This document shows positions 1 to 64,000 of a stretch of 64,000 nucleotides of DNA, one piece after another. Origin of the DNA: a virus. Each line of letters opens with the position of its first letter. Within the stretch, counting starts at the first letter, position 1. A program made the position numbers and the translations under genes. The notes beneath the pieces were generated by a model. That model was not told the origin of the DNA. It ran no database searches and saw only the letters and a list, made by a program, of their open reading frames with translations. The stretch lies in IMG/VR virus record IMGVR_UViG_3300023184_004234, positions 3,910 to 67,909 of that record; one strand, 5' to 3'.

Positions 1-2
1 TA

Positions 3-233
3 TTCTTAGCCGCAGCAGGTTATGCAATATACAATCTTTTGAATAAATTAGAAAGATATGAAGATGTAATTGCATCTAATACACAATCTTATATTGCAAT
101 TTATAATGCAATGAAAGAGATTGATTCAACGGGAGCATTTGAATCGGATGATGAAGTGGGCTCTACATTTCAAGACTTAAAGAATCTTATAGCCAATAAC
201 CAAAAAATATTAAACGGAAACGATAATGGGTAG
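3..233 (+). CDS. Hypothetical small membrane-anchored protein, 5'-truncated by the window edge
   Basis: The frame is open from position 3 (FLAAAGYAIYNLLNKLE...), a hydrophobic stretch upstream of the TTG at 39, so the true start probably lies before the window. It overlaps the next gene. Confidence 0.55.
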   Translation, partial: FLAAAGYAIYNLLNKLERYEDVIASNTQSYIAIYNAMKEIDSTGAFESDDEVGSTFQDLKNLIANNQKILNGNDNG

Positions 234-954
234 AAAGAAAAAAGATACTAGATACTTCACCGAACAAACGGAAGCAGCTATTATCGCTTACAACAAATCG
301 GATGATAATAGAGAGAGAAATAAATTATATACCGAACACATCCATTATTCATTTTATAAGTTATCGGAAAACGTATTAAACACTTGGGGATTTACTTACT
401 TTGATGATGATAAAGAAGATATCAAACACGAAGTAGTTTCTTTCTTATTAGAAAAGATACATAAATTTGAAGAAGGTAAAGGTAAAGCGTTTAGTTACTT
501 TACAATTGCAGCTCGTAACTATCTTATCTTAAATAACAATTCTAATTACAAAAGGTTTAAAGCAACATCACAATTAAGTGCAATGCCAGTTACTTGGGAT
601 TTGGAAAATGATTTTAAACAAACATCACACAACGAAGAATTTAAAACATTTAATGATAGAATGTTACAATTTTGGGATTTAAATTTGAATAAAGAATTTA
701 CAAAGAAACGAGATATTCAAATTGCAGATGCTGTTTTAGAATTATTTAGACGGGCTGAATTTATAGAATCATTTAATAAAAAATCGTTATACTTATTGGT
801 TAGAGAAATGACTGGTTATAAAACACATTATATAACTAAAGTTGTTTCTAAAATGAAAGAAACTCAAATGAAATTGTATTATCAATTTTTAGATGAGGGT
901 GATATTACACAAGAGAAAAAAGACCCGTTTTGGAAGAGAGCAATAACGCGATGA
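226..954 (+). CDS. Phage late-transcription sigma factor, T4 gp55-like
   Basis: N-terminal RYF motif and sigma region 2-like KIHKFEEGKGKAFSYFTIAARNYLI, comparable to the gp55 NPFAYFT motif. Located just before the structural module. Confidence 0.7.
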   Translation: MGRKKKDTRYFTEQTEAAIIAYNKSDDNRERNKLYTEHIHYSFYKLSENVLNTWGFTYFDDDKEDIKHEVVSFLLEKIHKFEEGKGKAFSYFTIAARNYLILNNNSNYKRFKATSQLSAMPVTWDLENDFKQTSHNEEFKTFNDRMLQFWDLNLNKEFTKKRDIQIADAVLELFRRAEFIESFNKKSLYLLVREMTGYKTHYITKVVSKMKETQMKLYYQFLDEGDITQEKKDPFWKRAITR

Positions 955-2645
955 GAATATTAGGGATATCAGCATTTTATCACGACTCAGCAGCTGCATT
1001 GATTGTAGATGGTAAAGTTGTATCGGCACAAGAAGAAGAAAGATTTACAGGTATAAAGCACGACCAAAGATTTCCCATCAATTCTATTAAATGGATTCTA
1101 AAACAAAACAAAATAAAGATTAACCAAATAGATAAAATCGTTTGGTACGAAGACCCTAAGAAAAAATACGAAAGATTCAAAGAACAATATTTTAATTATT
1201 TTCCAAAAACAATCGGTTTAACAAAAAAGCTTTGGAATTGGAAAAAGAATAATAACGTTGAAGATATCATTCGTACACAATTAGGATATAAAGGTTCAAT
1301 AGAATATGTCGAGCATCATATGTCTCACTTAGCATATTCATTCTATACATCACCATTTGAAAATGCACATCTATTCTCAGTAGATGGTGTTGGTGAAAAT
1401 GAAACCGCGATATTAGGATTAGGATTAAAAAGTAGATATATACAACCATTAGAGAGAACGTTCTTTCCACATTCATTAGGATTACTTTACGCAACAATTA
1501 CTTCATTCTTAGGATTCAAACCAAATAGTGGTGAATACAAAGTAATGGGATTGGTGGCATATGGTAATCAAAAAGATTTATATAGAGAACAATTTGAAAA
1601 GTTAGCTAAACTAAATGGTAATACATTAGATTTAGATTTAAAATACTTTTCATTTCATTATTCAGAGAAAGGTATGTTTACTTCTAAATTAGCAGAACTA
1701 TTTAATGTAGCACCAAGAATACCCGAAAGTGAATTAGAGCCGGTTTATATGGATATTGCATTTTCATTACAGGCACATTACGAAAGATTGTTTTTCCAAA
1801 TGTTAAATACTTTTTATAAACATTACCCACAAGATAATTTATGTTTGAGTGGCGGGTGCGCGTATAATGGATTAGCAAATGGTAAGATAACATTACAAAC
1901 TCCTTACAAGAACGTATATGTACCACCAGCACCATCTGATGCAGGTAGTGCTATTGGGTGTGCTTTGTATGTATATTATAAAACACCAAATTATACAAGA
2001 GTAGATAATTCAAGTCCGTTTTTAGGACCTTCATATGGTGCCGCCGATTTTATATCTGCAATTGCTAATTTAGTTCCAACTGGTAAAGTACAACGATTTG
2101 AAAATTATAATCCATTAATAGAAAAAGTAGCAGGATTAATTAACGATGGTGCAATTATAGGTTGGTTTCAAGATGGTAGTGAATTTGGACAAAGAGCATT
2201 AGGACATCGTTCTATATTAGCTAATCCAACAATTAAAGATATTAAACCAAAAGTAAATAGAGTAATTAAAAAAAGAGAAGGATTTAGACCTTTCGCACCA
2301 ATGGTTACTGCTGATGATGCAAATAAATACTTTGAGATGTTAGGACAAGAAGTTCCTTATATGAATCAAGTATTTAAAGTTAAAGATAAGTTTATTGCAG
2401 GCTTACCATCTATTACACACGCTGATGAAACAGCAAGAGTTCAGACCATTCGTTCTACTTTTAATCCACATATTTTTACACTACTTAAGAAATTTGAAAA
2501 GTTAAGTGGGTATCCTATCTTACTCAATACCTCATTCAATCTTAGAGGTCAAACTATGGTATTAGACCCTGAAACTGCGATTAAAACATTTTATAGATGT
2601 GAAATGGATTACTTGGTATTAGGTAATTATTTGATTAGTAAGTAA
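951..2645 (+). CDS. Carbamoyltransferase, NodU/CmcH/TobZ family
   Basis: Kae1-like N-domain (ILGISAFYHDSAAAL, EEERF, HHMSH, DGVGE, GEYKVMGL, SGGCAYN, DAGSAIG) and YrdC-like C-domain (EFGQRALGHRSIL, KREGFRPFAP, LLNTSFN). ATG at 951 overlaps the upstream TGA. Confidence 0.93.
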   Translation: MRILGISAFYHDSAAALIVDGKVVSAQEEERFTGIKHDQRFPINSIKWILKQNKIKINQIDKIVWYEDPKKKYERFKEQYFNYFPKTIGLTKKLWNWKKNNNVEDIIRTQLGYKGSIEYVEHHMSHLAYSFYTSPFENAHLFSVDGVGENETAILGLGLKSRYIQPLERTFFPHSLGLLYATITSFLGFKPNSGEYKVMGLVAYGNQKDLYREQFEKLAKLNGNTLDLDLKYFSFHYSEKGMFTSKLAELFNVAPRIPESELEPVYMDIAFSLQAHYERLFFQMLNTFYKHYPQDNLCLSGGCAYNGLANGKITLQTPYKNVYVPPAPSDAGSAIGCALYVYYKTPNYTRVDNSSPFLGPSYGAADFISAIANLVPTGKVQRFENYNPLIEKVAGLINDGAIIGWFQDGSEFGQRALGHRSILANPTIKDIKPKVNRVIKKREGFRPFAPMVTADDANKYFEMLGQEVPYMNQVFKVKDKFIAGLPSITHADETARVQTIRSTFNPHIFTLLKKFEKLSGYPILLNTSFNLRGQTMVLDPETAIKTFYRCEMDYLVLGNYLISK

Positions 2646-2661
2646 GTTTTTAAATACACAA

Positions 2662-2669
2662 TATTTATA
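2662..2669 (+). promoter_or_regulatory. Putative phage late promoter (TATTTATA)
   Basis: Motif in an intergenic gap 10 nt before the ATG at 2680. It recurs in most intergenic gaps ahead of structural genes. Confidence 0.6.
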
Positions 2670-2679
2670 AAAAAGATTT

Positions 2680-3099
2680 ATGGCAAGCGTAGACATGAAT
2701 TTTCCTTTATTTAAAGGAAAAACATTTAGTGATTTGTTAGGTGATATTTACGAAAACCAACAAAGTAAAAAGAAAAACATTTCTGGTCTTATTGAAGAAA
2801 TGAGAAAATTAGTAACTAAACCATCCGATGTAATTACTATCGGTCCTATCATTACACAATTAATTGAAGCAAGTATTTCAAACGATGACCATTTGATTAA
2901 GATTGCAAACATAGCACAAAAGTTAGTATTAGCAAACACTAAGAAAGCGGGTGATGAGGGTTGGTTAAGTGAAGATGATAAAAGAGCATTGTTAGATGAA
3001 ATGGATGTGGTGGCAAAAGAGATTACTCAAAGTACGGACGATAAGATTGAAGATTTAGAATTTGAAATTGAATCATTAAAAGAAAGTATAGGTAAATAA
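2680..3099 (+). CDS. Hypothetical helical phage protein
   Basis: 139-aa ORF with a good ATG after the late motif and acidic/helical composition. No recognisable catalytic motif. Confidence 0.6.
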   Translation: MASVDMNFPLFKGKTFSDLLGDIYENQQSKKKNISGLIEEMRKLVTKPSDVITIGPIITQLIEASISNDDHLIKIANIAQKLVLANTKKAGDEGWLSEDDKRALLDEMDVVAKEITQSTDDKIEDLEFEIESLKESIGK

Positions 3100-3100
3100 A

Positions 3101-4405
3101 ATGGCATCACAATTTGGACAAACCAGTACCGGTGCAGGTAGAACATCGGTTGGACAATCTACAAAAGCAGAAGCAGCCCAACTTGGTATTGTTAATTTTG
3201 TATTTATAGAAACAGATGACTTAGTTGAAAAGACACCTGATATTGATAAAGGATTTGAAGAATATACAAATGCATCAGATTACGAAGATAAGGATGGTGC
3301 ATATTATGGTGCTATAAAATATAGATTACCAGAAAGTAGTGAATCTAAGGAAGAAAATTTACCCGTTGCATTTCCATTAAATAGATATAATTTTACACTA
3401 CCGGTAAAGGGTGAAACTGTTTATATTCAAACTATAAATGGTAAGAATTTTTATACACCGATTTCATTTCAAAATACCACAGGGTTTAATACTAACATTA
3501 ATATCTTACGTGCAACAGTAAAAGTAGCGGATGAATCAACTACGGGCGGTGGTACTGAAAATTATAAAGAAGTTTCTCAAACAGGTATTGCAAATAGTAA
3601 TACACCCTCTAATACTAAATCAAAAACAAATAAAGGATTTCAAGGAAAATATTATAAAAGAAATATTAAATTACACCAATTAAAACCCAATGAAGGTGAC
3701 ACAATTATACAGGGTAAATCGGGTAATAGTATTAGATTTAGTGGTTATATACATACGGATAAAACAAATGGTAAACAGCACCCAGCAATATTAATTCGTA
3801 ATGGAGAAAATTCAGATTCACAACAAAATAATAAAGTATTTGGAACAACCATTGAAGATATAAATAAAGATGGAACTTCAATACAAATTACGGCAGGTGA
3901 ATATAGTACATTATATGATTCAACTACTATAAAAGTTAATAAAGAAGCAATTAGTAAGTACCCAGCATCGGATGATTTAAAGGGTGACCAGGTAGTTGTT
4001 AATAGTGGTAGAATAATTCTTTCATCAAAAACAGCAGAAACTTTTTTGTTTAGTAAGAAAAATTTTAGTATCTTTACCGATGATATAGTAACCATAGACA
4101 CAGAAAAAGGATTTAATCTTATTTCTCAAAATGGTAATGTGCAATTACAAACAAAAGGTAATAAAAATATTGTATTAACCGTTGAGAATGGAAAAATATA
4201 TGCAGGAAAGGATGGGGCAACTCAGCAAATGATATTAGGTAATACATTGGTTGATTTATTAACACAATTAATAGATGCAATAAATGCAATGACAGTTGCA
4301 ACTCCATCTGGTCCTTCGGCACCGGGGCCTATAAATAAAGCACCATTTAATCAAGTTAAAAATAACTTAAAAACTGCATTATCTAAAACTAATTATTTAA
4401 TATAA
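3101..4405 (+). CDS. Baseplate central spike/hub protein, gp5/gpV-like
   Basis: N-terminal OB-fold-like PLNRYNFTLPVKGETV, a GDTIIQGKSGNSIRF motif, a beta-helix-like C-terminus and a TPSGPS tip motif. Lies upstream of gp25 and gp6. Confidence 0.65.
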   Translation: MASQFGQTSTGAGRTSVGQSTKAEAAQLGIVNFVFIETDDLVEKTPDIDKGFEEYTNASDYEDKDGAYYGAIKYRLPESSESKEENLPVAFPLNRYNFTLPVKGETVYIQTINGKNFYTPISFQNTTGFNTNINILRATVKVADESTTGGGTENYKEVSQTGIANSNTPSNTKSKTNKGFQGKYYKRNIKLHQLKPNEGDTIIQGKSGNSIRFSGYIHTDKTNGKQHPAILIRNGENSDSQQNNKVFGTTIEDINKDGTSIQITAGEYSTLYDSTTIKVNKEAISKYPASDDLKGDQVVVNSGRIILSSKTAETFLFSKKNFSIFTDDIVTIDTEKGFNLISQNGNVQLQTKGNKNIVLTVENGKIYAGKDGATQQMILGNTLVDLLTQLIDAINAMTVATPSGPSAPGPINKAPFNQVKNNLKTALSKTNYLI

Positions 4406-5769
4406 TGTCTTGGTCTCAATTTAAAGATGAAGTAGGTGATAAAATGAAAGCAGCAAGTTGGAAAACCGCTGATGAATTTGCCATTTTCTTTACTAAAAAA
4501 TATGATGAGGCAATGAAACGTGGTAAAGATGCCACTACCGGAAATCCTGTGTTAAAGGGTAATACCGAATTAATGCAACAACTTATTATCAATGCCGGGA
4601 ATGTAGCGTTAGTTGCAAAAACACCTGCTTTTTATAATTCATATTTAAAATTATTAGGATTAGCAGTAGTTGGTTATTGGACGGGTGCAACATTACAAAA
4701 AACAAACACACCAATAATACCGGCGGTTGGTACAATATTAAATTTATCAGTAACCGATAATTTAGTTACTACTCCTGGTAAATTTGGGAGTGGGTACACA
4801 CCACCAATAAAAGAGGTTGATATTTTTTTAGATAACTTTATTATGTTAGCTAAAATACATTTGCAAACGATTCAAGGAGTTTGTTATACAATATCACAAT
4901 ACATACCCCCAATGCCAATTGGACCTGCTATAATCAACTGGAGTGTGTATATAGTAGAGCCTGGACAATCTAACTCTATAAAAGCCGCACCATTATTTGA
5001 ATTTAATAATGCAGATTTTAAATTAACAAAAGAGGAAGAAGAGGGTGCTAAAGACGATATAAAACAAGCGGATGCGATTATAGAAAAATATACACCTGCC
5101 GCAGCAGCTGAACAAAATAATAAATCGGAAGTTCCATTAGAAGACCAAGAAGAATATCATGGTGGTCCGGCAACTAGAATTATAGAAACGGCTAGAGAAA
5201 TGAAAGCGTTGGCTACTGAAAAATTAGCAACCGGGATGAATGTATCAAATGGAGTAGACCCTGCCGCATTAAATAATATACAACAATCTACGAAGGATGA
5301 TGATGTGGGTAAAAGAATTGTAGCATATGCAAAAGCAGCGGCATCTATTCCTGTAATGGAAACTCCACCCAAATCTAACTATGGTGGGTATGTTACTACA
5401 TATTTAAATGGAACTGGGATTAATGGACCGGCTTTTTGGTGTGCAGCAGCAGTTAGTTATTGGTTTAAACAAGCTGGGGCTAAATCACCAAACTCAGCGG
5501 GATGTGCAGCTTGGAAAGCATGGGCAATTAAAAACGGATTATGGTCATCAACTCCGGTAATTGGTGCAGCTATTATTTATGCAAATGGAGTAGGACATCC
5601 ACATCATATTGGTATAGTAGCAGACCCTAAACCAAATTCACAAGGTAGGATTACATCAATTGAAGGAAACACAACCGGGGGTGGATTTAATAGAGATGGG
5701 GTGGGTGTATTTTTAAAGAACCCACGATTAGCATCAATTAATGGATTTATTATCCCAAAAAAGAAATAA
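4405..5769 (+). CDS. Virion-associated peptidoglycan hydrolase with C-terminal CHAP domain
   Basis: CHAP catalytic motifs AFWCAAAVSYWF, HHIGIV and IEGNT. The N-terminal ~190-aa domain is unknown. Embedded in the baseplate module. Confidence 0.8.
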   Translation: MSWSQFKDEVGDKMKAASWKTADEFAIFFTKKYDEAMKRGKDATTGNPVLKGNTELMQQLIINAGNVALVAKTPAFYNSYLKLLGLAVVGYWTGATLQKTNTPIIPAVGTILNLSVTDNLVTTPGKFGSGYTPPIKEVDIFLDNFIMLAKIHLQTIQGVCYTISQYIPPMPIGPAIINWSVYIVEPGQSNSIKAAPLFEFNNADFKLTKEEEEGAKDDIKQADAIIEKYTPAAAAEQNNKSEVPLEDQEEYHGGPATRIIETAREMKALATEKLATGMNVSNGVDPAALNNIQQSTKDDDVGKRIVAYAKAAASIPVMETPPKSNYGGYVTTYLNGTGINGPAFWCAAAVSYWFKQAGAKSPNSAGCAAWKAWAIKNGLWSSTPVIGAAIIYANGVGHPHHIGIVADPKPNSQGRITSIEGNTTGGGFNRDGVGVFLKNPRLASINGFIIPKKK

Positions 5770-5800
5770 CAAATAATTATATATAGTAAAAACCAATTTT

Positions 5801-6262
5801 ATGGACCAAACACAATTAATCAAAGCATTAGTAAAAGTATTAAGAGAGGATATTAAAAAAACTCTTAAAGAAGAAATACGAAATGCTGTTCACGAAGTGT
5901 TAAACGAACAAATTGAAACACCGAAGAAACAAGTGAACGAAAGTTACGAATTTAAATCAAAAGATGATGGTAGCTACGGCACAATCCAATACGGGCAAAG
6001 ACCACAGGCTGCAAGACCTATGCTATCTCCGGCTGATTTAGGATATGGAGATAATTTTAGAGAATATTCACAACCTGAACCTGCTATGGGTGGAACTCAA
6101 TCTGAATATGGTTCTTATTTACAAGGACAAGAAGAAGGTGGTATTCCATTAGAACATAAGTTGGCAATGGCAGCAAGGAGAAATCCAGAAGCGGCACAAT
6201 CAGTTATGAAAGCAATGACGAGAGATTATTCACAATTGGTTAAAAAATTCAATAAGGGGTAA
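5801..6262 (+). CDS. Hypothetical protein (possible assembly protein)
   Basis: 153-aa ORF preceded by a TAATTATA variant of the late motif (5774-5781). N-terminal helix with LKEE/LNE motifs and C-terminal MTRDYSQLVKKF. Confidence 0.6.
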   Translation: MDQTQLIKALVKVLREDIKKTLKEEIRNAVHEVLNEQIETPKKQVNESYEFKSKDDGSYGTIQYGQRPQAARPMLSPADLGYGDNFREYSQPEPAMGGTQSEYGSYLQGQEEGGIPLEHKLAMAARRNPEAAQSVMKAMTRDYSQLVKKFNKG

Positions 6263-6267
6263 CCTAA

Positions 6268-6690
6268 GTGGCAATAGTATTAGAAAAGAAATTTGTAATT
6301 GATGAACAAGATAAAAGTGTGGGTATTACATTACCACTAACCAAAGGAAACAATGGTTATTTTGATGTGTCTTATACAACTAAAGAACAAATTAAAACTA
6401 ATATTAAATCGTTAATACTAACCAACAAAGGTGAAAGATTAATGGAGCCGGATTTTGGCGCGGATTTAAGAAAAGTTTTGTTTGAACCAATTACATCTGA
6501 TTTAGATACTATATTAGAAACAAGAATTACTGAAGCAATTAATAGATGGATGCCATATGTTAATATTGAAAGTATTGTGTATGATATATCTGATTCATTA
6601 AAAGATACGAATAGAATAGATTTAGAATTAAAATATAGTTTGAAATATTCAAATTCAACAACATTAGAACAATTAAACATAGTAATATAA
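6268..6690 (+). CDS. Baseplate wedge subunit, T4 gp25/P2 gpW-like
   Basis: Diagnostic QIKTNIKSLILTNKGERLMEPDFGADLRKVLFEP and AINRWMPYV. Confidence 0.92.
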   Translation: MAIVLEKKFVIDEQDKSVGITLPLTKGNNGYFDVSYTTKEQIKTNIKSLILTNKGERLMEPDFGADLRKVLFEPITSDLDTILETRITEAINRWMPYVNIESIVYDISDSLKDTNRIDLELKYSLKYSNSTTLEQLNIVI

Positions 6691-6691
6691 T

Positions 6692-8707
6692 ATGGCTCTT
6701 AATCCAATAGATAAAAGCTGGTCAACTAATAAAAAGGATATAAAATATACCAATAGAGATTTTAGTTCTTTAAGACAAGCATTAATAGAATTTACTAAAA
6801 CATATTTTAGTAGTACATACAATGATTTTAGTGAAGCATCACCGGGTATGATGTTCATTGAGCAGGCTTCATATGTAGGGGATGTACTTTCTTATTATAC
6901 CGATGCACAATTAAAAGAATCATTTATTAACTTAGCGGGTAATAAAAATAATATTTATCAATTAGCACAAAACTTAGGATATAAACCTAAAATTTCATCC
7001 CCGGCAGCTACTACACTAACATTGTATCAAACCCTGCCGGCTGTAAATGGTGAGCCTGATGAAAAGTATTATTTAAAAATAAATGAAGGAATGGTTGTTA
7101 CTTCTAAATCATTTCCAAATATACAATTTATAACAACTGATATAGTTGATTTTGCTGACCCGCATAATAGAGATATTACAATATTTCAAACTGAAAATAC
7201 AACTGGAAATGTATTATTATATTTAGTAACAAAAACAGTAACAGCTATAAGTGCCGCTAGATATACACAAAAATTTGATTTGGGAGAATTTAAACCAAAC
7301 CCAATTGTTAAAATTAATAGTACAAATTTTATTAAAATAGAAAAAGTAATTGATGACAATGAAAATATCTATTATGAAGTTCCTTATTTAGCACAAGAAT
7401 TGGTTTATATTAAATCACCTAATTCGGAATATACAGAACCAAAACTTTCTCATAGTTCAGAATCACCTAAATATCTATTGAAGTTACAAAAAACGGCTAG
7501 AAGATTTACAACTAGATTAATAGATGAACAAAATATTGAATTAAGATTTGGTAATGGAAACGCATCTACACCGGATGAATTATTAATACCAAATACAAAA
7601 AATGTAGGTTTAGGTTTAAATAATTCAATTAATAGAATGGGTGAATCATTTGACCCTTCTAATTTTTTAAAAACAAATACATATGGAATTGCGCCGGCGA
7701 ATACAACTTTAACAGTTACTTATTTAGCGGGTGGTGGTTTATTGGCAAATGTACCGAGTGGTGAATTAACACAAATAAGTTATGTATCATTCAATGAAGA
7801 TATATTATCAATATCCGATATACACCTACCTACCTATCAACAAAGTAGAAGTTCATTGGGTGTAGAAAATTTACAACCAGCTAGTGGTGGTAGGGGCAAT
7901 GAAACATTGGAAGAAATTAGAGAAAACGCAATTGCTAACTTTGGTGCACAAAATAGAGCAGTAACTAAAAAGGATTATGAAGTTAGAACATTAGCAATGG
8001 ACCCAATTTTTGGTAGTATTGCTAAAGCATATGTTGAACAAGATGGTAACATCGATACAGGAGCAGCACAACAATTATTAAGGAATCCATCGGTTAAAAA
8101 AGATTTCATTGGATTAGTTAAAAACTTACAAAAATCATCTGATACTGAAATTATAGACGCATTGGATGTATTCTTAAAAACAAAACAAACATTTGCAGTA
8201 GAGAGTAATCCATTCGCAATTAATTTGTATTTATTGGGATATGATACTAATGGAAACTTAAGCATATTAAATTCTACTATTAAGCAAAACTTAAAAACTT
8301 ATTTAGAAGAGTTTAGATTAATGACAGATGCTATTAATATTATAGATGGGTATGTGGTTAATATTGGAGTTAACTTTGATATAACTGTATTTTCAAATTA
8401 TAATAAAAGAGAAGTAGTATTAAAATGTACACAAGCAATTGCTAACTATTTTGATATTACAAAATGGAAGATGTCACAACCAATTAATATAAGTGAATTA
8501 GAATTAGAAATAGCAAATGTATCGGGTGTTTCATCCGTTCCTAAAGTTGAAATTGTAAATTTGGTAGATGCAAGTGGAACTACCTATTCACAATATTCTT
8601 ATAATATAGTAGAAGCAACTAAAAACAAAATTGTTTATCCATCATTAGACCCTTCTATATTTGAATTAAAATATCCAGGGAAAGATATTAAAGGGAGAGC
8701 ATTATAA
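6692..8707 (+). CDS. Baseplate wedge subunit, T4 gp6/baseplate J-like
   Basis: RDFSSLRQAL, ASYVGDVLSYYTD, LAQNLGYKP, LRFGNG, GGRGNETLEEIR and QNRAVTKKDYE motifs. Follows gp25. Confidence 0.9.
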   Translation: MALNPIDKSWSTNKKDIKYTNRDFSSLRQALIEFTKTYFSSTYNDFSEASPGMMFIEQASYVGDVLSYYTDAQLKESFINLAGNKNNIYQLAQNLGYKPKISSPAATTLTLYQTLPAVNGEPDEKYYLKINEGMVVTSKSFPNIQFITTDIVDFADPHNRDITIFQTENTTGNVLLYLVTKTVTAISAARYTQKFDLGEFKPNPIVKINSTNFIKIEKVIDDNENIYYEVPYLAQELVYIKSPNSEYTEPKLSHSSESPKYLLKLQKTARRFTTRLIDEQNIELRFGNGNASTPDELLIPNTKNVGLGLNNSINRMGESFDPSNFLKTNTYGIAPANTTLTVTYLAGGGLLANVPSGELTQISYVSFNEDILSISDIHLPTYQQSRSSLGVENLQPASGGRGNETLEEIRENAIANFGAQNRAVTKKDYEVRTLAMDPIFGSIAKAYVEQDGNIDTGAAQQLLRNPSVKKDFIGLVKNLQKSSDTEIIDALDVFLKTKQTFAVESNPFAINLYLLGYDTNGNLSILNSTIKQNLKTYLEEFRLMTDAINIIDGYVVNIGVNFDITVFSNYNKREVVLKCTQAIANYFDITKWKMSQPINISELELEIANVSGVSSVPKVEIVNLVDASGTTYSQYSYNIVEATKNKIVYPSLDPSIFELKYPGKDIKGRAL

Positions 8708-9816
8708 TGATATTATTTTATACCGCATCACAAGATGCAACTATATACTTACAACAACCTTACCAAAATACTGGTATAGATGAGATGTTAGAAATTTCTA
8801 AAGTATATTATGGTGGTACGCCTGATATGAGTAGAGTATTAATTCAGTTTGATACTACGGAAATATCTAAAAGTATTGCAAATCTTACAATACCTAGTGG
8901 TTCATTTACTGCATCATTACAATTAAAAATAACTAAAGCAGATGAAATTGCTGCAAGTTTTGCAATTGAAGCATATCCAATTTCACAAAGTTGGGAAAAT
9001 GGTACTGGTACTCGTTTTGATAATATTACAACAAATGGTGCAACTTGGTATTATAAAAATGGAGATGATACTTCTACTATTTGGAACAATACATATGTAG
9101 CGGGTCAAGGAGCTAGTTTTAACCCCTTTACAACCGGTTCTCAGAGTGGGCTTGGTGGTACATGGTTTACATCATCAGTATCCTCACAATCGTTCCAATA
9201 CACCATAGAAGATATTAATTTAGATATTACTTCATTTGTTAAAAAATGGAATAGTGGTAGTATAGTAAATAATGGTATCATACTTAAGTTTCCAACAGAT
9301 AAAGAAAATAATTCCGTTGATTATGGTAGTATTAAAATGTTTTCAAAAGAAACTAATACAATATATCAACCTAAATTAGTAATATCATATAATGAAACTA
9401 TAACAAGTGGTTCATTGGTAGATATATCTAATTTCGCAGCTAGTAGTAGCTATGATGTTTTATATCGTTGTTATTCTCCAAATTTAAAAACATCATATAC
9501 ACAAGGACAAAAAGTATCTATAAATGTGGATGCTAGAGAGTTATACCCTATTAAACAATTCAATAGTACATTTGCATATCAGGTTAAATACTATTTGCCA
9601 AATGAAGCTTATTACGCAGTAATTGATACTTTAACAAAAGAATTTATTATAAATTACTCACCTAATACAAAAGTATTAAGGGGATTGCGTAACAATGTAA
9701 TTAATTTAAACTTTTCAAATTGGGCAGTTGGTAGAAACTATACGTTATTAGTAAAATCAATTGATACTAATAATGAAGAAATTTTTGAAATTGGTTCATT
9801 TGATATTTACAAATAA
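8707..9816 (+). CDS. Virion structural protein with DNRLRE-like (CBM-like) domain
   Basis: ASQDATIY...NTG...SRVLIQFD...ATW...LDITSFVKKW...NNGIIL...FSKE...PKLVISY pattern typical of DNRLRE-domain proteins. Confidence 0.55.
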   Translation: MILFYTASQDATIYLQQPYQNTGIDEMLEISKVYYGGTPDMSRVLIQFDTTEISKSIANLTIPSGSFTASLQLKITKADEIAASFAIEAYPISQSWENGTGTRFDNITTNGATWYYKNGDDTSTIWNNTYVAGQGASFNPFTTGSQSGLGGTWFTSSVSSQSFQYTIEDINLDITSFVKKWNSGSIVNNGIILKFPTDKENNSVDYGSIKMFSKETNTIYQPKLVISYNETITSGSLVDISNFAASSSYDVLYRCYSPNLKTSYTQGQKVSINVDARELYPIKQFNSTFAYQVKYYLPNEAYYAVIDTLTKEFIINYSPNTKVLRGLRNNVINLNFSNWAVGRNYTLLVKSIDTNNEEIFEIGSFDIYK

Positions 9817-10889
9817 TGGCATTAACTAAAAAATATATAGATACAACTAATAGTACGGAAGAAACGATTACTACTAAATTATATTTAGACCAATACAATA
9901 ATAATGAATTATCTAAATCAGTTAGTTTACAAGTAACGGAACTTATAAAACCTTTACCGGAAATAAGATTAGATTTAATTCCTAAACCAATATATGATAC
10001 GGAATTATCTCATAGTGCAGATTTACAAATTCAAGTAAACATATTAACGGCAGATGTTGATTCTTTAAAAGCAAGAGTACAGGCATTAATGGCAGATAGC
10101 TCATCATTGTATTTAGATAATGATAACCTAAGAGTACAAAATGCAGCGGTAAATAATAAATTAGGTTCTATACAAAAAACAACATTGGATTTAAAATCTA
10201 ATTTAACAACATCTTTAACTAAAGCAATTAATGAAGCAACCGAAAGAACTTCATTAGAAGCAGAGAATACAGGTTTAGTTGCACAAAAAACTGCATTAAT
10301 TAAACAAATAGATACTTTAAATAATTTATTAGCACAGGCAAATGCAAGTTTACAAGTAGCAGCACAACAATTAAGTGCAAAGGCACAAGCAATTGCGGGT
10401 GGTGGTATTTCTACCGGAGAGTTATCTACTATTGTATTTGAAAAGGGTGACCCAACAAAATTACAAGGTAATTTACCAAGAATGATGGCGGCTGATTATG
10501 GTAATGGATATGATTCTACGGTTAAAGTAGCAAAAACATTTGGAGCATCGGGTGGAGATTGGCCTAAAACATACCAATCATATTTTGAAGTGGTAGCTGG
10601 ACCTAAGGATATAACTGTTGATGTTAAATTTTCTGAAGCAGTTAATCAATCTATATGGGATTTTGGTACACTACCGGTTTCATTAAAAGCAAATGAAACT
10701 AAAAGATTTGATATGACAAAACCATCAGCGTATTTAAATGCATTGCCTGGTCAACATGGTGGTGGTTTATTTTCTCATTCAAAACCAACAGTATATGATT
10801 TTACATTTAGTATAATTGTAAAAGATATAGATGCTAATGGAAAAACTGAAAATAAAAATTTTACATATAGATTACACAATCACAACTAA
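9816..10889 (+). CDS. Putative structural protein with long coiled coil
   Basis: Heptad-rich central region (LKARVQALM...IDTLNNLLAQANASLQ) and a beta-rich C-terminus. Lies in the baseplate operon. Confidence 0.55.
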   Translation: MALTKKYIDTTNSTEETITTKLYLDQYNNNELSKSVSLQVTELIKPLPEIRLDLIPKPIYDTELSHSADLQIQVNILTADVDSLKARVQALMADSSSLYLDNDNLRVQNAAVNNKLGSIQKTTLDLKSNLTTSLTKAINEATERTSLEAENTGLVAQKTALIKQIDTLNNLLAQANASLQVAAQQLSAKAQAIAGGGISTGELSTIVFEKGDPTKLQGNLPRMMAADYGNGYDSTVKVAKTFGASGGDWPKTYQSYFEVVAGPKDITVDVKFSEAVNQSIWDFGTLPVSLKANETKRFDMTKPSAYLNALPGQHGGGLFSHSKPTVYDFTFSIIVKDIDANGKTENKNFTYRLHNHN

Positions 10890-10891
10890 TT

Positions 10892-12169
10892 ATGGCAATA
10901 AAAGATTTTAAAAATATTGAAAACATTAATCTTAATTTAGATTCAACTGCACAATTAGTTAGTTCTAAAGATTTGAATGTGTTTAAAACAATAGCTAAAA
11001 ATGTAACTGATTTTGGAATGTCAAAAAATGATGTTATTGAATTTAGATTATATGATTTAGCTAATAATTTATTACAACAAACAAATGGTGTAATGGTTAG
11101 ATATATACATAAAGATGATTTAACAAAATATCTTAAGAGTGATATAGACCCATTAACACAAGAAAAAGTATTTGATATTGATGTTGAAAAATTGGTGAAT
11201 GATGCGGGATATGGTAATGGTGAATTTAATGTAGTATTTAATTTTGTTAAAAACTATATTGGATTGGATGATAAAAAACAAAGAGTTTGGATACATGAAA
11301 TTTCACCAAGTAGAACTGAAATTCGTATTCAACCATTGTTAACCACCGATGTTTTACAAAATGATAAAATAACTTCTCGTTATAATTCATTCATAGATAA
11401 CGCATTAGAACTAAGAGAAAATTTAAGTACAATACAAAAACAAATAGATTCAATACAATTACAAATTAGTGATTTAATTGATAACTATTTAATACAACAA
11501 CATGGACCAAATTGGCTATCAGTTGTTAAAAAAGATTTTAAATTTGGAAATGATTCACAATACAAATCATTTAAAGAAAAAATATTTACAGATTTTAAAC
11601 AAAGTTTGTATAATCAATTTGATGGTAAAGAATATAAGTTAGGTAATTCTAACTATGGACAATTATCATCGCAACCATTAGATTTAGATGAATTTTATAA
11701 TACAAAACAAGTTCAAACATTGTTAATAAATAGATTGAGTGATTCTATTGATTTTAATATGAAAAATATTACATTCATAGATTACCCACAATCAATTAAA
11801 GATGTATTGAGAAATAAAGTAGATAATCAATTGTTGCAATCATTGATAACAACTACGGCAACTGCTACTTCTAATTTAACTCAAAATAATAAATTAACAG
11901 GATTAGATAAAACTATTATAATTACTCCAAATAAACCAGTTGAAGAAGAAATTATTATAAAAAAGAAACCGGCAGTCGAGCCTCCTTTGGTAGAACAAGA
12001 TAAACCAACACCAGAGCCAACTCCAATTGATTATGCACCAGGTGGCGGGGGTGGTGGAAATGGTGGAGGTGGCCAATTTGATACACAATCTTTGGAACAA
12101 GGTAGAGATGCTGGTATTTGGGGTACTGGTAATACGTTTGGTAGAGAACAATTACAAAATTATAAGTAA
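10892..12169 (+). CDS. Putative baseplate/virion structural protein
   Basis: Contains WIHEISPSRTEIRI and a Pro/Gly-rich C-terminal tail. Operon context. Confidence 0.55.
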   Translation: MAIKDFKNIENINLNLDSTAQLVSSKDLNVFKTIAKNVTDFGMSKNDVIEFRLYDLANNLLQQTNGVMVRYIHKDDLTKYLKSDIDPLTQEKVFDIDVEKLVNDAGYGNGEFNVVFNFVKNYIGLDDKKQRVWIHEISPSRTEIRIQPLLTTDVLQNDKITSRYNSFIDNALELRENLSTIQKQIDSIQLQISDLIDNYLIQQHGPNWLSVVKKDFKFGNDSQYKSFKEKIFTDFKQSLYNQFDGKEYKLGNSNYGQLSSQPLDLDEFYNTKQVQTLLINRLSDSIDFNMKNITFIDYPQSIKDVLRNKVDNQLLQSLITTTATATSNLTQNNKLTGLDKTIIITPNKPVEEEIIIKKKPAVEPPLVEQDKPTPEPTPIDYAPGGGGGGNGGGGQFDTQSLEQGRDAGIWGTGNTFGREQLQNYK

Positions 12170-12191
12170 TAACAACAATTTTATAATAGGA

Positions 12192-12199
12192 TATTTATA
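12192..12199 (+). promoter_or_regulatory. Putative late promoter (TATTTATA)
   Basis: Intergenic motif 4 nt before the ATG at 12204. Confidence 0.55.
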
Positions 12200-12203
12200 A
12201 ACA

Positions 12204-15200
12204 ATGCAAGCATACGATACAACTTCAATTGATTACAATCCATTAGGTGATTTATTTAACAATGGTGGCGGGTATAATAACGGCATTGGAGATAATGGCT
12301 TTAATGGTGTGGGTGGTTATACCGGTGGTAGTGGCGGCGGTTATACAGGTGGAGGAAATGGAGCATATACACCAACACCAACTCCTCCTGGAAATGATAT
12401 AAAACTTACACTTATTAATATAAGTGATTATCAAAATGAAATGACATTTGATATACAAAATAATGTATATCAAGAAGCCGCTTCAGTTAACATAGATTCA
12501 AATAAAATCAATGATAGTTTAATAATTAAACCAATTGTAAATGATAAGTTTAAAACAACAAATTATTTTGAATTACAAAAAGCATTAATTAGTAAACAAA
12601 TAGATGTAATTGATGTTGTACAACAAATTACACCTGTTATAAACATAAACCCATTTAGTTCTATATTCGGGGGAATGAGTGGTAATACCGGAGTTAGTGG
12701 TTTATTTGGTAATAGTTCTTTTAATTTTTGGAAAACACCGGAAACTAAAAAAACACTTACCGTAACTAAGAAACAAACAAAACAAATTTCTGGAGTTAGA
12801 TTAGTAGAATTTACTAATTCTGAAGTAATTAAAAGTGTAACAGATTATGAATTTCCACTAACAAAGACTTTAAATTTTGATATTGAGCGTGTAAAAACAC
12901 CAATGGCGGTTACAAACACAATTACACAGGCTATTCAATTTTCATCAAATTACAAAAATGATATATTAAATAATGAAGTAAATATTAAAGTTACTTCAAA
13001 TGATATACCAAATGGTGTTGTTAATACCAAAATACAAAATGAAGTAAAATTTACAAATTCAAATGGTACAATTGGTCCTGTTAAAATAGAACTTAGTGGA
13101 TTTGATAAATTTTTATTCAAAAGTATTAAGTGGCAATACACAGATAAATTCAACGAAAATTCTGATTTAAATTTAGGTGATTTTAATACTATAAACGATA
13201 CCATATTTAATATTGATGCGGCTACGTTTAATAAAAATATTATAATATTAGTAGAAGTAGAGCCAGATAGAGCAGATTATCCTATATTAACTTTAGTTAC
13301 CAATACAATAGAACAATCAATTTTAGAATCAGTATATGTTTCATCAACTAATTCTAAATTAATTGATGTTAATTTTGATTTAAAAAATACGGATTTTGTA
13401 AAGATAACTACACCTTATAGACAATATAATGTAGATGTAAATGCAACTACTTTGGCTCGTACTAAAATACAATTAGATTTAAAGAAAGATTTTTTAAATA
13501 ATGAAGGTTCTTTTAAAGTAGCATTAGTTCCATCATCTACGTTATATGGTGATGGTGACCCACAATATGTTATTATTAAATTATCTAAAACATTTGATAC
13601 ACCGATAATTGATAAAATTGATTATCCAACAAATGTTTATATTCCATCTTATACATTTGGTGATGTTAATTTTAAAGTATCGTTTGAATCTAAACTAGCA
13701 ACAACAATTTTAGTATATCATTCTAAAGAAGATGATAATACTGCGTTAGGTAAGTTTAGTGGAAAAGATTTTATTAGTTTAAATTACAAAGATTTAAAGA
13801 ATAGAAAAATAATTAATTCACCATTAGATTTATTAATTGTTCCTTACAACGGAAATGTTAAAGGTGAAATTGAAAGAATAACAATTAATTTTGAAGATGC
13901 TGGAATTTATGTATCTACTCCTGATTTAAAGGCTAATTTATTTAATGCAATTGCCGCTAATTTAAATTTATCTTTAGGAAACGAACAAAAATATTTATCT
14001 CACTTAGCATCATTTGATATTGATGATAAAGAGATATTAATTTCTAATTGGGATATTGATTATACTACATTTACTAAATTTAAAAGAGATAGTGTTGGTA
14101 ATAGTATTCCAGATGGTGATATAAGTAAAAGTATTGTATTAAAATTATATGAAGCATTACCTGCTAATATAAATAAAAATGATACATTATGGGTATCTCG
14201 TTTAATGTCTTTACCTATTATCCAAAGAATAGTAGTAAGTAGTAAACCAGAAACAAACGCTTTACCATTAAGAGCACCAAACTTTAATATAGAAGTAGAT
14301 TATGTAAAAGGACAATCTACAATATACGAATCATATGATGATTTAATATTGAAAGGTAGTGAATCATCACAACAAATAGTAGATAAATTACTTTCACAAA
14401 ATTTTGTAGAAACAAGTAGAATTAATATAGATTATTCTAATTTTTCTAACTTTGTAAAATATAGTAGTGTAGTTGAAAGATTAGCAAACTTTAAATACAA
14501 AAAAGAATTAGCAGAATACTATGAGGATAGAATTGGTTATTTAAACGAACAAACGCAAAGTATTAATGTAATACAGGATGTAACAAAATATTCTGAAAAA
14601 TTATCTACATTGGTTAGTGGGTTTGATGGTTGGGAAAATAGTTTAGTAAGTGCTTCATTGGTATTCACTGCAGATAGTGCTTCTTACGCATCCTTTCCTG
14701 GTGGTAGATTTAATTTATTAAGTGGGGAAACTGCATTTAGTAATGATGGTTCAACTTATATTACGAATCCAAACACAACACTTACTAATTGGTATTTAGG
14801 AACAATGGATTCAGCGTCGGTTTATGATAATATGAACCTTAATGCATTAAAAAATAACATTCCACAATTTATAAGTGAAGATGAAAACAATTCAGATTAT
14901 TTATTGTTCTTAGATATGGTGGGTAACCACTTTGATATTCTTTGGAGTTATATTAAAGGTATGACAGACCAAAGGATGATTACCGAAACTAATTCATATG
15001 GTATTAATGATGAATTACTTTATAACTATTTAGAATCATTTAGTTGGGATGCTAAAAACTTAAATTCAAATAAAAACCTATGGGGATATTTGTTTGGACA
15101 AGATGGGGATGGTGTTAGTGTATTAAATAATGCGGATGATTATACAATTACTCCTGAACAATATACAAAAACAATTTGGAGAAGAATTGCAAATAACTTA

Positions 15201-17369
15201 CCTTATTTATTAAAACACAAAGGGTCTAAGCGTGGTATAAAAGCATTGATGAGTTCATATGGTATACCACAATCAATGTTAACTATAATGGAATTCGGTG
15301 GACCTGTCGCAGATGATGCAGCATCATCTACGTTTACATATGAAACATTGAGTTCTACTTTAGTATTTAATACGGGTTCATATCTAACTTCTAGTTGGGA
15401 TGCAGGAATGGTTAAGGCAATTCAATTTAGAATTAAGCCGGAGTTTGAAACATATGTTGAATTAATGAGTGGTAGTGGGTTTTCGTTATTTATAAGTGCT
15501 TCACATAGAGATGATAACAATAATTATGTTATTAAAAATAAAGAATTAGGAAGTTTACAATTATACTTAGATAATTATCCATATGGAAGTTTAATACTCT
15601 CATCTTCATTATATCCATTTTTTGATGGGAATTTTCATTCTATTTTAATAAATAATGATTATGATGGAAATTATTCAGCACATTATGGATATGGTGATAA
15701 AGATAGAATTGTAAAACAAGGAAGTGTAACCGGTAGTGGTGGTATTACTGCATGGTGCCCGGATGATAATATAAAAATTGGTAATTTTAATGGTGAATTA
15801 GATGAATTTAGATTATGGAAAGAACCACTATCATCATCTATATTTGATTTACATATTTTAGGTAGTGAATTAATTGTAGGAAATACAATGAAAAGTTCTA
15901 CCGAAGATTTATTATTAAGATTGGATTTTGAATATCCACATTCTTTATATCCAACTGGAATGGTAAAAAACGTAGCACCAATTACTTCATTTATGAATGA
16001 TGTAAGTGCAAGTGGATTTATTTCAGCATCACAATACAATAGTAGTTCTTCACAACATTGGAATTACAAATATATTGATAAAGATGTAACAATTACTTTA
16101 CCAAATACAGGTGCTAATAGATTATCAAATGATAAAATTAGATTTGAATCTCAAGAATTAATTAGTGATTTATCTCCGGTTAAAAGAGCAACTAAAAAAG
16201 CATTTGAAACCACTAAAATGGATTCAAATAGAGTTGGTATATTTTTCTCACCTAATAAAGATTTAGATTTAGATATTGCAAAATCTTTAGGTGGTGGTAG
16301 TTTAGATGATTATATTGGTGACCCATCAGATGATTATAAAAATACATACAAAGAGTTAGATACACTTAGAGAATATTATTTTGAAAGAGTATCTAATAGA
16401 AACATTTATGATTTTATTAAATTAATTAAATTCTTTGATAAATCGTTCTTTGTTAATCTTAAGGAAATGATGCCGGCGAGAGTAAAGGTAACTGAAGGAT
16501 TATTAATAGCACCACACTTTTTAGAAAGAAGTAAGGTTAAACGAAACAAACCAACCGCAATTAATGAGCAACACGAAGGAACAATAACTGATACACAAAT
16601 TACAGAATTAAGTAGTACATTTAATGTATTAGATACTAATTTAAGTTTATCTGGTTCATTAGAAAATATTAGTGGTGTAAATGAAGGATATGATGTATTC
16701 TTAACGGCATCTAACGTTTATAATTTTAAAGGTGAGTATGATACCTATGATGCAAACATTGGTAATATTATAATAGATATAGCAAGTGGTGAATACGATA
16801 CATATGAAAGTGAAATTGATTATAGAAGACATAATCCAACAATAACAACAGAATATGATTTATTTTCAGCGGGGCAGATTGTTGGTATGGATGATAATTA
16901 TATTAATTATGGTTTCAATACCTATTTTAATAATGGATATGGTAAATATCATTATGAAGAAAATGGTACATTTAAATCAAAGGGTGTAAGAGCATTTATA
17001 GTAACAAAACAAAATACTATTCTTACACAATTAAATCAAAATGGTATAAATGGTAGTGAAGCAAACATAGTAACATCATCATACTCACAAGAATTAATAG
17101 TTCAAGATTTTAGTGCAAGTGTTGGTTTAACAATTGGTGGAAATATTATTGCAATACAAACCGCTAGTGGATATTTACCATCTCATTATATTTATAAAGG
17201 AGAGAAACATACCGGAACTCAGAATTTGTTTTATAGAGGTTCTAAGCAAACAATAGATACTACAATTGATGGTAAAGAAGCGGTTGAATCATTTGTAACT
17301 AATCCAACTACATTAAGAGTAACGGCACAAGGTAGAAGTAATAACGAACCAATCTTAGAAGTAGATTAA
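12204..17369 (+). CDS. Large baseplate protein (P2 gpI/T4 gp7-like core plus Ig-like and LamG-like domains)
   Basis: 1721 aa. YLLKHKGSKRGIKALMSSYG and KEMMPARVK resemble P2 gpI motifs, FNGELDEFRLWKEPL is LamG-like, and the N-terminus is Gly-rich. Confidence 0.6.
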   Translation: MQAYDTTSIDYNPLGDLFNNGGGYNNGIGDNGFNGVGGYTGGSGGGYTGGGNGAYTPTPTPPGNDIKLTLINISDYQNEMTFDIQNNVYQEAASVNIDSNKINDSLIIKPIVNDKFKTTNYFELQKALISKQIDVIDVVQQITPVININPFSSIFGGMSGNTGVSGLFGNSSFNFWKTPETKKTLTVTKKQTKQISGVRLVEFTNSEVIKSVTDYEFPLTKTLNFDIERVKTPMAVTNTITQAIQFSSNYKNDILNNEVNIKVTSNDIPNGVVNTKIQNEVKFTNSNGTIGPVKIELSGFDKFLFKSIKWQYTDKFNENSDLNLGDFNTINDTIFNIDAATFNKNIIILVEVEPDRADYPILTLVTNTIEQSILESVYVSSTNSKLIDVNFDLKNTDFVKITTPYRQYNVDVNATTLARTKIQLDLKKDFLNNEGSFKVALVPSSTLYGDGDPQYVIIKLSKTFDTPIIDKIDYPTNVYIPSYTFGDVNFKVSFESKLATTILVYHSKEDDNTALGKFSGKDFISLNYKDLKNRKIINSPLDLLIVPYNGNVKGEIERITINFEDAGIYVSTPDLKANLFNAIAANLNLSLGNEQKYLSHLASFDIDDKEILISNWDIDYTTFTKFKRDSVGNSIPDGDISKSIVLKLYEALPANINKNDTLWVSRLMSLPIIQRIVVSSKPETNALPLRAPNFNIEVDYVKGQSTIYESYDDLILKGSESSQQIVDKLLSQNFVETSRINIDYSNFSNFVKYSSVVERLANFKYKKELAEYYEDRIGYLNEQTQSINVIQDVTKYSEKLSTLVSGFDGWENSLVSASLVFTADSASYASFPGGRFNLLSGETAFSNDGSTYITNPNTTLTNWYLGTMDSASVYDNMNLNALKNNIPQFISEDENNSDYLLFLDMVGNHFDILWSYIKGMTDQRMITETNSYGINDELLYNYLESFSWDAKNLNSNKNLWGYLFGQDGDGVSVLNNADDYTITPEQYTKTIWRRIANNLPYLLKHKGSKRGIKALMSSYGIPQSMLTIMEFGGPVADDAASSTFTYETLSSTLVFNTGSYLTSSWDAGMVKAIQFRIKPEFETYVELMSGSGFSLFISASHRDDNNNYVIKNKELGSLQLYLDNYPYGSLILSSSLYPFFDGNFHSILINNDYDGNYSAHYGYGDKDRIVKQGSVTGSGGITAWCPDDNIKIGNFNGELDEFRLWKEPLSSSIFDLHILGSELIVGNTMKSSTEDLLLRLDFEYPHSLYPTGMVKNVAPITSFMNDVSASGFISASQYNSSSSQHWNYKYIDKDVTITLPNTGANRLSNDKIRFESQELISDLSPVKRATKKAFETTKMDSNRVGIFFSPNKDLDLDIAKSLGGGSLDDYIGDPSDDYKNTYKELDTLREYYFERVSNRNIYDFIKLIKFFDKSFFVNLKEMMPARVKVTEGLLIAPHFLERSKVKRNKPTAINEQHEGTITDTQITELSSTFNVLDTNLSLSGSLENISGVNEGYDVFLTASNVYNFKGEYDTYDANIGNIIIDIASGEYDTYESEIDYRRHNPTITTEYDLFSAGQIVGMDDNYINYGFNTYFNNGYGKYHYEENGTFKSKGVRAFIVTKQNTILTQLNQNGINGSEANIVTSSYSQELIVQDFSASVGLTIGGNIIAIQTASGYLPSHYIYKGEKHTGTQNLFYRGSKQTIDTTIDGKEAVESFVTNPTTLRVTAQGRSNNEPILEVD

Positions 17370-17397
17370 AAATAATGTAACAAAAAAATATTTTATA

Positions 17398-17405
17398 TAT
17401 TTATA
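17398..17405 (+). promoter_or_regulatory. Putative late promoter (TATTTATA)
   Basis: Intergenic motif upstream of the ATG at 17425. Confidence 0.55.
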
Positions 17406-17424
17406 AAAGAATAATAAACAAACT

Positions 17425-18048
17425 ATGGCATACTTAGATAACACAACAATTACAGTAGATGCTATCCTTACCAAAAAAGGTAGAGAGAAATTAGCAGCTG
17501 GACAACCTTTAGCAATTAGTCAATTTGCATTGGGTGATGATGAAATTGATTACCTATTATATGATGCAGCACATCCAAAAGGTTCTGCATATTATGATAA
17601 TGCAATTTTGAAAACACCGGTATTAGAAGCATCTCCTGATGAGACTCAGGCGTTGAAATATAAATTAGTAACTTTACCAAAAAACACAACAAGAATACCA
17701 CAAGTATCTTTAAATGTTACTGGTATTGCAGCTAAAACAACCGGTGGACAATATCCAATTAATCCTTCAACATCTCCAGCAGGAAATATGAATGGTGGAT
17801 ATACTGCGGTTTTGGGTAATAAAAATGCAGGTAGTATTGTAGGAGCAGGTTTAACAAATGTAACTACTACAACAAATACTTTCAGTAATAGTGTAACTGC
17901 AACTGCTGAAGTTGTAAAAGGATTAACCTTTACATTTATTCCTAATAGTTCATTGACTTCAACATTAACAACAACATTGACTATATTTGGTAACGAAACG
18001 GGTGGTAGTGTAACTATTCCTGTAACAGTTACTTATACAATAGCATAA
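17425..18048 (+). CDS. Virion structural protein resembling the N-terminal half of a tail-collar (P2 gpH/DUF3751-like) domain
   Basis: DAILTKKGREKLAAGQPLAISQFALGDDE followed by a Thr-rich Ig-like C-terminus. Confidence 0.55.
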   Translation: MAYLDNTTITVDAILTKKGREKLAAGQPLAISQFALGDDEIDYLLYDAAHPKGSAYYDNAILKTPVLEASPDETQALKYKLVTLPKNTTRIPQVSLNVTGIAAKTTGGQYPINPSTSPAGNMNGGYTAVLGNKNAGSIVGAGLTNVTTTTNTFSNSVTATAEVVKGLTFTFIPNSSLTSTLTTTLTIFGNETGGSVTIPVTVTYTIA

Positions 18049-18065
18049 AAATATAATAAAAGAAT

Positions 18066-19283
18066 ATGGCAACTTTAGGTACAAATACCGGAACACAATT
18101 AACCAATGATTTAGCAACATATCTTAACCAACAAAAGCAATCAGCTAATGGGGTTATCGATACTAATCAATTGGCAACTATTATTAATACTTACCTTACA
18201 ACCGGTGAGCAATTAGTAGCAGAGACTGGAGTAACAACAAACTCAGTATACAAAAAATTCAATACAACTGATATTGTAACTGCTAAAAATGAAATCGTAA
18301 CAACTGGATTATGGAGTAATGGTAGTGGAAGTTTAAGTACTTTCTATACAGGTTCTTCTACATCTATTGCAGGTATGAGTGGTTCTGCAACATCTAATTA
18401 CTATTACAATGTATATGCATCTGCTAATACCGGTTCAGCGCCTGTTGAATTTTCAGTAGCATATGGTCATAAATATGGTAGTGGTTCAGCAACTTATGCT
18501 AATAATTCTAACACTACATTTGCAACAAAAGCAACATATTTTCAATATAGAGCATTATTAACAGATACAGCAGAAACTAGTTTTAATTTTTATTCATCTA
18601 GTACGTTAGATGGATATGCTGCAAATGAAATTTATGTAATAAATGTAGCTCGTTCTAATTACAGAGAAAGAATGGATGCTGGGAATTGGGAAATTACTTT
18701 AAGTGGTTCTAATGGTAAATTTACATTTATCGATAATAGTAATGAAAAATTCAATACAACTAACGCAGGTACTAACGAATATAATATTGTAAGTGGTACA
18801 TTGAATTTAGGACAAAATATTGATTCAACAATAAACACATATACTGCATCTAATAAACAAGGATTTGGTAAATTCTACCCTGATTATGGTATTTTAGTAT
18901 TCAATCCTGGAGCATTAAGTTCTACGATTGGTAGTGAATTAGCAACATCTGGTTCTTCATTTGATGAGTATGAACAAAAAAGAATATTTAAATCAATTGT
19001 TGGTGGTGGTAATTTTGAAGCAAGAAGAATTGAAAATGTATCAACCGCACATTACTTTGTAAGAGTTAATAATAGAGAGTTTAACTTTTCTAATAACCCT
19101 ACATTTGTAGATGCAACTGGTTCAATGGCTAATCCTACTTTTAAAACAGAACCATATGTATATCCTACTACGGTTGGTTTATACAATGATGCAAATGAAT
19201 TAATAGCAGTGGCTAAAACATCTCAACCAATCGCTAAATCTTTTAGTAAAGAATTACTATTAAAGGTTAAGTTAGATTTCTAA
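18066..19283 (+). CDS. Virion structural protein (baseplate/tail collar-like)
   Basis: Ser/Gly/Thr-rich. C-terminal YPTTVGLYNDANELIAVAKTSQPIAK...VKLDF is shared with 19388..20482. Confidence 0.6.
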   Translation: MATLGTNTGTQLTNDLATYLNQQKQSANGVIDTNQLATIINTYLTTGEQLVAETGVTTNSVYKKFNTTDIVTAKNEIVTTGLWSNGSGSLSTFYTGSSTSIAGMSGSATSNYYYNVYASANTGSAPVEFSVAYGHKYGSGSATYANNSNTTFATKATYFQYRALLTDTAETSFNFYSSSTLDGYAANEIYVINVARSNYRERMDAGNWEITLSGSNGKFTFIDNSNEKFNTTNAGTNEYNIVSGTLNLGQNIDSTINTYTASNKQGFGKFYPDYGILVFNPGALSSTIGSELATSGSSFDEYEQKRIFKSIVGGGNFEARRIENVSTAHYFVRVNNREFNFSNNPTFVDATGSMANPTFKTEPYVYPTTVGLYNDANELIAVAKTSQPIAKSFSKELLLKVKLDF

Positions 19284-19332
19284 TAAAATATTTGTTTGGG
19301 AGTATCGTAGGACAAAAACCAAACACATAATT

Positions 19333-19366
19333 AAGAACCCAACCCTAAAAAGTTGGGTTTTTGTTT
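19333..19366 (+). terminator. Rho-independent terminator
   Basis: Stem AAGAACCCAAC (19333-19343) / GTTGGGTTTTT (19352-19362), 8-nt loop, T-rich 3' end, downstream of the structural genes. Confidence 0.75.
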
Positions 19367-19373
19367 AATAAGA

Positions 19374-19381
19374 TATTTATA
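19374..19381 (+). promoter_or_regulatory. Putative late promoter (TATTTATA)
   Basis: Immediately after the terminator and 6 nt before the ATG at 19388. Confidence 0.6.
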
Positions 19382-19387
19382 TAAGAT

Positions 19388-20482
19388 ATGTTAAAACAAA
19401 TACCTAAATCAGATATTAATTTAAGACCTTTTAAGGCTTATAAAAATTGGGAAATTTCTAGTTCAATGGACGGGATAACAACACTTACTGCAGCAGATTA
19501 TACTGCAAGTGCTGATTTATTAACATCTACTGAATTAAATGAAAAGGGATTATATCATCAACTATATACAATGTATTATAGAGACCCTAATAATCCATTT
19601 ACATCCTATGGTGATATAAAACCAACTACAACTACAATAGATAATGCTAAACAAAGATTATTAGTAGATAGAGCAAGAGTTATAGCAATACCGCAAATAA
19701 AATATGGCGAACAAATAAAACCATTTTCAATAAACATTTATGATAACGAATTAAATGAAACTATTTTTGATGATGGTCATGGTAATTTAATATCAAATTA
19801 TAGTTCATATAATTTTAAATTAATCAATATTGAAACGGGTGAATTTATATTTTATGATGCAAATAATAATGAAATTGAAAGTACAATATTATCGTTAGAT
19901 ATTGAAACTAATACATTATTTGTAGAGGATGAAGACACCTTTTATTTATTAACAATAGATATAGAAGCAGGTACTATTAGTTTTTTAGGTGTATTTAAAA
20001 AGAAAACATTTGATGTACCTACTATTGGTAATGTATTTTATTCACATGGTTTAATTGTTATAACAAAATTAACACAATTAGGTGGAGTAAGATACAATTC
20101 ATTAAGTACGTTTAGCGGTTCATACAAATCAACTACTACTATTTATGAAAACGAAGTATTGTTAATTGTTGGTGAAGATGAATTTAATGTATCAACTAAT
20201 CCAACTGCTACAATTGCAACAAATGTTATAACAGGTTCTATATCAACTACATTTGAAGGAATTAAAAAAACTACATATAGTGATAATTATCAATTACCTT
20301 CTTTCAATGAATATGAATATAGTTCATCCGTAGACCCAACTGGTTCATTTATAGCACCTTATATTACAACAATTGGTTTATATGATGATAATATGGATAT
20401 GGTAGCAGTAGCTAAATTAGCAACTCCTATTAAATCAACTCCAGACCTTCCTGTAAACTTTTTAGTACGATTTGATACTTAA
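19388..20482 (+). CDS. Virion structural protein, paralog of 18066..19283
   Basis: DDGHGNL, GNVFYSHGLIVIT, EFNVSTNPT and PYITTIGLYDDNMDMVAVAKLATPIK...VRFD. Confidence 0.6.
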   Translation: MLKQIPKSDINLRPFKAYKNWEISSSMDGITTLTAADYTASADLLTSTELNEKGLYHQLYTMYYRDPNNPFTSYGDIKPTTTTIDNAKQRLLVDRARVIAIPQIKYGEQIKPFSINIYDNELNETIFDDGHGNLISNYSSYNFKLINIETGEFIFYDANNNEIESTILSLDIETNTLFVEDEDTFYLLTIDIEAGTISFLGVFKKKTFDVPTIGNVFYSHGLIVITKLTQLGGVRYNSLSTFSGSYKSTTTIYENEVLLIVGEDEFNVSTNPTATIATNVITGSISTTFEGIKKTTYSDNYQLPSFNEYEYSSSVDPTGSFIAPYITTIGLYDDNMDMVAVAKLATPIKSTPDLPVNFLVRFDT

Positions 20483-20486
20483 CTTA

Positions 20487-20494
20487 TATTTATA
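20487..20494 (+). promoter_or_regulatory. Putative late promoter (TATTTATA)
   Basis: Intergenic motif upstream of the ATG at 20509. Confidence 0.5.
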
Positions 20495-20508
20495 TAAAAC
20501 AAAACACA

Positions 20509-20718
20509 ATGGCAATAATAGACGCATACAATAAAAGTGGCATAGCAGCAAAAGTTGATAGTAATGCTAAAACAACAGGATTTACTCCAAATCAACAATT
20601 AGGTATATCTGAATTTGATTTAAGTGAAAAAACTTTAGATAAAAAAGATTTAAATGGTAGTGCAACTGCACCATATACTCCTAAGAAAAACTATGAAGCG
20701 GTTACACCTAGAAAATAG
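20509..20718 (+). CDS. Hypothetical protein
   Basis: 69-aa ORF with an A-rich leader, filling the gap between the late motif and the next gene. Confidence 0.55.
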   Translation: MAIIDAYNKSGIAAKVDSNAKTTGFTPNQQLGISEFDLSEKTLDKKDLNGSATAPYTPKKNYEAVTPRK

Positions 20719-20721
20719 TTA

Positions 20722-21126
20722 ATGACAAAAAAAGTTACAAAAAAAGGTTGGGTAGCAAAGAAGAATGGTTATAAGAGTGGATTAGAAGATACCGTTTCCC
20801 AACAAATAGAGAGTAAAGGAATTAAAGTAGAATACGAAACCGAAAAGGTTAATTATATTATACCTTCCTCACCTCACACATATAGTCCTGATTTTAAATT
20901 ACCCAATAATATTAGGGTTGAAACAAAAGGTAGATTTGTATTAGCTGATAGAAAGAAACATCTATTGGTTAAGGAACAGAATCCTACCATAGATATTCGT
21001 TTTGTGTTTACCAATTCAAAGAACAAAATAAATAAGAAATCCAAAACAACTTACGCCGATTGGTGTGATAAACATGGATTTAAGTATGCCGATAAGGTAA
21101 TACCCGAAGAATGGTTCTCAGAATAA
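20722..21126 (+). CDS. Endonuclease I / Holliday junction resolvase, T7 gp3-like
   Basis: YKSGLED...HTYSPDFKLPN...VETKGRF...DRKKHLLVKEQNP..DIRFVF...KSKTTYADWCDKHGF..ADKVIPEEW closely follows the T7 endonuclease I sequence. Confidence 0.92.
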   Translation: MTKKVTKKGWVAKKNGYKSGLEDTVSQQIESKGIKVEYETEKVNYIIPSSPHTYSPDFKLPNNIRVETKGRFVLADRKKHLLVKEQNPTIDIRFVFTNSKNKINKKSKTTYADWCDKHGFKYADKVIPEEWFSE

Positions 21127-21158
21127 TTTGGTAATTTGGACTATTTTCCATATCTTTG
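21127..21158 (+). promoter_or_regulatory. Bacteroidota-type sigma70 promoter (-33 TTTG / -7 TAnnTTTG)
   Basis: TTTG at 21127-21130, 20-nt spacer, TATCTTTG at 21151-21158, ATG at 21163. Confidence 0.65.
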
Positions 21159-21162
21159 GTAT

Positions 21163-22167
21163 ATGGAGATAATACAACTTTTTGATAAATACATAGGACC
21201 AAGCAAAGCTCTAAAGAAAAATGAGTATGCATATCATTGTCCTTTTTGTCATCACGCTAAACCAAAATTACAAATAAACGATAAGACTTTTAAGTTTCAT
21301 TGCTGGACTTGCAATGCGGGTGGTAATCTTATGTACTTAGGTAAAAGAATCGGTATGAGTGATTTTGACTTAAGTGATTTGATTGGTAGATGTGGAATGA
21401 GTGAAGAAGTTAGAAAAAAATTAAAAGATGATTGGGGTGGTTCTATTAAAGAATTATTAGATAAAATTACTGCAGAAATTGCAGAGGAAGATGATGAAAA
21501 TACATCACAATTATTTCTACCTCCTGAATTTAAATCTGCATTAGAATTATCAAATAGTATTTCAAATCCATTGGAAAGAAATGCAATATCATATCTTAAA
21601 CAAAGAGGTATTACTAAAAAACATATTATTAAATATAACATAGGATTTTGTCCAAAAGGAATGTATGGGGGCAGAATTATCGTTCCTTCATATGATAGTA
21701 GAAATCAATTAAATTATTTTATAGCAAGAAGTATATTTCCAGAAGAGAAACAAAAGTATAAAAATCCACCCGTATCTAAAGATGTTATAGTATTTTCTAA
21801 CCAAATTGACTGGAAACAACCTATTACTTTATGTGAAGGTGTATTTGATGCAATTGCTTTAAAAAGAAATTCTATCCCGTTATTAGGTAAATTTGTTCAA
21901 AAAACACTAATGGGTGCATTAAAAAATACCAATCCAGATGTCTATATTTGTTTAGATTCCGATGCACAAGAGGATGCAATGGTATTATATAACAAAATAA
22001 AACCATATGTAAAGTCGGTGAAAAACATTAAGTTAGATGGTAAGGATGCGGGTGAAAATAACTTCCAAAATATTTTGAAATATCAGAAAAATTCCGTAAC
22101 TTTAAGTTGGGAAAGCGTATTAAGAGAAAAACTATTGACAATTAATAGTAGTTCAGTAATAAAATAG
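21163..22167 (+). CDS. DNA primase (zinc finger + TOPRIM)
   Basis: CPFCHH...FHCWTC zinc finger, YLKQRGI, RIIVP, KYKNP, CEGVFDAI and LDSDA TOPRIM motifs. ATG at 21163 is preferred over the TTG at 21136. Confidence 0.9.
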   Translation: MEIIQLFDKYIGPSKALKKNEYAYHCPFCHHAKPKLQINDKTFKFHCWTCNAGGNLMYLGKRIGMSDFDLSDLIGRCGMSEEVRKKLKDDWGGSIKELLDKITAEIAEEDDENTSQLFLPPEFKSALELSNSISNPLERNAISYLKQRGITKKHIIKYNIGFCPKGMYGGRIIVPSYDSRNQLNYFIARSIFPEEKQKYKNPPVSKDVIVFSNQIDWKQPITLCEGVFDAIALKRNSIPLLGKFVQKTLMGALKNTNPDVYICLDSDAQEDAMVLYNKIKPYVKSVKNIKLDGKDAGENNFQNILKYQKNSVTLSWESVLREKLLTINSSSVIK

Positions 22168-22188
22168 AATTTATCAAATAAAATATAA

Positions 22189-25100
22189 ATGAATAAATTA
22201 AAAAGGATTTATCACATTGCAGACATTCACATTAGAAATCTAAAAAGACACCAGGAATATAGAGAGGTATTTGATAGATTATTTAATGATATTAAACAAA
22301 AGGGAACGGAAGATTCCCTTATTTATTTAGCTGGGGATTTGGCTCACGCTAAATTAGAAATGTCACCGGAGCTTCTTAATGAAATAAATTATTTTCTTAA
22401 GAAGTGTTGTGAATTATGTCCTACCATATTAATCGCTGGAAACCACGATTGCAACTTAAACAATGCGGGTAGGTTAGATGTATTGACTCCAATTGTAGAA
22501 GCATTAGATTTACCTAATTTAACTTATTTAAGAAATACTCAAAGTTATACCTATGGGGGTGTAAGATTTGATACATTTTCTATTTTTGATGAGAAAGAGA
22601 ATTGGGTGTTTGAACCATTAACATCAGATACTAAAAATATTGCATTGTTTCATGGTCCTGTATTGGATGCAACTACGGATGTTGGTTATACAATTTCCTC
22701 TCGTCATTTTACATCAGAAATGTTTGATGGATATGATTTAGCTTTATTAGGTGATATACATAGAAGACAAACTATGATTTCTCCGAAAGGTTGTAAAGTA
22801 GTTTATCCTGGTTCTTTGATACAACAGAATCATGGTGAGGCATTAGATAAACATGGTTATGCTATTTGGAATATGGATGATTTATCAGTTGAATATGTAG
22901 ATGTTCAGAATGATTATGGTTATTATACTCTACACGTTGAGAATGGTATAGTACCTGATGTAACTGATATGCCTCAAAAACCTCGTCTTAGAGTGTTCGT
23001 ATCTAAAACCGATGCAGCAGATATTAAGAGAGTTACTACGGAGATTAAAAAGAAATATAAAGTAGATGAGTTTACTATTACTCGTACCGACACTTTAGCT
23101 CGTTTAAGGACAGGTAATAAAGATGGTAAGTTGAATGTAGGTAATGTGAATGACCCTCAATACCAAGCCGGTCTTATTAAAGATTACTTAGGTAGAAACT
23201 ATATGTTGGATGATGAAACATTAGGTAAGATTGAAGATTTGAACAATAAACTAAACAAACGATTAAACGATGATGATTTAGTTAAGAATATAGCTTGGAA
23301 ACCAATTCGTTTTGAGTTTGATAATATGTTCTCTTATGGTGAGGATAATATCGTTAACTTTGAGAATATGAAAGGGTTAATGGGTGTGTTCGCTCCAAAC
23401 GCTAGTGGTAAGTCATCTCTATTTGATGCTCTTTCATTTTGTATCTTTGATAAGAGTAGTAGAGCATTTAAAGCAGCTAACATTCTAAACAATCGTAAAA
23501 CATCATTTAGTTGTAAGTTAGAGTTTGATATTAATGATGAGAGATTTTTTATTGAAAGAACTGCTAAAACTACAAAGAAAGGTGATGCGGTTAAGTGTGA
23601 TGTAAACTTTTGGAAAATAGAGGGTGGTGAAATTGTAAACTTAAATGGTGATGAGCGTAGAGGAACGGATAAAGTAATTGAATCTTACTTAGGAAAGTAT
23701 GAGGATTTTGTATTAACTGCATTATCTTTACAGGGAAACAATTCTTTATTCATTGATAAATCACAATCAGAAAGAAAGGATTTATTAGCTCAGTTTATGG
23801 GTATCAATGTATTTGATAAGTTATATGATTTAGCAAGTGAAGATATTAAAGAAGTTCAAGTCTTATTAAGAAACTTTAAGAGAACGGATTTTACATCAGA
23901 ATTGGCAACGGCCGAAAATAAATTGGAATTATTAAAAGATGATTACGAAGAATTTGAAATTGAGAAAGAAGGTTACGAAGATAGACAAGATGATTTAAAT
24001 GAAGAAATAACTAATTTATCAGCTCAATTAGTTCCTATTGATGGTAACTTAGATATTACTGAATTAGAAAGTAAACAATCAACTTTACAATCTCAAATCA
24101 CAGGTTCTGATGCAACTATACAAACCAAATCTTTAAGTATCGGTAAGATAATGGATGTAATGGCTGAGTTGACAATTGCAATTGATAGTAAAAAACAATT
24201 CAATGGTATTGATATAGATGTTGTATATTCCAACTACCAACAACAACAAAAGGATTTAATTGAAGCTACAAAAATTTATGATATTGCAAAAGTACACCTA
24301 AGTTCCGCAGAAGAAACAATTAAACATTTGGATAATCATGAATATGACCCAAATTGTAAGTTTTGTTGTGATAATACTTTTGTAAAAGATGCAATGAGAG
24401 TAAAAGAATTGTTACCTCAATTGGAAGAAGCACTTAAACAAGCAACAATTGATGCTACGAGTATTCAACAAACTTTAGATTCTTGGGAAGGTATTGAAGA
24501 ACAATATTCACAATTTGAGGATTACAAAGCTAAATTAGAAAAAGGTAAAGCACTTCATAAAACTACATACTTAGAATTGAGTGGATTGATTACTCAAAAA
24601 GAATTGTATGAAGCACAATTAACAGCGGTAGAATTAGATATAGAAAAATACCACGCTAACGAAACTACTATTCAAAATAATGATTCGTTAGAGGAACAAA
24701 TTGATATTAAGAAACAAGAGTTAGCGGGAGTTAGTAAAGACCTAAGAGAGATAGCGGCAAGATTATTAGATATGAATGGACAAATAGTTCAAACACAATC
24801 TTATATTACATCAGTTACCGATAAGATGACAGAAGCAAAAGATTTAGAAGAAAAGTTCCAAATCTACGAATACTACTTAGATGCAGTTAAGAGAGATGGT
24901 GTTTCATATGAATTAATTGCAAAGGCTCTACCTGTGATAGAAGGTGAGGTTAATAACATCTTACAACAAATTGTAGAGTTTGGTATTGTCTTTGATATGA
25001 GTGGCAAGAATGTGAACGCTAGGATTGTTTATGAGGACCAACATTGGCCTCTAGAAATGTGTAGTGGTATGGAAAAATTTGTAAGTGGATTGGCAATTAG

Positions 25101-25335
25101 AGTTGCACTTATTAATGTATGTAATTTACCTCGTCCTAATTTCTTAGTAGTAGATGAAGGATTTGGAACATTGGATAGTGATAACTTACAATCTATCTTT
25201 ATGATGTTTGATTATTTAAAAACACAATTTGATTTTATTAATATCATTTCTCACTTGGATGCAATGCGAGATATTGTTGATACATTAGTTGAGATTAAGA
25301 AAGTAGATGGGTTCTCTCAAATACAATATAAATAA
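22189..25335 (+). CDS. Fused SbcD-SbcC (Mre11-Rad50; T4 gp47-gp46-like) recombination nuclease-ATPase
   Basis: Metallophosphoesterase motifs (ADIH, AGD, GNHD, GDIH, YPGS) followed by Walker A APNASGKSS, Q-loop LQG, coiled coil with CKFCC zinc hook, SGME signature, Walker B VVDEGFGTLD and ISH. Confidence 0.92.
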   Translation: MNKLKRIYHIADIHIRNLKRHQEYREVFDRLFNDIKQKGTEDSLIYLAGDLAHAKLEMSPELLNEINYFLKKCCELCPTILIAGNHDCNLNNAGRLDVLTPIVEALDLPNLTYLRNTQSYTYGGVRFDTFSIFDEKENWVFEPLTSDTKNIALFHGPVLDATTDVGYTISSRHFTSEMFDGYDLALLGDIHRRQTMISPKGCKVVYPGSLIQQNHGEALDKHGYAIWNMDDLSVEYVDVQNDYGYYTLHVENGIVPDVTDMPQKPRLRVFVSKTDAADIKRVTTEIKKKYKVDEFTITRTDTLARLRTGNKDGKLNVGNVNDPQYQAGLIKDYLGRNYMLDDETLGKIEDLNNKLNKRLNDDDLVKNIAWKPIRFEFDNMFSYGEDNIVNFENMKGLMGVFAPNASGKSSLFDALSFCIFDKSSRAFKAANILNNRKTSFSCKLEFDINDERFFIERTAKTTKKGDAVKCDVNFWKIEGGEIVNLNGDERRGTDKVIESYLGKYEDFVLTALSLQGNNSLFIDKSQSERKDLLAQFMGINVFDKLYDLASEDIKEVQVLLRNFKRTDFTSELATAENKLELLKDDYEEFEIEKEGYEDRQDDLNEEITNLSAQLVPIDGNLDITELESKQSTLQSQITGSDATIQTKSLSIGKIMDVMAELTIAIDSKKQFNGIDIDVVYSNYQQQQKDLIEATKIYDIAKVHLSSAEETIKHLDNHEYDPNCKFCCDNTFVKDAMRVKELLPQLEEALKQATIDATSIQQTLDSWEGIEEQYSQFEDYKAKLEKGKALHKTTYLELSGLITQKELYEAQLTAVELDIEKYHANETTIQNNDSLEEQIDIKKQELAGVSKDLREIAARLLDMNGQIVQTQSYITSVTDKMTEAKDLEEKFQIYEYYLDAVKRDGVSYELIAKALPVIEGEVNNILQQIVEFGIVFDMSGKNVNARIVYEDQHWPLEMCSGMEKFVSGLAIRVALINVCNLPRPNFLVVDEGFGTLDSDNLQSIFMMFDYLKTQFDFINIISHLDAMRDIVDTLVEIKKVDGFSQIQYK

Positions 25336-25336
25336 T

Positions 25337-26464
25337 ATGAAATGTTATCTATATAATACTAGACAATTTGCACAATTATTTAATTTCAAATATTCAAAAG
25401 AAAAAGATTTTGGATATTGTTCAAATGATTTATCAGAAATAGATTCAGAAAATAATGCTGACATTATATTAATTTATAGAGATGATATACCTACAATTTC
25501 TATCGATTATTTAAATAAATGGAAAACTAAAAAATTCCTAATTGTAGGAGTATTAGAACGATTAGAATTAAGAAATTCTTTTTATAAGAATTTAATAGAA
25601 TTAAATATTAATTTTAAATTAGTAGATGCTAATCCATTTTTTAAACAATGGATTAAACAATTATATAACTATGATTATCCATACGATGCATATTCATCAA
25701 ATTTCTATTTAAGTACATTCAATTTTTCAGAATTACATAAGTACGAATTTCCAAAAATAGATATTGACAGAAAATATAGAATTGTAAGTTTAAATAATAA
25801 ACAAAAAGAATTACGTGATATAATAACATTTTTATTTGTTAATAATTTTAATATTACAGATGATGTATTTTATCAATATGTTGGTTCAAACAATGGATTT
25901 TCTGAAATAAATTTAGAAATATTTAATAGAGTATTTTTTGAATCATTAGATAGAAATAAAATCATAACTAATCAAATTGACTTTACAAAATATATTTTGA
26001 ATAATGATTTTTTTAAAATATCAAATAAGACTGGTAAGTTTTTTTGGGATAGTTGTATAGAAAAATTATCAGAGGGTTATATAAATATTTTATTAGAAAC
26101 CAATGCTAATTTTGAAGAAAAAGAAATATATGAAAATTATAGCACAGCGGTATCTGAAAAATTCTTATATTCAGTATTAGCAAATACACTTCCTATTTTT
26201 ATTTTAAATTCAGATATGGATGATTTTTATAATTTCTTTGGTTTAGTAAATAATAATCAAATTAAATATAATTCAAACAAAGAATTATTAGAATCATTTA
26301 CTATTAAAATAAAAGAAATAGATACATTAACGTTAAGTGATTGTAAAGAAATACATAACAATAATATGCAATCAATAGTATACAATTCAGAAACAACATT
26401 ATCCTTAATTTCAGATTTAGAAAAAATACATTCTGATTATAATTATATTTTCAATAATTGGTAA
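25337..26464 (+). CDS. Uncharacterised GT-B/GT10-like putative glycosyltransferase (paralog of 45671, 47122, 52709)
   Basis: SLNN..K..R, INILLET and AVSEKFLY..L...LPIF motifs. Extremely AT-rich. ATG at 25337 is preferred. Confidence 0.45.
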   Translation: MKCYLYNTRQFAQLFNFKYSKEKDFGYCSNDLSEIDSENNADIILIYRDDIPTISIDYLNKWKTKKFLIVGVLERLELRNSFYKNLIELNINFKLVDANPFFKQWIKQLYNYDYPYDAYSSNFYLSTFNFSELHKYEFPKIDIDRKYRIVSLNNKQKELRDIITFLFVNNFNITDDVFYQYVGSNNGFSEINLEIFNRVFFESLDRNKIITNQIDFTKYILNNDFFKISNKTGKFFWDSCIEKLSEGYINILLETNANFEEKEIYENYSTAVSEKFLYSVLANTLPIFILNSDMDDFYNFFGLVNNNQIKYNSNKELLESFTIKIKEIDTLTLSDCKEIHNNNMQSIVYNSETTLSLISDLEKIHSDYNYIFNNW

Positions 26465-26465
26465 T

Positions 26466-26975
26466 ATGATAATTGGAAATGGAAATATAGCAAACACATT
26501 GGTATCAAAAGATAGAGATGATATAATCTTTTTCGCATCGGGCGTAAGTGATAGTCGTTGTTCCGATATAACTGAATTTGAAAGAGAATTAAATTTATTA
26601 AATAAACAAGACTATAATATACATTTGGTTTATTTTTCAAATTTGGGAATTTATTATAAAAACGATGCATATACCAACCATAAAAAAAATATGGAAGCAT
26701 CTATAAAAGAAAAGTTTAAGACGTATACCATAGTAAGAATAGAGGTATGTGACTGGGTGAATAATCCAACAACTATTCTAAATGTGTTTAAACAAAAAAT
26801 AAAAAATAACAATCCAATTGAAATTCAAAATACTACAAGATATGTTCTAAGTTTAGATGAATTTTTATTTTGGATAGATAGAATACAAGTGGGAGTATGT
26901 AATGAAATGAACATTTTAGGAAAACGTATGACTATCCAAGAAATTGTAGATAATATAAAAAGAGAATATTTATAA
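26466..26975 (+). CDS. Short NAD(P)-binding epimerase/dehydratase-like protein
   Basis: MIIGNGNIA Rossmann start, FFASGVSDS and YTNHKKNME (YxxxK-like). Confidence 0.65.
   Translation: MIIGNGNIANTLVSKDRDDIIFFASGVSDSRCSDITEFERELNLLNKQDYNIHLVYFSNLGIYYKNDAYTNHKKNMEASIKEKFKTYTIVRIEVCDWVNNPTTILNVFKQKIKNNNPIEIQNTTRYVLSLDEFLFWIDRIQVGVCNEMNILGKRMTIQEIVDNIKREYL
26967..26974 (+). promoter_or_regulatory. Putative late promoter (TATTTATA)
   Basis: Overlaps the end of the previous gene, 16 nt before the tail fibre ATG at 26991. Confidence 0.5.
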
Positions 26976-26990
26976 AAAAGAATATTCACA

Positions 26991-29900
26991 ATGGCCGTTG
27001 ATATAAAAGTTGCACCAGAAGAAAAATTAGAATTAGTACAAACATTAATTGTAGATAATTCGGCAAATTCAGAATACTTTAATATAAGTGAACTTCCTGA
27101 TTCTTTTTCTGGAGGTAAAAACGCATTCTTAATAGCAGGTTCTGATTTATTACAATCTAACTCTGAAATAAAAATACAAATTAGAGATGCGGCGGGTAAT
27201 ATTGTTTATCATGAATTTTCAGATGGTAGCCCAAACGAATACTATGAAGGCAATTCTAAAGTAGTAGCAGTATATGTTTATCCAACTGAAACTGCATTTG
27301 GACCAGCAACAATTACTGTTTTAGGTGAACTTAATATTAAAAATGTAAATGTTCCAATTGATTGGCAAAATAAATATAATGTAAAGTGGACGGGCAGAGT
27401 TAATATTAATCCAGCATTAGCCAACACAACAAGGGTAAGATTTAAAAAAAGACCTAATGTTAAAATTACTGAAATATTAGAACCACTATATACGGTTAAT
27501 ACGATTACAACAACATATACTGGTTCTGCTAGGGCAATTCCTGTATCTCCAAATGCAGGTACTAATTATCAAAATTGGCTAAATTCTGGTCATACCATTG
27601 ATGATTTATATTATGCATTTCAAACCTCACCAAATACTCAAATAATATCTTCTAGTTTAGTTGGGTCAACTATTACAACGGATATTCCAGGATATTCACC
27701 AATAATTAAAACTGCTCCAAATACAACATATGCGTATGTATATCCACCTTTATTAGATAGTAATGGTAATATAACAGGAAGTCCTGAAAATACATTTATT
27801 TCATATTCAATTGTAGACACAACTGCTACTAGTAAAGTTGCATCATTGGTTACTCAATCTTTTGCTGCAATTACTATAAACCAATTAGAAACATTTGCAG
27901 GGGATGTAGCAAGAGTAAAAGTATTTAGAACATCTACAGGAGATATTTCTGATTATGAATTAATACAAGATATTAGAGTTGAATCAAAAAATCTTTTAAC
28001 TACATATGCATTAAGTAGTAGTGTAGTTGGAAATGCGGGATTATTTACACAAGATTCTTTAAGTAAGGTTTGGAATACTGGTTCATTATCTGCAAATTTA
28101 ACATCAACATATGTAAACGATGGTGTAAAATTAGCAGGTCATGGTTATCTTACATATACTTCATCATTAAATCTGTTAAGTTCAAATACATATGAATTAC
28201 AATTAAATTCATTTTTTACAGGTTCAACTTCAACAAATTTAGTAGCATATATTAGTGGTACACAAAATGGAGCAATTCCAATTACAACATTTAGTGGTTC
28301 AATTCCAACTAAAAATTTTGGAACAACTACAACTGCATTTAAAATTGCAAACGATGAACCATCTGCAAGTTTATATTTATCACAATCATCTGGAACAAAT
28401 CAATGGCACATTGGTAATATATCATTAAACCTTTCACAAGATACGGCATTTTCACCAAACGAAATTAGTTTTATTACATCAATGCCGACTGTATTAGGTA
28501 ATGAAACATTTAATTTTAAGTTTGAATTATACGATATAAACAATAATTATGTACCTATTGCATTAACATCAAGTGTACTATTCAATGGTGGTAATAATAA
28601 CATTGGGGGAACTTTATTAATAGTTAGTGGTTCTACCTCAGCATCAAACGCATCCATATTAGCATTATCACAATCAGTTAGTGGTACAATATCAGCAACA
28701 TCACAAAGTGTAAGTAGCAGTATTGCAGCAACAAGTTCATCTTTAAGTAGTAGTATTTCTCAATCAACTTTTACGGCATCTATATATACCAGTGCATCAG
28801 TATCTACACTAAGTGGCTCGGTGAGCACTTCTATAAATTTAGTAAGTGGTTCATTAAGTAGTTCTATTAATGTAGTTAGTGGGAGTGTAGTTAATTTAAG
28901 TTCATCAGTAAGTACATCATTATCAACGTTATCATCATCATTAAGTACCTCATTATCTACCATTAGTAGTTCAGTATCTAATTCATCTTTTACAGTTTAT
29001 TCGGCATCAGCGTATTTAGAGAAATTTATTTTTACAGATGAAAATGGTAAATTAAATAAAACACCAACAACATCATCCGTAGTAAATGGCTTATACTTAG
29101 GTTCAACTTATTTAGGATATTATAGTGGAAGCAGTTGGAAAACATATATGGATAATCAGGGAGATTTTTATCTTACGGGTTCAAACAATAATTTTTTAGC
29201 TTGGAATAGTTCATTGGGAACATTACAAGTTCAAGGTGTAATTAATATTCAAGGTGGAAACGCTGCAACAACAAGTAGTGTAAGTTCTTCAATAAATTCA
29301 GCAACATCATCATTATCTCAATCATTAGCACCAAATATATTTACATCTACAACGGGTTTAATAAATAGACCACCTGTTGTATTGGTAGGTGGTACATCTG
29401 GATTATATTTAGGTTCATCTTATTTAGGATACTATGATGGTTCTGATTGGAAAACCTATATGGCTAATAATGGTAACTTTTATTTAAGTGGTCCTGGAAC
29501 TAATTCATTATCATGGATAAATGGGGCGTTAACCATAAATGGTGTAATAAATATAACAGGAGGAAATGCCGCAACACAAACATATGCGAGTGGTACGGCA
29601 TTTACACAAGCTACAACTGCACAATCAAATGCAGTATCAACCGCAGCCAGTGATGCAACAACAAAAGCAAATGCAGCACGAACCGCCGCAGAATTATTTG
29701 CGAGTGGGATTGGAACAAACGCCGTAGCATCGGGTTCTGCTGCAGCAACGGCGGCACAAACTGCGGCAATAAATCAAGCAAAAGCAGATGCAAGTGCATC
29801 CGTTACTTTATTAGCAAATGGAAATTGGACAGCAGGCAGTGGAACATTCATAACATCTAATTCTATTTCATCTCCTGTAATTGCAGGTAATGCCGGATAT

Positions 29901-31601
29901 ATCAGTTCTCTTTTTAAAGTTGGACAGGGTGGTATAACATTAGATGGTGGTAATAAAAAAATATTTATAGGTACTGGTACGTTTGGAAATGCAAACACAG
30001 GATTTTATGCAGATAATGATGGTAATTTTTCGTTAGGAAACCAACTTACATTTACAGGTGGAAATTTAGCAATTGCTGGTGCAGCTAGTATTGGTGGAAC
30101 TACGGCAACAACCATAGCAAACGGAGCTGCAGCGGGCGCAGCTGCACTACAACCAGGGGCAAACATTAGTTCACTAAATAACAACTCCGGATACCAAGAT
30201 GCATCGAGTGTAAATAGTGCAGCAAAAACAGCAGGTTCTGTTGGTGGTTGGACAATTAATTCAACAAATTTAACATCTAATAATAATAGAACAATTTTAT
30301 ATAATACCGGATATATTGAATTAAAAGATACAGCTGGGCAAAATAAAATAACAATAGATTCTAGTGCAACATTACCTAGTCCAACCGCCGGCAGTGATAG
30401 TGGAAACATTGTAGTACCGGCACAATCTGCACAAACAGTATATTATCAAAATGGTACAATATCAGGTGGTACTTCACCATTAGTTGGGCCTGATGGAAAT
30501 GGGTTTTATGGAATCGGTTGGTCTCAACAAGTTGTATTTACTCCTACAATATCAGGATACTATGAATTTACAACTTGGTTTCCAAAAAATGATGGTATGG
30601 GAGCAAGTGGAACAAGTGGTACTGCTTTAATGGGATTAAGAGCATACATTTATGATATGGCAGGTAATTCATTAATAAATGATGATGGTAGAGAATATAT
30701 AGAAGGGCCGGTGGAAGGTGCGGGTGCAAATACAACCCAATCTGGATATGCAACAGGTACATATGGTAATCAATATAATAGAGATGGAACCGGTGCTTAT
30801 TTTTCTAACCAATATCTTACTGCAGGAGTTGCAGTTAGATTTTTAATACAATGGGTAATTTTTAATATACGTTATTCGGATAATTTAACAATTAAAGCAT
30901 ATTGGCCGGCAACAAATGTACAATTTATTTCAAATGTACCTAAAACTAATATTAACCAACAAGGATTTCAAGTTATACAAGATACAAATAGATATTTAAC
31001 AATTAAACCATCTGGTTGGTATATGTATAACGACCCTGCTATTTATGGTGGTTCACCACCACCATATATAAATGACCAGGGAGTTACTGAGGTTACCGGT
31101 ATTATGGGTGGTACTATGGTTGTATTGAATGCAACGGATAAAGGGGATTGGCATAGTGGTAAACAAAAACAATATATCCGAAGTGCACAATATTCATTTG
31201 CAAATAGAGCAGCGGGTGGCAATTTTCTTACTTCATTTTTCTTTGGAGGATATGGTAGGTCGTTTAATATAACAAGAGCATATGGTTGGTTTACTCCAAA
31301 TTCAAATACTGGATTTACTACATATGATAGTCAATGGTGGCCTTACGCATATAACATTGAAAGTATAACTAGAATTAGTTATGGTAAATTTCAAGTAACA
31401 TTTGCAGAATCAGTAATGGATTCATATGGTGCATACTCAGGTGGTGGTATATATAGTGTATTTATAGGAAGAAGAGATGGGGATTACGCATCAGAATTCA
31501 CCACAGCTGCTATAAGTAACATATATCACACAGGATTTATTATGGATTTAGGTAATGAGACACCAGCAAATAGATTTGTTTCAATATTAGTAATAGCTTA
31601 A
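26991..31601 (+). CDS. Long tail fibre / receptor-binding protein, Ser/Thr/Gly/Ala-rich
   Basis: 1536 aa with a Ser-rich periodic stalk, a duplicated beta-rich module, an Ala-rich coiled coil, GSVGGWTINST fibre motif and aromatic-rich C-terminus. Followed by a chaperone-like gene. Confidence 0.75.
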   Translation: MAVDIKVAPEEKLELVQTLIVDNSANSEYFNISELPDSFSGGKNAFLIAGSDLLQSNSEIKIQIRDAAGNIVYHEFSDGSPNEYYEGNSKVVAVYVYPTETAFGPATITVLGELNIKNVNVPIDWQNKYNVKWTGRVNINPALANTTRVRFKKRPNVKITEILEPLYTVNTITTTYTGSARAIPVSPNAGTNYQNWLNSGHTIDDLYYAFQTSPNTQIISSSLVGSTITTDIPGYSPIIKTAPNTTYAYVYPPLLDSNGNITGSPENTFISYSIVDTTATSKVASLVTQSFAAITINQLETFAGDVARVKVFRTSTGDISDYELIQDIRVESKNLLTTYALSSSVVGNAGLFTQDSLSKVWNTGSLSANLTSTYVNDGVKLAGHGYLTYTSSLNLLSSNTYELQLNSFFTGSTSTNLVAYISGTQNGAIPITTFSGSIPTKNFGTTTTAFKIANDEPSASLYLSQSSGTNQWHIGNISLNLSQDTAFSPNEISFITSMPTVLGNETFNFKFELYDINNNYVPIALTSSVLFNGGNNNIGGTLLIVSGSTSASNASILALSQSVSGTISATSQSVSSSIAATSSSLSSSISQSTFTASIYTSASVSTLSGSVSTSINLVSGSLSSSINVVSGSVVNLSSSVSTSLSTLSSSLSTSLSTISSSVSNSSFTVYSASAYLEKFIFTDENGKLNKTPTTSSVVNGLYLGSTYLGYYSGSSWKTYMDNQGDFYLTGSNNNFLAWNSSLGTLQVQGVINIQGGNAATTSSVSSSINSATSSLSQSLAPNIFTSTTGLINRPPVVLVGGTSGLYLGSSYLGYYDGSDWKTYMANNGNFYLSGPGTNSLSWINGALTINGVINITGGNAATQTYASGTAFTQATTAQSNAVSTAASDATTKANAARTAAELFASGIGTNAVASGSAAATAAQTAAINQAKADASASVTLLANGNWTAGSGTFITSNSISSPVIAGNAGYISSLFKVGQGGITLDGGNKKIFIGTGTFGNANTGFYADNDGNFSLGNQLTFTGGNLAIAGAASIGGTTATTIANGAAAGAAALQPGANISSLNNNSGYQDASSVNSAAKTAGSVGGWTINSTNLTSNNNRTILYNTGYIELKDTAGQNKITIDSSATLPSPTAGSDSGNIVVPAQSAQTVYYQNGTISGGTSPLVGPDGNGFYGIGWSQQVVFTPTISGYYEFTTWFPKNDGMGASGTSGTALMGLRAYIYDMAGNSLINDDGREYIEGPVEGAGANTTQSGYATGTYGNQYNRDGTGAYFSNQYLTAGVAVRFLIQWVIFNIRYSDNLTIKAYWPATNVQFISNVPKTNINQQGFQVIQDTNRYLTIKPSGWYMYNDPAIYGGSPPPYINDQGVTEVTGIMGGTMVVLNATDKGDWHSGKQKQYIRSAQYSFANRAAGGNFLTSFFFGGYGRSFNITRAYGWFTPNSNTGFTTYDSQWWPYAYNIESITRISYGKFQVTFAESVMDSYGAYSGGGIYSVFIGRRDGDYASEFTTAAISNIYHTGFIMDLGNETPANRFVSILVIA
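28626..28988 (+). repeat. Serine-rich ~11-residue periodic region inside the tail fibre
   Basis: SVSTLSGSVST / SINLVSGSLSS / SINVVSGSVVN / SLSTLSSSLST / SLSTISSSVSN. Confidence 0.75.
29088..29576 (+). repeat. Two-copy internal module repeat (period 312 nt) in the tail fibre
   Basis: GLYLGSTYLGYYSGSSWKTYMDNQGDFYLTG...VINIQGGNAAT (29088-29270) versus GLYLGSSYLGYYDGSDWKTYMANNGNFYLSG...VINITGGNAAT (29400-29576). Confidence 0.85.
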
Positions 31602-31612
31602 AATAATAACAA

Positions 31613-31900
31613 ATGAAAACGTATATAATAATATTTCCAAACACACATCCAGATACAATATCAGAATTATGTACAAGTCTTATAACTATTAAATCTGATA
31701 ATAAATTAGATGCTATGCCCGATGCAATAGAAGTAACACCTGCCGGTTACCCATTTTTAATAATAGAAAGTACAGAATATGATAGTATGTTTCATGATGC
31801 ATACGCAGTAGATTTTTCTAATCCAGATGGGTATGGTACTAATCAAAAAATTTTAAAATCACTTAAAGCTTCCGGTTTTACTGACTGGGTTACAAATTAA
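31613..31900 (+). CDS. Hypothetical protein (tail fibre-associated)
   Basis: 95-aa ORF between the fibre and the chaperone, with P.G.PF.II and D.S.PDG.G motifs. Confidence 0.55.
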   Translation: MKTYIIIFPNTHPDTISELCTSLITIKSDNKLDAMPDAIEVTPAGYPFLIIESTEYDSMFHDAYAVDFSNPDGYGTNQKILKSLKASGFTDWVTN

Positions 31901-31905
31901 ATATT

Positions 31906-32166
31906 ATGTTAAATATAGATGTAAATAGAGCATTAGATGTACATAAAAAACAAATAAGAATAAAAAGAGAAATTATTTTAAAAGATTTAGATGTACAATT
32001 TATGAGAGCATTAGAAGCTGGAAATTCTACATTAGCAGCAGAAATAGGTGCAAAAAAACAAACACTAAGAGATGCGACTAATTTTGATTCGGGTTCAATT
32101 ACTAATTTAAGTGATGTGAAAGCATTATGGGATGTAGAATTATTAGGTGAAACACCATATCAATAA
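31906..32166 (+). CDS. Tail fibre assembly chaperone-like protein
   Basis: IRIKRE..LKDLDVQFMRALE...KKQTLRDAT...W pattern of Tfa-like chaperones, directly after the fibre. Confidence 0.65.
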   Translation: MLNIDVNRALDVHKKQIRIKREIILKDLDVQFMRALEAGNSTLAAEIGAKKQTLRDATNFDSGSITNLSDVKALWDVELLGETPYQ

Positions 32167-32173
32167 ATAAGTT

Positions 32174-33187
32174 ATGTTTGATTTATTAGTTACGACAGGC
32201 GCAGGTAATCTACCTATGGGTGGTAGTGATATATGGGTAAATAATTTCTTAGAGAATGTTGTACCATATTTAAAATATCCAATTGTATTATTAATTGATG
32301 GTAGAAAACCTAATGGATTTGACCCGACATCTATCCCTTGTCAATTTGTATTTTCAAAAGAAACACCACTATTAGTACCACCACTATTAAGAAATTGTAG
32401 AAGAATACATTTTTTACACAACAACTATTATCGTAGAGATGAATTGTGGGAGTTTAAATATAAATTTCATACAATATTTTGTCACGCCTACATCAAAGAA
32501 ATTATAAATACAAATATAGAATTAGGATTAGATAGAGTTTACTTACCTACTACAATGGATTTACAATGGGAGCAAGATGTAATGAATCGATGTAAACATA
32601 TAGTTTGGATTGGTTGTAATGATGGATTAGTTCAAAAAGATTTTAAAAAGAAATGTATTCAGATACCAAATTACTATGAGTTTAACCACAATATAGAATA
32701 TAGATGGAATACCGATAAGATAGGATATGCAGCTCGTAGTGAAACAAGAAAATGTTTTCACTTCTTAGATAAACATAAAGGATATGCTATTACCGATTGG
32801 ATGGGATATGAAAATTTAAAAGAAGGATTAAACTTAGATTTGAAAAAAGTAAGATTCTACCCATATAATTTGGAAAACCACAGAAATTTCTTTAACTTAG
32901 ACTTTACGATATTTCACGGATGTTATGTAAATGAACCATTTGGGTATTCTATATTTAACGCAATTGATTATGGTAAACTTCCAATACTAAACAAATATTG
33001 GTTACCTAAAATAGATTACAAATATAGAGCAAATACAAAAGAGGAATTTAATAAAATGTATGAAATAATGTGTAATGATTTTGAATTAGAACGACAATAT
33101 AATTTTTTTAATTTAAAAGAAGCATTACAACAATATAGTAGTAAAGAGGAATGGATATATGAAATCACAAATATTTTAAATAAATGA
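32174..33187 (+). CDS. Glycosyltransferase, GT-B fold (GT4-like)
   Basis: N-terminal MGGSDIW, and C-terminal YAARSETRK and EPFGYSIFNAIDYGKLPI (GT4 EX7E-like region). Confidence 0.7.
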   Translation: MFDLLVTTGAGNLPMGGSDIWVNNFLENVVPYLKYPIVLLIDGRKPNGFDPTSIPCQFVFSKETPLLVPPLLRNCRRIHFLHNNYYRRDELWEFKYKFHTIFCHAYIKEIINTNIELGLDRVYLPTTMDLQWEQDVMNRCKHIVWIGCNDGLVQKDFKKKCIQIPNYYEFNHNIEYRWNTDKIGYAARSETRKCFHFLDKHKGYAITDWMGYENLKEGLNLDLKKVRFYPYNLENHRNFFNLDFTIFHGCYVNEPFGYSIFNAIDYGKLPILNKYWLPKIDYKYRANTKEEFNKMYEIMCNDFELERQYNFFNLKEALQQYSSKEEWIYEITNILNK

Positions 33188-33939
33188 TAACCAATAAAGA
33201 TTATATCAAAAACAATATTTCTAATAATCAAGAAATAGATGAACATGGAGACCAGGTTTTAATTAACGTTCCTTATAGGTGGAGTCATGGTGCAACCGAT
33301 GAACATTTAGGAGATGGATTAATCATTTATTCCCTAATTCAATATATGCGAGCAAAAGTATGTGTATGTTTAGGAAGTGGTGGCGGTTTTATACCTAGAA
33401 TTATGACGCAGGCTCGTTACGATTTGTGGAAACAAAATATATTTGAAGGTGATAGTGATTATAATCATGGTGATATTGGATGTACATATGTTGTAGATGC
33501 GACAAATGGTATAGGTGGTAATGTAAATTGGTTAAAAGAAGAATCTTTTTTTAGAAGTACATTTTGGCCTAGAATTATAAACGATACAACTGCAAACGCA
33601 TTTCATAACTTTTTTGTATTAAATGATATTAAAATTGATTATTTACATATTGATGCGGGCCATAGTTATGAAAACGTAAAAGAAGATTTTGAATTATACT
33701 CGCAATTAATGAGTGAAACGGGTATTATATCAATTCATGATACTGACCCTAATTATGCAGATAAATATATAGTGACAAATGAAGTTAAAGATAGGGGTGA
33801 TTTTGATGATTGGAACGGACCTATACAATTAGCAAAAGAAATAGATACAAATAAGTGGCAAGTTTTTGATTTGTTTAATTTCGGTATATTAAAAAATAAG
33901 CCGGCCTCTACTGGACTAACATTAATAAGAAAAAAATGA
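33184..33939 (+). CDS. Class I SAM-dependent methyltransferase (Methyltransf_24-like)
   Basis: VCLGSGGG, IDYLHIDAGHSYENVKEDF and GIISIHDT. Confidence 0.85.
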   Translation: MITNKDYIKNNISNNQEIDEHGDQVLINVPYRWSHGATDEHLGDGLIIYSLIQYMRAKVCVCLGSGGGFIPRIMTQARYDLWKQNIFEGDSDYNHGDIGCTYVVDATNGIGGNVNWLKEESFFRSTFWPRIINDTTANAFHNFFVLNDIKIDYLHIDAGHSYENVKEDFELYSQLMSETGIISIHDTDPNYADKYIVTNEVKDRGDFDDWNGPIQLAKEIDTNKWQVFDLFNFGILKNKPASTGLTLIRKK

Positions 33940-34790
33940 AACCAAAATTAGTAACAGTAACAGGTCATAGAACAAATACATTAAGACATCAACTTAACCA
34001 TTACAAAGATATGGTTAGTGAAGTATTTTTAATTGTATATGAAAATGCAGATTCGCCTAAAAATATTAAAGATGAAATTGCAGATATAGCTAAAGATTTT
34101 GGTATAGAAATACATGCAGTTAAAACACATAGACCATTTGATTGGGAAGAAGTAACTCGTTTGTATAATAAAACAAAAATGTTATTTCCTAACGATTGGT
34201 GGATTATAGCAGATGATGATGAATTTCAGGTATATTCAAAATTAATTACCGATATTACAAAAATATGTGATGAAAGTGGATATGAGTTTGTAACAGGAGG
34301 ATTTGTAGATAGAATAGGTAGGGGTGGCACGTTTACTGAAATAAATGATGATACAAAAATATGGGAAGCATTTCCAATGGCAGGTTTCTTTCGTTATCCT
34401 TTAAGTGGGGCATGCCCAAATAAAATAACAATGTGTAAAGGGCATATTGAAGTGACACCGGGTCAACATTATGCAAAAATAGACGGACAAACAACTTGGA
34501 AATGGCAAGGTTGGAATCATCCATTAAGATTTCCTACAACACAAAACTTTACACAAGTACATCATTTTAAATGGGATAGTACAGTATTGGATAGATTACA
34601 GGATGTAGCAAAGATAGGACAAGTATATTCATACTCAAATGAATATCAAACAATGTACGATGCAATAAAATCAAATAATTTTAAAATTGATATTTATGAT
34701 GAGAGGTTTTTATTCGAAGAAGTAAAAAATCCATCTTATTTTTCTTATAAGAATTGGAACAAACTATCTAAGATAATACTCTCTATTTAA
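33936..34790 (+). CDS. Glycosyltransferase, GT-A fold (GT2-like)
   Basis: LRHQLNHY, WWIIADDDEF (DxD) and VHHFKW motifs. Confidence 0.75.
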   Translation: MKPKLVTVTGHRTNTLRHQLNHYKDMVSEVFLIVYENADSPKNIKDEIADIAKDFGIEIHAVKTHRPFDWEEVTRLYNKTKMLFPNDWWIIADDDEFQVYSKLITDITKICDESGYEFVTGGFVDRIGRGGTFTEINDDTKIWEAFPMAGFFRYPLSGACPNKITMCKGHIEVTPGQHYAKIDGQTTWKWQGWNHPLRFPTTQNFTQVHHFKWDSTVLDRLQDVAKIGQVYSYSNEYQTMYDAIKSNNFKIDIYDERFLFEEVKNPSYFSYKNWNKLSKIILSI

Positions 34791-34822
34791 TTTGGTTTTA
34801 TAAATAAAATTCGTTACATTTA
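34791..34822 (+). promoter_or_regulatory. Bacteroidota-type promoter variant (TTTG-N20-TACATTTA)
   Basis: TTTG at 34791-34794, 20-nt spacer, TACATTTA at 34815-34822, ATG at 34826. Same geometry as the primase promoter. Confidence 0.5.
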
Positions 34823-34825
34823 GGT

Positions 34826-36307
34826 ATGAGTAGTCATAAATTAGCAATCATAGTACCATATAGGGATAGACGTGAACATTTGGATATATTTATTCCACAT
34901 ATGCAAGAATTCTTAAATAATAAGAATATTGATTATAAGATTTATGTCATAGAACAATCCGATGATAAACCATTTAACTATGGAAAACTTTGTAATTCGG
35001 CATTTCATTTATTAAAAGATGAATATGATTATTTTTGTTTTCATGATGTTGATATGTTACCCATAAATGATAGTTGTGATTATTCATATCCAACCAATCC
35101 AATTCACTTAGCAACTAGAGCATCTGCACATAATGACCGATTACCATATTTACAATATTTTGGTGGAGTAATAATATTTCCAAAAGAAGATTTTGAAAAA
35201 ATTAATGGTTACTCAAACGAATACTATGGTTGGGGAATAGAAGATATTGATTTATTATATAGATGTAGTAATTCAGATATTCCAATGGAAAAACAACATG
35301 TATATCCACGTATAGATTCAAATTATAATTTTGATAAAATACAAAAAACAGATTCGTTTAAAACAGAAACTATAAAATATTTAAGTTTTGATGGAGAAAC
35401 CTTTTTAAACGTAGTTCCAAATAAAGAATTAAAAAATATTACAAACGAAAGTTTTACAGTAAGTTGTTGGATTAATGTACCAAGTAAACCAAAGAGTGAA
35501 CAATATATTATTAGTTGGCCAGGATTTAATTCAGGAATTTCTTACCAAATAGATGGAACATTACGTTTCAATTTTTGGAATGAAGATAAATTATATTTTT
35601 TTAATTATGAATCAATTGAACCAAATAAATGGCATCATATTGTTTTTAATTTAAACTATGATGAAAATAAAATTAAATTATGGATTAATAATTTACAAGT
35701 ACAAGAACAAATAGATGCAAAAACAATTGTTAAATTTCCATTATGGAATTATTCAAATGATTTGTTATATATTGGATGTGGTTCTCATAATGCACAATTC
35801 TTTATTGGTAAACTTGCAAATGTTTATATGTTTGATTACAATCTTTCACAAACTGAAATAACCAATTTATATTTAAATGGATTGGAATATAATAAAACAT
35901 ATCAAACTAAATTTGAACCTGTTTTACGCTATGAGTTTGATAATTTTTACAAACAAATTCTAATAGATAAAAGTAAAAATCATAATCACGCTAAATTCTT
36001 CGGAAAAGCAGGAAATGATTATTTAAACTTCGTTGATAATACAGTTATAGATAAAACAACAAAAATATCATTACCTATTAGAATTGAAGGTGAATATCAA
36101 TCATTGGAACATGATGATGATATTAATATTGCAAGTAGATTCTATTCATATGATCCAGATATTTCAGAGAATAAAGAAATATTTTTTAATGATATTATGA
36201 GTGGACAATATTCTACTTCTAAAATTGGATTAAATAATTTAAAATTCAAATTAGTAAAACAAGAAATTTTAGATGAAAAAACTGAATGGTTAAAAATAAT
36301 TTTATGA
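34826..36307 (+). CDS. GT7 (beta-1,4-galactosyltransferase-like) glycosyltransferase with inserted LamG domain, copy 1
   Basis: IIVPYRDR, PFNYGKL, FHDVD, YFGGV, NGYSNEYYGWGIEDID, then LamG (FTVSCW, KWHHIV), then the GT7 C-terminus (GEYQSLEH, GLNNLKF). Confidence 0.88.
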   Translation: MSSHKLAIIVPYRDRREHLDIFIPHMQEFLNNKNIDYKIYVIEQSDDKPFNYGKLCNSAFHLLKDEYDYFCFHDVDMLPINDSCDYSYPTNPIHLATRASAHNDRLPYLQYFGGVIIFPKEDFEKINGYSNEYYGWGIEDIDLLYRCSNSDIPMEKQHVYPRIDSNYNFDKIQKTDSFKTETIKYLSFDGETFLNVVPNKELKNITNESFTVSCWINVPSKPKSEQYIISWPGFNSGISYQIDGTLRFNFWNEDKLYFFNYESIEPNKWHHIVFNLNYDENKIKLWINNLQVQEQIDAKTIVKFPLWNYSNDLLYIGCGSHNAQFFIGKLANVYMFDYNLSQTEITNLYLNGLEYNKTYQTKFEPVLRYEFDNFYKQILIDKSKNHNHAKFFGKAGNDYLNFVDNTVIDKTTKISLPIRIEGEYQSLEHDDDINIASRFYSYDPDISENKEIFFNDIMSGQYSTSKIGLNNLKFKLVKQEILDEKTEWLKIIL

Positions 36308-36717
36308 TAAAAGAACTATTACAAAATGAATCGTTTGTAAAGCAATTAGAATTAATTGCGGAAGAATTGGATATAATGAAAGAAACAAAAGGAGATTTTT
36401 CATTTTTTCTACCAAAGCTAATCTTAAATATTGAGGGATTGATGAAAAAATATCACCCATTGGGCTCTAATGTATTTGATTATATGGTAGAATATGATTC
36501 AGTATCGGTACAAAACGAAGAACTAAAAAGAAAATATATTGAAGATGTTGATGCAAACAACAAAAGATTAAGAGATGTAGAATATAGAGTGTGGAAAGAA
36601 GGTTCGGAAAATTTAGCATTTGAAAAAGTAAAACAAAATTTGGGAATATTAGAAAACCCATCAGTAGAAATTGAAAACGAAAAAAACATACAATTATGGC
36701 AGACAAAAAAGAATTAA
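36304..36717 (+). CDS. Hypothetical protein
   Basis: ATG at 36304 overlaps the previous TGA. Helical and charged. Confidence 0.55.
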   Translation: MIKELLQNESFVKQLELIAEELDIMKETKGDFSFFLPKLILNIEGLMKKYHPLGSNVFDYMVEYDSVSVQNEELKRKYIEDVDANNKRLRDVEYRVWKEGSENLAFEKVKQNLGILENPSVEIENEKNIQLWQTKKN

Positions 36718-36917
36718 CAACAGAAGAAAGAGGTGTGAAAGCATTAGAAAGCATTGCACATTCTACACAAGACATTAGTGATTGGTTATATGGATTAGAT
36801 ACCAAAGGATGGTCTACAAGATTAGAATGGTATTTAAATGAATTTTATAATCTTGCTAAAACCAAAACAGTTGGTACATCTAATAGACCCGATAAAGAGT
36901 CTGAAAGAGAAGATTAA
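36696..36917 (+). CDS. Hypothetical protein
   Basis: 73-aa ORF with an A-rich leader, coupled to the next gene by TAATG. Confidence 0.6.
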   Translation: MADKKELTTEERGVKALESIAHSTQDISDWLYGLDTKGWSTRLEWYLNEFYNLAKTKTVGTSNRPDKESERED

Positions 36918-38329
36918 TGAAGAAATTAGCAATAATAATTCCTTATAGAGATAGAAAATCTCATTTAGAAATGTTCCTTCCATATATGAAAAAATATTTG
37001 AAGGAATATGAATATAAAATATATGTCATAGAACAATCGGATAGCAAACCATTTAATAGAGGTAAGTTATTGAATATTGGTGCAAAGATAGCAATTAGAG
37101 AAGGATTTGATTATCTTGCATTACATGATGTTGATATGTTGCCATTAAAAGGAGTAGATTATTCATATCCAGATACACCTATACATTTAGCTTCAATAGT
37201 TGATGCAGAACAACCATTTGATGATTATTTTGGTGGAGTTACGTTATTTAATGTTGAAGATTTTAAAATAATAAATGGCTTTTCCAATGAGTATTGGGGG
37301 TGGGGATTTGAGGATGATGATTTATTGCAAAGATGTATTCAAAAAAATGTACCATTAGATACTATAAAATTTGGCATACCTGAAAAAGAATTTTTAATTA
37401 ATTATTTTAGATTTAATGGCTCTACTTCTCATATTAAAATTCCATTAAAAAATTTACTAAGTACATTCGCCGGTGACTTCACAATATCAGTAAAATGTAA
37501 ACCAGAAGATTGTAAAATTGATGAGAGTGCAGATTTTGATGAATATTATATTACTTCTATTCCAGGTAGAAACACAGGGTTATCATATACTTCATTTAAA
37601 AGATATAAATCTGAATTATGGACAAATGATAATAAATCAACTTCAATTCAAAGTGATATCATAGGAGAAATATGGTCACATTTAGTTATGAGTAAAACCG
37701 ATGATACTCTTTCATTTTATATGAATGGTAAGTTAGTTGGAACAGAAAAATTAAATGACCAAATATTTGGATATGATAACACTTATTTTTATATAGGAGT
37801 TGGTAATCCAAATTCAGAAAATGATAAATTTTATTTTAAAGGATTAATATCAGAATTTGCTATTTGGAATATTGCATTAGATGAAAATAATATAAATGAA
37901 ATATATGAAAATTCATCAGTTAAATCTATTTTAAATGATTATAGAAGATATAATAAATCAAAGTATTTAAAATGTTATTATGATTTTAAAAATTTTAAAA
38001 ACGATATATTATTAGATTTAAGTGATAATAGAAATAACGCATTTATTATTGAATGTGAAGATAATTATTTAATAAATAAATTTGAAACCGAAATACCGAT
38101 TCCAATTAGAAGAGAAGGTAAGTTTAAAACATTAAAACATAATTCAAATTCAACAATTGGAAATAAATGGATTCACTATGAAACAAGAAAAAATCAAACT
38201 AGATTTTATAATGAAATGAAAGGAACAATTTTAAATTTAAATATTGATGGTTTAAATACGTGTAGATATACACAATTAGAAACTGAACAATTAGATGATT
38301 TAGTAATAAAAATAAAAGTAGAATTATAA
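36917..38329 (+). CDS. GT7 glycosyltransferase with inserted LamG domain, copy 2
   Basis: IIIPYRDR, PFNRGKLLNIG, LHDVD, NGFSNEYWGWGFEDDD, LamG, then GKFKTLKH...DGLNTCRY. Confidence 0.9.
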   Translation: MKKLAIIIPYRDRKSHLEMFLPYMKKYLKEYEYKIYVIEQSDSKPFNRGKLLNIGAKIAIREGFDYLALHDVDMLPLKGVDYSYPDTPIHLASIVDAEQPFDDYFGGVTLFNVEDFKIINGFSNEYWGWGFEDDDLLQRCIQKNVPLDTIKFGIPEKEFLINYFRFNGSTSHIKIPLKNLLSTFAGDFTISVKCKPEDCKIDESADFDEYYITSIPGRNTGLSYTSFKRYKSELWTNDNKSTSIQSDIIGEIWSHLVMSKTDDTLSFYMNGKLVGTEKLNDQIFGYDNTYFYIGVGNPNSENDKFYFKGLISEFAIWNIALDENNINEIYENSSVKSILNDYRRYNKSKYLKCYYDFKNFKNDILLDLSDNRNNAFIIECEDNYLINKFETEIPIPIRREGKFKTLKHNSNSTIGNKWIHYETRKNQTRFYNEMKGTILNLNIDGLNTCRYTQLETEQLDDLVIKIKVEL

Positions 38330-39777
38330 TGCATAAATTAGGAGTTTGTGTACCATATAGAAATAGAGAAACGCATCTAAAAGAGTTTTCACCGAGAGTT
38401 CATACCTTCTTAAAAGAACAGGGCATTGAACATAAAATATATTTCGCTCACCAATGTGATGATAAGTTATTCAACAGAGGTAAGATGAAAAATATTGCAG
38501 CCAAACACGCATTTGATGATGGGTGTGATTATATTGTATGGCATGATATTGATATGGTACCTGAGGATGGTTCGTGTGATTATACGTTCAATCCTGAGAA
38601 CCCAAAACATTTAGCGGTAAGAATATCTCAAACAGATTATAACCTCAAATATGAGGAGTATTTTGGTGGTGCAGTACTATTCACAAAAGAGCAAGTAGAA
38701 GCAACAAATGGGTATTCAAATGATTATTGGGATTGGGGTATGGAAGATGATGACCTATTTTGGAGATGTGTATTGACTGGTAATGCAGAACAACATTATT
38801 TATCAGAACAATTTAAAAATCAAAAGTATGGTTATTTTAATGGTAAAAATTCTTATGTAAAAATAGAACCATCTCGTTCAATTAGAAATGTATGTTCTCG
38901 TTCTCATTCCGTTTCAATTTTAGTTAGAGCACACCAACAAGAAGAGAAAGTTCCTATTTATTTAATTGGTGATGAAGATAGAAGATTTTGTGAATATCCA
39001 ATTTTCAGAAGACCAGGACATGATTGGGGATTAAGTTATAATAATAGTAGAGCATTTACTACAATGATGTGGAACAATAGCAGAGAGTTTTTATATCTAT
39101 GGGCTAAACGATACGAACAACAATGGACATGGGTAACACTAACAGTTGATGATGATACTAAACAAATTTCACTTTATATTAATGGAAAGAAAAGTGATGC
39201 AAGATTTGGAACCGGATTATCTTCACCATTAGAATATGATGGGTTCTTAAAAAGATATGGAATAGAACCATATTACATAGGAACAACTACATCAGTAGGT
39301 ATAGATGAGGTTAATAGGTGGTTTAAAGGTGATATTGCAAAAGTTATGATGTGGGATAGATGTTTAGCTGAAAGTGAAATTTTAGAGTTCCCAGATGATA
39401 TGGTTGCAAATTATGATTTTAATAACATAGAAGGAAATATATTAACCGATTTAAGTAATAATGGAAATCATGGTGAAATAAATAATGTTGAAATAAAAGA
39501 AGAAGATATTTTGAAAATCCATAATACTATCTTACCTTTCCGTAGAGATGGTAAGTTTGAATGTTTACCACACCAAACGGAAGGATTAATTAATGTAGGT
39601 GGGGTTGATAAATGGGCAAAGGGTGAAACAACTGCACGAAATGAAAGAAGATATATTTTAGAAATGCAGCAAGGCAAATATAATTGGAAAAATGATGGTA
39701 TGAATAATTTGGAATATGAATTAATATCAGTAGATGATATTGGTAATAATTCTGTAATAATAAATTGTAAAGCATAA
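38329..39777 (+). CDS. GT7 glycosyltransferase with inserted LamG domain, copy 3
   Basis: VPYRNR, FNRGKMKN, WHDID, NGYSNDYWDWGMEDDD, LamG, then GKFECLPH...DGMNNLEY. Confidence 0.9.
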   Translation: MHKLGVCVPYRNRETHLKEFSPRVHTFLKEQGIEHKIYFAHQCDDKLFNRGKMKNIAAKHAFDDGCDYIVWHDIDMVPEDGSCDYTFNPENPKHLAVRISQTDYNLKYEEYFGGAVLFTKEQVEATNGYSNDYWDWGMEDDDLFWRCVLTGNAEQHYLSEQFKNQKYGYFNGKNSYVKIEPSRSIRNVCSRSHSVSILVRAHQQEEKVPIYLIGDEDRRFCEYPIFRRPGHDWGLSYNNSRAFTTMMWNNSREFLYLWAKRYEQQWTWVTLTVDDDTKQISLYINGKKSDARFGTGLSSPLEYDGFLKRYGIEPYYIGTTTSVGIDEVNRWFKGDIAKVMMWDRCLAESEILEFPDDMVANYDFNNIEGNILTDLSNNGNHGEINNVEIKEEDILKIHNTILPFRRDGKFECLPHQTEGLINVGGVDKWAKGETTARNERRYILEMQQGKYNWKNDGMNNLEYELISVDDIGNNSVIINCKA

Positions 39778-41174
39778 TGGGACAGTACGAAAAATTTGAA
39801 AAAGTAAGAAGGCAACTTAATGAAGTAGGTGCAGGATTTTGTTTAGCAAAATGGATGCAGGTAACGCTTCATTTGCACATTGGTCATAATCATAGTTGTC
39901 ACCACCCACAAACACATAAAATATCAACTACTGAAATTGATAGAGACCCTTCCGCGTTACATAATACTCGTTATAAAAAAGAACGTAGGCGAGAAATGTT
40001 AGATGGTGCAAAACCAAAAGAATGTGATTATTGTTGGGGTGTAGAAGATAATTCTGACCAATTTAGTGATAGACATTTTAAAAGTGCAGAACCATGGGCT
40101 TATCAATATTTAGATAAAGTAAAAAATTCTGGATGGAGAGATAATATAAATCCATCGTATGTAGAGGTTTCATTTAGTAATGCGTGTAACTTTAAATGTT
40201 CATATTGTGCACCTCCATTCTCAACACAATGGATGGAAGAAATTGAACAACATGGTGCGTACCCCACATCTGATAAGTTTAATGGTTTAGACCATTTTAA
40301 ACAAAGTGGTAGAATGCCAATTCCACAAAGTGAATTTAATCCATATGTAGAAGCATTTTGGAAATGGTGGCCAGATTTATATCAAGATTTACATACGTTT
40401 AGAATTACAGGTGGTGAACCTATGATGCATAAAGATACTATGAAAGTATTGGATTATATTATTGATTCACCAAAACCAAATAGAAATTTATGTTTAAGTA
40501 TAAATTCAAACTTAGGAGTTCCTGATTCTTTGTATAAAAAATTTAAAGAGAAATTTAAAATTATATCTGAAAGAGAATTGGTTAAAGAATTGATTATCTT
40601 TACAAGTTGTGATGGATACGGAGAGCAAGCGGAATATATTAGAAATGGTATGGTGTATAATCAATTAATGGATAGAATTGACGATTTGTTATTTCACATA
40701 CCAAGATTAACAATTGATATTATGAGTACATATAATATTTTATCAGTTCCTTCTTATAAAAAATTAATAAATGATGTATATGCATTAAAAGCAAAACATA
40801 CTAATTGGTTAAGATATTATAAACAACCTTTATTATTAGATGCATCATATCTCAGATATCCTAATCATCAATCAATTACATTGTTAGACCAAAAAGAATG
40901 GGAAAGTGAATTTTTTGAACAAGCACAGTTGATGGATTTTTATGATTTAACACGAACCGATACAAATACATTTGGATATAGTGATGTAGAAGTAGTTAAA
41001 ATTAGAAGAATTTATGATTATTTTATGGGTGATGTTGATGAATTTTCAAGAGAACACCATAGAAAAGATTTTTATAAATTTTTTAGTGAACATGATAGAC
41101 GAAGAGGAACTGATTTTTGTAAAACATATCCTGAATTAGCAGATTTTTATCATAAATGTAAAGAGATTAGATAA
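39777..41174 (+). CDS. Radical SAM protein with N-terminal Cys/His-rich (SPASM/twitch-like) domain
   Basis: CNFKCSYC (CxxxCxxC) and TGGEP. N-terminal FCLAKW...SCHHP...ECDYCW. Confidence 0.88.
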   Translation: MGQYEKFEKVRRQLNEVGAGFCLAKWMQVTLHLHIGHNHSCHHPQTHKISTTEIDRDPSALHNTRYKKERRREMLDGAKPKECDYCWGVEDNSDQFSDRHFKSAEPWAYQYLDKVKNSGWRDNINPSYVEVSFSNACNFKCSYCAPPFSTQWMEEIEQHGAYPTSDKFNGLDHFKQSGRMPIPQSEFNPYVEAFWKWWPDLYQDLHTFRITGGEPMMHKDTMKVLDYIIDSPKPNRNLCLSINSNLGVPDSLYKKFKEKFKIISERELVKELIIFTSCDGYGEQAEYIRNGMVYNQLMDRIDDLLFHIPRLTIDIMSTYNILSVPSYKKLINDVYALKAKHTNWLRYYKQPLLLDASYLRYPNHQSITLLDQKEWESEFFEQAQLMDFYDLTRTDTNTFGYSDVEVVKIRRIYDYFMGDVDEFSREHHRKDFYKFFSEHDRRRGTDFCKTYPELADFYHKCKEIR

Positions 41175-41977
41175 TGAAAAATGAATTAATAGAATTTAAA
41201 GATAATTTTTTAGTAAACTTTTTTGAAGAAACTAAATATAATACATCTAAAAAACCTGGATTGTTAAAGAATTTATTTCAAAATGATTTAACAATATATG
41301 CTCGTTTTAAACTAAATAAAATGAAACGAGAACGAACTGCAATCTTTGCCAAACAAGGGTGTCATAGTGGTGCATATTTTGAAAATCAAGATGGTAATAT
41401 GAAATTTAGATTTTCATTATTTACGGCAGAACCTGATAGTGGTAATTATTCAGACCATTTTCAAATGATAGAATATTATCCAAAAGAAGAAGATGTTTAC
41501 AAAGAAAGTTATGTAATATTTCAATTGGACCATACAAACAAAAAATTAAAAACTTGTTTTAATGGTGAATGGAAAGAATTAACATGGGAAGGTGATGTAT
41601 GTGATTATACAAATGTACCACTTTGGGTTGGTGCAGGTGGTCCTTGGTATGATGATGTTGATTTTCATTGGATGTTTGAAGGATATTTTTATGATTTTTC
41701 TATATTTAATAATGTACTTAGTGAAGATGATTGTTATACTATAATTGAAAATAAGGAAACTTATTTAGATAATTTAGAAATAAAAGAAAAATGTGTTACA
41801 TCATTAGATTTCACAAAATGGAATCGTTTTAAAGTATGGGATAAAACAGGAAATGGTAATTTTGGATTTATAGATGAATGGCATTTTCCAAATGTACAAG
41901 AAAGATTAAATCTAATGATTGCTGGAAACAAATTAAAAATGTCTACAATTGAAAATATAACACAAACACTAATATAA
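41174..41977 (+). CDS. Stand-alone LamG/concanavalin A-like domain protein
   Basis: LWVGAG, FEGYFYDFSIFNNVLS and WDKTGNGNFG match the LamG inserts of the neighbouring GT7 proteins. Confidence 0.7.
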   Translation: MKNELIEFKDNFLVNFFEETKYNTSKKPGLLKNLFQNDLTIYARFKLNKMKRERTAIFAKQGCHSGAYFENQDGNMKFRFSLFTAEPDSGNYSDHFQMIEYYPKEEDVYKESYVIFQLDHTNKKLKTCFNGEWKELTWEGDVCDYTNVPLWVGAGGPWYDDVDFHWMFEGYFYDFSIFNNVLSEDDCYTIIENKETYLDNLEIKEKCVTSLDFTKWNRFKVWDKTGNGNFGFIDEWHFPNVQERLNLMIAGNKLKMSTIENITQTLI

Positions 41978-42945
41978 TGAAAATATTAATTACAGGTGGA
42001 GCAGGTTACTTAGGTTCGGTAATTACCGATAAGATGCTAAACGCAGGACATAGTGTTACTATTATAGATAACTTATCATTCAATCAAATTTCTCCATTGC
42101 AATTTACATCAAATAAAAATTACAATTTTATTTATGGAGATGTTCGTAATGAAAGGTTATTAAGACATGAAGTAGGAATACATGATGTTATTATTCCTTT
42201 AGCGGCAATCGTAGGATTTCCTGCTTGTGCAAAAGACCCTAAGTTAGCATGGGAAGTAAACTTTACTCAAATAGAAACCATATTAGATACAATTAGTGAT
42301 GAACAAATTGTATTATATCCAAATACAAATAGTGGGTATGGTATTGGTGTAGGACAAACGGAGTGTACCGAAACATCACCTTTAAATCCAATTTCGGTTT
42401 ATGGGGAAAGTAAATGTGCAGCCGAAAAATTATTATTAGAATGTAGTTCAGCAATATGTTTTAGATTAGCAACCGTATTTGGAACATCACCAAGAATGAG
42501 AACAGATTTATTAGTTAATGAGTTTGTTTACAAAGCAATGACAGATAAATACATTACGGTATTTGAAAAACATTTTAAAAGAAATTTCATTCATATTCAA
42601 GATGTTGCAAATGTATTCTTATGGGCATTAAACAATTATGATAAAATGAAACACAATGTTTATAATGTTGGATTAAGTGATGCAAATTTAACTAAACAAG
42701 AATTATTAGAAACAATTCAAAAATATATTCCAGACTTTGCAATTTCATACAATGATTACTACGAAGATCCGGATAAAAGAGATTATATTGTATCAAACGC
42801 AAAAATAGAAGCAACGGGTTGGAAACCACAATATAGTTTAGATGATGGTATTAAAGAATTAATGAAAACATATCAGGTGTTGATTCCTAGAATGGCATCT
42901 GAATTTAGAAATGGATTTCCATTAGGTTACGCACAAACATTTTAA
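41977..42945 (+). CDS. NAD-dependent nucleotide-sugar epimerase/dehydratase (extended SDR)
   Basis: ITGGAGYLGS, YGESK (YxxxK), FRLATVFG and RNFIHIQD. Confidence 0.92.
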   Translation: MKILITGGAGYLGSVITDKMLNAGHSVTIIDNLSFNQISPLQFTSNKNYNFIYGDVRNERLLRHEVGIHDVIIPLAAIVGFPACAKDPKLAWEVNFTQIETILDTISDEQIVLYPNTNSGYGIGVGQTECTETSPLNPISVYGESKCAAEKLLLECSSAICFRLATVFGTSPRMRTDLLVNEFVYKAMTDKYITVFEKHFKRNFIHIQDVANVFLWALNNYDKMKHNVYNVGLSDANLTKQELLETIQKYIPDFAISYNDYYEDPDKRDYIVSNAKIEATGWKPQYSLDDGIKELMKTYQVLIPRMASEFRNGFPLGYAQTF

Positions 42946-42946
42946 T

Positions 42947-44503
42947 ATGGCAGGTTTTGTATTCGGAAAAAAGTGGGATGAAACATATCAAGAGTATAGG
43001 GATAGAAGTATAAATTCAATATCCCCATCATTTTGTGGAGCAAAGTGGTATAATGCAACTATATGGTTAAATATGGGACAAACAACATCATGTCACCATC
43101 CACAACCACATAAAATTCCATTAAGAGAATTAGAGCGTTCACCAAAAGCATTACACAATACACAATATAAGAAATTGGTTCGTAAAGAAATGTTAGAAGG
43201 CATTAGACCTAAAGAATGTGAATATTGTTGGAAGATAGAAGATTTAGGACCAGATAAAGTAAGTGATAGAGTTTATAAATCAGTTATATATTCAGATGAA
43301 GAATTAATTAATGCTGAAAAAAATTATAGTTGGAACAAAGATGTTGATTTAAAAACATTAGAAATTAGTTTTGATGCAAATTGTAACTTTGCTTGTTCAT
43401 ATTGTAATGCATCATTTAGTACAACATGGCAATCCGATATTAAAACAAATGGTGCATATCAAAACTTAGTTACAGATGGTGGCGGTGCATTTCAGCATGC
43501 AGGAGATGATGCTATGATATATGGTAAAGACCAATTAGAAAATCCATATTTGGAAGCATTTTGGAAATGGTGGGAAGGTGATTTACAAAACTCATTAAGA
43601 GAATTAAGAGTAACGGGTGGTGAACCTACTATGAGTAAAGGGTTTTGGAAGTTAATGGATTGGTGGAAAGAAAACAAAAAATGTGATGTAAACTTTGCCG
43701 TTAATTCAAATTTAGGACAAAGTAAAATGTTAGTAGATAGATTAATTAATTCAACGCATAATTTTAAACATTTTTCATTATATACTAGTTGTGAATCGGT
43801 TGGTGCACACGCTGAATATATTAGAGATGGATTAAAATGGGAAGTTTGGAAAGAAAATGCAGAAAGAATTATTGTGGATGGTAATTTAAAAACATTTAAT
43901 GTAATGATGACAATTAATGCATTATGTTTATTTAGTATAACAGAATTTTTAGATTTTACAAATGAATTAAGAAAAAAATACGAAGATAAAACAGAAGTAT
44001 TAGTTACATTAAACATATTAAGATTTCCATCGTTTCAATCCGCAACTACATTACCTGAACATATTAAATTAGAAAGAGCAGAACATTTACAAAATTGGGC
44101 AGAAAATTTAATTAAAGAAAATAAAGAAACAAATTTACATACGGAAGCATCTTTGTGGGGACTGGTAAATCAAGTATATAGGTTATGTGAATACTTAAGA
44201 GAAGTAACACAAGGACATAGATTTGCTTCTGATTTAGAAAGTAGAGAAAAAGATTTTAAATCATTCTATACACAATATGATATTCGTAGAGGTAAAAATT
44301 TTATAGAAACATTTCCAGAATTGGCAGATTGGTATAATTCAATAGATGCAACTAAAATAGATAAAATAATTGAAATACAACAAGCTGCGGATAATGGTGT
44401 TTATAATAAAGAGTATATGGAAAAAGCAATGGCAGATAGTGTTGTAAACGATGCATTAGAAAACGAAATATTAGAATATTTAGAACCAAAAAAATTAATA
44501 TAA
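42947..44503 (+). CDS. Radical SAM protein, paralog of 39777..41174
   Basis: CNFACSYC and TGGEP. N-terminal FCGAKW...SCHHP...ECEYCW, and RRG..F..TFPEL near the C-terminus. Confidence 0.88.
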   Translation: MAGFVFGKKWDETYQEYRDRSINSISPSFCGAKWYNATIWLNMGQTTSCHHPQPHKIPLRELERSPKALHNTQYKKLVRKEMLEGIRPKECEYCWKIEDLGPDKVSDRVYKSVIYSDEELINAEKNYSWNKDVDLKTLEISFDANCNFACSYCNASFSTTWQSDIKTNGAYQNLVTDGGGAFQHAGDDAMIYGKDQLENPYLEAFWKWWEGDLQNSLRELRVTGGEPTMSKGFWKLMDWWKENKKCDVNFAVNSNLGQSKMLVDRLINSTHNFKHFSLYTSCESVGAHAEYIRDGLKWEVWKENAERIIVDGNLKTFNVMMTINALCLFSITEFLDFTNELRKKYEDKTEVLVTLNILRFPSFQSATTLPEHIKLERAEHLQNWAENLIKENKETNLHTEASLWGLVNQVYRLCEYLREVTQGHRFASDLESREKDFKSFYTQYDIRRGKNFIETFPELADWYNSIDATKIDKIIEIQQAADNGVYNKEYMEKAMADSVVNDALENEILEYLEPKKLI

Positions 44504-45039
44504 TGAGTAATAAATGGGATGCGTTCAAAGTAACTCCATCAAAAAAATTTGGAATGGAAGTTCCAATCTTTACACCTTCAATTTATAGAGAATATAGAGG
44601 AGAAATATTTACAACCTTTCATTCAAAAGAACATCCTGTAATGATAAGAATAGGTGAAGGACATGAAATTCATGGTAGATTCTCAAAATCATACAAAGGT
44701 GTATTAAGAGGATTGCATTATGATAATAAAACTTGGAAATTAGTTCAAGCAGCAGTTGGAGATATTTACCTAATTGTTTTGGATATGCGAAAAGAAAGTC
44801 CTACCTTTGGTGAATGGGAATCTTTTATGATAACTGAGAAAGATAGAAATCAAGTATTAGTTCCACCTGGTTTTGCAAACGGACACTATGCTCTAACCGA
44901 TTGTATGTTTCATTATAACCTATTCTACAAAGATGGTTATGTAGATGCAGATGAGCAAGGTGTAGTTAAATGGAATGACCCCGAATATCAAATGGAATGG
45001 CCAACAACAAACCCAATATTACAAAAAAGAGATAGATAA
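44503..45039 (+). CDS. rmlC: dTDP-4-dehydrorhamnose 3,5-epimerase family (RmlC-like cupin)
   Basis: GVLRGLHY, DMRKESPTFGEW, VPPGFANGH and WNDP...WP. Confidence 0.88.
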   Translation: MSNKWDAFKVTPSKKFGMEVPIFTPSIYREYRGEIFTTFHSKEHPVMIRIGEGHEIHGRFSKSYKGVLRGLHYDNKTWKLVQAAVGDIYLIVLDMRKESPTFGEWESFMITEKDRNQVLVPPGFANGHYALTDCMFHYNLFYKDGYVDADEQGVVKWNDPEYQMEWPTTNPILQKRDR

Positions 45040-45671
45040 TGACATATTTAGAAAAATATCCTATTGTAGCAGATGCTAGATTTACAAAGGATGAATTAAT
45101 TGCGTACGAAAGAATGATTGCTGACCATTGGGAGGCGGGTAAAATAAAAGGACCGGTGCATCTTAGTGGTGGTAATGAAGAACAACTTATTGAAATTGGA
45201 AAACGAATTAAAGATACAGATTGGGTATTCTCAACCTGGCGCTCACATTATCACGCACTAATAAAAGGTGTGTGTCCTGTTTGGCTAGAAGAAGAAATTT
45301 TAGCAGGTAGAAGTATTACAATTGTTAGTGAAGAACAAAAATTCTATGCAAGTGCAATTGTTGGTGCAATTATACCAATAGCAACGGGTGTAGCAATGGC
45401 AAATAAGAGAGATGGTAAAGATGATAAAGTATTTTGTTTCATTGGAGATATGGCATTTGAGACCGGTGGATTTTATGAAATGCACAAATACGCAGTTAGA
45501 TATGATTTACCAATTGTATTTGTAGTAGAAGATAATGGTGTATCAACAAACACACCAACCGAAGCAACGTGGAATGGTGAAAAAAGAGAAGTACCATCGG
45601 AAAAAGTTATTTGGTATTCATATGAAAAGCAATGGCCGCATTATGGTACAGGTAAATGGGTAATATTTTAA
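45039..45671 (+). CDS. TPP-dependent dehydrogenase E1 alpha-like subunit (short)
   Basis: GPVHLSGGNE, STWRSHYHAL and the TPP motif GDMAFETG...FVVEDN. Confidence 0.88.
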   Translation: MTYLEKYPIVADARFTKDELIAYERMIADHWEAGKIKGPVHLSGGNEEQLIEIGKRIKDTDWVFSTWRSHYHALIKGVCPVWLEEEILAGRSITIVSEEQKFYASAIVGAIIPIATGVAMANKRDGKDDKVFCFIGDMAFETGGFYEMHKYAVRYDLPIVFVVEDNGVSTNTPTEATWNGEKREVPSEKVIWYSYEKQWPHYGTGKWVIF

Positions 45672-47128
45672 TGAAAAGTATAAATTTTATATTTACACAT
45701 CAGTTTAATAATTATTTTTTACCAAACGGATTAAATGATAAATTAGTAGAAAATTATATTGAGCAGGCAGAGTTACACGGAATGCCAATTGATTCATATA
45801 TTAAATCAGGATATGGTGACCCAACCGGCATACGTGCATTATCTAAAAAACATAATAAAAAATTTTACTTACATTATACTAGAGATTTGTATGTTAACAT
45901 ATTAAATAATTTAAATAAAATTAATGATTTTAAATATGAATTTCAATATGATACAAACTCATATGAAATAAATTTAAAACATATAAATGATGTAAATGAA
46001 AATGATGATAATTATTATGTTATAAATTTATTTGGCACAGAAGATTTTTTATTTTCAAATGTACAGCCTTATATTGAAAACGAAACGGAAGTTTTTGATT
46101 TAATAGATTATTTTAATTTTGATGAAAAAGTTATATCACTTTTATCTAAAAATAAATTAAAATTGGTTATAATGACTTTACATGAGGGTGGTGTTAGATA
46201 CGAAGCATTTTTAAATAGAATTTATAAAAATATAGAAAAATATTCAATAAATCCAAAAAATATTTTTTATATTAATGCGGATGCATATATAACACAAACG
46301 GTGGATTCATATTGTAAAACTAATAATATAACGAATAGTATAAACGTATATAATACAACATATCTAATACACCATTCTGCAAAAGCATTTATGGATAATG
46401 ATACTGATTTATATGAAAAACAAAATTATCTAATAGCAAACACAGAGTATAAAGATAAACATTTTGTATGTCTAAATAGAACTGCAGATAAATCTCATAA
46501 ATTATGGTTACTATCTGAGTTATATAAAAATGATATATTAAAAAATACCATATATTCAATAATAGATAATAAAAAAGATGAATTTACTTGGAATCATAAT
46601 AGATGGATTAAGCCAGAAATATTTAGAGACCAATTACCATATCTAAATAAAATAAAAGAAATGGGTTCTATTACTGTTAAAAAAGAAATGGACTCAGAAA
46701 AATTTAATTCAGATAATTTTCAAAACCCATTCAATAATCAAAATTCATTTTTATATGGTGATTCCTATATTTCATTGGTAAACGAATCATCATTTAACGC
46801 CGCACAAATATCTGAAAAAATAACAAAATCTTTATTTTATTTCCACCCATTTATAGTAATTAGTGGACCTGGTTATTTAAAAAGATTAAGAGAGATGGGA
46901 TTTGAAACATTTTCCCAATGGTGGGATGAAAGTTATGATGATGAAATAGATGATTATAAACGAATGCAAAAAATATCAAATTTAATAAAAGAATTAAATG
47001 ATAAAGAAAAATTGCATAAAATATTTTTAGAATCTAAACAAGTTGTATTAAATAATTCTTTAAGATTTAGAAAACTAAAACCAGCAGAACATATCAAAGA
47101 ACTATTTAATTGGATTTTTACATGTTAA
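45671..47128 (+). CDS. Uncharacterised GT-B/GT10-like putative glycosyltransferase
   Basis: FVCLNR...HK, ISLVNES, ISEKITKSL...HPFIVISG, LREMGFETF and WDESYD. ATG at 45671. Confidence 0.55.
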   Translation: MKSINFIFTHQFNNYFLPNGLNDKLVENYIEQAELHGMPIDSYIKSGYGDPTGIRALSKKHNKKFYLHYTRDLYVNILNNLNKINDFKYEFQYDTNSYEINLKHINDVNENDDNYYVINLFGTEDFLFSNVQPYIENETEVFDLIDYFNFDEKVISLLSKNKLKLVIMTLHEGGVRYEAFLNRIYKNIEKYSINPKNIFYINADAYITQTVDSYCKTNNITNSINVYNTTYLIHHSAKAFMDNDTDLYEKQNYLIANTEYKDKHFVCLNRTADKSHKLWLLSELYKNDILKNTIYSIIDNKKDEFTWNHNRWIKPEIFRDQLPYLNKIKEMGSITVKKEMDSEKFNSDNFQNPFNNQNSFLYGDSYISLVNESSFNAAQISEKITKSLFYFHPFIVISGPGYLKRLREMGFETFSQWWDESYDDEIDDYKRMQKISNLIKELNDKEKLHKIFLESKQVVLNNSLRFRKLKPAEHIKELFNWIFTC

Positions 47129-48369
47129 TAAATTTATACATAGAAAAATGGCAAAATGGATATCCAATACCAAATGGAGCCGATTCTATTCCCGATGTTG
47201 ATTATACTGATTTTGGTTCACTTATACATTCGGTAAAAAAATCAAATTTAGAAACAAACTTTAATGAAATATTTAATCACGCATCACATAGAGAAAATAA
47301 TCTAATTGAATGTTTTAATAGTAATGAATTATCAGTTATTTCTACTGATAAAATTCTACCAAATGCTAGAAATTTTTATGTTATTTTTGCAAAAACACAT
47401 TTTGAAGATTTACATGAATATTTTGATAAATTTGATATACAATTAAATAAAGGATTTGATTTATTATTTATAAACTTTCATGAATCGGGTACATATAATA
47501 GATTCTATACTTGGGTAAACAATAATCCTAATAAAAATAAAATATACACAATTTCACCGGCATATAATCTAGATGAATTTGCAAATTGTAATAATATATT
47601 TTTTCCATATCATTTATACGATATTGATAAAAATTTTAAAATGGAAGGAAACTATCCGGTATGTACCGTTGATGATTATATCAATACACCAAAAGAAAAA
47701 ACATTTTTATCATTTAATAGAAATGCAAAAAGATTTCATAGATTATATTTTTATGAAATGTGTAAAGAACTTAATTTAATAGATTCAAATTATGTTTCAT
47801 TTTTAGAATTTCAAGACAAAGATATTGTAAGAACACATAATATATTAGATATCTATCCAAATTTAAAAACATATAAACAAAATTATTTAAATTCGGAACA
47901 TACACAAATTGCACTAGATATTAGTTCTGATATGCCATATGGTGAGTATGATGAAAAAAGTCACAATTGGAATAATAACAAAGAATATTACACTAAATCT
48001 AATTTTAGTATTGTAACTGAAACTATGTTTTTTGAAAATGAAATAATGTTAACAGAAAAAATATTAAGACCTATTGCAAATGCACATCCGTTTATACTAA
48101 TAGGACCTAAGCATGGCTATAAAATATTAAAAGAAGCGGGATATGAAATATGTAATTTAATAGATTACGAATATATAGATAATATCAGTAACCCATTTTC
48201 TAGATTAGAGGCAATAATTACGGAATGTAAAAAGCTATTTTATAATTTGGAAAGTAAAAATAAAAGTAGTATATTTATAGATATACAAAAACATAATCAG
48301 TATAAATTATTAAATACAAAAAAAGAAGATGTATTTTATGAATTGTATTGTAAACTATATAAAAAATGA
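47122..48369 (+). CDS. Uncharacterised GT-B/GT10-like putative glycosyltransferase
   Basis: FLSFNR...HR, FSIVTET, LTEKILRPI...HPFILIG and LKEAGY. ATG at 47122. Confidence 0.55.
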   Translation: MLINLYIEKWQNGYPIPNGADSIPDVDYTDFGSLIHSVKKSNLETNFNEIFNHASHRENNLIECFNSNELSVISTDKILPNARNFYVIFAKTHFEDLHEYFDKFDIQLNKGFDLLFINFHESGTYNRFYTWVNNNPNKNKIYTISPAYNLDEFANCNNIFFPYHLYDIDKNFKMEGNYPVCTVDDYINTPKEKTFLSFNRNAKRFHRLYFYEMCKELNLIDSNYVSFLEFQDKDIVRTHNILDIYPNLKTYKQNYLNSEHTQIALDISSDMPYGEYDEKSHNWNNNKEYYTKSNFSIVTETMFFENEIMLTEKILRPIANAHPFILIGPKHGYKILKEAGYEICNLIDYEYIDNISNPFSRLEAIITECKKLFYNLESKNKSSIFIDIQKHNQYKLLNTKKEDVFYELYCKLYKK

Positions 48370-49313
48370 AAACAGTTTTAATAACAGGTTGCAGTGGATT
48401 GGTTGGTATACATTTAGTAAATCAATGTTTAGAAAAAGGATATAATGTAATTGGAGTAGATATTAAAAAATCTATTCATTTACCCATAGATAATCCTAAT
48501 TTTATATTCTCATTTAGAAATTTGGCACAAGATGGTGAAGTAGAATTATTGTTTAAACAATACGAACCTGATGTGGTATTCAATTCATTCGGTATTAAAG
48601 GTTCACCATTGAAGGCAAAAAATGAACCTGTGGATTTCCTTTACCCATCTTTTAAAATTAATACTGAGATTATAAATCAATGTGCAAAGAATAATATCTG
48701 GTTAATCTTTGTTAGTTCAGTTGGAGTATATGCACCAGCAGAAACATTTGTAGAAGATAGTGTATGGAAAACATTACCATCGGAAGCAGATTGGTTTCCA
48801 AGTTGGAGTAAGAGAATGGGTGAAATTTTATTAGAAGCATATAAAGTACAATACGCATACAAAAATTGGGCAATTATAAGACCAGCAAACATCTTCGGTG
48901 AGTATGATAATTTTGATGGTAATGGGACGGTAATTGCAACTCAATGTAAAAAAGTATTTGAAGCAAATGAAATAGTTAGTGCTTGGGGTGATGGAACACC
49001 GATTAGAGATTTTGTTTATGCGGGCGATGTAGCAGATGCAATTATTAAATTATATGAAACTAAAAATCATATAATTGTAAACTTTGGAGCAGGTGAAGAA
49101 ATTACTATCAAATCAATGATTGAAGATTTAATTGAAATAAGTGGAAAGAAATTGGAAATTGTATGGGATATTACAAAACCAAATGGTGATATGAGAAGAC
49201 AAATGGATATCCAACAACAAACAAAAATAAATTTACTACCAAAATTAGGATTTAAAGAAGCACTTAATATAACCTACAACTTTTATAAAAACAATAGAGA
49301 TGGAAATAATTAA
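48366..49313 (+). CDS. NDP-sugar epimerase/reductase, GDP-L-fucose synthase-like
   Basis: ITGCSGLVG, SSVGVY, RPANIFG and WGDGTPIRDFVY. The usual YxxxK Tyr is not evident (PSWSK). Confidence 0.82.
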   Translation: MKTVLITGCSGLVGIHLVNQCLEKGYNVIGVDIKKSIHLPIDNPNFIFSFRNLAQDGEVELLFKQYEPDVVFNSFGIKGSPLKAKNEPVDFLYPSFKINTEIINQCAKNNIWLIFVSSVGVYAPAETFVEDSVWKTLPSEADWFPSWSKRMGEILLEAYKVQYAYKNWAIIRPANIFGEYDNFDGNGTVIATQCKKVFEANEIVSAWGDGTPIRDFVYAGDVADAIIKLYETKNHIIVNFGAGEEITIKSMIEDLIEISGKKLEIVWDITKPNGDMRRQMDIQQQTKINLLPKLGFKEALNITYNFYKNNRDGNN

Positions 49314-50004
49314 TACTGGATATTCTACTGGTAATATATTAGATATATTAACACCTGAGCAAAAAATAGATTTAGAAAAAAATATTCAGTATGTAAAAGA
49401 TTCTGCAGTTGATAAGACGGAATTGAAATATAGATTTGATTTTTCTGGAGGTCCACCATATACCGATAATATTGTTATGTGGGATGGTATAAAAGAAAGA
49501 GAAGAATATGTTGAAAAGAATGGTTATCATATATTTCAAAAATTTTGGGAATATGATTTAAAAGATGAACGAATTACAAAATTCTTTGACACAATCTCAG
49601 TAGCTATTGGCAATTCACTATATCCAAAATATAATATTAATTTAAATGATTTGGATAGCAGAGGAAGATATATGTTATACGAAAATGGTGATTTTATTAA
49701 CGCACATGAAGATGGATTTGATGCGAGAAGATTATGTGTAGTGTTATTATATTTAAACGATGATTGGAAAGAAGGTGATGGTGGGGAATTAGTTATTAAA
49801 AATAATGGAAAAGAAACAATTGTTTTACCAAAATTAGGCAACTATGCAGTTTTAGATTTTACAAAAAATAACGTAACACATCAAGTTTTAAAAGTGAATA
49901 ATAATTTTAAAAGATTTAGTTATATTCATTTTTTAAATTTTAAAGATATAGATACCGAAACATTTAAATTATTCAAAGAAGATAAAATAGAATTCAAAAA
50001 TTAA
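49300..50004 (+). CDS. 2OG-Fe(II) oxygenase (prolyl-4-hydroxylase-like fold)
   Basis: HED (HxD), LLYLNDDW...GGEL, distal H (THQV) and RFS. Confidence 0.85.
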   Translation: MEIINTGYSTGNILDILTPEQKIDLEKNIQYVKDSAVDKTELKYRFDFSGGPPYTDNIVMWDGIKEREEYVEKNGYHIFQKFWEYDLKDERITKFFDTISVAIGNSLYPKYNINLNDLDSRGRYMLYENGDFINAHEDGFDARRLCVVLLYLNDDWKEGDGGELVIKNNGKETIVLPKLGNYAVLDFTKNNVTHQVLKVNNNFKRFSYIHFLNFKDIDTETFKLFKEDKIEFKN

Positions 50005-50006
50005 TT

Positions 50007-50984
50007 ATGATAAATAAAGATTCAAAAATCCTGATAACAGGTGGTTCTGGCTTAGTAGGTCAAAATTTAACAAACCGATTACACAAAGAAGGTTACACAA
50101 ACATTAGAGTTAATTTACACAAAAGAGGAGTACGAACACCAATCGAAGGTGTAGAGTATGTTCACTTTGATTTAAAAACATATGAAGGATGTTTAGATGC
50201 AACTAAGGGTGTTGATGTAGTATACCACGCCGCAGCAAGTACATCAAATGCAGTAGATACAGTAGTTGACCCGTTAGCACATGTTACACCAAATGTAGCA
50301 ATGAATAATTTCTTAATTGATGCCAGTTGGAGAAATAACGTATCACATTACATCTTTTTATCATCTAATACAGTTTATCCACCAAAAGGAGATAAGCCGG
50401 TAGTAGAAACCGATTTCTTATTTGATGAACCATATCCTGTTTATTTTCCTGTGGGTTGGATGAAACGATATGCAGAAGTACAATGTGAATTATATGCAAA
50501 ATATTTACCGGTTAAAATGAAATGTACGATTATTAGACCTGCAAATTTATTTGGACCGCATGATAAGTATGATTTTAATAAATGTCATGTTACTCCTGCA
50601 ACAATCAGAAAAGTAGCAGACCAAATGAATCCAATTCCAGTATGGGGTGATGGTAGTGAATTAAGAGATTTATTATACATTGAAGATTTTGTAGAAGCGT
50701 TACAAATAGTAATGGAAAAAGAAACCGAAGATTATCAAGTTTATAATATCGGTTCTAATAGAGTATATTCAGTATTAGAAGTATTAGAAGCAATGAAACG
50801 AATTGCAAACTTTGATGCACCAACTGAATTTATTAAAGGTAAACCATCAATGATTCCAACTCGTAAGATTGATTCATTTAAGATTTTTGATAAATTAGGA
50901 TGGCAAGCAACTACATCATTAGAAGATGGATTAGCTAATGCATACGAATGGTATTTAGAACATAAAGATGAATTCAAAGATTAA
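50007..50984 (+). CDS. NDP-sugar epimerase/reductase, GDP-L-fucose synthase-like
   Basis: ITGGSGLVG, SSNTVYP, RPANLFGPHD, HVTPATIRK and WGDGSELRDLLY. Confidence 0.85.
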   Translation: MINKDSKILITGGSGLVGQNLTNRLHKEGYTNIRVNLHKRGVRTPIEGVEYVHFDLKTYEGCLDATKGVDVVYHAAASTSNAVDTVVDPLAHVTPNVAMNNFLIDASWRNNVSHYIFLSSNTVYPPKGDKPVVETDFLFDEPYPVYFPVGWMKRYAEVQCELYAKYLPVKMKCTIIRPANLFGPHDKYDFNKCHVTPATIRKVADQMNPIPVWGDGSELRDLLYIEDFVEALQIVMEKETEDYQVYNIGSNRVYSVLEVLEAMKRIANFDAPTEFIKGKPSMIPTRKIDSFKIFDKLGWQATTSLEDGLANAYEWYLEHKDEFKD

Positions 50985-52174
50985 TGAAAAGAATTCTATT
51001 TGCAGGAGATAGTTTTACATGGGGAGAAGGATTACAATTCTACTCCGGTCAGAAAGATGTTTTTTTTCCAAAAACACATAAGTTTGACCCAACATTAATA
51101 TCAAATTTGCAAATGGAATTTATTATTAATAATAGATTTCCAACATTAGTTGGTAACCATTTTAATAAAGAAACTATATTAAGAGCCGATAATGGTGGTT
51201 CTAATACTTGGTCTACCAAATTTATAAAAGAGATAAAAAATACAAATCAAATTTCTCATATAATATATCAATTAACTGATTTGTATAGAGAAGAATTTGA
51301 ATTTACACATAATGGTAAATTAATATCAATATATGTTCAAGATTTTGCACAAACTAAACATTTAGATAAAAAAACTGATTTTAAATTGAATACTAAATAT
51401 AGTGACCATAAAAATGATTATGACTCATTTTTTGAATATTATGCTGCTAATTTTAAATCAATTGAAGAATTTGAAATATTTTTTATAAAACAATCGTTAC
51501 TTAAAATAAAAAATGAATTATTAAATCATATTGCAAATGGAATAATTGTTTATTTTTTAAATTGGAGAACAAATTATACACCTATACTTTTAAAAGATAA
51601 ATTTTTTTCAAAACGATTAATAAAATTTAATTATTTAAATAAAACTTATTCTGATTTAGAAACACTATGTAACGAAAAAAGGCCCGAATTAACAAATCAA
51701 TATGTATTTAGAACATTTAAAGTATTGGTAAATGATTCACATCCGTCATTATTAGGACATAGAATAATTGCAGAAAATATAATTAAAAAAATTGGAGTAA
51801 TAGATGAAATTGATGATGATGTTAAATTAAGTAATGAATTAATAAAAGAAGAAGAACTTAGATTACAAAATGAAATATTAATATTAAAATCTAAATTAGA
51901 TAAAGTTAGAGGTGATATAATAGAACAAACAGAAATAGAAGAACAAAAATTAATTAATTATTCAATTCAAATAGATCCAGAAATAGTAGCACTAAAATCG
52001 GAAAAATTAAAAGAAGAATTAAAGCAAAAGTTAAATGATGAATTAGAAGATGAACTAACTGAAATAAGAAAAAGATTGGATTCAGTTAGATACGATTTAA
52101 CTGAACAACTTGCAATTGAAGAATGTAGATTAAAAGATATTATAAAAAGAAACAATACAAAAAAACTTATATGA
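50984..52174 (+). CDS. SGNH/GDSL hydrolase-like protein with C-terminal coiled coil
   Basis: FAGDSFTWG (block I), GGSN and DSHPSLLGH (block V). Acidic coiled-coil tail with an internal duplication. Confidence 0.7.
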   Translation: MKRILFAGDSFTWGEGLQFYSGQKDVFFPKTHKFDPTLISNLQMEFIINNRFPTLVGNHFNKETILRADNGGSNTWSTKFIKEIKNTNQISHIIYQLTDLYREEFEFTHNGKLISIYVQDFAQTKHLDKKTDFKLNTKYSDHKNDYDSFFEYYAANFKSIEEFEIFFIKQSLLKIKNELLNHIANGIIVYFLNWRTNYTPILLKDKFFSKRLIKFNYLNKTYSDLETLCNEKRPELTNQYVFRTFKVLVNDSHPSLLGHRIIAENIIKKIGVIDEIDDDVKLSNELIKEEELRLQNEILILKSKLDKVRGDIIEQTEIEEQKLINYSIQIDPEIVALKSEKLKEELKQKLNDELEDELTEIRKRLDSVRYDLTEQLAIEECRLKDIIKRNNTKKLI

Positions 52175-52716
52175 GTTCACCAGAATATACACCATACAAA
52201 GATGCTTTAACGGAAGCAATGAAAAATTTAGCAGAATTAGAAGATTCTGTTTTTATTGGTCAACAAATTGTTTATCAAGGCAATCCTATGAGTACAACGT
52301 TAGGATTTGTGCCAAAAGATAAAATGATTGAAGTTCCTGTAATGGAAGAATCTCAAATGGGAATGAGTTTAGGAATGGCAATGGCAGGTAAAAGAGTTAT
52401 TACGTTCTATCCTCGTTGGGATTTTATTATTTGTGCGGCAAATCAATTAATAAATCACGTCGATAAAATTGGTATAATGAGTGAAGGTAAATGGAAACCA
52501 AACTTAATTATTAGATTAGGTAAAGGTAGTGATAAACCAATTGATCCAGGTCATCAACATAGAGGAAATTATTTTGAAGAGTTTAAATCTTTATGTAAAA
52601 ATATAGAATTCCACGATTTAAAAACACCTACTGATATTGAATTGGCCTACAAATATGCAACCAAAGAAGGTGGTATTCATATATTAGTAGAATATCCAGA
52701 ATTATATTATGCTTAA
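52171..52716 (+). CDS. TPP-dependent E1 beta-like subunit (pyrimidine-binding domain only)
   Basis: VFIGQ, EVPVMEESQMGMSLGMA, AANQLINH and GHQH. 181 aa, lacking the transketolase C-terminal domain. Confidence 0.85.
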   Translation: MSSPEYTPYKDALTEAMKNLAELEDSVFIGQQIVYQGNPMSTTLGFVPKDKMIEVPVMEESQMGMSLGMAMAGKRVITFYPRWDFIICAANQLINHVDKIGIMSEGKWKPNLIIRLGKGSDKPIDPGHQHRGNYFEEFKSLCKNIEFHDLKTPTDIELAYKYATKEGGIHILVEYPELYYA

Positions 52717-54073
52717 TTTGGTATTTGATAAATGGAGCGTAGAAGGTTACATTCCAAATGGTATGGATGAGGCATTAGTAAATTACATAATGTTTAATTA
52801 TCAAAAAGATGAAGATACCTATAATCATTTGCCAAACGCTTTAGAAAAAACATTTGGAAAAGATTTTAATATTTGGAATGATTTATTTGGAATAATATTA
52901 AGTAAAAATTTAATAAAATGTATACCATACACATCAAATAAAAAAGATTGGGTATATGTAATTGAACCATGGGGACATTTATCTTATTCTTGTAATTTAT
53001 TTGTAGATGAAAGAGGTGGTGGATATAGAAATTTTTTCAAAAATATTCCTGAAAAAATAAAAAAAGATATCAATGATGACAATGGAAAACTTGTAATAAA
53101 TTATTCACATGAAGGATGGGTAAACGATTGGCTTTTAAAAAATTTATATTTAGGAATAAAAAATAATGGAATATCAACAAAAAATTCTATTTTAATATTA
53201 AATGATTTTAATTTAGAAAAAAAAGTTAATAAGTTTATTTTAGAAAATGGAATAGATAAAGAAACATTTCCTAAAATAATAAATTATAGTTATTATATAC
53301 CATTTTCTTCTTTTTATTTTTATAACAAATATAAAGAATTTGATACTGCTAAATATTTTAAAAACAAAACTCATAAATTTTTATTTTTAAATAGAAGATT
53401 AGAAGTACATAAATTAGAAGTATTATTACAACTATATGAAAATATAAAAAATGAAAGTATTATATCATATGATAAAACATTAATATCCGATGACGTATTA
53501 TTTGAATTTACAACAAATTTTGAATTAAAAAATAAATTTGATTCCATTCCCAATAAATCAATTGCAGATATAGAAAACATAAAAGATGTTAATGGGTATA
53601 AAGATGAAAACTCAGAACTATATGAAAAATCATTATTTAGTATTGTAACTGAAACTAATTTTTATAATGATAATGATTTTATAAGTGAAAAGATTTTTAA
53701 ACCATTATGGCATATGCAACCATTTATTGTAATAGGTAGACCATATATGTTAAAATATTTAAAAGAACTAGGGTTTAAAACATTTGATTGGTTAATAGAT
53801 GAAACATACGATACAATAGAAGATAATAATACTAGAATGAAATTAATTATAACTGAAATTGAAAAATTAAACAAAATGGATTTCAACTTATTAAAAGAAA
53901 AAATTCATAATAGTTATGATATATTAGAACATAATAGAAATGTTATATTAAACATTGGGAATAATATATCTGAAATTGAATATACATTATTATCTAATTT
54001 GAATAAATTTAATGAGATTAGGTATTTAGACCTAATAAAAAATATAAACTATGAAAAAGGCAATTTGGTGTAG
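52709..54073 (+). CDS. Uncharacterised GT-B/GT10-like putative glycosyltransferase
   Basis: FLFLNRR...HK, FSIVTET, FISEKIFKPL...PFIVIG, LKELGFKTF and IDETYD. Confidence 0.55.
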   Translation: MLNLVFDKWSVEGYIPNGMDEALVNYIMFNYQKDEDTYNHLPNALEKTFGKDFNIWNDLFGIILSKNLIKCIPYTSNKKDWVYVIEPWGHLSYSCNLFVDERGGGYRNFFKNIPEKIKKDINDDNGKLVINYSHEGWVNDWLLKNLYLGIKNNGISTKNSILILNDFNLEKKVNKFILENGIDKETFPKIINYSYYIPFSSFYFYNKYKEFDTAKYFKNKTHKFLFLNRRLEVHKLEVLLQLYENIKNESIISYDKTLISDDVLFEFTTNFELKNKFDSIPNKSIADIENIKDVNGYKDENSELYEKSLFSIVTETNFYNDNDFISEKIFKPLWHMQPFIVIGRPYMLKYLKELGFKTFDWLIDETYDTIEDNNTRMKLIITEIEKLNKMDFNLLKEKIHNSYDILEHNRNVILNIGNNISEIEYTLLSNLNKFNEIRYLDLIKNINYEKGNLV

Positions 54074-54863
54074 AGGATGCTCATTTACATTTGGAGAAGG
54101 ATTACAATATTTTTCAGAATTACCTTCGGTAAATATACCGGATGAACAATATTGGGATTCAAAATATTTAACAAATGCACAATATCAATTTATTAGATAT
54201 AATAGATATTCAAAATTATTAGCAGATAAATTAAATACAATTGATATAAATGGTTCATTAAATGGTGGTACAAATGCAACCATATATAACGCATTAAAAA
54301 GATTATTATCACCAAAATATTCAAATAATAATTCTCCATATTTGGATGAACACTATATTGAGTTAAATGAAATTGGTTTAATAGTAATTCAATTTACAGA
54401 TTTATTTAGAGAACATATCAAAATAGATGACATATTATACGAACCAGCTAGTAAATATAAAGATAAATTTGATTGGATAGAAACAGTTTCTAAAACAATT
54501 ACGTTTGAAACTTTTGTAGAAAAAGTAGCGGAAAAAACGATAAAAGAATTTGAAATATTATTAAAAGAAATACAAGAAAAAAATCCAGATGTAATAATTA
54601 GAGTATTTAATTGGTTTCCAGAAACGGATAATGCTATTAGAAACAATGAATATTTTAAAGATAAACTTTTAAAATTTGAAATAGATGGAAAAACGTATAA
54701 TAATTTTAAAGACATGATATATGGAAAGCATGGGTTGACAATTGAAGAAACTTTTTATCCAAAATGTGGACACGACCAACATTTTAATTTAATTGGTCAA
54801 AAATTAATAACAGATACTATTTATGCTAGTATAAAAGATGAATGGGAAGAAAAATATAAATAA
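54051..54863 (+). CDS. SGNH-like hydrolase/acyltransferase, paralog of 50984..52174
   Basis: GCSFTFGEGLQ, GGTN, IQFTDLFRE and DQHFNLIGQ. Confidence 0.65.
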   Translation: MKKAIWCRGCSFTFGEGLQYFSELPSVNIPDEQYWDSKYLTNAQYQFIRYNRYSKLLADKLNTIDINGSLNGGTNATIYNALKRLLSPKYSNNNSPYLDEHYIELNEIGLIVIQFTDLFREHIKIDDILYEPASKYKDKFDWIETVSKTITFETFVEKVAEKTIKEFEILLKEIQEKNPDVIIRVFNWFPETDNAIRNNEYFKDKLLKFEIDGKTYNNFKDMIYGKHGLTIEETFYPKCGHDQHFNLIGQKLITDTIYASIKDEWEEKYK

Positions 54864-54880
54864 AAAATTAAACAATTAAT

Positions 54881-55000
54881 ATGATAAGTTTATTTAAGAA
54901 ATTGAAAAGTTTATATAAAACTTGGAAATTAAAAAGAGAGTTCAAAAAGAAAATAAAAGAACTAAGAAAAAGAGACCCATTTATCTATAAGAACGTTTAG
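54881..55000 (+). CDS. Small basic hypothetical protein (39 aa), not in the ORF track
   Basis: ATG at 54881 after an A-rich leader encodes MISLFKKLKSLYKTWKLKREFKKKIKELRKRDPFIYKNV, TAG at 54998-55000. It fills the gap almost exactly. Confidence 0.65.
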   Translation: MISLFKKLKSLYKTWKLKREFKKKIKELRKRDPFIYKNV

Positions 55001-55004
55001 TGTA

Positions 55005-55012
55005 TATTTATA
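55005..55012 (+). promoter_or_regulatory. Putative late promoter (TATTTATA)
   Basis: Intergenic motif just before the ATG at 55016. Confidence 0.5.
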
Positions 55013-55015
55013 CTT

Positions 55016-58000
55016 ATGGAATTAGCTAATTTTATTGTTGAGGCTGTTTTAAAACAGGCCGTTACAGACAAAATTGTAGTGTATGGTGGGCGTTTCCAAC
55101 CATTTCACAAAGGTCATAAAAAAGTTTATGATGCATTGGTATCAAAATTTGGTTCTAAAAATGTATATATTGCAACATCCGATGTGCAAGATGGTGATAA
55201 ATCTCCATTATCATTTAACGATAAGAAAGAAATTGCAACTAAATTATTTGGAATACCATCTTCAAAGTTTGTAAAAGTAAAACAACCATATCAACCGGTA
55301 GAAATATTGAGAGGATATGATGATACAACTACTGCATTGATTGTAGCGGTTGGTGAAAAAGATGATAGTAGATTGGGTGGTAATTATTTCAAACCATATA
55401 CAAACGATAAAAATTTAAAAGGATATGCAGTTAATGCATATGTTTATTCAGCGTTACCTTCTAATTCATTTGGTGCAACGGATGTTAGAAATATGTTCCG
55501 TAACAATAGAATGGGTGGTGAAAGAAAACAAAAAGAATTTGAAAAGTTTTTTGGTAAATTTGATAAAGCAATTTATACTAAATTAATTACAAAATTAAAT
55601 GAAGGTGTAGATACTGATAATAATATACCAGGTGGAAAAGCAGATGATTTAACGTTGGTAGATATTGCAAAGAAATGGGCAGGGGATTACTACGATTACA
55701 AAAACGTATTAGATACCGTAAAACAAGAACTAAAACGAGGTATTAAGATTGAATTAGAACATACATCTGATATTAAAATCGCAGCTGAAATAGCTAAAGA
55801 CCATTTAGCAGAAAAACTTACATATTATCGTGATTTACATAATATAGAAAAAGGTATGTATCAACCACACAATCCAATAAAAGAAGCAAGTGCAGCAGGT
55901 AGTGGGTATGATGAAAAAACATTAGACCAATTAGTAGATAATCCTGATACTGGTGAGAAAGTAAAAGTTCGTTCAGCACTAAATTACGATAAAAACCATC
56001 CATCGTATAGAGCAGCGATGGCATTAGTTGGTAAAAGTGGTGCACAATCACAACCACCCGCAAATAGAAATGCCGGCGGACCAATGACGGGTGCAAATAA
56101 TAAAGTTGGAGCAAAACCAACACCTGGCGCAAATAATCAAAATGGTACAAATAGTACAAACAAAACACAAAAACCATTAGATAAACCATTAACTAATCCT
56201 GCACAAGCTCAAGAAAAACCACAGCAACCACAACCACAACAAAAGAAACCAGCTCCAATGAATCAAACGGCTCCGGTTGATGATAAAGGAAATGTGGCAG
56301 GCACATCAATTAAAGTAAAGCCTACATTAGATGAGATTCCACCTAAATTTAAAGAAGAAGTAAATACAAAAATTACAGGTTTAGCAAAACATTTTGATGA
56401 AGATAAAAAACAAGCAACTGAAAAAGTATTACAACGTAGAGGTTTAAAATCAAAAGATGAAGTTAAACCAGAAGAAATGGAAGACTTTAAAAAAGAAGTA
56501 GATTCAAAAAGAGAACCCACATATAATCTTTGTGATATATCTGTTCCAGGTACTAACTTATATTGTAATGGAAATAAAGGAATTCCTCGTAAAAAAATGC
56601 CACAATTCAAAGGTAAGCCACAACCTGGTTCACAAGCTGAAAAAGATTTAGAAGCAGAAAAAAAAGCAGGTAAAGCAAAACCGGATGCGGAAGAAATAAA
56701 TGGTGAAAAACTATATGCAAAAATGTTGGAAGATAAGGGTATTAAAGTAACAAATACAGAAGTACCTGCAGAATCATTAAAAGCAACTCAAACAGAATTA
56801 GTTGGTGATAAAGTATTAGGAATGGAAGCGGGATTAGAAGCAGACCCAACAAATCCAAATCTAACTGCGCCGCTTTATGTAAGTAAAGATGGATATGTAA
56901 TTGATGGACACCATAGATGGGCAGCAATTACATCATATAATATAAAACATCCAGAAGCACCAATTCCATTAAAAGTAATGATTGTTGACCAGGATATTGA
57001 TACCGCAATTCAGTCAGCAAATGATTTTGCAAATGAATATGGTGTGGCCACCAAATCTGGACAAGAAGCAGGACCTGGTTCAGATACAAATAAAGAAACA
57101 CCTGCAAGTGGAGTTCAACCAACAAAAGGTTCAACTGATGCAAAATCAGCAGGGATTGGAAAGGTAGCAACTAAAGCAGTTCAAAATCCAAAAGTTTTAG
57201 CAAGAACAATCAAACATAATATTTCAAAATGGTCCGATAAAGAAAAACAATTTTTTAGAGGTAATCAACATAAAGCAAATTCACCGGCTAGAAGAAGTAT
57301 TGGTGAAGCAATTAGTAATAAAGTAAAATCAATTGTACCTTCTGTTAAAAAGGAAATGGCACATTTGGGACATACGTTTCAGCATGCAGGTGAAGGAATT
57401 TCAAATTTATTTCAAGGTAAACCAATAAGTGATAAAGAAAAAGATGCATTTAAAACATTAGGTAAAACTATCGCTATGAGTGCAGTGGGTGTAGCATTGG
57501 GTGGTGGTTTAGGACATGGTGTTGGAATGTTAATGAAGCATTTAGGTGGGCATTTAGCAGAACATTTAGTTGCAGAAATAGCAATTGGTGGTATTGGTAA
57601 AGCAGCTATATTTGCAGGAACTGAATTAGATGGTGATAATGACAAATATGTTGAGTGGTTTACATTGTATTTTGCTAAAGAAATGAAAGAAGGTAAAATT
57701 CCATTAGAAGTTTGGGATAGTGCAGTGCAAGATTATAATAGAGACAAAGAAGATGGTAAATTAGATGGTGATACAAATACGGTAGCAGAAGTAATTACTG
57801 AAATGAGTACAAATGATGTTCATTTTAAACATATAATGAAACATTATAAAACATCTAAGTTTGCAAAAAGAATAAATATGTATCTTTTTGGAAAACCGAA
57901 TATACCAAATTCATCTAGTAATGTAGCTAGAGAACTTAGAAATATGAATTATGATGAAATAACTCAAATGGAAAAAGAACTCAATATTACTGATATGGAT

Positions 58001-59365
58001 GAAGATATCAATGTAAAAGTTGATAAAGGTGATGTGGTTTTAACTGGTAAATTTAAAAATAAAAAAACAGTTGTAAAAGATATTAGTAAAGACCAACACG
58101 GAATGCCAACAATCAATGGTAGACAAGCAACCACATTCAGAAAAGTAGAAGAAGGTATTATAAACGAAGGTGGTGCGTATGGGCATATGAATCATCCATT
58201 TGATGTTAGAATGAATTTATCATTTGGTGATTTAAAAGCAATTGTAAATAATGCATTAGATGGTAATTTAGGTGTGGTTAGAGAAAAAACCGATGGACAA
58301 GCATTAGCTATAAGTTGGAAGAATGGTAGATTGATATCGGCAAGAAATAAAGGACACTTAGCAAACGCCGGAGCAAATGCAATGGATATTAATGGTGTAG
58401 CAACTAAGTTCGGTGGTAGAGGTGGACTAACCGATGCATATAATTTTGCAATGAAAGATTTGGAAAATGCAATTAGAGGATTATCACAGGCACAAAAAGA
58501 TAAAATATTTAAAGAAGGTAAAGTATTTGTAAACTTAGAAGTAATATGGCCCACATCAGTTAACGTTATTCCTTACAATCAAGCACTTTTAGTTTTTCAT
58601 AATGCAGTTGAATATAATGAAGCAGGAAATCCAATCGGTAAAGTAGATGGAGCAGAGAGTGTATTAGGTGGAATGTTAAAACAAATCAATGCACATGTTC
58701 AATCTAAATACACAATACAAGGACCTCCGATTGTAAAATTACCTAAAACAAAAGAATTAAGTTCTCAAAAAGGTAAGTTCAAAGGAATGATTTCAAAACT
58801 ACAATCTGAATTTGGATTAACAGATAAAGATGGTGTAGCAGATTATCATCAAGCGTGGTGGGAAAACTTTATAGTTAATTCAAAAAAGAAAATATCAGCA
58901 TTAGAAAAGGCAGGTTTAGTTAAGAGATGGGCGTTTGATGATAAAAGTATGAGAGTAGGTGATATCAAAGATGATAAAGCAAGAGCATGGGCAGACGGAA
59001 TAGATAAAGGACCTAAAACTACTATTATGAGTGGCAATCTTAGAAAGTTTGAAGATATTTTCTTAGGAGTTGGTGCGGAGGTATTATCATTTATGAGTTC
59101 AGTATTAACTGCACAACCAGATAAAGCATTACAATCAATGAGAGCTGAATTAGAATCTAGTGCTAATCAAATTATGAATGGTGGAACTATAACTCAAATA
59201 AAAAAATTAGAAAAAGAATTGAGTAGATTAAATGCAATTGGTGGGTTTGAAAAAATTGTACCGAGTGAAGGAATCGTATTTAGTTACAAAGGAAACGCTT
59301 ATAAATTAACGGGAGCATTCGCACCTTTGAACCAAATTTTAGGAATTTTTAAGTTTAGCCGATAA
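55016..59365 (+). CDS. Multidomain protein: HxGH nucleotidyltransferase + DUF5661-like + ParB/Srx-like + Gly-rich hydrophobic segment + C-terminal ligase-like nucleotidyltransferase
   Basis: GGRFQPFHKGH; GIKIELEHT...EIAKDHL; LKATQ...VIDGHHRWAA; GVALGGGLGHGVG; EGGAYGHMNHPFD...EKTDG...EGIVF...YKLTG. Confidence 0.7.
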   Translation: MELANFIVEAVLKQAVTDKIVVYGGRFQPFHKGHKKVYDALVSKFGSKNVYIATSDVQDGDKSPLSFNDKKEIATKLFGIPSSKFVKVKQPYQPVEILRGYDDTTTALIVAVGEKDDSRLGGNYFKPYTNDKNLKGYAVNAYVYSALPSNSFGATDVRNMFRNNRMGGERKQKEFEKFFGKFDKAIYTKLITKLNEGVDTDNNIPGGKADDLTLVDIAKKWAGDYYDYKNVLDTVKQELKRGIKIELEHTSDIKIAAEIAKDHLAEKLTYYRDLHNIEKGMYQPHNPIKEASAAGSGYDEKTLDQLVDNPDTGEKVKVRSALNYDKNHPSYRAAMALVGKSGAQSQPPANRNAGGPMTGANNKVGAKPTPGANNQNGTNSTNKTQKPLDKPLTNPAQAQEKPQQPQPQQKKPAPMNQTAPVDDKGNVAGTSIKVKPTLDEIPPKFKEEVNTKITGLAKHFDEDKKQATEKVLQRRGLKSKDEVKPEEMEDFKKEVDSKREPTYNLCDISVPGTNLYCNGNKGIPRKKMPQFKGKPQPGSQAEKDLEAEKKAGKAKPDAEEINGEKLYAKMLEDKGIKVTNTEVPAESLKATQTELVGDKVLGMEAGLEADPTNPNLTAPLYVSKDGYVIDGHHRWAAITSYNIKHPEAPIPLKVMIVDQDIDTAIQSANDFANEYGVATKSGQEAGPGSDTNKETPASGVQPTKGSTDAKSAGIGKVATKAVQNPKVLARTIKHNISKWSDKEKQFFRGNQHKANSPARRSIGEAISNKVKSIVPSVKKEMAHLGHTFQHAGEGISNLFQGKPISDKEKDAFKTLGKTIAMSAVGVALGGGLGHGVGMLMKHLGGHLAEHLVAEIAIGGIGKAAIFAGTELDGDNDKYVEWFTLYFAKEMKEGKIPLEVWDSAVQDYNRDKEDGKLDGDTNTVAEVITEMSTNDVHFKHIMKHYKTSKFAKRINMYLFGKPNIPNSSSNVARELRNMNYDEITQMEKELNITDMDEDINVKVDKGDVVLTGKFKNKKTVVKDISKDQHGMPTINGRQATTFRKVEEGIINEGGAYGHMNHPFDVRMNLSFGDLKAIVNNALDGNLGVVREKTDGQALAISWKNGRLISARNKGHLANAGANAMDINGVATKFGGRGGLTDAYNFAMKDLENAIRGLSQAQKDKIFKEGKVFVNLEVIWPTSVNVIPYNQALLVFHNAVEYNEAGNPIGKVDGAESVLGGMLKQINAHVQSKYTIQGPPIVKLPKTKELSSQKGKFKGMISKLQSEFGLTDKDGVADYHQAWWENFIVNSKKKISALEKAGLVKRWAFDDKSMRVGDIKDDKARAWADGIDKGPKTTIMSGNLRKFEDIFLGVGAEVLSFMSSVLTAQPDKALQSMRAELESSANQIMNGGTITQIKKLEKELSRLNAIGGFEKIVPSEGIVFSYKGNAYKLTGAFAPLNQILGIFKFSR

Positions 59366-59372
59366 AAATATA

Positions 59373-59380
59373 TACTTATA
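59373..59380 (+). promoter_or_regulatory. Putative late promoter variant (TACTTATA)
   Basis: Intergenic, one mismatch to TATTTATA, upstream of the operon that includes terminase. Confidence 0.45.
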
Positions 59381-59396
59381 TATAAAGTTACAATTT

Positions 59397-60059
59397 ATGT
59401 TAATTAAGAGCAAAGGTAATAAGGATAAGAAGACATGGATGCATCCAAGTAGAAAAAAGATTTTGGATGTGATGCATGGTAGAGAAAGTGGAAACGCAAT
59501 TGTTGGTTGGGATAAGGCAAAAGAAAAGAAAGAAGTTGGAGATAGATGGTTTGATGTGAATGGTAAAGAGTGGGAACAACATGAAGGATTTAAAATAGCG
59601 GTTACTCAATATGATGAAGCAAGAGCATATTTAGATACGTTAACTACTTGTAAATCCAAAGAATGTAAAACTGGAAATCCAAAGGGAGCTAATTTAAGAT
59701 TTATTAAACAAAGTGGATATTGTATTAATTGTTTAGTAGAAAGAGAGGCAAAACTTAGATTAGAAGGTATTTATAAGAACTATGAGTATTGGAAAATGAA
59801 CTCAAAGGCATTAGGAACAATTAAAGATGACTTAGCTAGATTTGAACAAGCTAGAAAAGATGCAGACACAGTTCCTACTATTGTAAACGAAGATGGTAGT
59901 ATTGAAAAGTGGAGTATCGATGGTGATATTGAAAAAGTAAAAAGAGATTTAGATTCAGATATAGCTGGTCTAAACGAATTAATAATAACATTCCAAGCCG
60001 CAGTAGATGAGGATTGGGAAATAATAAAGGAGAAATATAATGAAATTTTCAACGATTAA
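59397..60059 (+). CDS. Hypothetical protein with possible Zn-binding Cys motifs
   Basis: VGDRW...GKEWEQ..G, CKSKEC and YCINC, then a helical C-terminus. Confidence 0.6.
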   Translation: MLIKSKGNKDKKTWMHPSRKKILDVMHGRESGNAIVGWDKAKEKKEVGDRWFDVNGKEWEQHEGFKIAVTQYDEARAYLDTLTTCKSKECKTGNPKGANLRFIKQSGYCINCLVEREAKLRLEGIYKNYEYWKMNSKALGTIKDDLARFEQARKDADTVPTIVNEDGSIEKWSIDGDIEKVKRDLDSDIAGLNELIITFQAAVDEDWEIIKEKYNEIFND

Positions 60060-60675
60060 GAACATAGTATTGGTAGCTTTAATAGCTTTATTTTTCTATC
60101 AACTAAGAGGTGGTAAAATTAATATTGGTAAAACTATAATGGTTGCAGGAAAACCATACGAAGTTATTAAAGAAATACATGATACAATTGAAATCCCTAA
60201 AACAAAAGTGGTAACTAAAAAAGGTGAAGATATTTATCATGAAACAATTAAGGAAGTAGTTATTCCTGCAATAGTAGATACAAATTTAATTTTAAGAGAT
60301 TATTTTGCAAAAAATATTTACAATGATACATTACATTTACCAGATAATTTAGGATTTGTATTCTTAACCGATACAATTACTAAAAACAAAATTGAAGGTA
60401 GAAAGTTTGTTGCAAATGTTAAAGAAAAAGTAATTACAAATACTACAATTGTAAAAGAATTACCTAAAACTAAAATGTATTATGGTTTAGAAGGTGGATT
60501 TAATAAAGCAGATGTAGTATCTCATTTGGGATTTGGTGTTTTAATTAATACAAAAGCAGATAAAATATATCATTTGGGAATTGGTGTTGCAAATAGAACA
60601 ACAGATGGAACAAGTGGTAAATTAGCACCTTATATCGGTGGTGGTGTATATTGGAAGATTAGATTGAAAAAATAA
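60040..60675 (+). CDS. Membrane-anchored/exported protein (possibly lysis- or envelope-related)
   Basis: N-terminal hydrophobic helix (IVLVALIALFF) and C-terminal amphipathic beta-strands ending GGGVYWKI. Confidence 0.5.
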   Translation: MKFSTIKNIVLVALIALFFYQLRGGKINIGKTIMVAGKPYEVIKEIHDTIEIPKTKVVTKKGEDIYHETIKEVVIPAIVDTNLILRDYFAKNIYNDTLHLPDNLGFVFLTDTITKNKIEGRKFVANVKEKVITNTTIVKELPKTKMYYGLEGGFNKADVVSHLGFGVLINTKADKIYHLGIGVANRTTDGTSGKLAPYIGGGVYWKIRLKK

Positions 60676-62264
60676 TGAATACTCCACAAAAATCCCTAAA
60701 GGATGTAATTAAGGAACAATATCAAAAGTGTGCCGGGGACCCCGTATACTTTATGAAAAAATATTGTAAAATTCAACATCCAATTAGAGGAAAAATAGCA
60801 TTCGAATTATATCCATTCCAGGAAGATACTCTAACAGATTTTAAAGACCATAGATATAACATTGTTCTTAAATCACGTCAGTTAGGTATATCAACATTAG
60901 TAGCAGGTTATGCACTATGGAAAATGATATTCAATGAGGATTTCAACGTTCTTATTATTGCGAACAAACAAGATGTAGCAAAGAACTTAGTATTAAAAGT
61001 TAGAACGATGAACCAACTTTTACCTGTATGGTTAAGAGTTGCTGAATCGGAAGATAACAAACTTTCCCTTAGATTAAAAAATGGTTCACAAGTAAAAGCA
61101 GTATCTTCAAAACCTGACTCTGGTCGTTCTGAAGCCTTATCCTTATTGGTATTTGATGAAGCAGCCTTTATTGATTACATTGATGAAATATGGACTGGTA
61201 CTCAATTGACGTTGGCTACCGGTGGTGATTGTATTGCCTTATCTACTCCAAATGGTGTGGGTAATTGGTTTCATAGAATGTGGGTTGGTGCAGAAAATGG
61301 TGAGAATTTATTTAATCCTATTAAACTGCATTGGACGGTTCACCCTGATAGAGAACAAGATTGGAGAGATGAACAAACACAACAATTAGGTGATAAGCAA
61401 GCGGCACAAGAGTGTGATTGTGATTTCATTTCTTCGGGTGATAACGTAATTGATGGTGACCTTTTAATATGGTATAGTGAAAACAATGTATGTGACCCAA
61501 TTGAAAAGACTGGGTTTGATAGTAATATATGGTTATGGAAAAAACCAGATTACAATCGTTCATATGTGGTAACTGCCGATGTAAGTAGAGGTGATGGTAA
61601 CGATTATTCAGCATTCCATATAATTGATATTGAATCTATGGAGCAAGTTGCTGAGTATAAAGGTAAGATAGAACCAACGGATTTTGGTAATATGTTAATC
61701 AGTATAGCAACCGATTACAACGATGCATTACTAATTGTAGATAATGCAAATATCGGATGGGCAACAATACAACAAATATTAGATAGAGATTATAAGAATT
61801 TATTTTGGAGTAATAAAGATGTTCAATATGTAGATGTTAACACACAATGGACTAACAAATATTATAGAGAACAAAAACAAATGATTCCAGGTTTTACAAT
61901 TTCATCTAAGACAAGACCTATGATTGTATCTAAGATTGACCAATATATGAAAGATAAATCGGTTATAATACACTCTAAGAGAACCATAGATGAGTTATTT
62001 ACTTTTATATGGAACAATGGTAGAGCCGAGGCAGCCAGGGGGTACAATGATGACCTTACGATGGCATTGGGTATTGGATTATGGGTGAGAGATACGGCAT
62101 TAAGATTAAGAAACGAAAGAGGTTCATTAGCACAAAGTGCATTAAATGGATTTGTTAAAACTGAATATAGTCCAGTTTATACACAAAAAGATTTAAGGGA
62201 AGACCCATATAGAATGAATATTGGTAAAGATGATTTTGATGATTTAAGATGGCTTATTAAATAA
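60675..62264 (+). CDS. terL: Terminase large subunit, T4 gp17-like
   Basis: LYPFQ, Walker A KSRQLGIST, Walker B LLVFDEAAF, STPNG, and nuclease motifs ADVSRG and DDLTMA. Confidence 0.96.
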   Translation: MNTPQKSLKDVIKEQYQKCAGDPVYFMKKYCKIQHPIRGKIAFELYPFQEDTLTDFKDHRYNIVLKSRQLGISTLVAGYALWKMIFNEDFNVLIIANKQDVAKNLVLKVRTMNQLLPVWLRVAESEDNKLSLRLKNGSQVKAVSSKPDSGRSEALSLLVFDEAAFIDYIDEIWTGTQLTLATGGDCIALSTPNGVGNWFHRMWVGAENGENLFNPIKLHWTVHPDREQDWRDEQTQQLGDKQAAQECDCDFISSGDNVIDGDLLIWYSENNVCDPIEKTGFDSNIWLWKKPDYNRSYVVTADVSRGDGNDYSAFHIIDIESMEQVAEYKGKIEPTDFGNMLISIATDYNDALLIVDNANIGWATIQQILDRDYKNLFWSNKDVQYVDVNTQWTNKYYREQKQMIPGFTISSKTRPMIVSKIDQYMKDKSVIIHSKRTIDELFTFIWNNGRAEAARGYNDDLTMALGIGLWVRDTALRLRNERGSLAQSALNGFVKTEYSPVYTQKDLREDPYRMNIGKDDFDDLRWLIK

Positions 62265-62269
62265 TATAA

Positions 62270-62277
62270 TATTTATA
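62270..62277 (+). promoter_or_regulatory. Putative late promoter (TATTTATA)
   Basis: Intergenic motif upstream of 62301 and the portal gene. Confidence 0.55.
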
Positions 62278-62300
62278 TATTGTATAGAATGTAAAATATA

Positions 62301-62831
62301 ATGAAGAAAAGTTTTTTATATGAATTTTATGGTGTATCTTTGAGTAAGTCAAGTCACACTATGCCAGATGGTCAACAAATAGAATTAGGTAAAGTTTATT
62401 CTAATCCATTTGCTAGAGCATTTGGTAAAATAAAAGAAGATATCGATGATGATATAGATGAATATGATGTAGATGAGGATGATGTAGAAGAAATGGAAGA
62501 TTTTATTTCTTTCTTAAAAACAAAAATGAAAGAAAAGGATGCATACAATGAATCTTTAAATGAAGCAGAATATCAAGGTAGAACAGTTCAACTGGGTAAA
62601 CCAATGCAAGGTGATATTAAGAAGTTTAAAGTGTATGTAAAGAATCCAGCAGGTAAAGTTGTTAAAGTAAACTTTGGACATGGTGGAACATCGGCAGCGG
62701 CTAAGGGTGAAAAAACAATGAGAATAAGAAAATCTAACCCAAAAGCGAGAAAATCGTTTAGAGCTAGACATAATTGTGATACTCCAGGACCTAGAACAAA
62801 AGCAAGATACTGGTCTTGTAGAAAATGGTAA
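62301..62831 (+). CDS. Conserved phage protein (DUF6321-like basic C-terminal domain) with acidic leader
   Basis: An acidic DDDIDEYDVDEDD leader, then LNE, then AEYQGR...KKFKVYVKNP...VNFG...RKSFRARHNC...ARYWSCRKW. Confidence 0.65.
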   Translation: MKKSFLYEFYGVSLSKSSHTMPDGQQIELGKVYSNPFARAFGKIKEDIDDDIDEYDVDEDDVEEMEDFISFLKTKMKEKDAYNESLNEAEYQGRTVQLGKPMQGDIKKFKVYVKNPAGKVVKVNFGHGGTSAAAKGEKTMRIRKSNPKARKSFRARHNCDTPGPRTKARYWSCRKW

Positions 62832-62840
62832 TAAAATAAT

Positions 62841-64000
62841 ATGGCAGATACTTCATTTTACGGCAGGTTAAAAAAACTCTTTTCAACAGCGGTTATCGTA
62901 AGAAACCAAGGTGGAAAGCTAAAGGTAATTGATTACGATGAAACACAGGCAATAGCTACCAATCTTAGAGATAGGTATATGAGATTGCATTCATCGGCAA
63001 TGAACAATACATTTGAAAACTATTTAGCTTATCAACAAATAAGACAAGAGTTATTCAGAGATTATGATTCAATGGACCAGGATCCAATCATAACATCGGC
63101 ATTAGATATCTATGCAGACGAATCAACTAGTAGAAATGAATATGGTAGAATGGTTGAAATTAAAACTAATAACGACCATATTAAAGATATTTTAACTAAT
63201 TTATTCTATGATGTTGTAAATGTAGAATTTAATTTATGGCCTTGGGTTAGAAATATGGTTAAGTATGGTGATTTCTTTTTACACTTAGAGATTGCAGAAA
63301 ACTTAGGTATAGTGGGGGTTCAACCTTTATCGGCATATGAAATTACGAGAGTAGAAGGATTTGACCCAAACAATTGGCAGGCTGTAAAGTTTGTTCATAC
63401 TCCATTAGCAACTAAATCATTATTTGTAGCAGGTCAAAAAACTGAATACGAAAACTATGAAATTGCTCACTTTAGATTACTATCAGATACAAACTTTTTA
63501 CCTTACGGAAAATCAATATTAGAAGGTGCTAGAAGATTATGGAAACAATTATCATTGATGGAAGATGCAATGATTATCCATAGAATTGTAAGAGCTCCTC
63601 AAAAAAGAATATTCAAAATTGATGTAGGTGGTATTGCTCCAAACGAAGTAGACCAATATATTCAAAGAATTATAAACAAATCAAAGAAAACTCCATATGT
63701 GAATGCAGATACAGGTGAGTATAACTTAAAGTATAATGTTCAAAACTTAATGGAAGATTTCTATTTACCTGTTAGAGGTAATGATAGTGGTACTGAAATC
63801 ACAAACTTAGATGGTTTAGAGTATGCACCAATGGAAGATATCGATTACTTAAAGAATAAGATGTTTGCAGCATTAAAAATACCTAAACAACATTTGGGTT
63901 ATTTAGAAGATGGAAACTCTAAAGCTACATTAGCAGCAATGGATATGAGATTTGCAAAAACAATTGAAAGATTACAAAGAATTGTAGTTGATGGATTAGA
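62841..64000 (+). CDS. Portal protein, T4 gp20-like (3'-truncated by the window edge; absent from the ORF track)
   Basis: ATG at 62841. RDYDSMDQDPIITSALDIYADE, YGKSILEGARRLWKQLSLMEDAMIIHRIVRAPQKRIFKIDVG and EDFYLPVRG motifs. Follows terminase. Confidence 0.95.
   Translation, partial: MADTSFYGRLKKLFSTAVIVRNQGGKLKVIDYDETQAIATNLRDRYMRLHSSAMNNTFENYLAYQQIRQELFRDYDSMDQDPIITSALDIYADESTSRNEYGRMVEIKTNNDHIKDILTNLFYDVVNVEFNLWPWVRNMVKYGDFFLHLEIAENLGIVGVQPLSAYEITRVEGFDPNNWQAVKFVHTPLATKSLFVAGQKTEYENYEIAHFRLLSDTNFLPYGKSILEGARRLWKQLSLMEDAMIIHRIVRAPQKRIFKIDVGGIAPNEVDQYIQRIINKSKKTPYVNADTGEYNLKYNVQNLMEDFYLPVRGNDSGTEITNLDGLEYAPMEDIDYLKNKMFAALKIPKQHLGYLEDGNSKATLAAMDMRFAKTIERLQRIVVDGL

Follow-up and report, generated by a model that had tools for sequence, protein, structure and literature searches.

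Chlorovirus capsid glycans and Mimivirus fibrils are built by virus-encoded, host-independent cytoplasmic sugar-nucleotide enzymes, glycosyltransferases, and a methyltransferase, which act on the virion surface; genes for sugar activation are often present in giant viruses too. Serine-rich-repeat (SRR) adhesin systems combine paired GT4-type transferases, GtfA/GtfB, with SecA2/SecY2 export and long SRR dipeptide repeats. In mycobacteriophages, glycans were reportedly shown by experiment by Freeman et al. in 2023, with far smaller gene sets, other glycosyltransferase families, and Gram-positive-type hosts. In the summary given by a citing paper (PMC12619734), capsid and tail-tube subunits bear these glycans at their C-termini. 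The available text of PMC7029224 and PMC5332604 describes, for aquatic T4-like myophages (pelagimyophages and cyanomyophages) and radical-SAM-rich T4-like marine viral genomes, a variable block by the tail-fibre genes with glycosyltransferases, sugar-nucleotide enzymes, and cassettes of radical SAM enzymes; GT8 is named there as the main family, and modification of the host O-chain is proposed. Furthermore, the accessible portion of a preprint by Pyle et al. (bioRxiv 10.1101/2023.12.21.572611) reports clusters found by metavirome mining, in which phage GT-A/GT-B enzymes occur with epimerases and sometimes near structural genes.

The present locus lies in a 64,000-nt stretch of DNA, hereafter the window (positions 3,910 to 67,909 of IMG/VR record IMGVR_UViG_3300023184_004234), from an uncultured water phage whose terminase is closest to Flavobacterium phage and Microcystis phage terminases (55% identity). 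From 32174 to 54863, the ORF listing of the window contains 22 contiguous plus-strand ORFs of at least 80 aa, back to back in 22.7 kb, which bears out the coordinates and the tight packing of about two dozen genes claimed in the initial annotation. The gene list was incomplete: the sole gap longer than 40 nt (36718-36916) contains a conserved 73-aa ORF that had been overlooked. The GC content of the island matches that of the remaining window. The features are as follows.

26991..31601, +, fibre-like protein of 1536 aa (S+T 0.24) with a Ser-rich stretch and an internally duplicated module of ~75 aa
31613..32166, +, a pair of small ORFs (95 and 86 aa) directly after the fibre-like gene, possible fibre-assembly factors
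32174..33187, +, GT-B, GT4-like glycosyltransferase of 337 aa (AF2 pLDDT 92.8 and Foldseek)
33184..33939, +, class I SAM methyltransferase (Pfam Methyltransf_24, 40.2 bits vs a cut-off of 26.3; in 55 of 94 related viral loci)
33936..34790, +, glycosyltransferase of the GT-A fold, DDDE motif invariant (AF2 pLDDT 94.2 and fold neighbours)
34826..36307, +, GT7 (beta4GalT-like) with LamG, copy 1 (GT7N 89.6, GT7C 65.5, LamG_3 71.7 bits)
36286..36717, +, 143-aa protein with no function assigned by family (Pfam, NCBIfam, and a further profile search); in 9 of 94 related loci
36696..36917, +, unannotated conserved small protein of 73 aa with a helical-looking core of ~40 residues (ORF and alignment A5)
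36917..38329, +, GT7-LamG, copy 2 (GT7N 78.6, GT7C 68.3 bits; HDVD and GWGFED motifs)
38329..39777, +, GT7-LamG, copy 3 (GT7N 69.9, GT7C 68.4 bits; HDID and DWGMED motifs)
39777..41174, +, radical SAM, N_Twi_rSAM, copy 1 (NF033640 326.5 bits; CxxxCxxC at residue 137)
41174..41977, +, protein of 267 aa that weakly matches LamG (Pfam LamG_3 21.3 bits, under the cut-off)
41977..42945, +, SDR sugar epimerase/dehydratase, GalE-like (Pfam Epimerase 122.3 bits; NCBIfam GalE 97.8 bits, under the cut-off)
42947..44503, +, radical SAM, N_Twi_rSAM, copy 2 (NF033640 313.2 bits; CxxxCxxC at residue 146)
44503..45039, +, RmlC-like dTDP-4-dehydrorhamnose 3,5-epimerase (Pfam 115.8 bits; TIGR01221 111 bits, below its cut-off of 155.75)
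45039..45671, +, TPP-binding (PP) half of a split E1/transketolase-like enzyme (Pfam E1_dh 69.6, TPP_enzyme_C 37.1 bits)
45656..48369, +, two virus-only paralogs of 490 and 419 aa (starts 45656 and 47110), possible GT10-like transferases (paralogy alignment A3)
48366..49313, +, SDR, GDP-L-fucose-synthase-like (Pfam Epimerase 122.6 bits; NF047922 127.2 bits, under the cut-off)
49300..50004, +, 2OG-Fe(II) oxygenase of prolyl-hydroxylase-type Pfam families (PF13640 46.9, PF13661 40.3 bits)
50007..50984, +, SDR, GDP-L-fucose-synthase-like (Pfam Epimerase 149.2 bits; NF047922 145.2 bits)
50984..52174, +, SGNH-like esterase/acyltransferase candidate, paralog 1 (paralogy with 54051; motifs by eye)
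52171..52716, +, pyrimidine-binding (Pyr) half of the split TPP enzyme (Transket_pyr 30.9 bits; NCBIfam E1-beta-like)
52709..54073, +, third virus-only paralog of the possible GT10-like trio, 454 aa (paralogy and an Atlas lead)
54051..54863, +, SGNH-like candidate, paralog 2 (paralogy with 50984; motifs by eye)
930..2645, +, NodU/CmcH-type carbamoyltransferase, outside the reported span (Pfam Carbam_trans_N 224.6, Carbam_trans_C 206.1 bits)

The locus resembles the host recognition cluster of aquatic T4-like myophages, as the available text of PMC7029224 presents it, in that an island with glycosyltransferases and radical SAM enzymes stands behind a fibre gene and varies as a gene-level mosaic between relatives. 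However, the core of the present island consists of a GT-A enzyme, a small protein, GT7-LamG proteins, and N_Twi radical SAMs rather than the GT8 named there, and, supplements aside, neither PMC7029224 nor PMC5332604 contains a gene-level description of this cassette. As in mycobacteriophage virion glycosylation, so far as PMC12619734 outlines it, the proposed role of the phage-encoded cytoplasmic glycosyltransferases is to glycosylate structural proteins of the phage itself. To the machineries of giant viruses, which infect eukaryotes, no sequence-level homology beyond generic folds was shown, and the sugar activation that these viruses often carry is absent here. We consider it most likely, tentatively and at somewhat less than an even chance, that this phage-specific soluble island glycosylates the phage's own virion proteins, the Ser-rich upstream fibre first. 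What was directly observed is which enzyme families are present, that they are soluble, that genes for a carrier or for export are missing, that the gene order is conserved, and that the island is linked to fibre genes; a soluble, cytoplasmic glycan-building pathway is supported. Our inferences concern the acceptor most of all, and also the sequence of the reactions and what LamG does.

Up to eight glycosyltransferases had been counted in the initial annotation. Five of these stand, namely, the GT4-like GT-B, the GT-A, and the three GT7-LamG proteins, whereas the three "GT10-like" proteins are leads only. The GT-B protein (32174) matched no family at the sequence level (Pfam, NCBIfam, and further sequence searches); the best PDB matches of its model in Foldseek were 7qsg, tll1591, WbnH, and PimA (TM 0.59-0.67), with HepE also at ~0.65. 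The GT-A protein (33936) matches 3249 unnamed metagenomic clusters at E<=0.001. Its best structural neighbour in VIA was SunS (Z 11.6), a peptide glycosyltransferase (glycocin S-glycosyltransferase), with a lead of only ~1 Z over GalS1 (Z 10.5); we counted this neighbour in favor of virion glycosylation. Its fold neighbours in BFVD included Klosneuvirus and other giant-virus GT2/GT92-like proteins (TM 0.5-0.6). This protein is a candidate for the first sugar-adding enzyme.

CAZy GT7 is marked by a metal-binding DxD motif and a W-G-x-E-D catalytic motif. All three GT7-LamG proteins (34826, 36917, and 38329) belong to CAZy GT7 by the Pfam 7N and 7C cut-offs (curated at 27 bits for Glyco_transf_7N and 23 bits for Glyco_transf_7C), and both motifs are kept in all three copies (HDVD and GWGIED in copy 1). 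The 34826 protein (residues 2-172) could be aligned with the beta4GalT7 structure 3lw6 (residues 49-218) at E 1.1e-35, a likeness to animal B4GalT7/B4GalT1. However, unlike in B4GalT7, a whole LamG domain lies between the catalytic core of the phage GT7 and its C-terminal G-L/M-N segment, which aligns weakly to B4GalT7 residues 240-257, and the GT7-LamG proteins have no membrane anchor, unlike animal beta4GalT. The three "GT10-like" proteins (45656, 47110, and 52709) are true paralogs (alignment A3). None of the 12 members of this alignment matched any Pfam glycosyltransferase family at E<=5, PF00852 included; a profile search of PDB sequences and NCBIfam were also negative. An Atlas search with 52709 reached Glyco_transf_10 at only 0.80-0.81, which is graded as a lead only.

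The donor-synthesis enzymes named previously (RmlC, three SDRs, and the TPP pair) each have Pfam matches. Among the tailoring enzymes, the methyltransferase, the 2OG oxygenase, and the two radical SAMs were confirmed by profiles, whereas the two SGNH proteins, which matched no profile, are leads only. Both radical SAMs belong to N_Twi_rSAM by score (curated cut-off of NCBIfam NF033640, 170 bits) and by their CxxxCxxC motif, and have four conserved N-terminal Cys besides. The SGNH superfamily has four conserved blocks (GDS, G, GxND, and DxxH). The 50984 and 54051 proteins are paralogs (26% identity, E 2e-17) in whose pairwise alignment GDS/GCS, GG(S/T)N, and D(S/Q)H are discernible by eye; they matched nothing in Pfam, NCBIfam, PHROG, or PDB.

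The island proteins had no transmembrane-like segment and no signal-peptide-like N-terminus, consistent with the earlier statement on signal peptides, and the maximum for a hydrophobic 19-mer in any of them was <=1.84. In related islands, a strongly hydrophobic segment was found in 4 of 1031 ORFs, all four of which were short antisense ORFs. Five records were searched with profiles: the window's record and four relatives, one of which is 100% complete (237 kb) and carries the island. The priming transferases Bac_transf and Glycos_transf_4 were each found in none of the five (controls matched in 9 and 12 of 14 genomes), nor was the flippase family Polysacc_synt; the earlier claim of no export and no lipid-carrier transferase agrees with these results. 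A Wzx/Wzy- or ABC-dependent O-antigen or capsule locus was rejected because the priming transferase and Polysacc_synt are lacking and no membrane protein is encoded in the island. Sugar-1-phosphate nucleotidyltransferases (NTP_transferase) were also found in none of the five records. Therefore, host NDP-sugars are needed, and the pathway is not "self-contained" as had been proposed.

Reliance on host NDP-sugars also speaks for remodelling of the host envelope, in which soluble enzymes at the cytoplasmic face would modify lipid-linked O-antigen, capsule, or core intermediates of the host and would borrow its priming enzyme, flippase, and ligase, with aims such as a block to superinfection or less sticking of progeny to debris. 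Transmembrane segments are likewise missing from the soluble glycosyltransferases of O-antigen pathways, whose acceptors are lipid-linked, so the absence of such segments from the island is compatible with this target. Moreover, LPS and capsule pathways typically use GT4-like and GT-A folds, and in the available text of PMC7029224 the "host recognition clusters" of pelagimyophages, rich in glycosyltransferases and radical SAMs, are read as modifying the envelope. However, the same ordered cassette occurs across very different binned bacteria, whose envelope acceptors would differ, although bin labels are weak; the families of the key enzymes are confined to viruses and do not look like host genes that were copied; and no phage-encoded membrane component was present among the 1031 ORFs of related islands. 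We regard envelope remodelling as unlikely, but as a serious competitor to virion glycosylation.

The transferases may instead glycosylate hydroxymethylated phage bases, as in T4 and the metavirome clusters of Pyle et al. In the available portion of that preprint (bioRxiv 10.1101/2023.12.21.572611), phage GT-A/GT-B enzymes with partner epimerases glycosylate 5hmC. The GT-B model also has a likeness to the alpha- and beta-glucosyltransferases of T4 (TM 0.57-0.59, below its matches to GT4 enzymes), and a methyltransferase and a 2OG oxygenase are encoded in the island. However, the clusters of Pyle et al. are defined there either by a neighbouring C5-methyltransferase together with 5mYOX or by a thymidylate-synthase homolog, none of which was found for the island. 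The C5 DNA methylase family (DNA_methylase) was found in none of the five records, and Thymidylat_synt is missing from the complete, island-bearing relative, G001; it is present in relatives G002 (320.9 bits) and G004 (300.3 bits). The methyltransferase is of the Methyltransf_24 family, and assignment of the 49300..50004 oxygenase to Tet_JBP was rejected, its Pfam families being of the prolyl-hydroxylase type. Tet_JBP was found in none of four records, a weak negative because the positive control of that search was also silent. The initial annotation had named DNA modification as the alternative to protein decoration; its defining hallmark genes were not found, and we consider it very improbable.

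Another explanation places the glycan on the 73-aa protein, or has it freed as a glycoconjugate, with the GT-A, radical SAM, and GT7 enzymes acting on a small carrier in a glycocin/RiPP- or glycogenin-type process. This ORF is the sole conserved non-enzyme of the core and has 41 distinct copies in viral loci, 31 of them directly upstream of a 36917-type GT7-LamG gene and 20 directly after the GT-A gene. The top structural neighbour of the GT-A protein is a glycocin S-glycosyltransferase, and twitch/SPASM radical SAMs often mature peptides, with SkfB (E 0.27) among the only three PDB sequence matches, all of them weak; we counted these points in favor of a small carrier. However, the invariant residues of the 73-aa protein are E10, R12, E18, and Y46 (alignment A5), with no invariant Ser, Thr, Cys, or Asn; it is kept along its entire core rather than in a leader/core pattern; and the many NDP-sugar enzymes indicate a large glycan, not a peptide product. 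A small carrier is, in our opinion, improbable.

Glycosylation of virion proteins, which we favor, directs attention to the gene upstream of the island, described initially as a 1536-aa Ser/Thr-rich fibre followed by its chaperone. Size and composition were confirmed, but the identity as a fibre has no homology support: no Pfam, PHROG, or PDB family matched, and the match to Microcystis phage Mel-JY01 is weak and N-terminal only. In relatives, the N-terminus is kept and the C-terminus is variable. The labels "fibre" and "chaperone" are backed by size, composition, position, and a single weak PHROG match, that of the second small ORF (86 aa) to a tail-fibre-assembly PHROG (E 0.0095); the same ORF matches phrog_20196 (78 bits, function unknown). 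Both small ORFs are present in 6 of 94 related loci, every time after the fibre gene.

The Ser-rich stretch of the fibre-like protein extends over ~150 aa (aa ~526-675; S+T 0.52-0.58 per 50 aa) and has hydrophobic residues at regular, heptad-like spacing, in the style of a coiled-coil fibre shaft. From its sequence, the stalk reads as a heptad-like fibre repeat rather than an SRR-adhesin repeat, and the likeness to SRR-adhesin loci suggested previously was not upheld. An SRR-adhesin type of glycosylation was rejected, with one GT4-like protein only, neither membrane nor Sec components encoded by the island, and a heptad-like Ser-rich stretch. The stalk may be a coiled-coil shaft and is not necessarily a glycosylation site, which we counted against it as an acceptor.

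The core order of methyltransferase, GT-A, (small ORF), GT7-LamG(s), and radical SAM is kept in 22 of the 24 de-duplicated viral groups with a full core. In 11 of the 12 de-duplicated groups having at least 5 kb upstream, the core is preceded by a fibre-like ORF at a distance of no more than 9 kb, against a background of 25 among 241 ORFs of at least 400 aa with S+T >= 0.20. The linkage also occurs in lineages whose fibres show no sequence similarity to the 26991 protein. The syntenic link between island and fibre, on which the initial proposal had been staked beforehand, is thus present in close relatives as well as in these 11 groups. Since the neighbours of fibre genes sit in the T4-like hyperplastic region, as described in the available text of PMC7029224, the linkage may have arisen because insertions are tolerated there and not for reasons of function.

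The cassette had been called unusual for such a phage, but it is widespread in uncultured phages. The same cassette and order were found in phage contigs binned with Pelagibacterales, Flavobacteriaceae, Gammaproteobacteria, and a Firmicutes genus, although bin labels are weak evidence of a host. This kind of island is common in uncultured phages, but has never been studied. No GT7-LamG was found in 50,697 records of cultured phages. Among the 80 prokaryote-genome loci kept, 10 contain a full-length GT7-LamG, 6 of them with the same phage cassette; matches in the other 70 are partial and nearly all cover just the first ~140-205 residues of the query, the GT7 catalytic part. The best 30 Atlas clusters for the GT10-like trio are 100% viral. 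Judging from these distributions and from the GC content that the island shares with the window, the key enzymes are phage families and not recent host loans.

GT7-LamG copy 3 is 84-91% identical in close relatives, whereas the 41174..41977 protein is only 30-40% identical in most relatives that are otherwise close. In the near-identical relative L009, a backbone gene (98%), the TPP half (97%), and RmlC (93%) are highly similar, whereas GT7 copy 1 (60%), the GT-A (55%), 41174 (38%), and 45656 (34%) have diverged. Judged by identity, this gene-by-gene mosaic is the pattern of serotype-like loci with a product exposed to selection.

For the favored glycosylation of virion proteins, host nucleotide sugars would be taken and then remodelled by RmlC, the three SDRs, the split TPP enzyme, which could attach a two-carbon branch, and the two twitch-type radical SAMs. 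The sugars would be joined by the GT-A, the GT4-like GT-B, the three beta4GalT-like GT7, and perhaps three more virus-only transferases, and the LamG domain of the GT7 enzymes probably grips the acceptor. The product may then be trimmed or decorated by the methyltransferase, the 2OG oxygenase, the two SGNH-like proteins, and the distant carbamoyltransferase. The likeliest acceptor would be a protein of the phage particle, foremost the Ser-rich fibre encoded just upstream. If this is true, progeny virions exit the cell wearing a variable sugar coat.

We also speculate, with more doubt than belief, that large aquatic phages run their own cytoplasmic protein glycosylation line resembling that of mucins or proteoglycans. 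Synthesis would begin with the SunS-like GT-A acting on either the Ser-rich fibre shaft or the 73-aa protein as a primer. Elongation would be the task of the next enzymes: animal-type beta4GalT enzymes would lengthen the chain, with the spliced-in LamG lectin domain reading it as it grows. Radical SAM, TPP, methyl, acyl, and carbamoyl enzymes would edit the sugars. If so, swaps of single transferases between near-identical phages would yield "glyco-serotypes" of the virion, through which adsorption is adjusted or the particle is concealed. Homologs of the carbamoyltransferase occur in 20 of 94 related loci and are located within the island in L101 and adjoining it in L069 and L100.

The window covers the larger part of an IMG/VR virus record of 67,909 bp, 32% complete by CheckV. 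Its long ORFs are all on the + strand, GC is 0.23-0.34 throughout, and the boundary of the glycan island is not marked by a GC step. The main features are as follows.

Features of the window
930-2645, + strand: NodU/CmcH-type carbamoyltransferase, ahead of the baseplate genes and ~30 kb upstream of the island
3101-20482, + strand: baseplate/tail module, gp25-like at 6268, CHAP domain at 4405
20722-25335, + strand: T7-type endonuclease I, DnaG-type primase, and a fused Mre11-Rad50-like protein
25307-26464 and 26466-26975, + strand: two ORFs without an assigned function
26991-31601, + strand: fibre-like protein, 1536 aa
32174-54863, + strand: glycan island
55016-59365, + strand: NMNAT-like protein, 1449 aa
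60675, + strand: T4-type large terminase

By terminase, the nearest cultured relatives are Flavobacterium phage immuto and Microcystis phage Mel-JY01, both at 54.9% identity; hence, the initial description of a Bacteroidota-type myophage is plausible rather than demonstrated. In immuto, the closest cultured relative, none of the 52 features flanking the terminase is annotated as a glycan gene, and Megablast detected no DNA near-identical to the island among 50,697 phage records. Elsewhere in the window, a single 1048-aa protein (22189-25335, +) unites an Mre11-type metallophosphoesterase with a Rad50/SMC-type ATPase; these partners are normally encoded by separate genes (gp47/gp46 in T4). The 1449-aa protein carries an N-terminal cytidylyltransferase-like (NMNAT-type) domain and DUF5661, the remainder being mostly without a family. 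In the baseplate module, the 454-aa protein at 4405-5769 (+) has a CHAP peptidoglycan-hydrolase domain at its C-terminus and is probably the tail enzyme that pierces the cell wall.

The island contains 22 ORFs of at least 80 aa, most of them overlapping or abutting, and its previously assigned limits (32174-54863) were correct; the sole gap of more than 40 nt within it holds one additional ORF of 73 aa. Profile matches identified Methyltransf_24 (33184), three proteins with GT7N, GT7C, and LamG_3 (34826, 36917, and 38329), two radical SAM proteins (39777 and 42947), three SDR epimerase/dehydratase/reductases, RmlC, and a prolyl-hydroxylase-type 2OG oxygenase. They also identified the two parts of a split E1/transketolase-like enzyme, a TPP-binding protein of 210 aa and a pyrimidine-binding protein of 181 aa. 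Both radical SAM proteins belong to N_Twi_rSAM (NF033640; 326.5 and 313.2 bits against a cut-off of 170), and each has CxxxCxxC and four conserved N-terminal cysteines. Two copies of this family are present in the window; four to six tandem copies stand behind the same GT core in two related loci, L054 (11946-17175) and L055 (11403-13974).

Two further glycosyltransferases without a sequence family were recognized by their predicted folds. The 32174 protein is modelled as a GT-B fold of the GT4 type (pLDDT 92.8; TM 0.59-0.67 to PimA, WbnH, HepE, and tll1591) and the 33936 protein as a GT-A fold (pLDDT 94.2) with an invariant DDDE motif. The best VIA structural neighbours of the latter were SunS (Z 11.6) and GalS1 (Z 10.5), and a BFVD fold search returned generic viral GT-A proteins only. 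Thus, five of the up to eight glycosyltransferases proposed in the initial annotation are retained (GT-B, GT-A, and three GT7), whereas the three called GT10-like (45656, 47110, and 52709) had no profile match. These three are real paralogs. However, GT profiles at E<=5 matched 0 of the 12 members of their family, the family profile found no PDB sequences, and in the Atlas they reached Glyco_transf_10 clusters at just 0.80-0.81; therefore, we treat GT10 as a lead to their identity. PDB sequence-profile searches with three alignments (A1, A2, and A3) also yielded nothing usable. The two proteins labelled SGNH (50984 and 54051) are likewise paralogs (E 2e-17); SGNH-like blocks can be seen in them by eye, but no profile matched. 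Transmembrane-like segments are absent from every island protein, and so are signal-like segments, as initially reported. The carbamoyltransferase at 930-2645 may belong to the same pathway because its homologs adjoin or sit within the island in three related loci (L069, L100, and L101).

The GT7-LamG proteins resemble animal galactosyltransferases. In the 34826 protein, residues 2-172 align to residues 49-218 of Drosophila beta4GalT7 (E 1.1e-35), beta4GalT1 chains match at similar scores, and the DxD and W-G-x-E-D motifs are retained in all three copies. LamG_3 spans approximately residues 170-350 and is followed by a conserved C-terminal segment ending in G-L/M-N-x-x-x-Y/F. Since HMMER aligns this segment to beta4GalT7 residues 240-257, an alignment not significant by itself, the LamG domain appears to be inserted into the GT7 catalytic domain on its acceptor side.

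A scan of IMG/VR with the 34826 protein gave 14 loci, and one with the 39777 radical SAM found 213 relatives, 80 of them retained; these 94 viral loci are the basis of the homolog counts. The radical SAM has a homolog in 92 of the 94, GT7-LamG in 67-68, GT-A in 58, the methyltransferase in 55, and the GT4-like protein in 37, while the baseplate proteins of the window have homologs in none. The pathway was initially described as unusual, a view that its wide occurrence in uncultured phages does not support. De-duplication by common 40-mers reduced 104 loci (94 viral and 10 full-length MAG loci) to 49 groups. The full core was found in 24 groups, and 22 of these have the order methyltransferase, GT-A, GT7-LamG(s), and radical SAM. 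The island is a gene-level mosaic between near-identical phages. Between the window and its near-identical relative (L009), identity is high in a backbone gene (98%), RmlC (93%), and a TPP half (97%), and low in GT-A (55%), GT7 copy 1 (60%), 41174 (38%), and 45656 (34%).

The island is also linked to fibre genes. Twelve of the groups have at least 5 kb of upstream DNA, and a fibre-like ORF (at least 400 aa with S+T of at least 0.20, or a 26991 homolog) lies within 9 kb upstream of the island in 11 of them, against a background of 25/241 long ORFs; the synteny of island and fibre holds in relatives. A second lineage has unmistakable fibres upstream, with short Ser/Ala/Tyr repeats and no similarity to 26991. 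In close relatives, the gene order is Mre11-Rad50, 2OG oxygenase, fibre, and island. The oxygenase directly before the fibre in L006, L008, L010, and L013 is a 2OG-Fe(II) enzyme 38-40% identical to the 49300 protein of the island; the window has two ORFs at this position (25307-26464 and 26466-26975).

The 26991 protein itself, initially called a tail fibre, is likely a fibre. Its S+T content is 0.24, with one ~150-aa stretch at 0.52-0.58 in which hydrophobic residues are spaced three to four positions apart, resembling a fibre shaft, and a ~75-aa module is present in duplicate. Homologs in relatives have a conserved N-terminus and a diverging C-terminus, as do receptor-binding proteins; the similarity to Mel-JY01 (25% identity) is confined to the N-terminus. 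However, Pfam, PHROG, and PDB searches gave no family, with chance-level matches only (DUF3806 and antibody light chains). The chaperone initially annotated behind it is a candidate, matching a tail-fibre-assembly PHROG weakly (E 0.0095).

GT7-LamG was found in 0 of 50,697 cultured phage records. Among cultured phages, a radical SAM homolog occurs only in the Ralstonia jumbo phage RsoM2USA (37% identity), in which all neighbours are annotated "hypothetical" and SDR alone is in common with the island. The GT7 profile found 99 relatives in 185,579 species genomes, of which 80 were retained. A full-length GT7-LamG match was present in 10 of these 80 loci, and in six of the 10 the same cassette lies on MAG contigs whose taxonomic labels differ widely; the simplest explanation is that these contigs come from phages. 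In the remaining 70, the match covers only part of the query and is nearly always confined to the catalytic core. In public metagenome proteins, the GT-A family comprises 3249 clusters (90% identity) at E<=0.001; the best 120 of these are all unnamed or "hypothetical" and have no Pfam domain. The signature island proteins are virus-only in distribution. The recent capture of a host LPS locus was rejected, given the uniform GC of the window and the restriction of the key families to viruses.

Family searches covered the whole record of the window and those of four relatives, including the 237-kb, 100% complete G001, which has nearly the entire island. Bac_transf, Glycos_transf_4, Polysacc_synt, NTP_transferase, and C5 DNA methylase were each absent from all five records. 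Strongly hydrophobic segments occurred in 4 of 1031 ORFs of related islands, all four being short antisense ORFs. Therefore, the pathway is soluble, lacks carrier and export steps of its own, and depends on host NDP-sugars. The thymidylate synthase family was found in two of four records and was absent from G001, and Tet_JBP was found in none of four, with the positive control silent too. DNA is a very improbable acceptor because the hallmarks of known DNA-glycosylation clusters are missing from the pathway. The T4 late-promoter word TATAAATA was not enriched (24 found against 27.5 expected), and a sigma-70-like promoter scan found 132, below the shuffle mean of 150.

Alongside the observed enzyme families, solubility, conserved order, and fibre linkage, we propose a pathway in which epimerases or reductases would act on host NDP-sugars, the TPP enzyme would branch them, and the radical SAM proteins would edit them. 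The GT-A or GT4-like enzyme would start the chain, the GT7-LamG enzymes would extend it, and methyl, acyl, and carbamoyl groups would be added last. A RiPP-only pathway was rejected as the main reading because NDP-sugar enzymes are numerous. Since the cassette order is the same in phages of apparently very different hosts, the acceptor should be phage-encoded. We tentatively favour a virion protein, as initially proposed, because the signature enzymes belong to phage families and are not host loans and the cassette travels with fibre genes, although the fibre-adjacent region is a known dumping ground of T4-like genomes. Host-envelope intermediates are a somewhat unlikely acceptor; lipid-linked acceptors are usable by soluble glycosyltransferases, and host O-chain modification is the view given for pelagimyophages in PMC7029224.

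The island type is already known in outline. PMC7029224 describes host recognition clusters rich in glycosyltransferases and radical SAM proteins in pelagimyophages, and PMC5332604 describes T4-like marine viral genomes in which radical SAM genes number up to 12. No other feature of the island varies as much as its number of radical SAM genes, and the window has a radical-SAM-poor, sugar-nucleotide-rich form with three GT7-LamG copies. A literature search outside supplementary files found no published description of this cassette or of GT7-LamG in phages. If the product is on the virion, glycosylation would commonly act in abundant aquatic phages as a level at which host range and stability are controlled, and its builder would be an uncharacterized enzyme design combining GT7 with LamG and N-terminal-twitch radical SAM proteins. 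If the host envelope is remodelled instead, this would be a new soluble route by which lytic phages rewrite cell surfaces. With 3249 unnamed clusters at 90% identity, one biochemical result on GT-A would annotate thousands of genes.

The 73-aa ORF (36696-36917, +) is below the 80-aa cut-off and was overlooked in the initial annotation. Searching small + strand ORFs against related loci revealed 41 distinct conserved copies, of which 31 lie directly upstream of a 36917-type GT7-LamG gene and 20 directly after the GT-A gene. E10, R12, E18, and Y46 are invariant, and the family alignment has no invariant Ser, Thr, or Cys. The protein may be a subunit, specifier, or primer. It is improbable that this small protein is the acceptor or that the product is free. 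Two tandem, diverged copies of the small ORF are present in L033 (4615-5093) and likewise in L029, L032, and L039.
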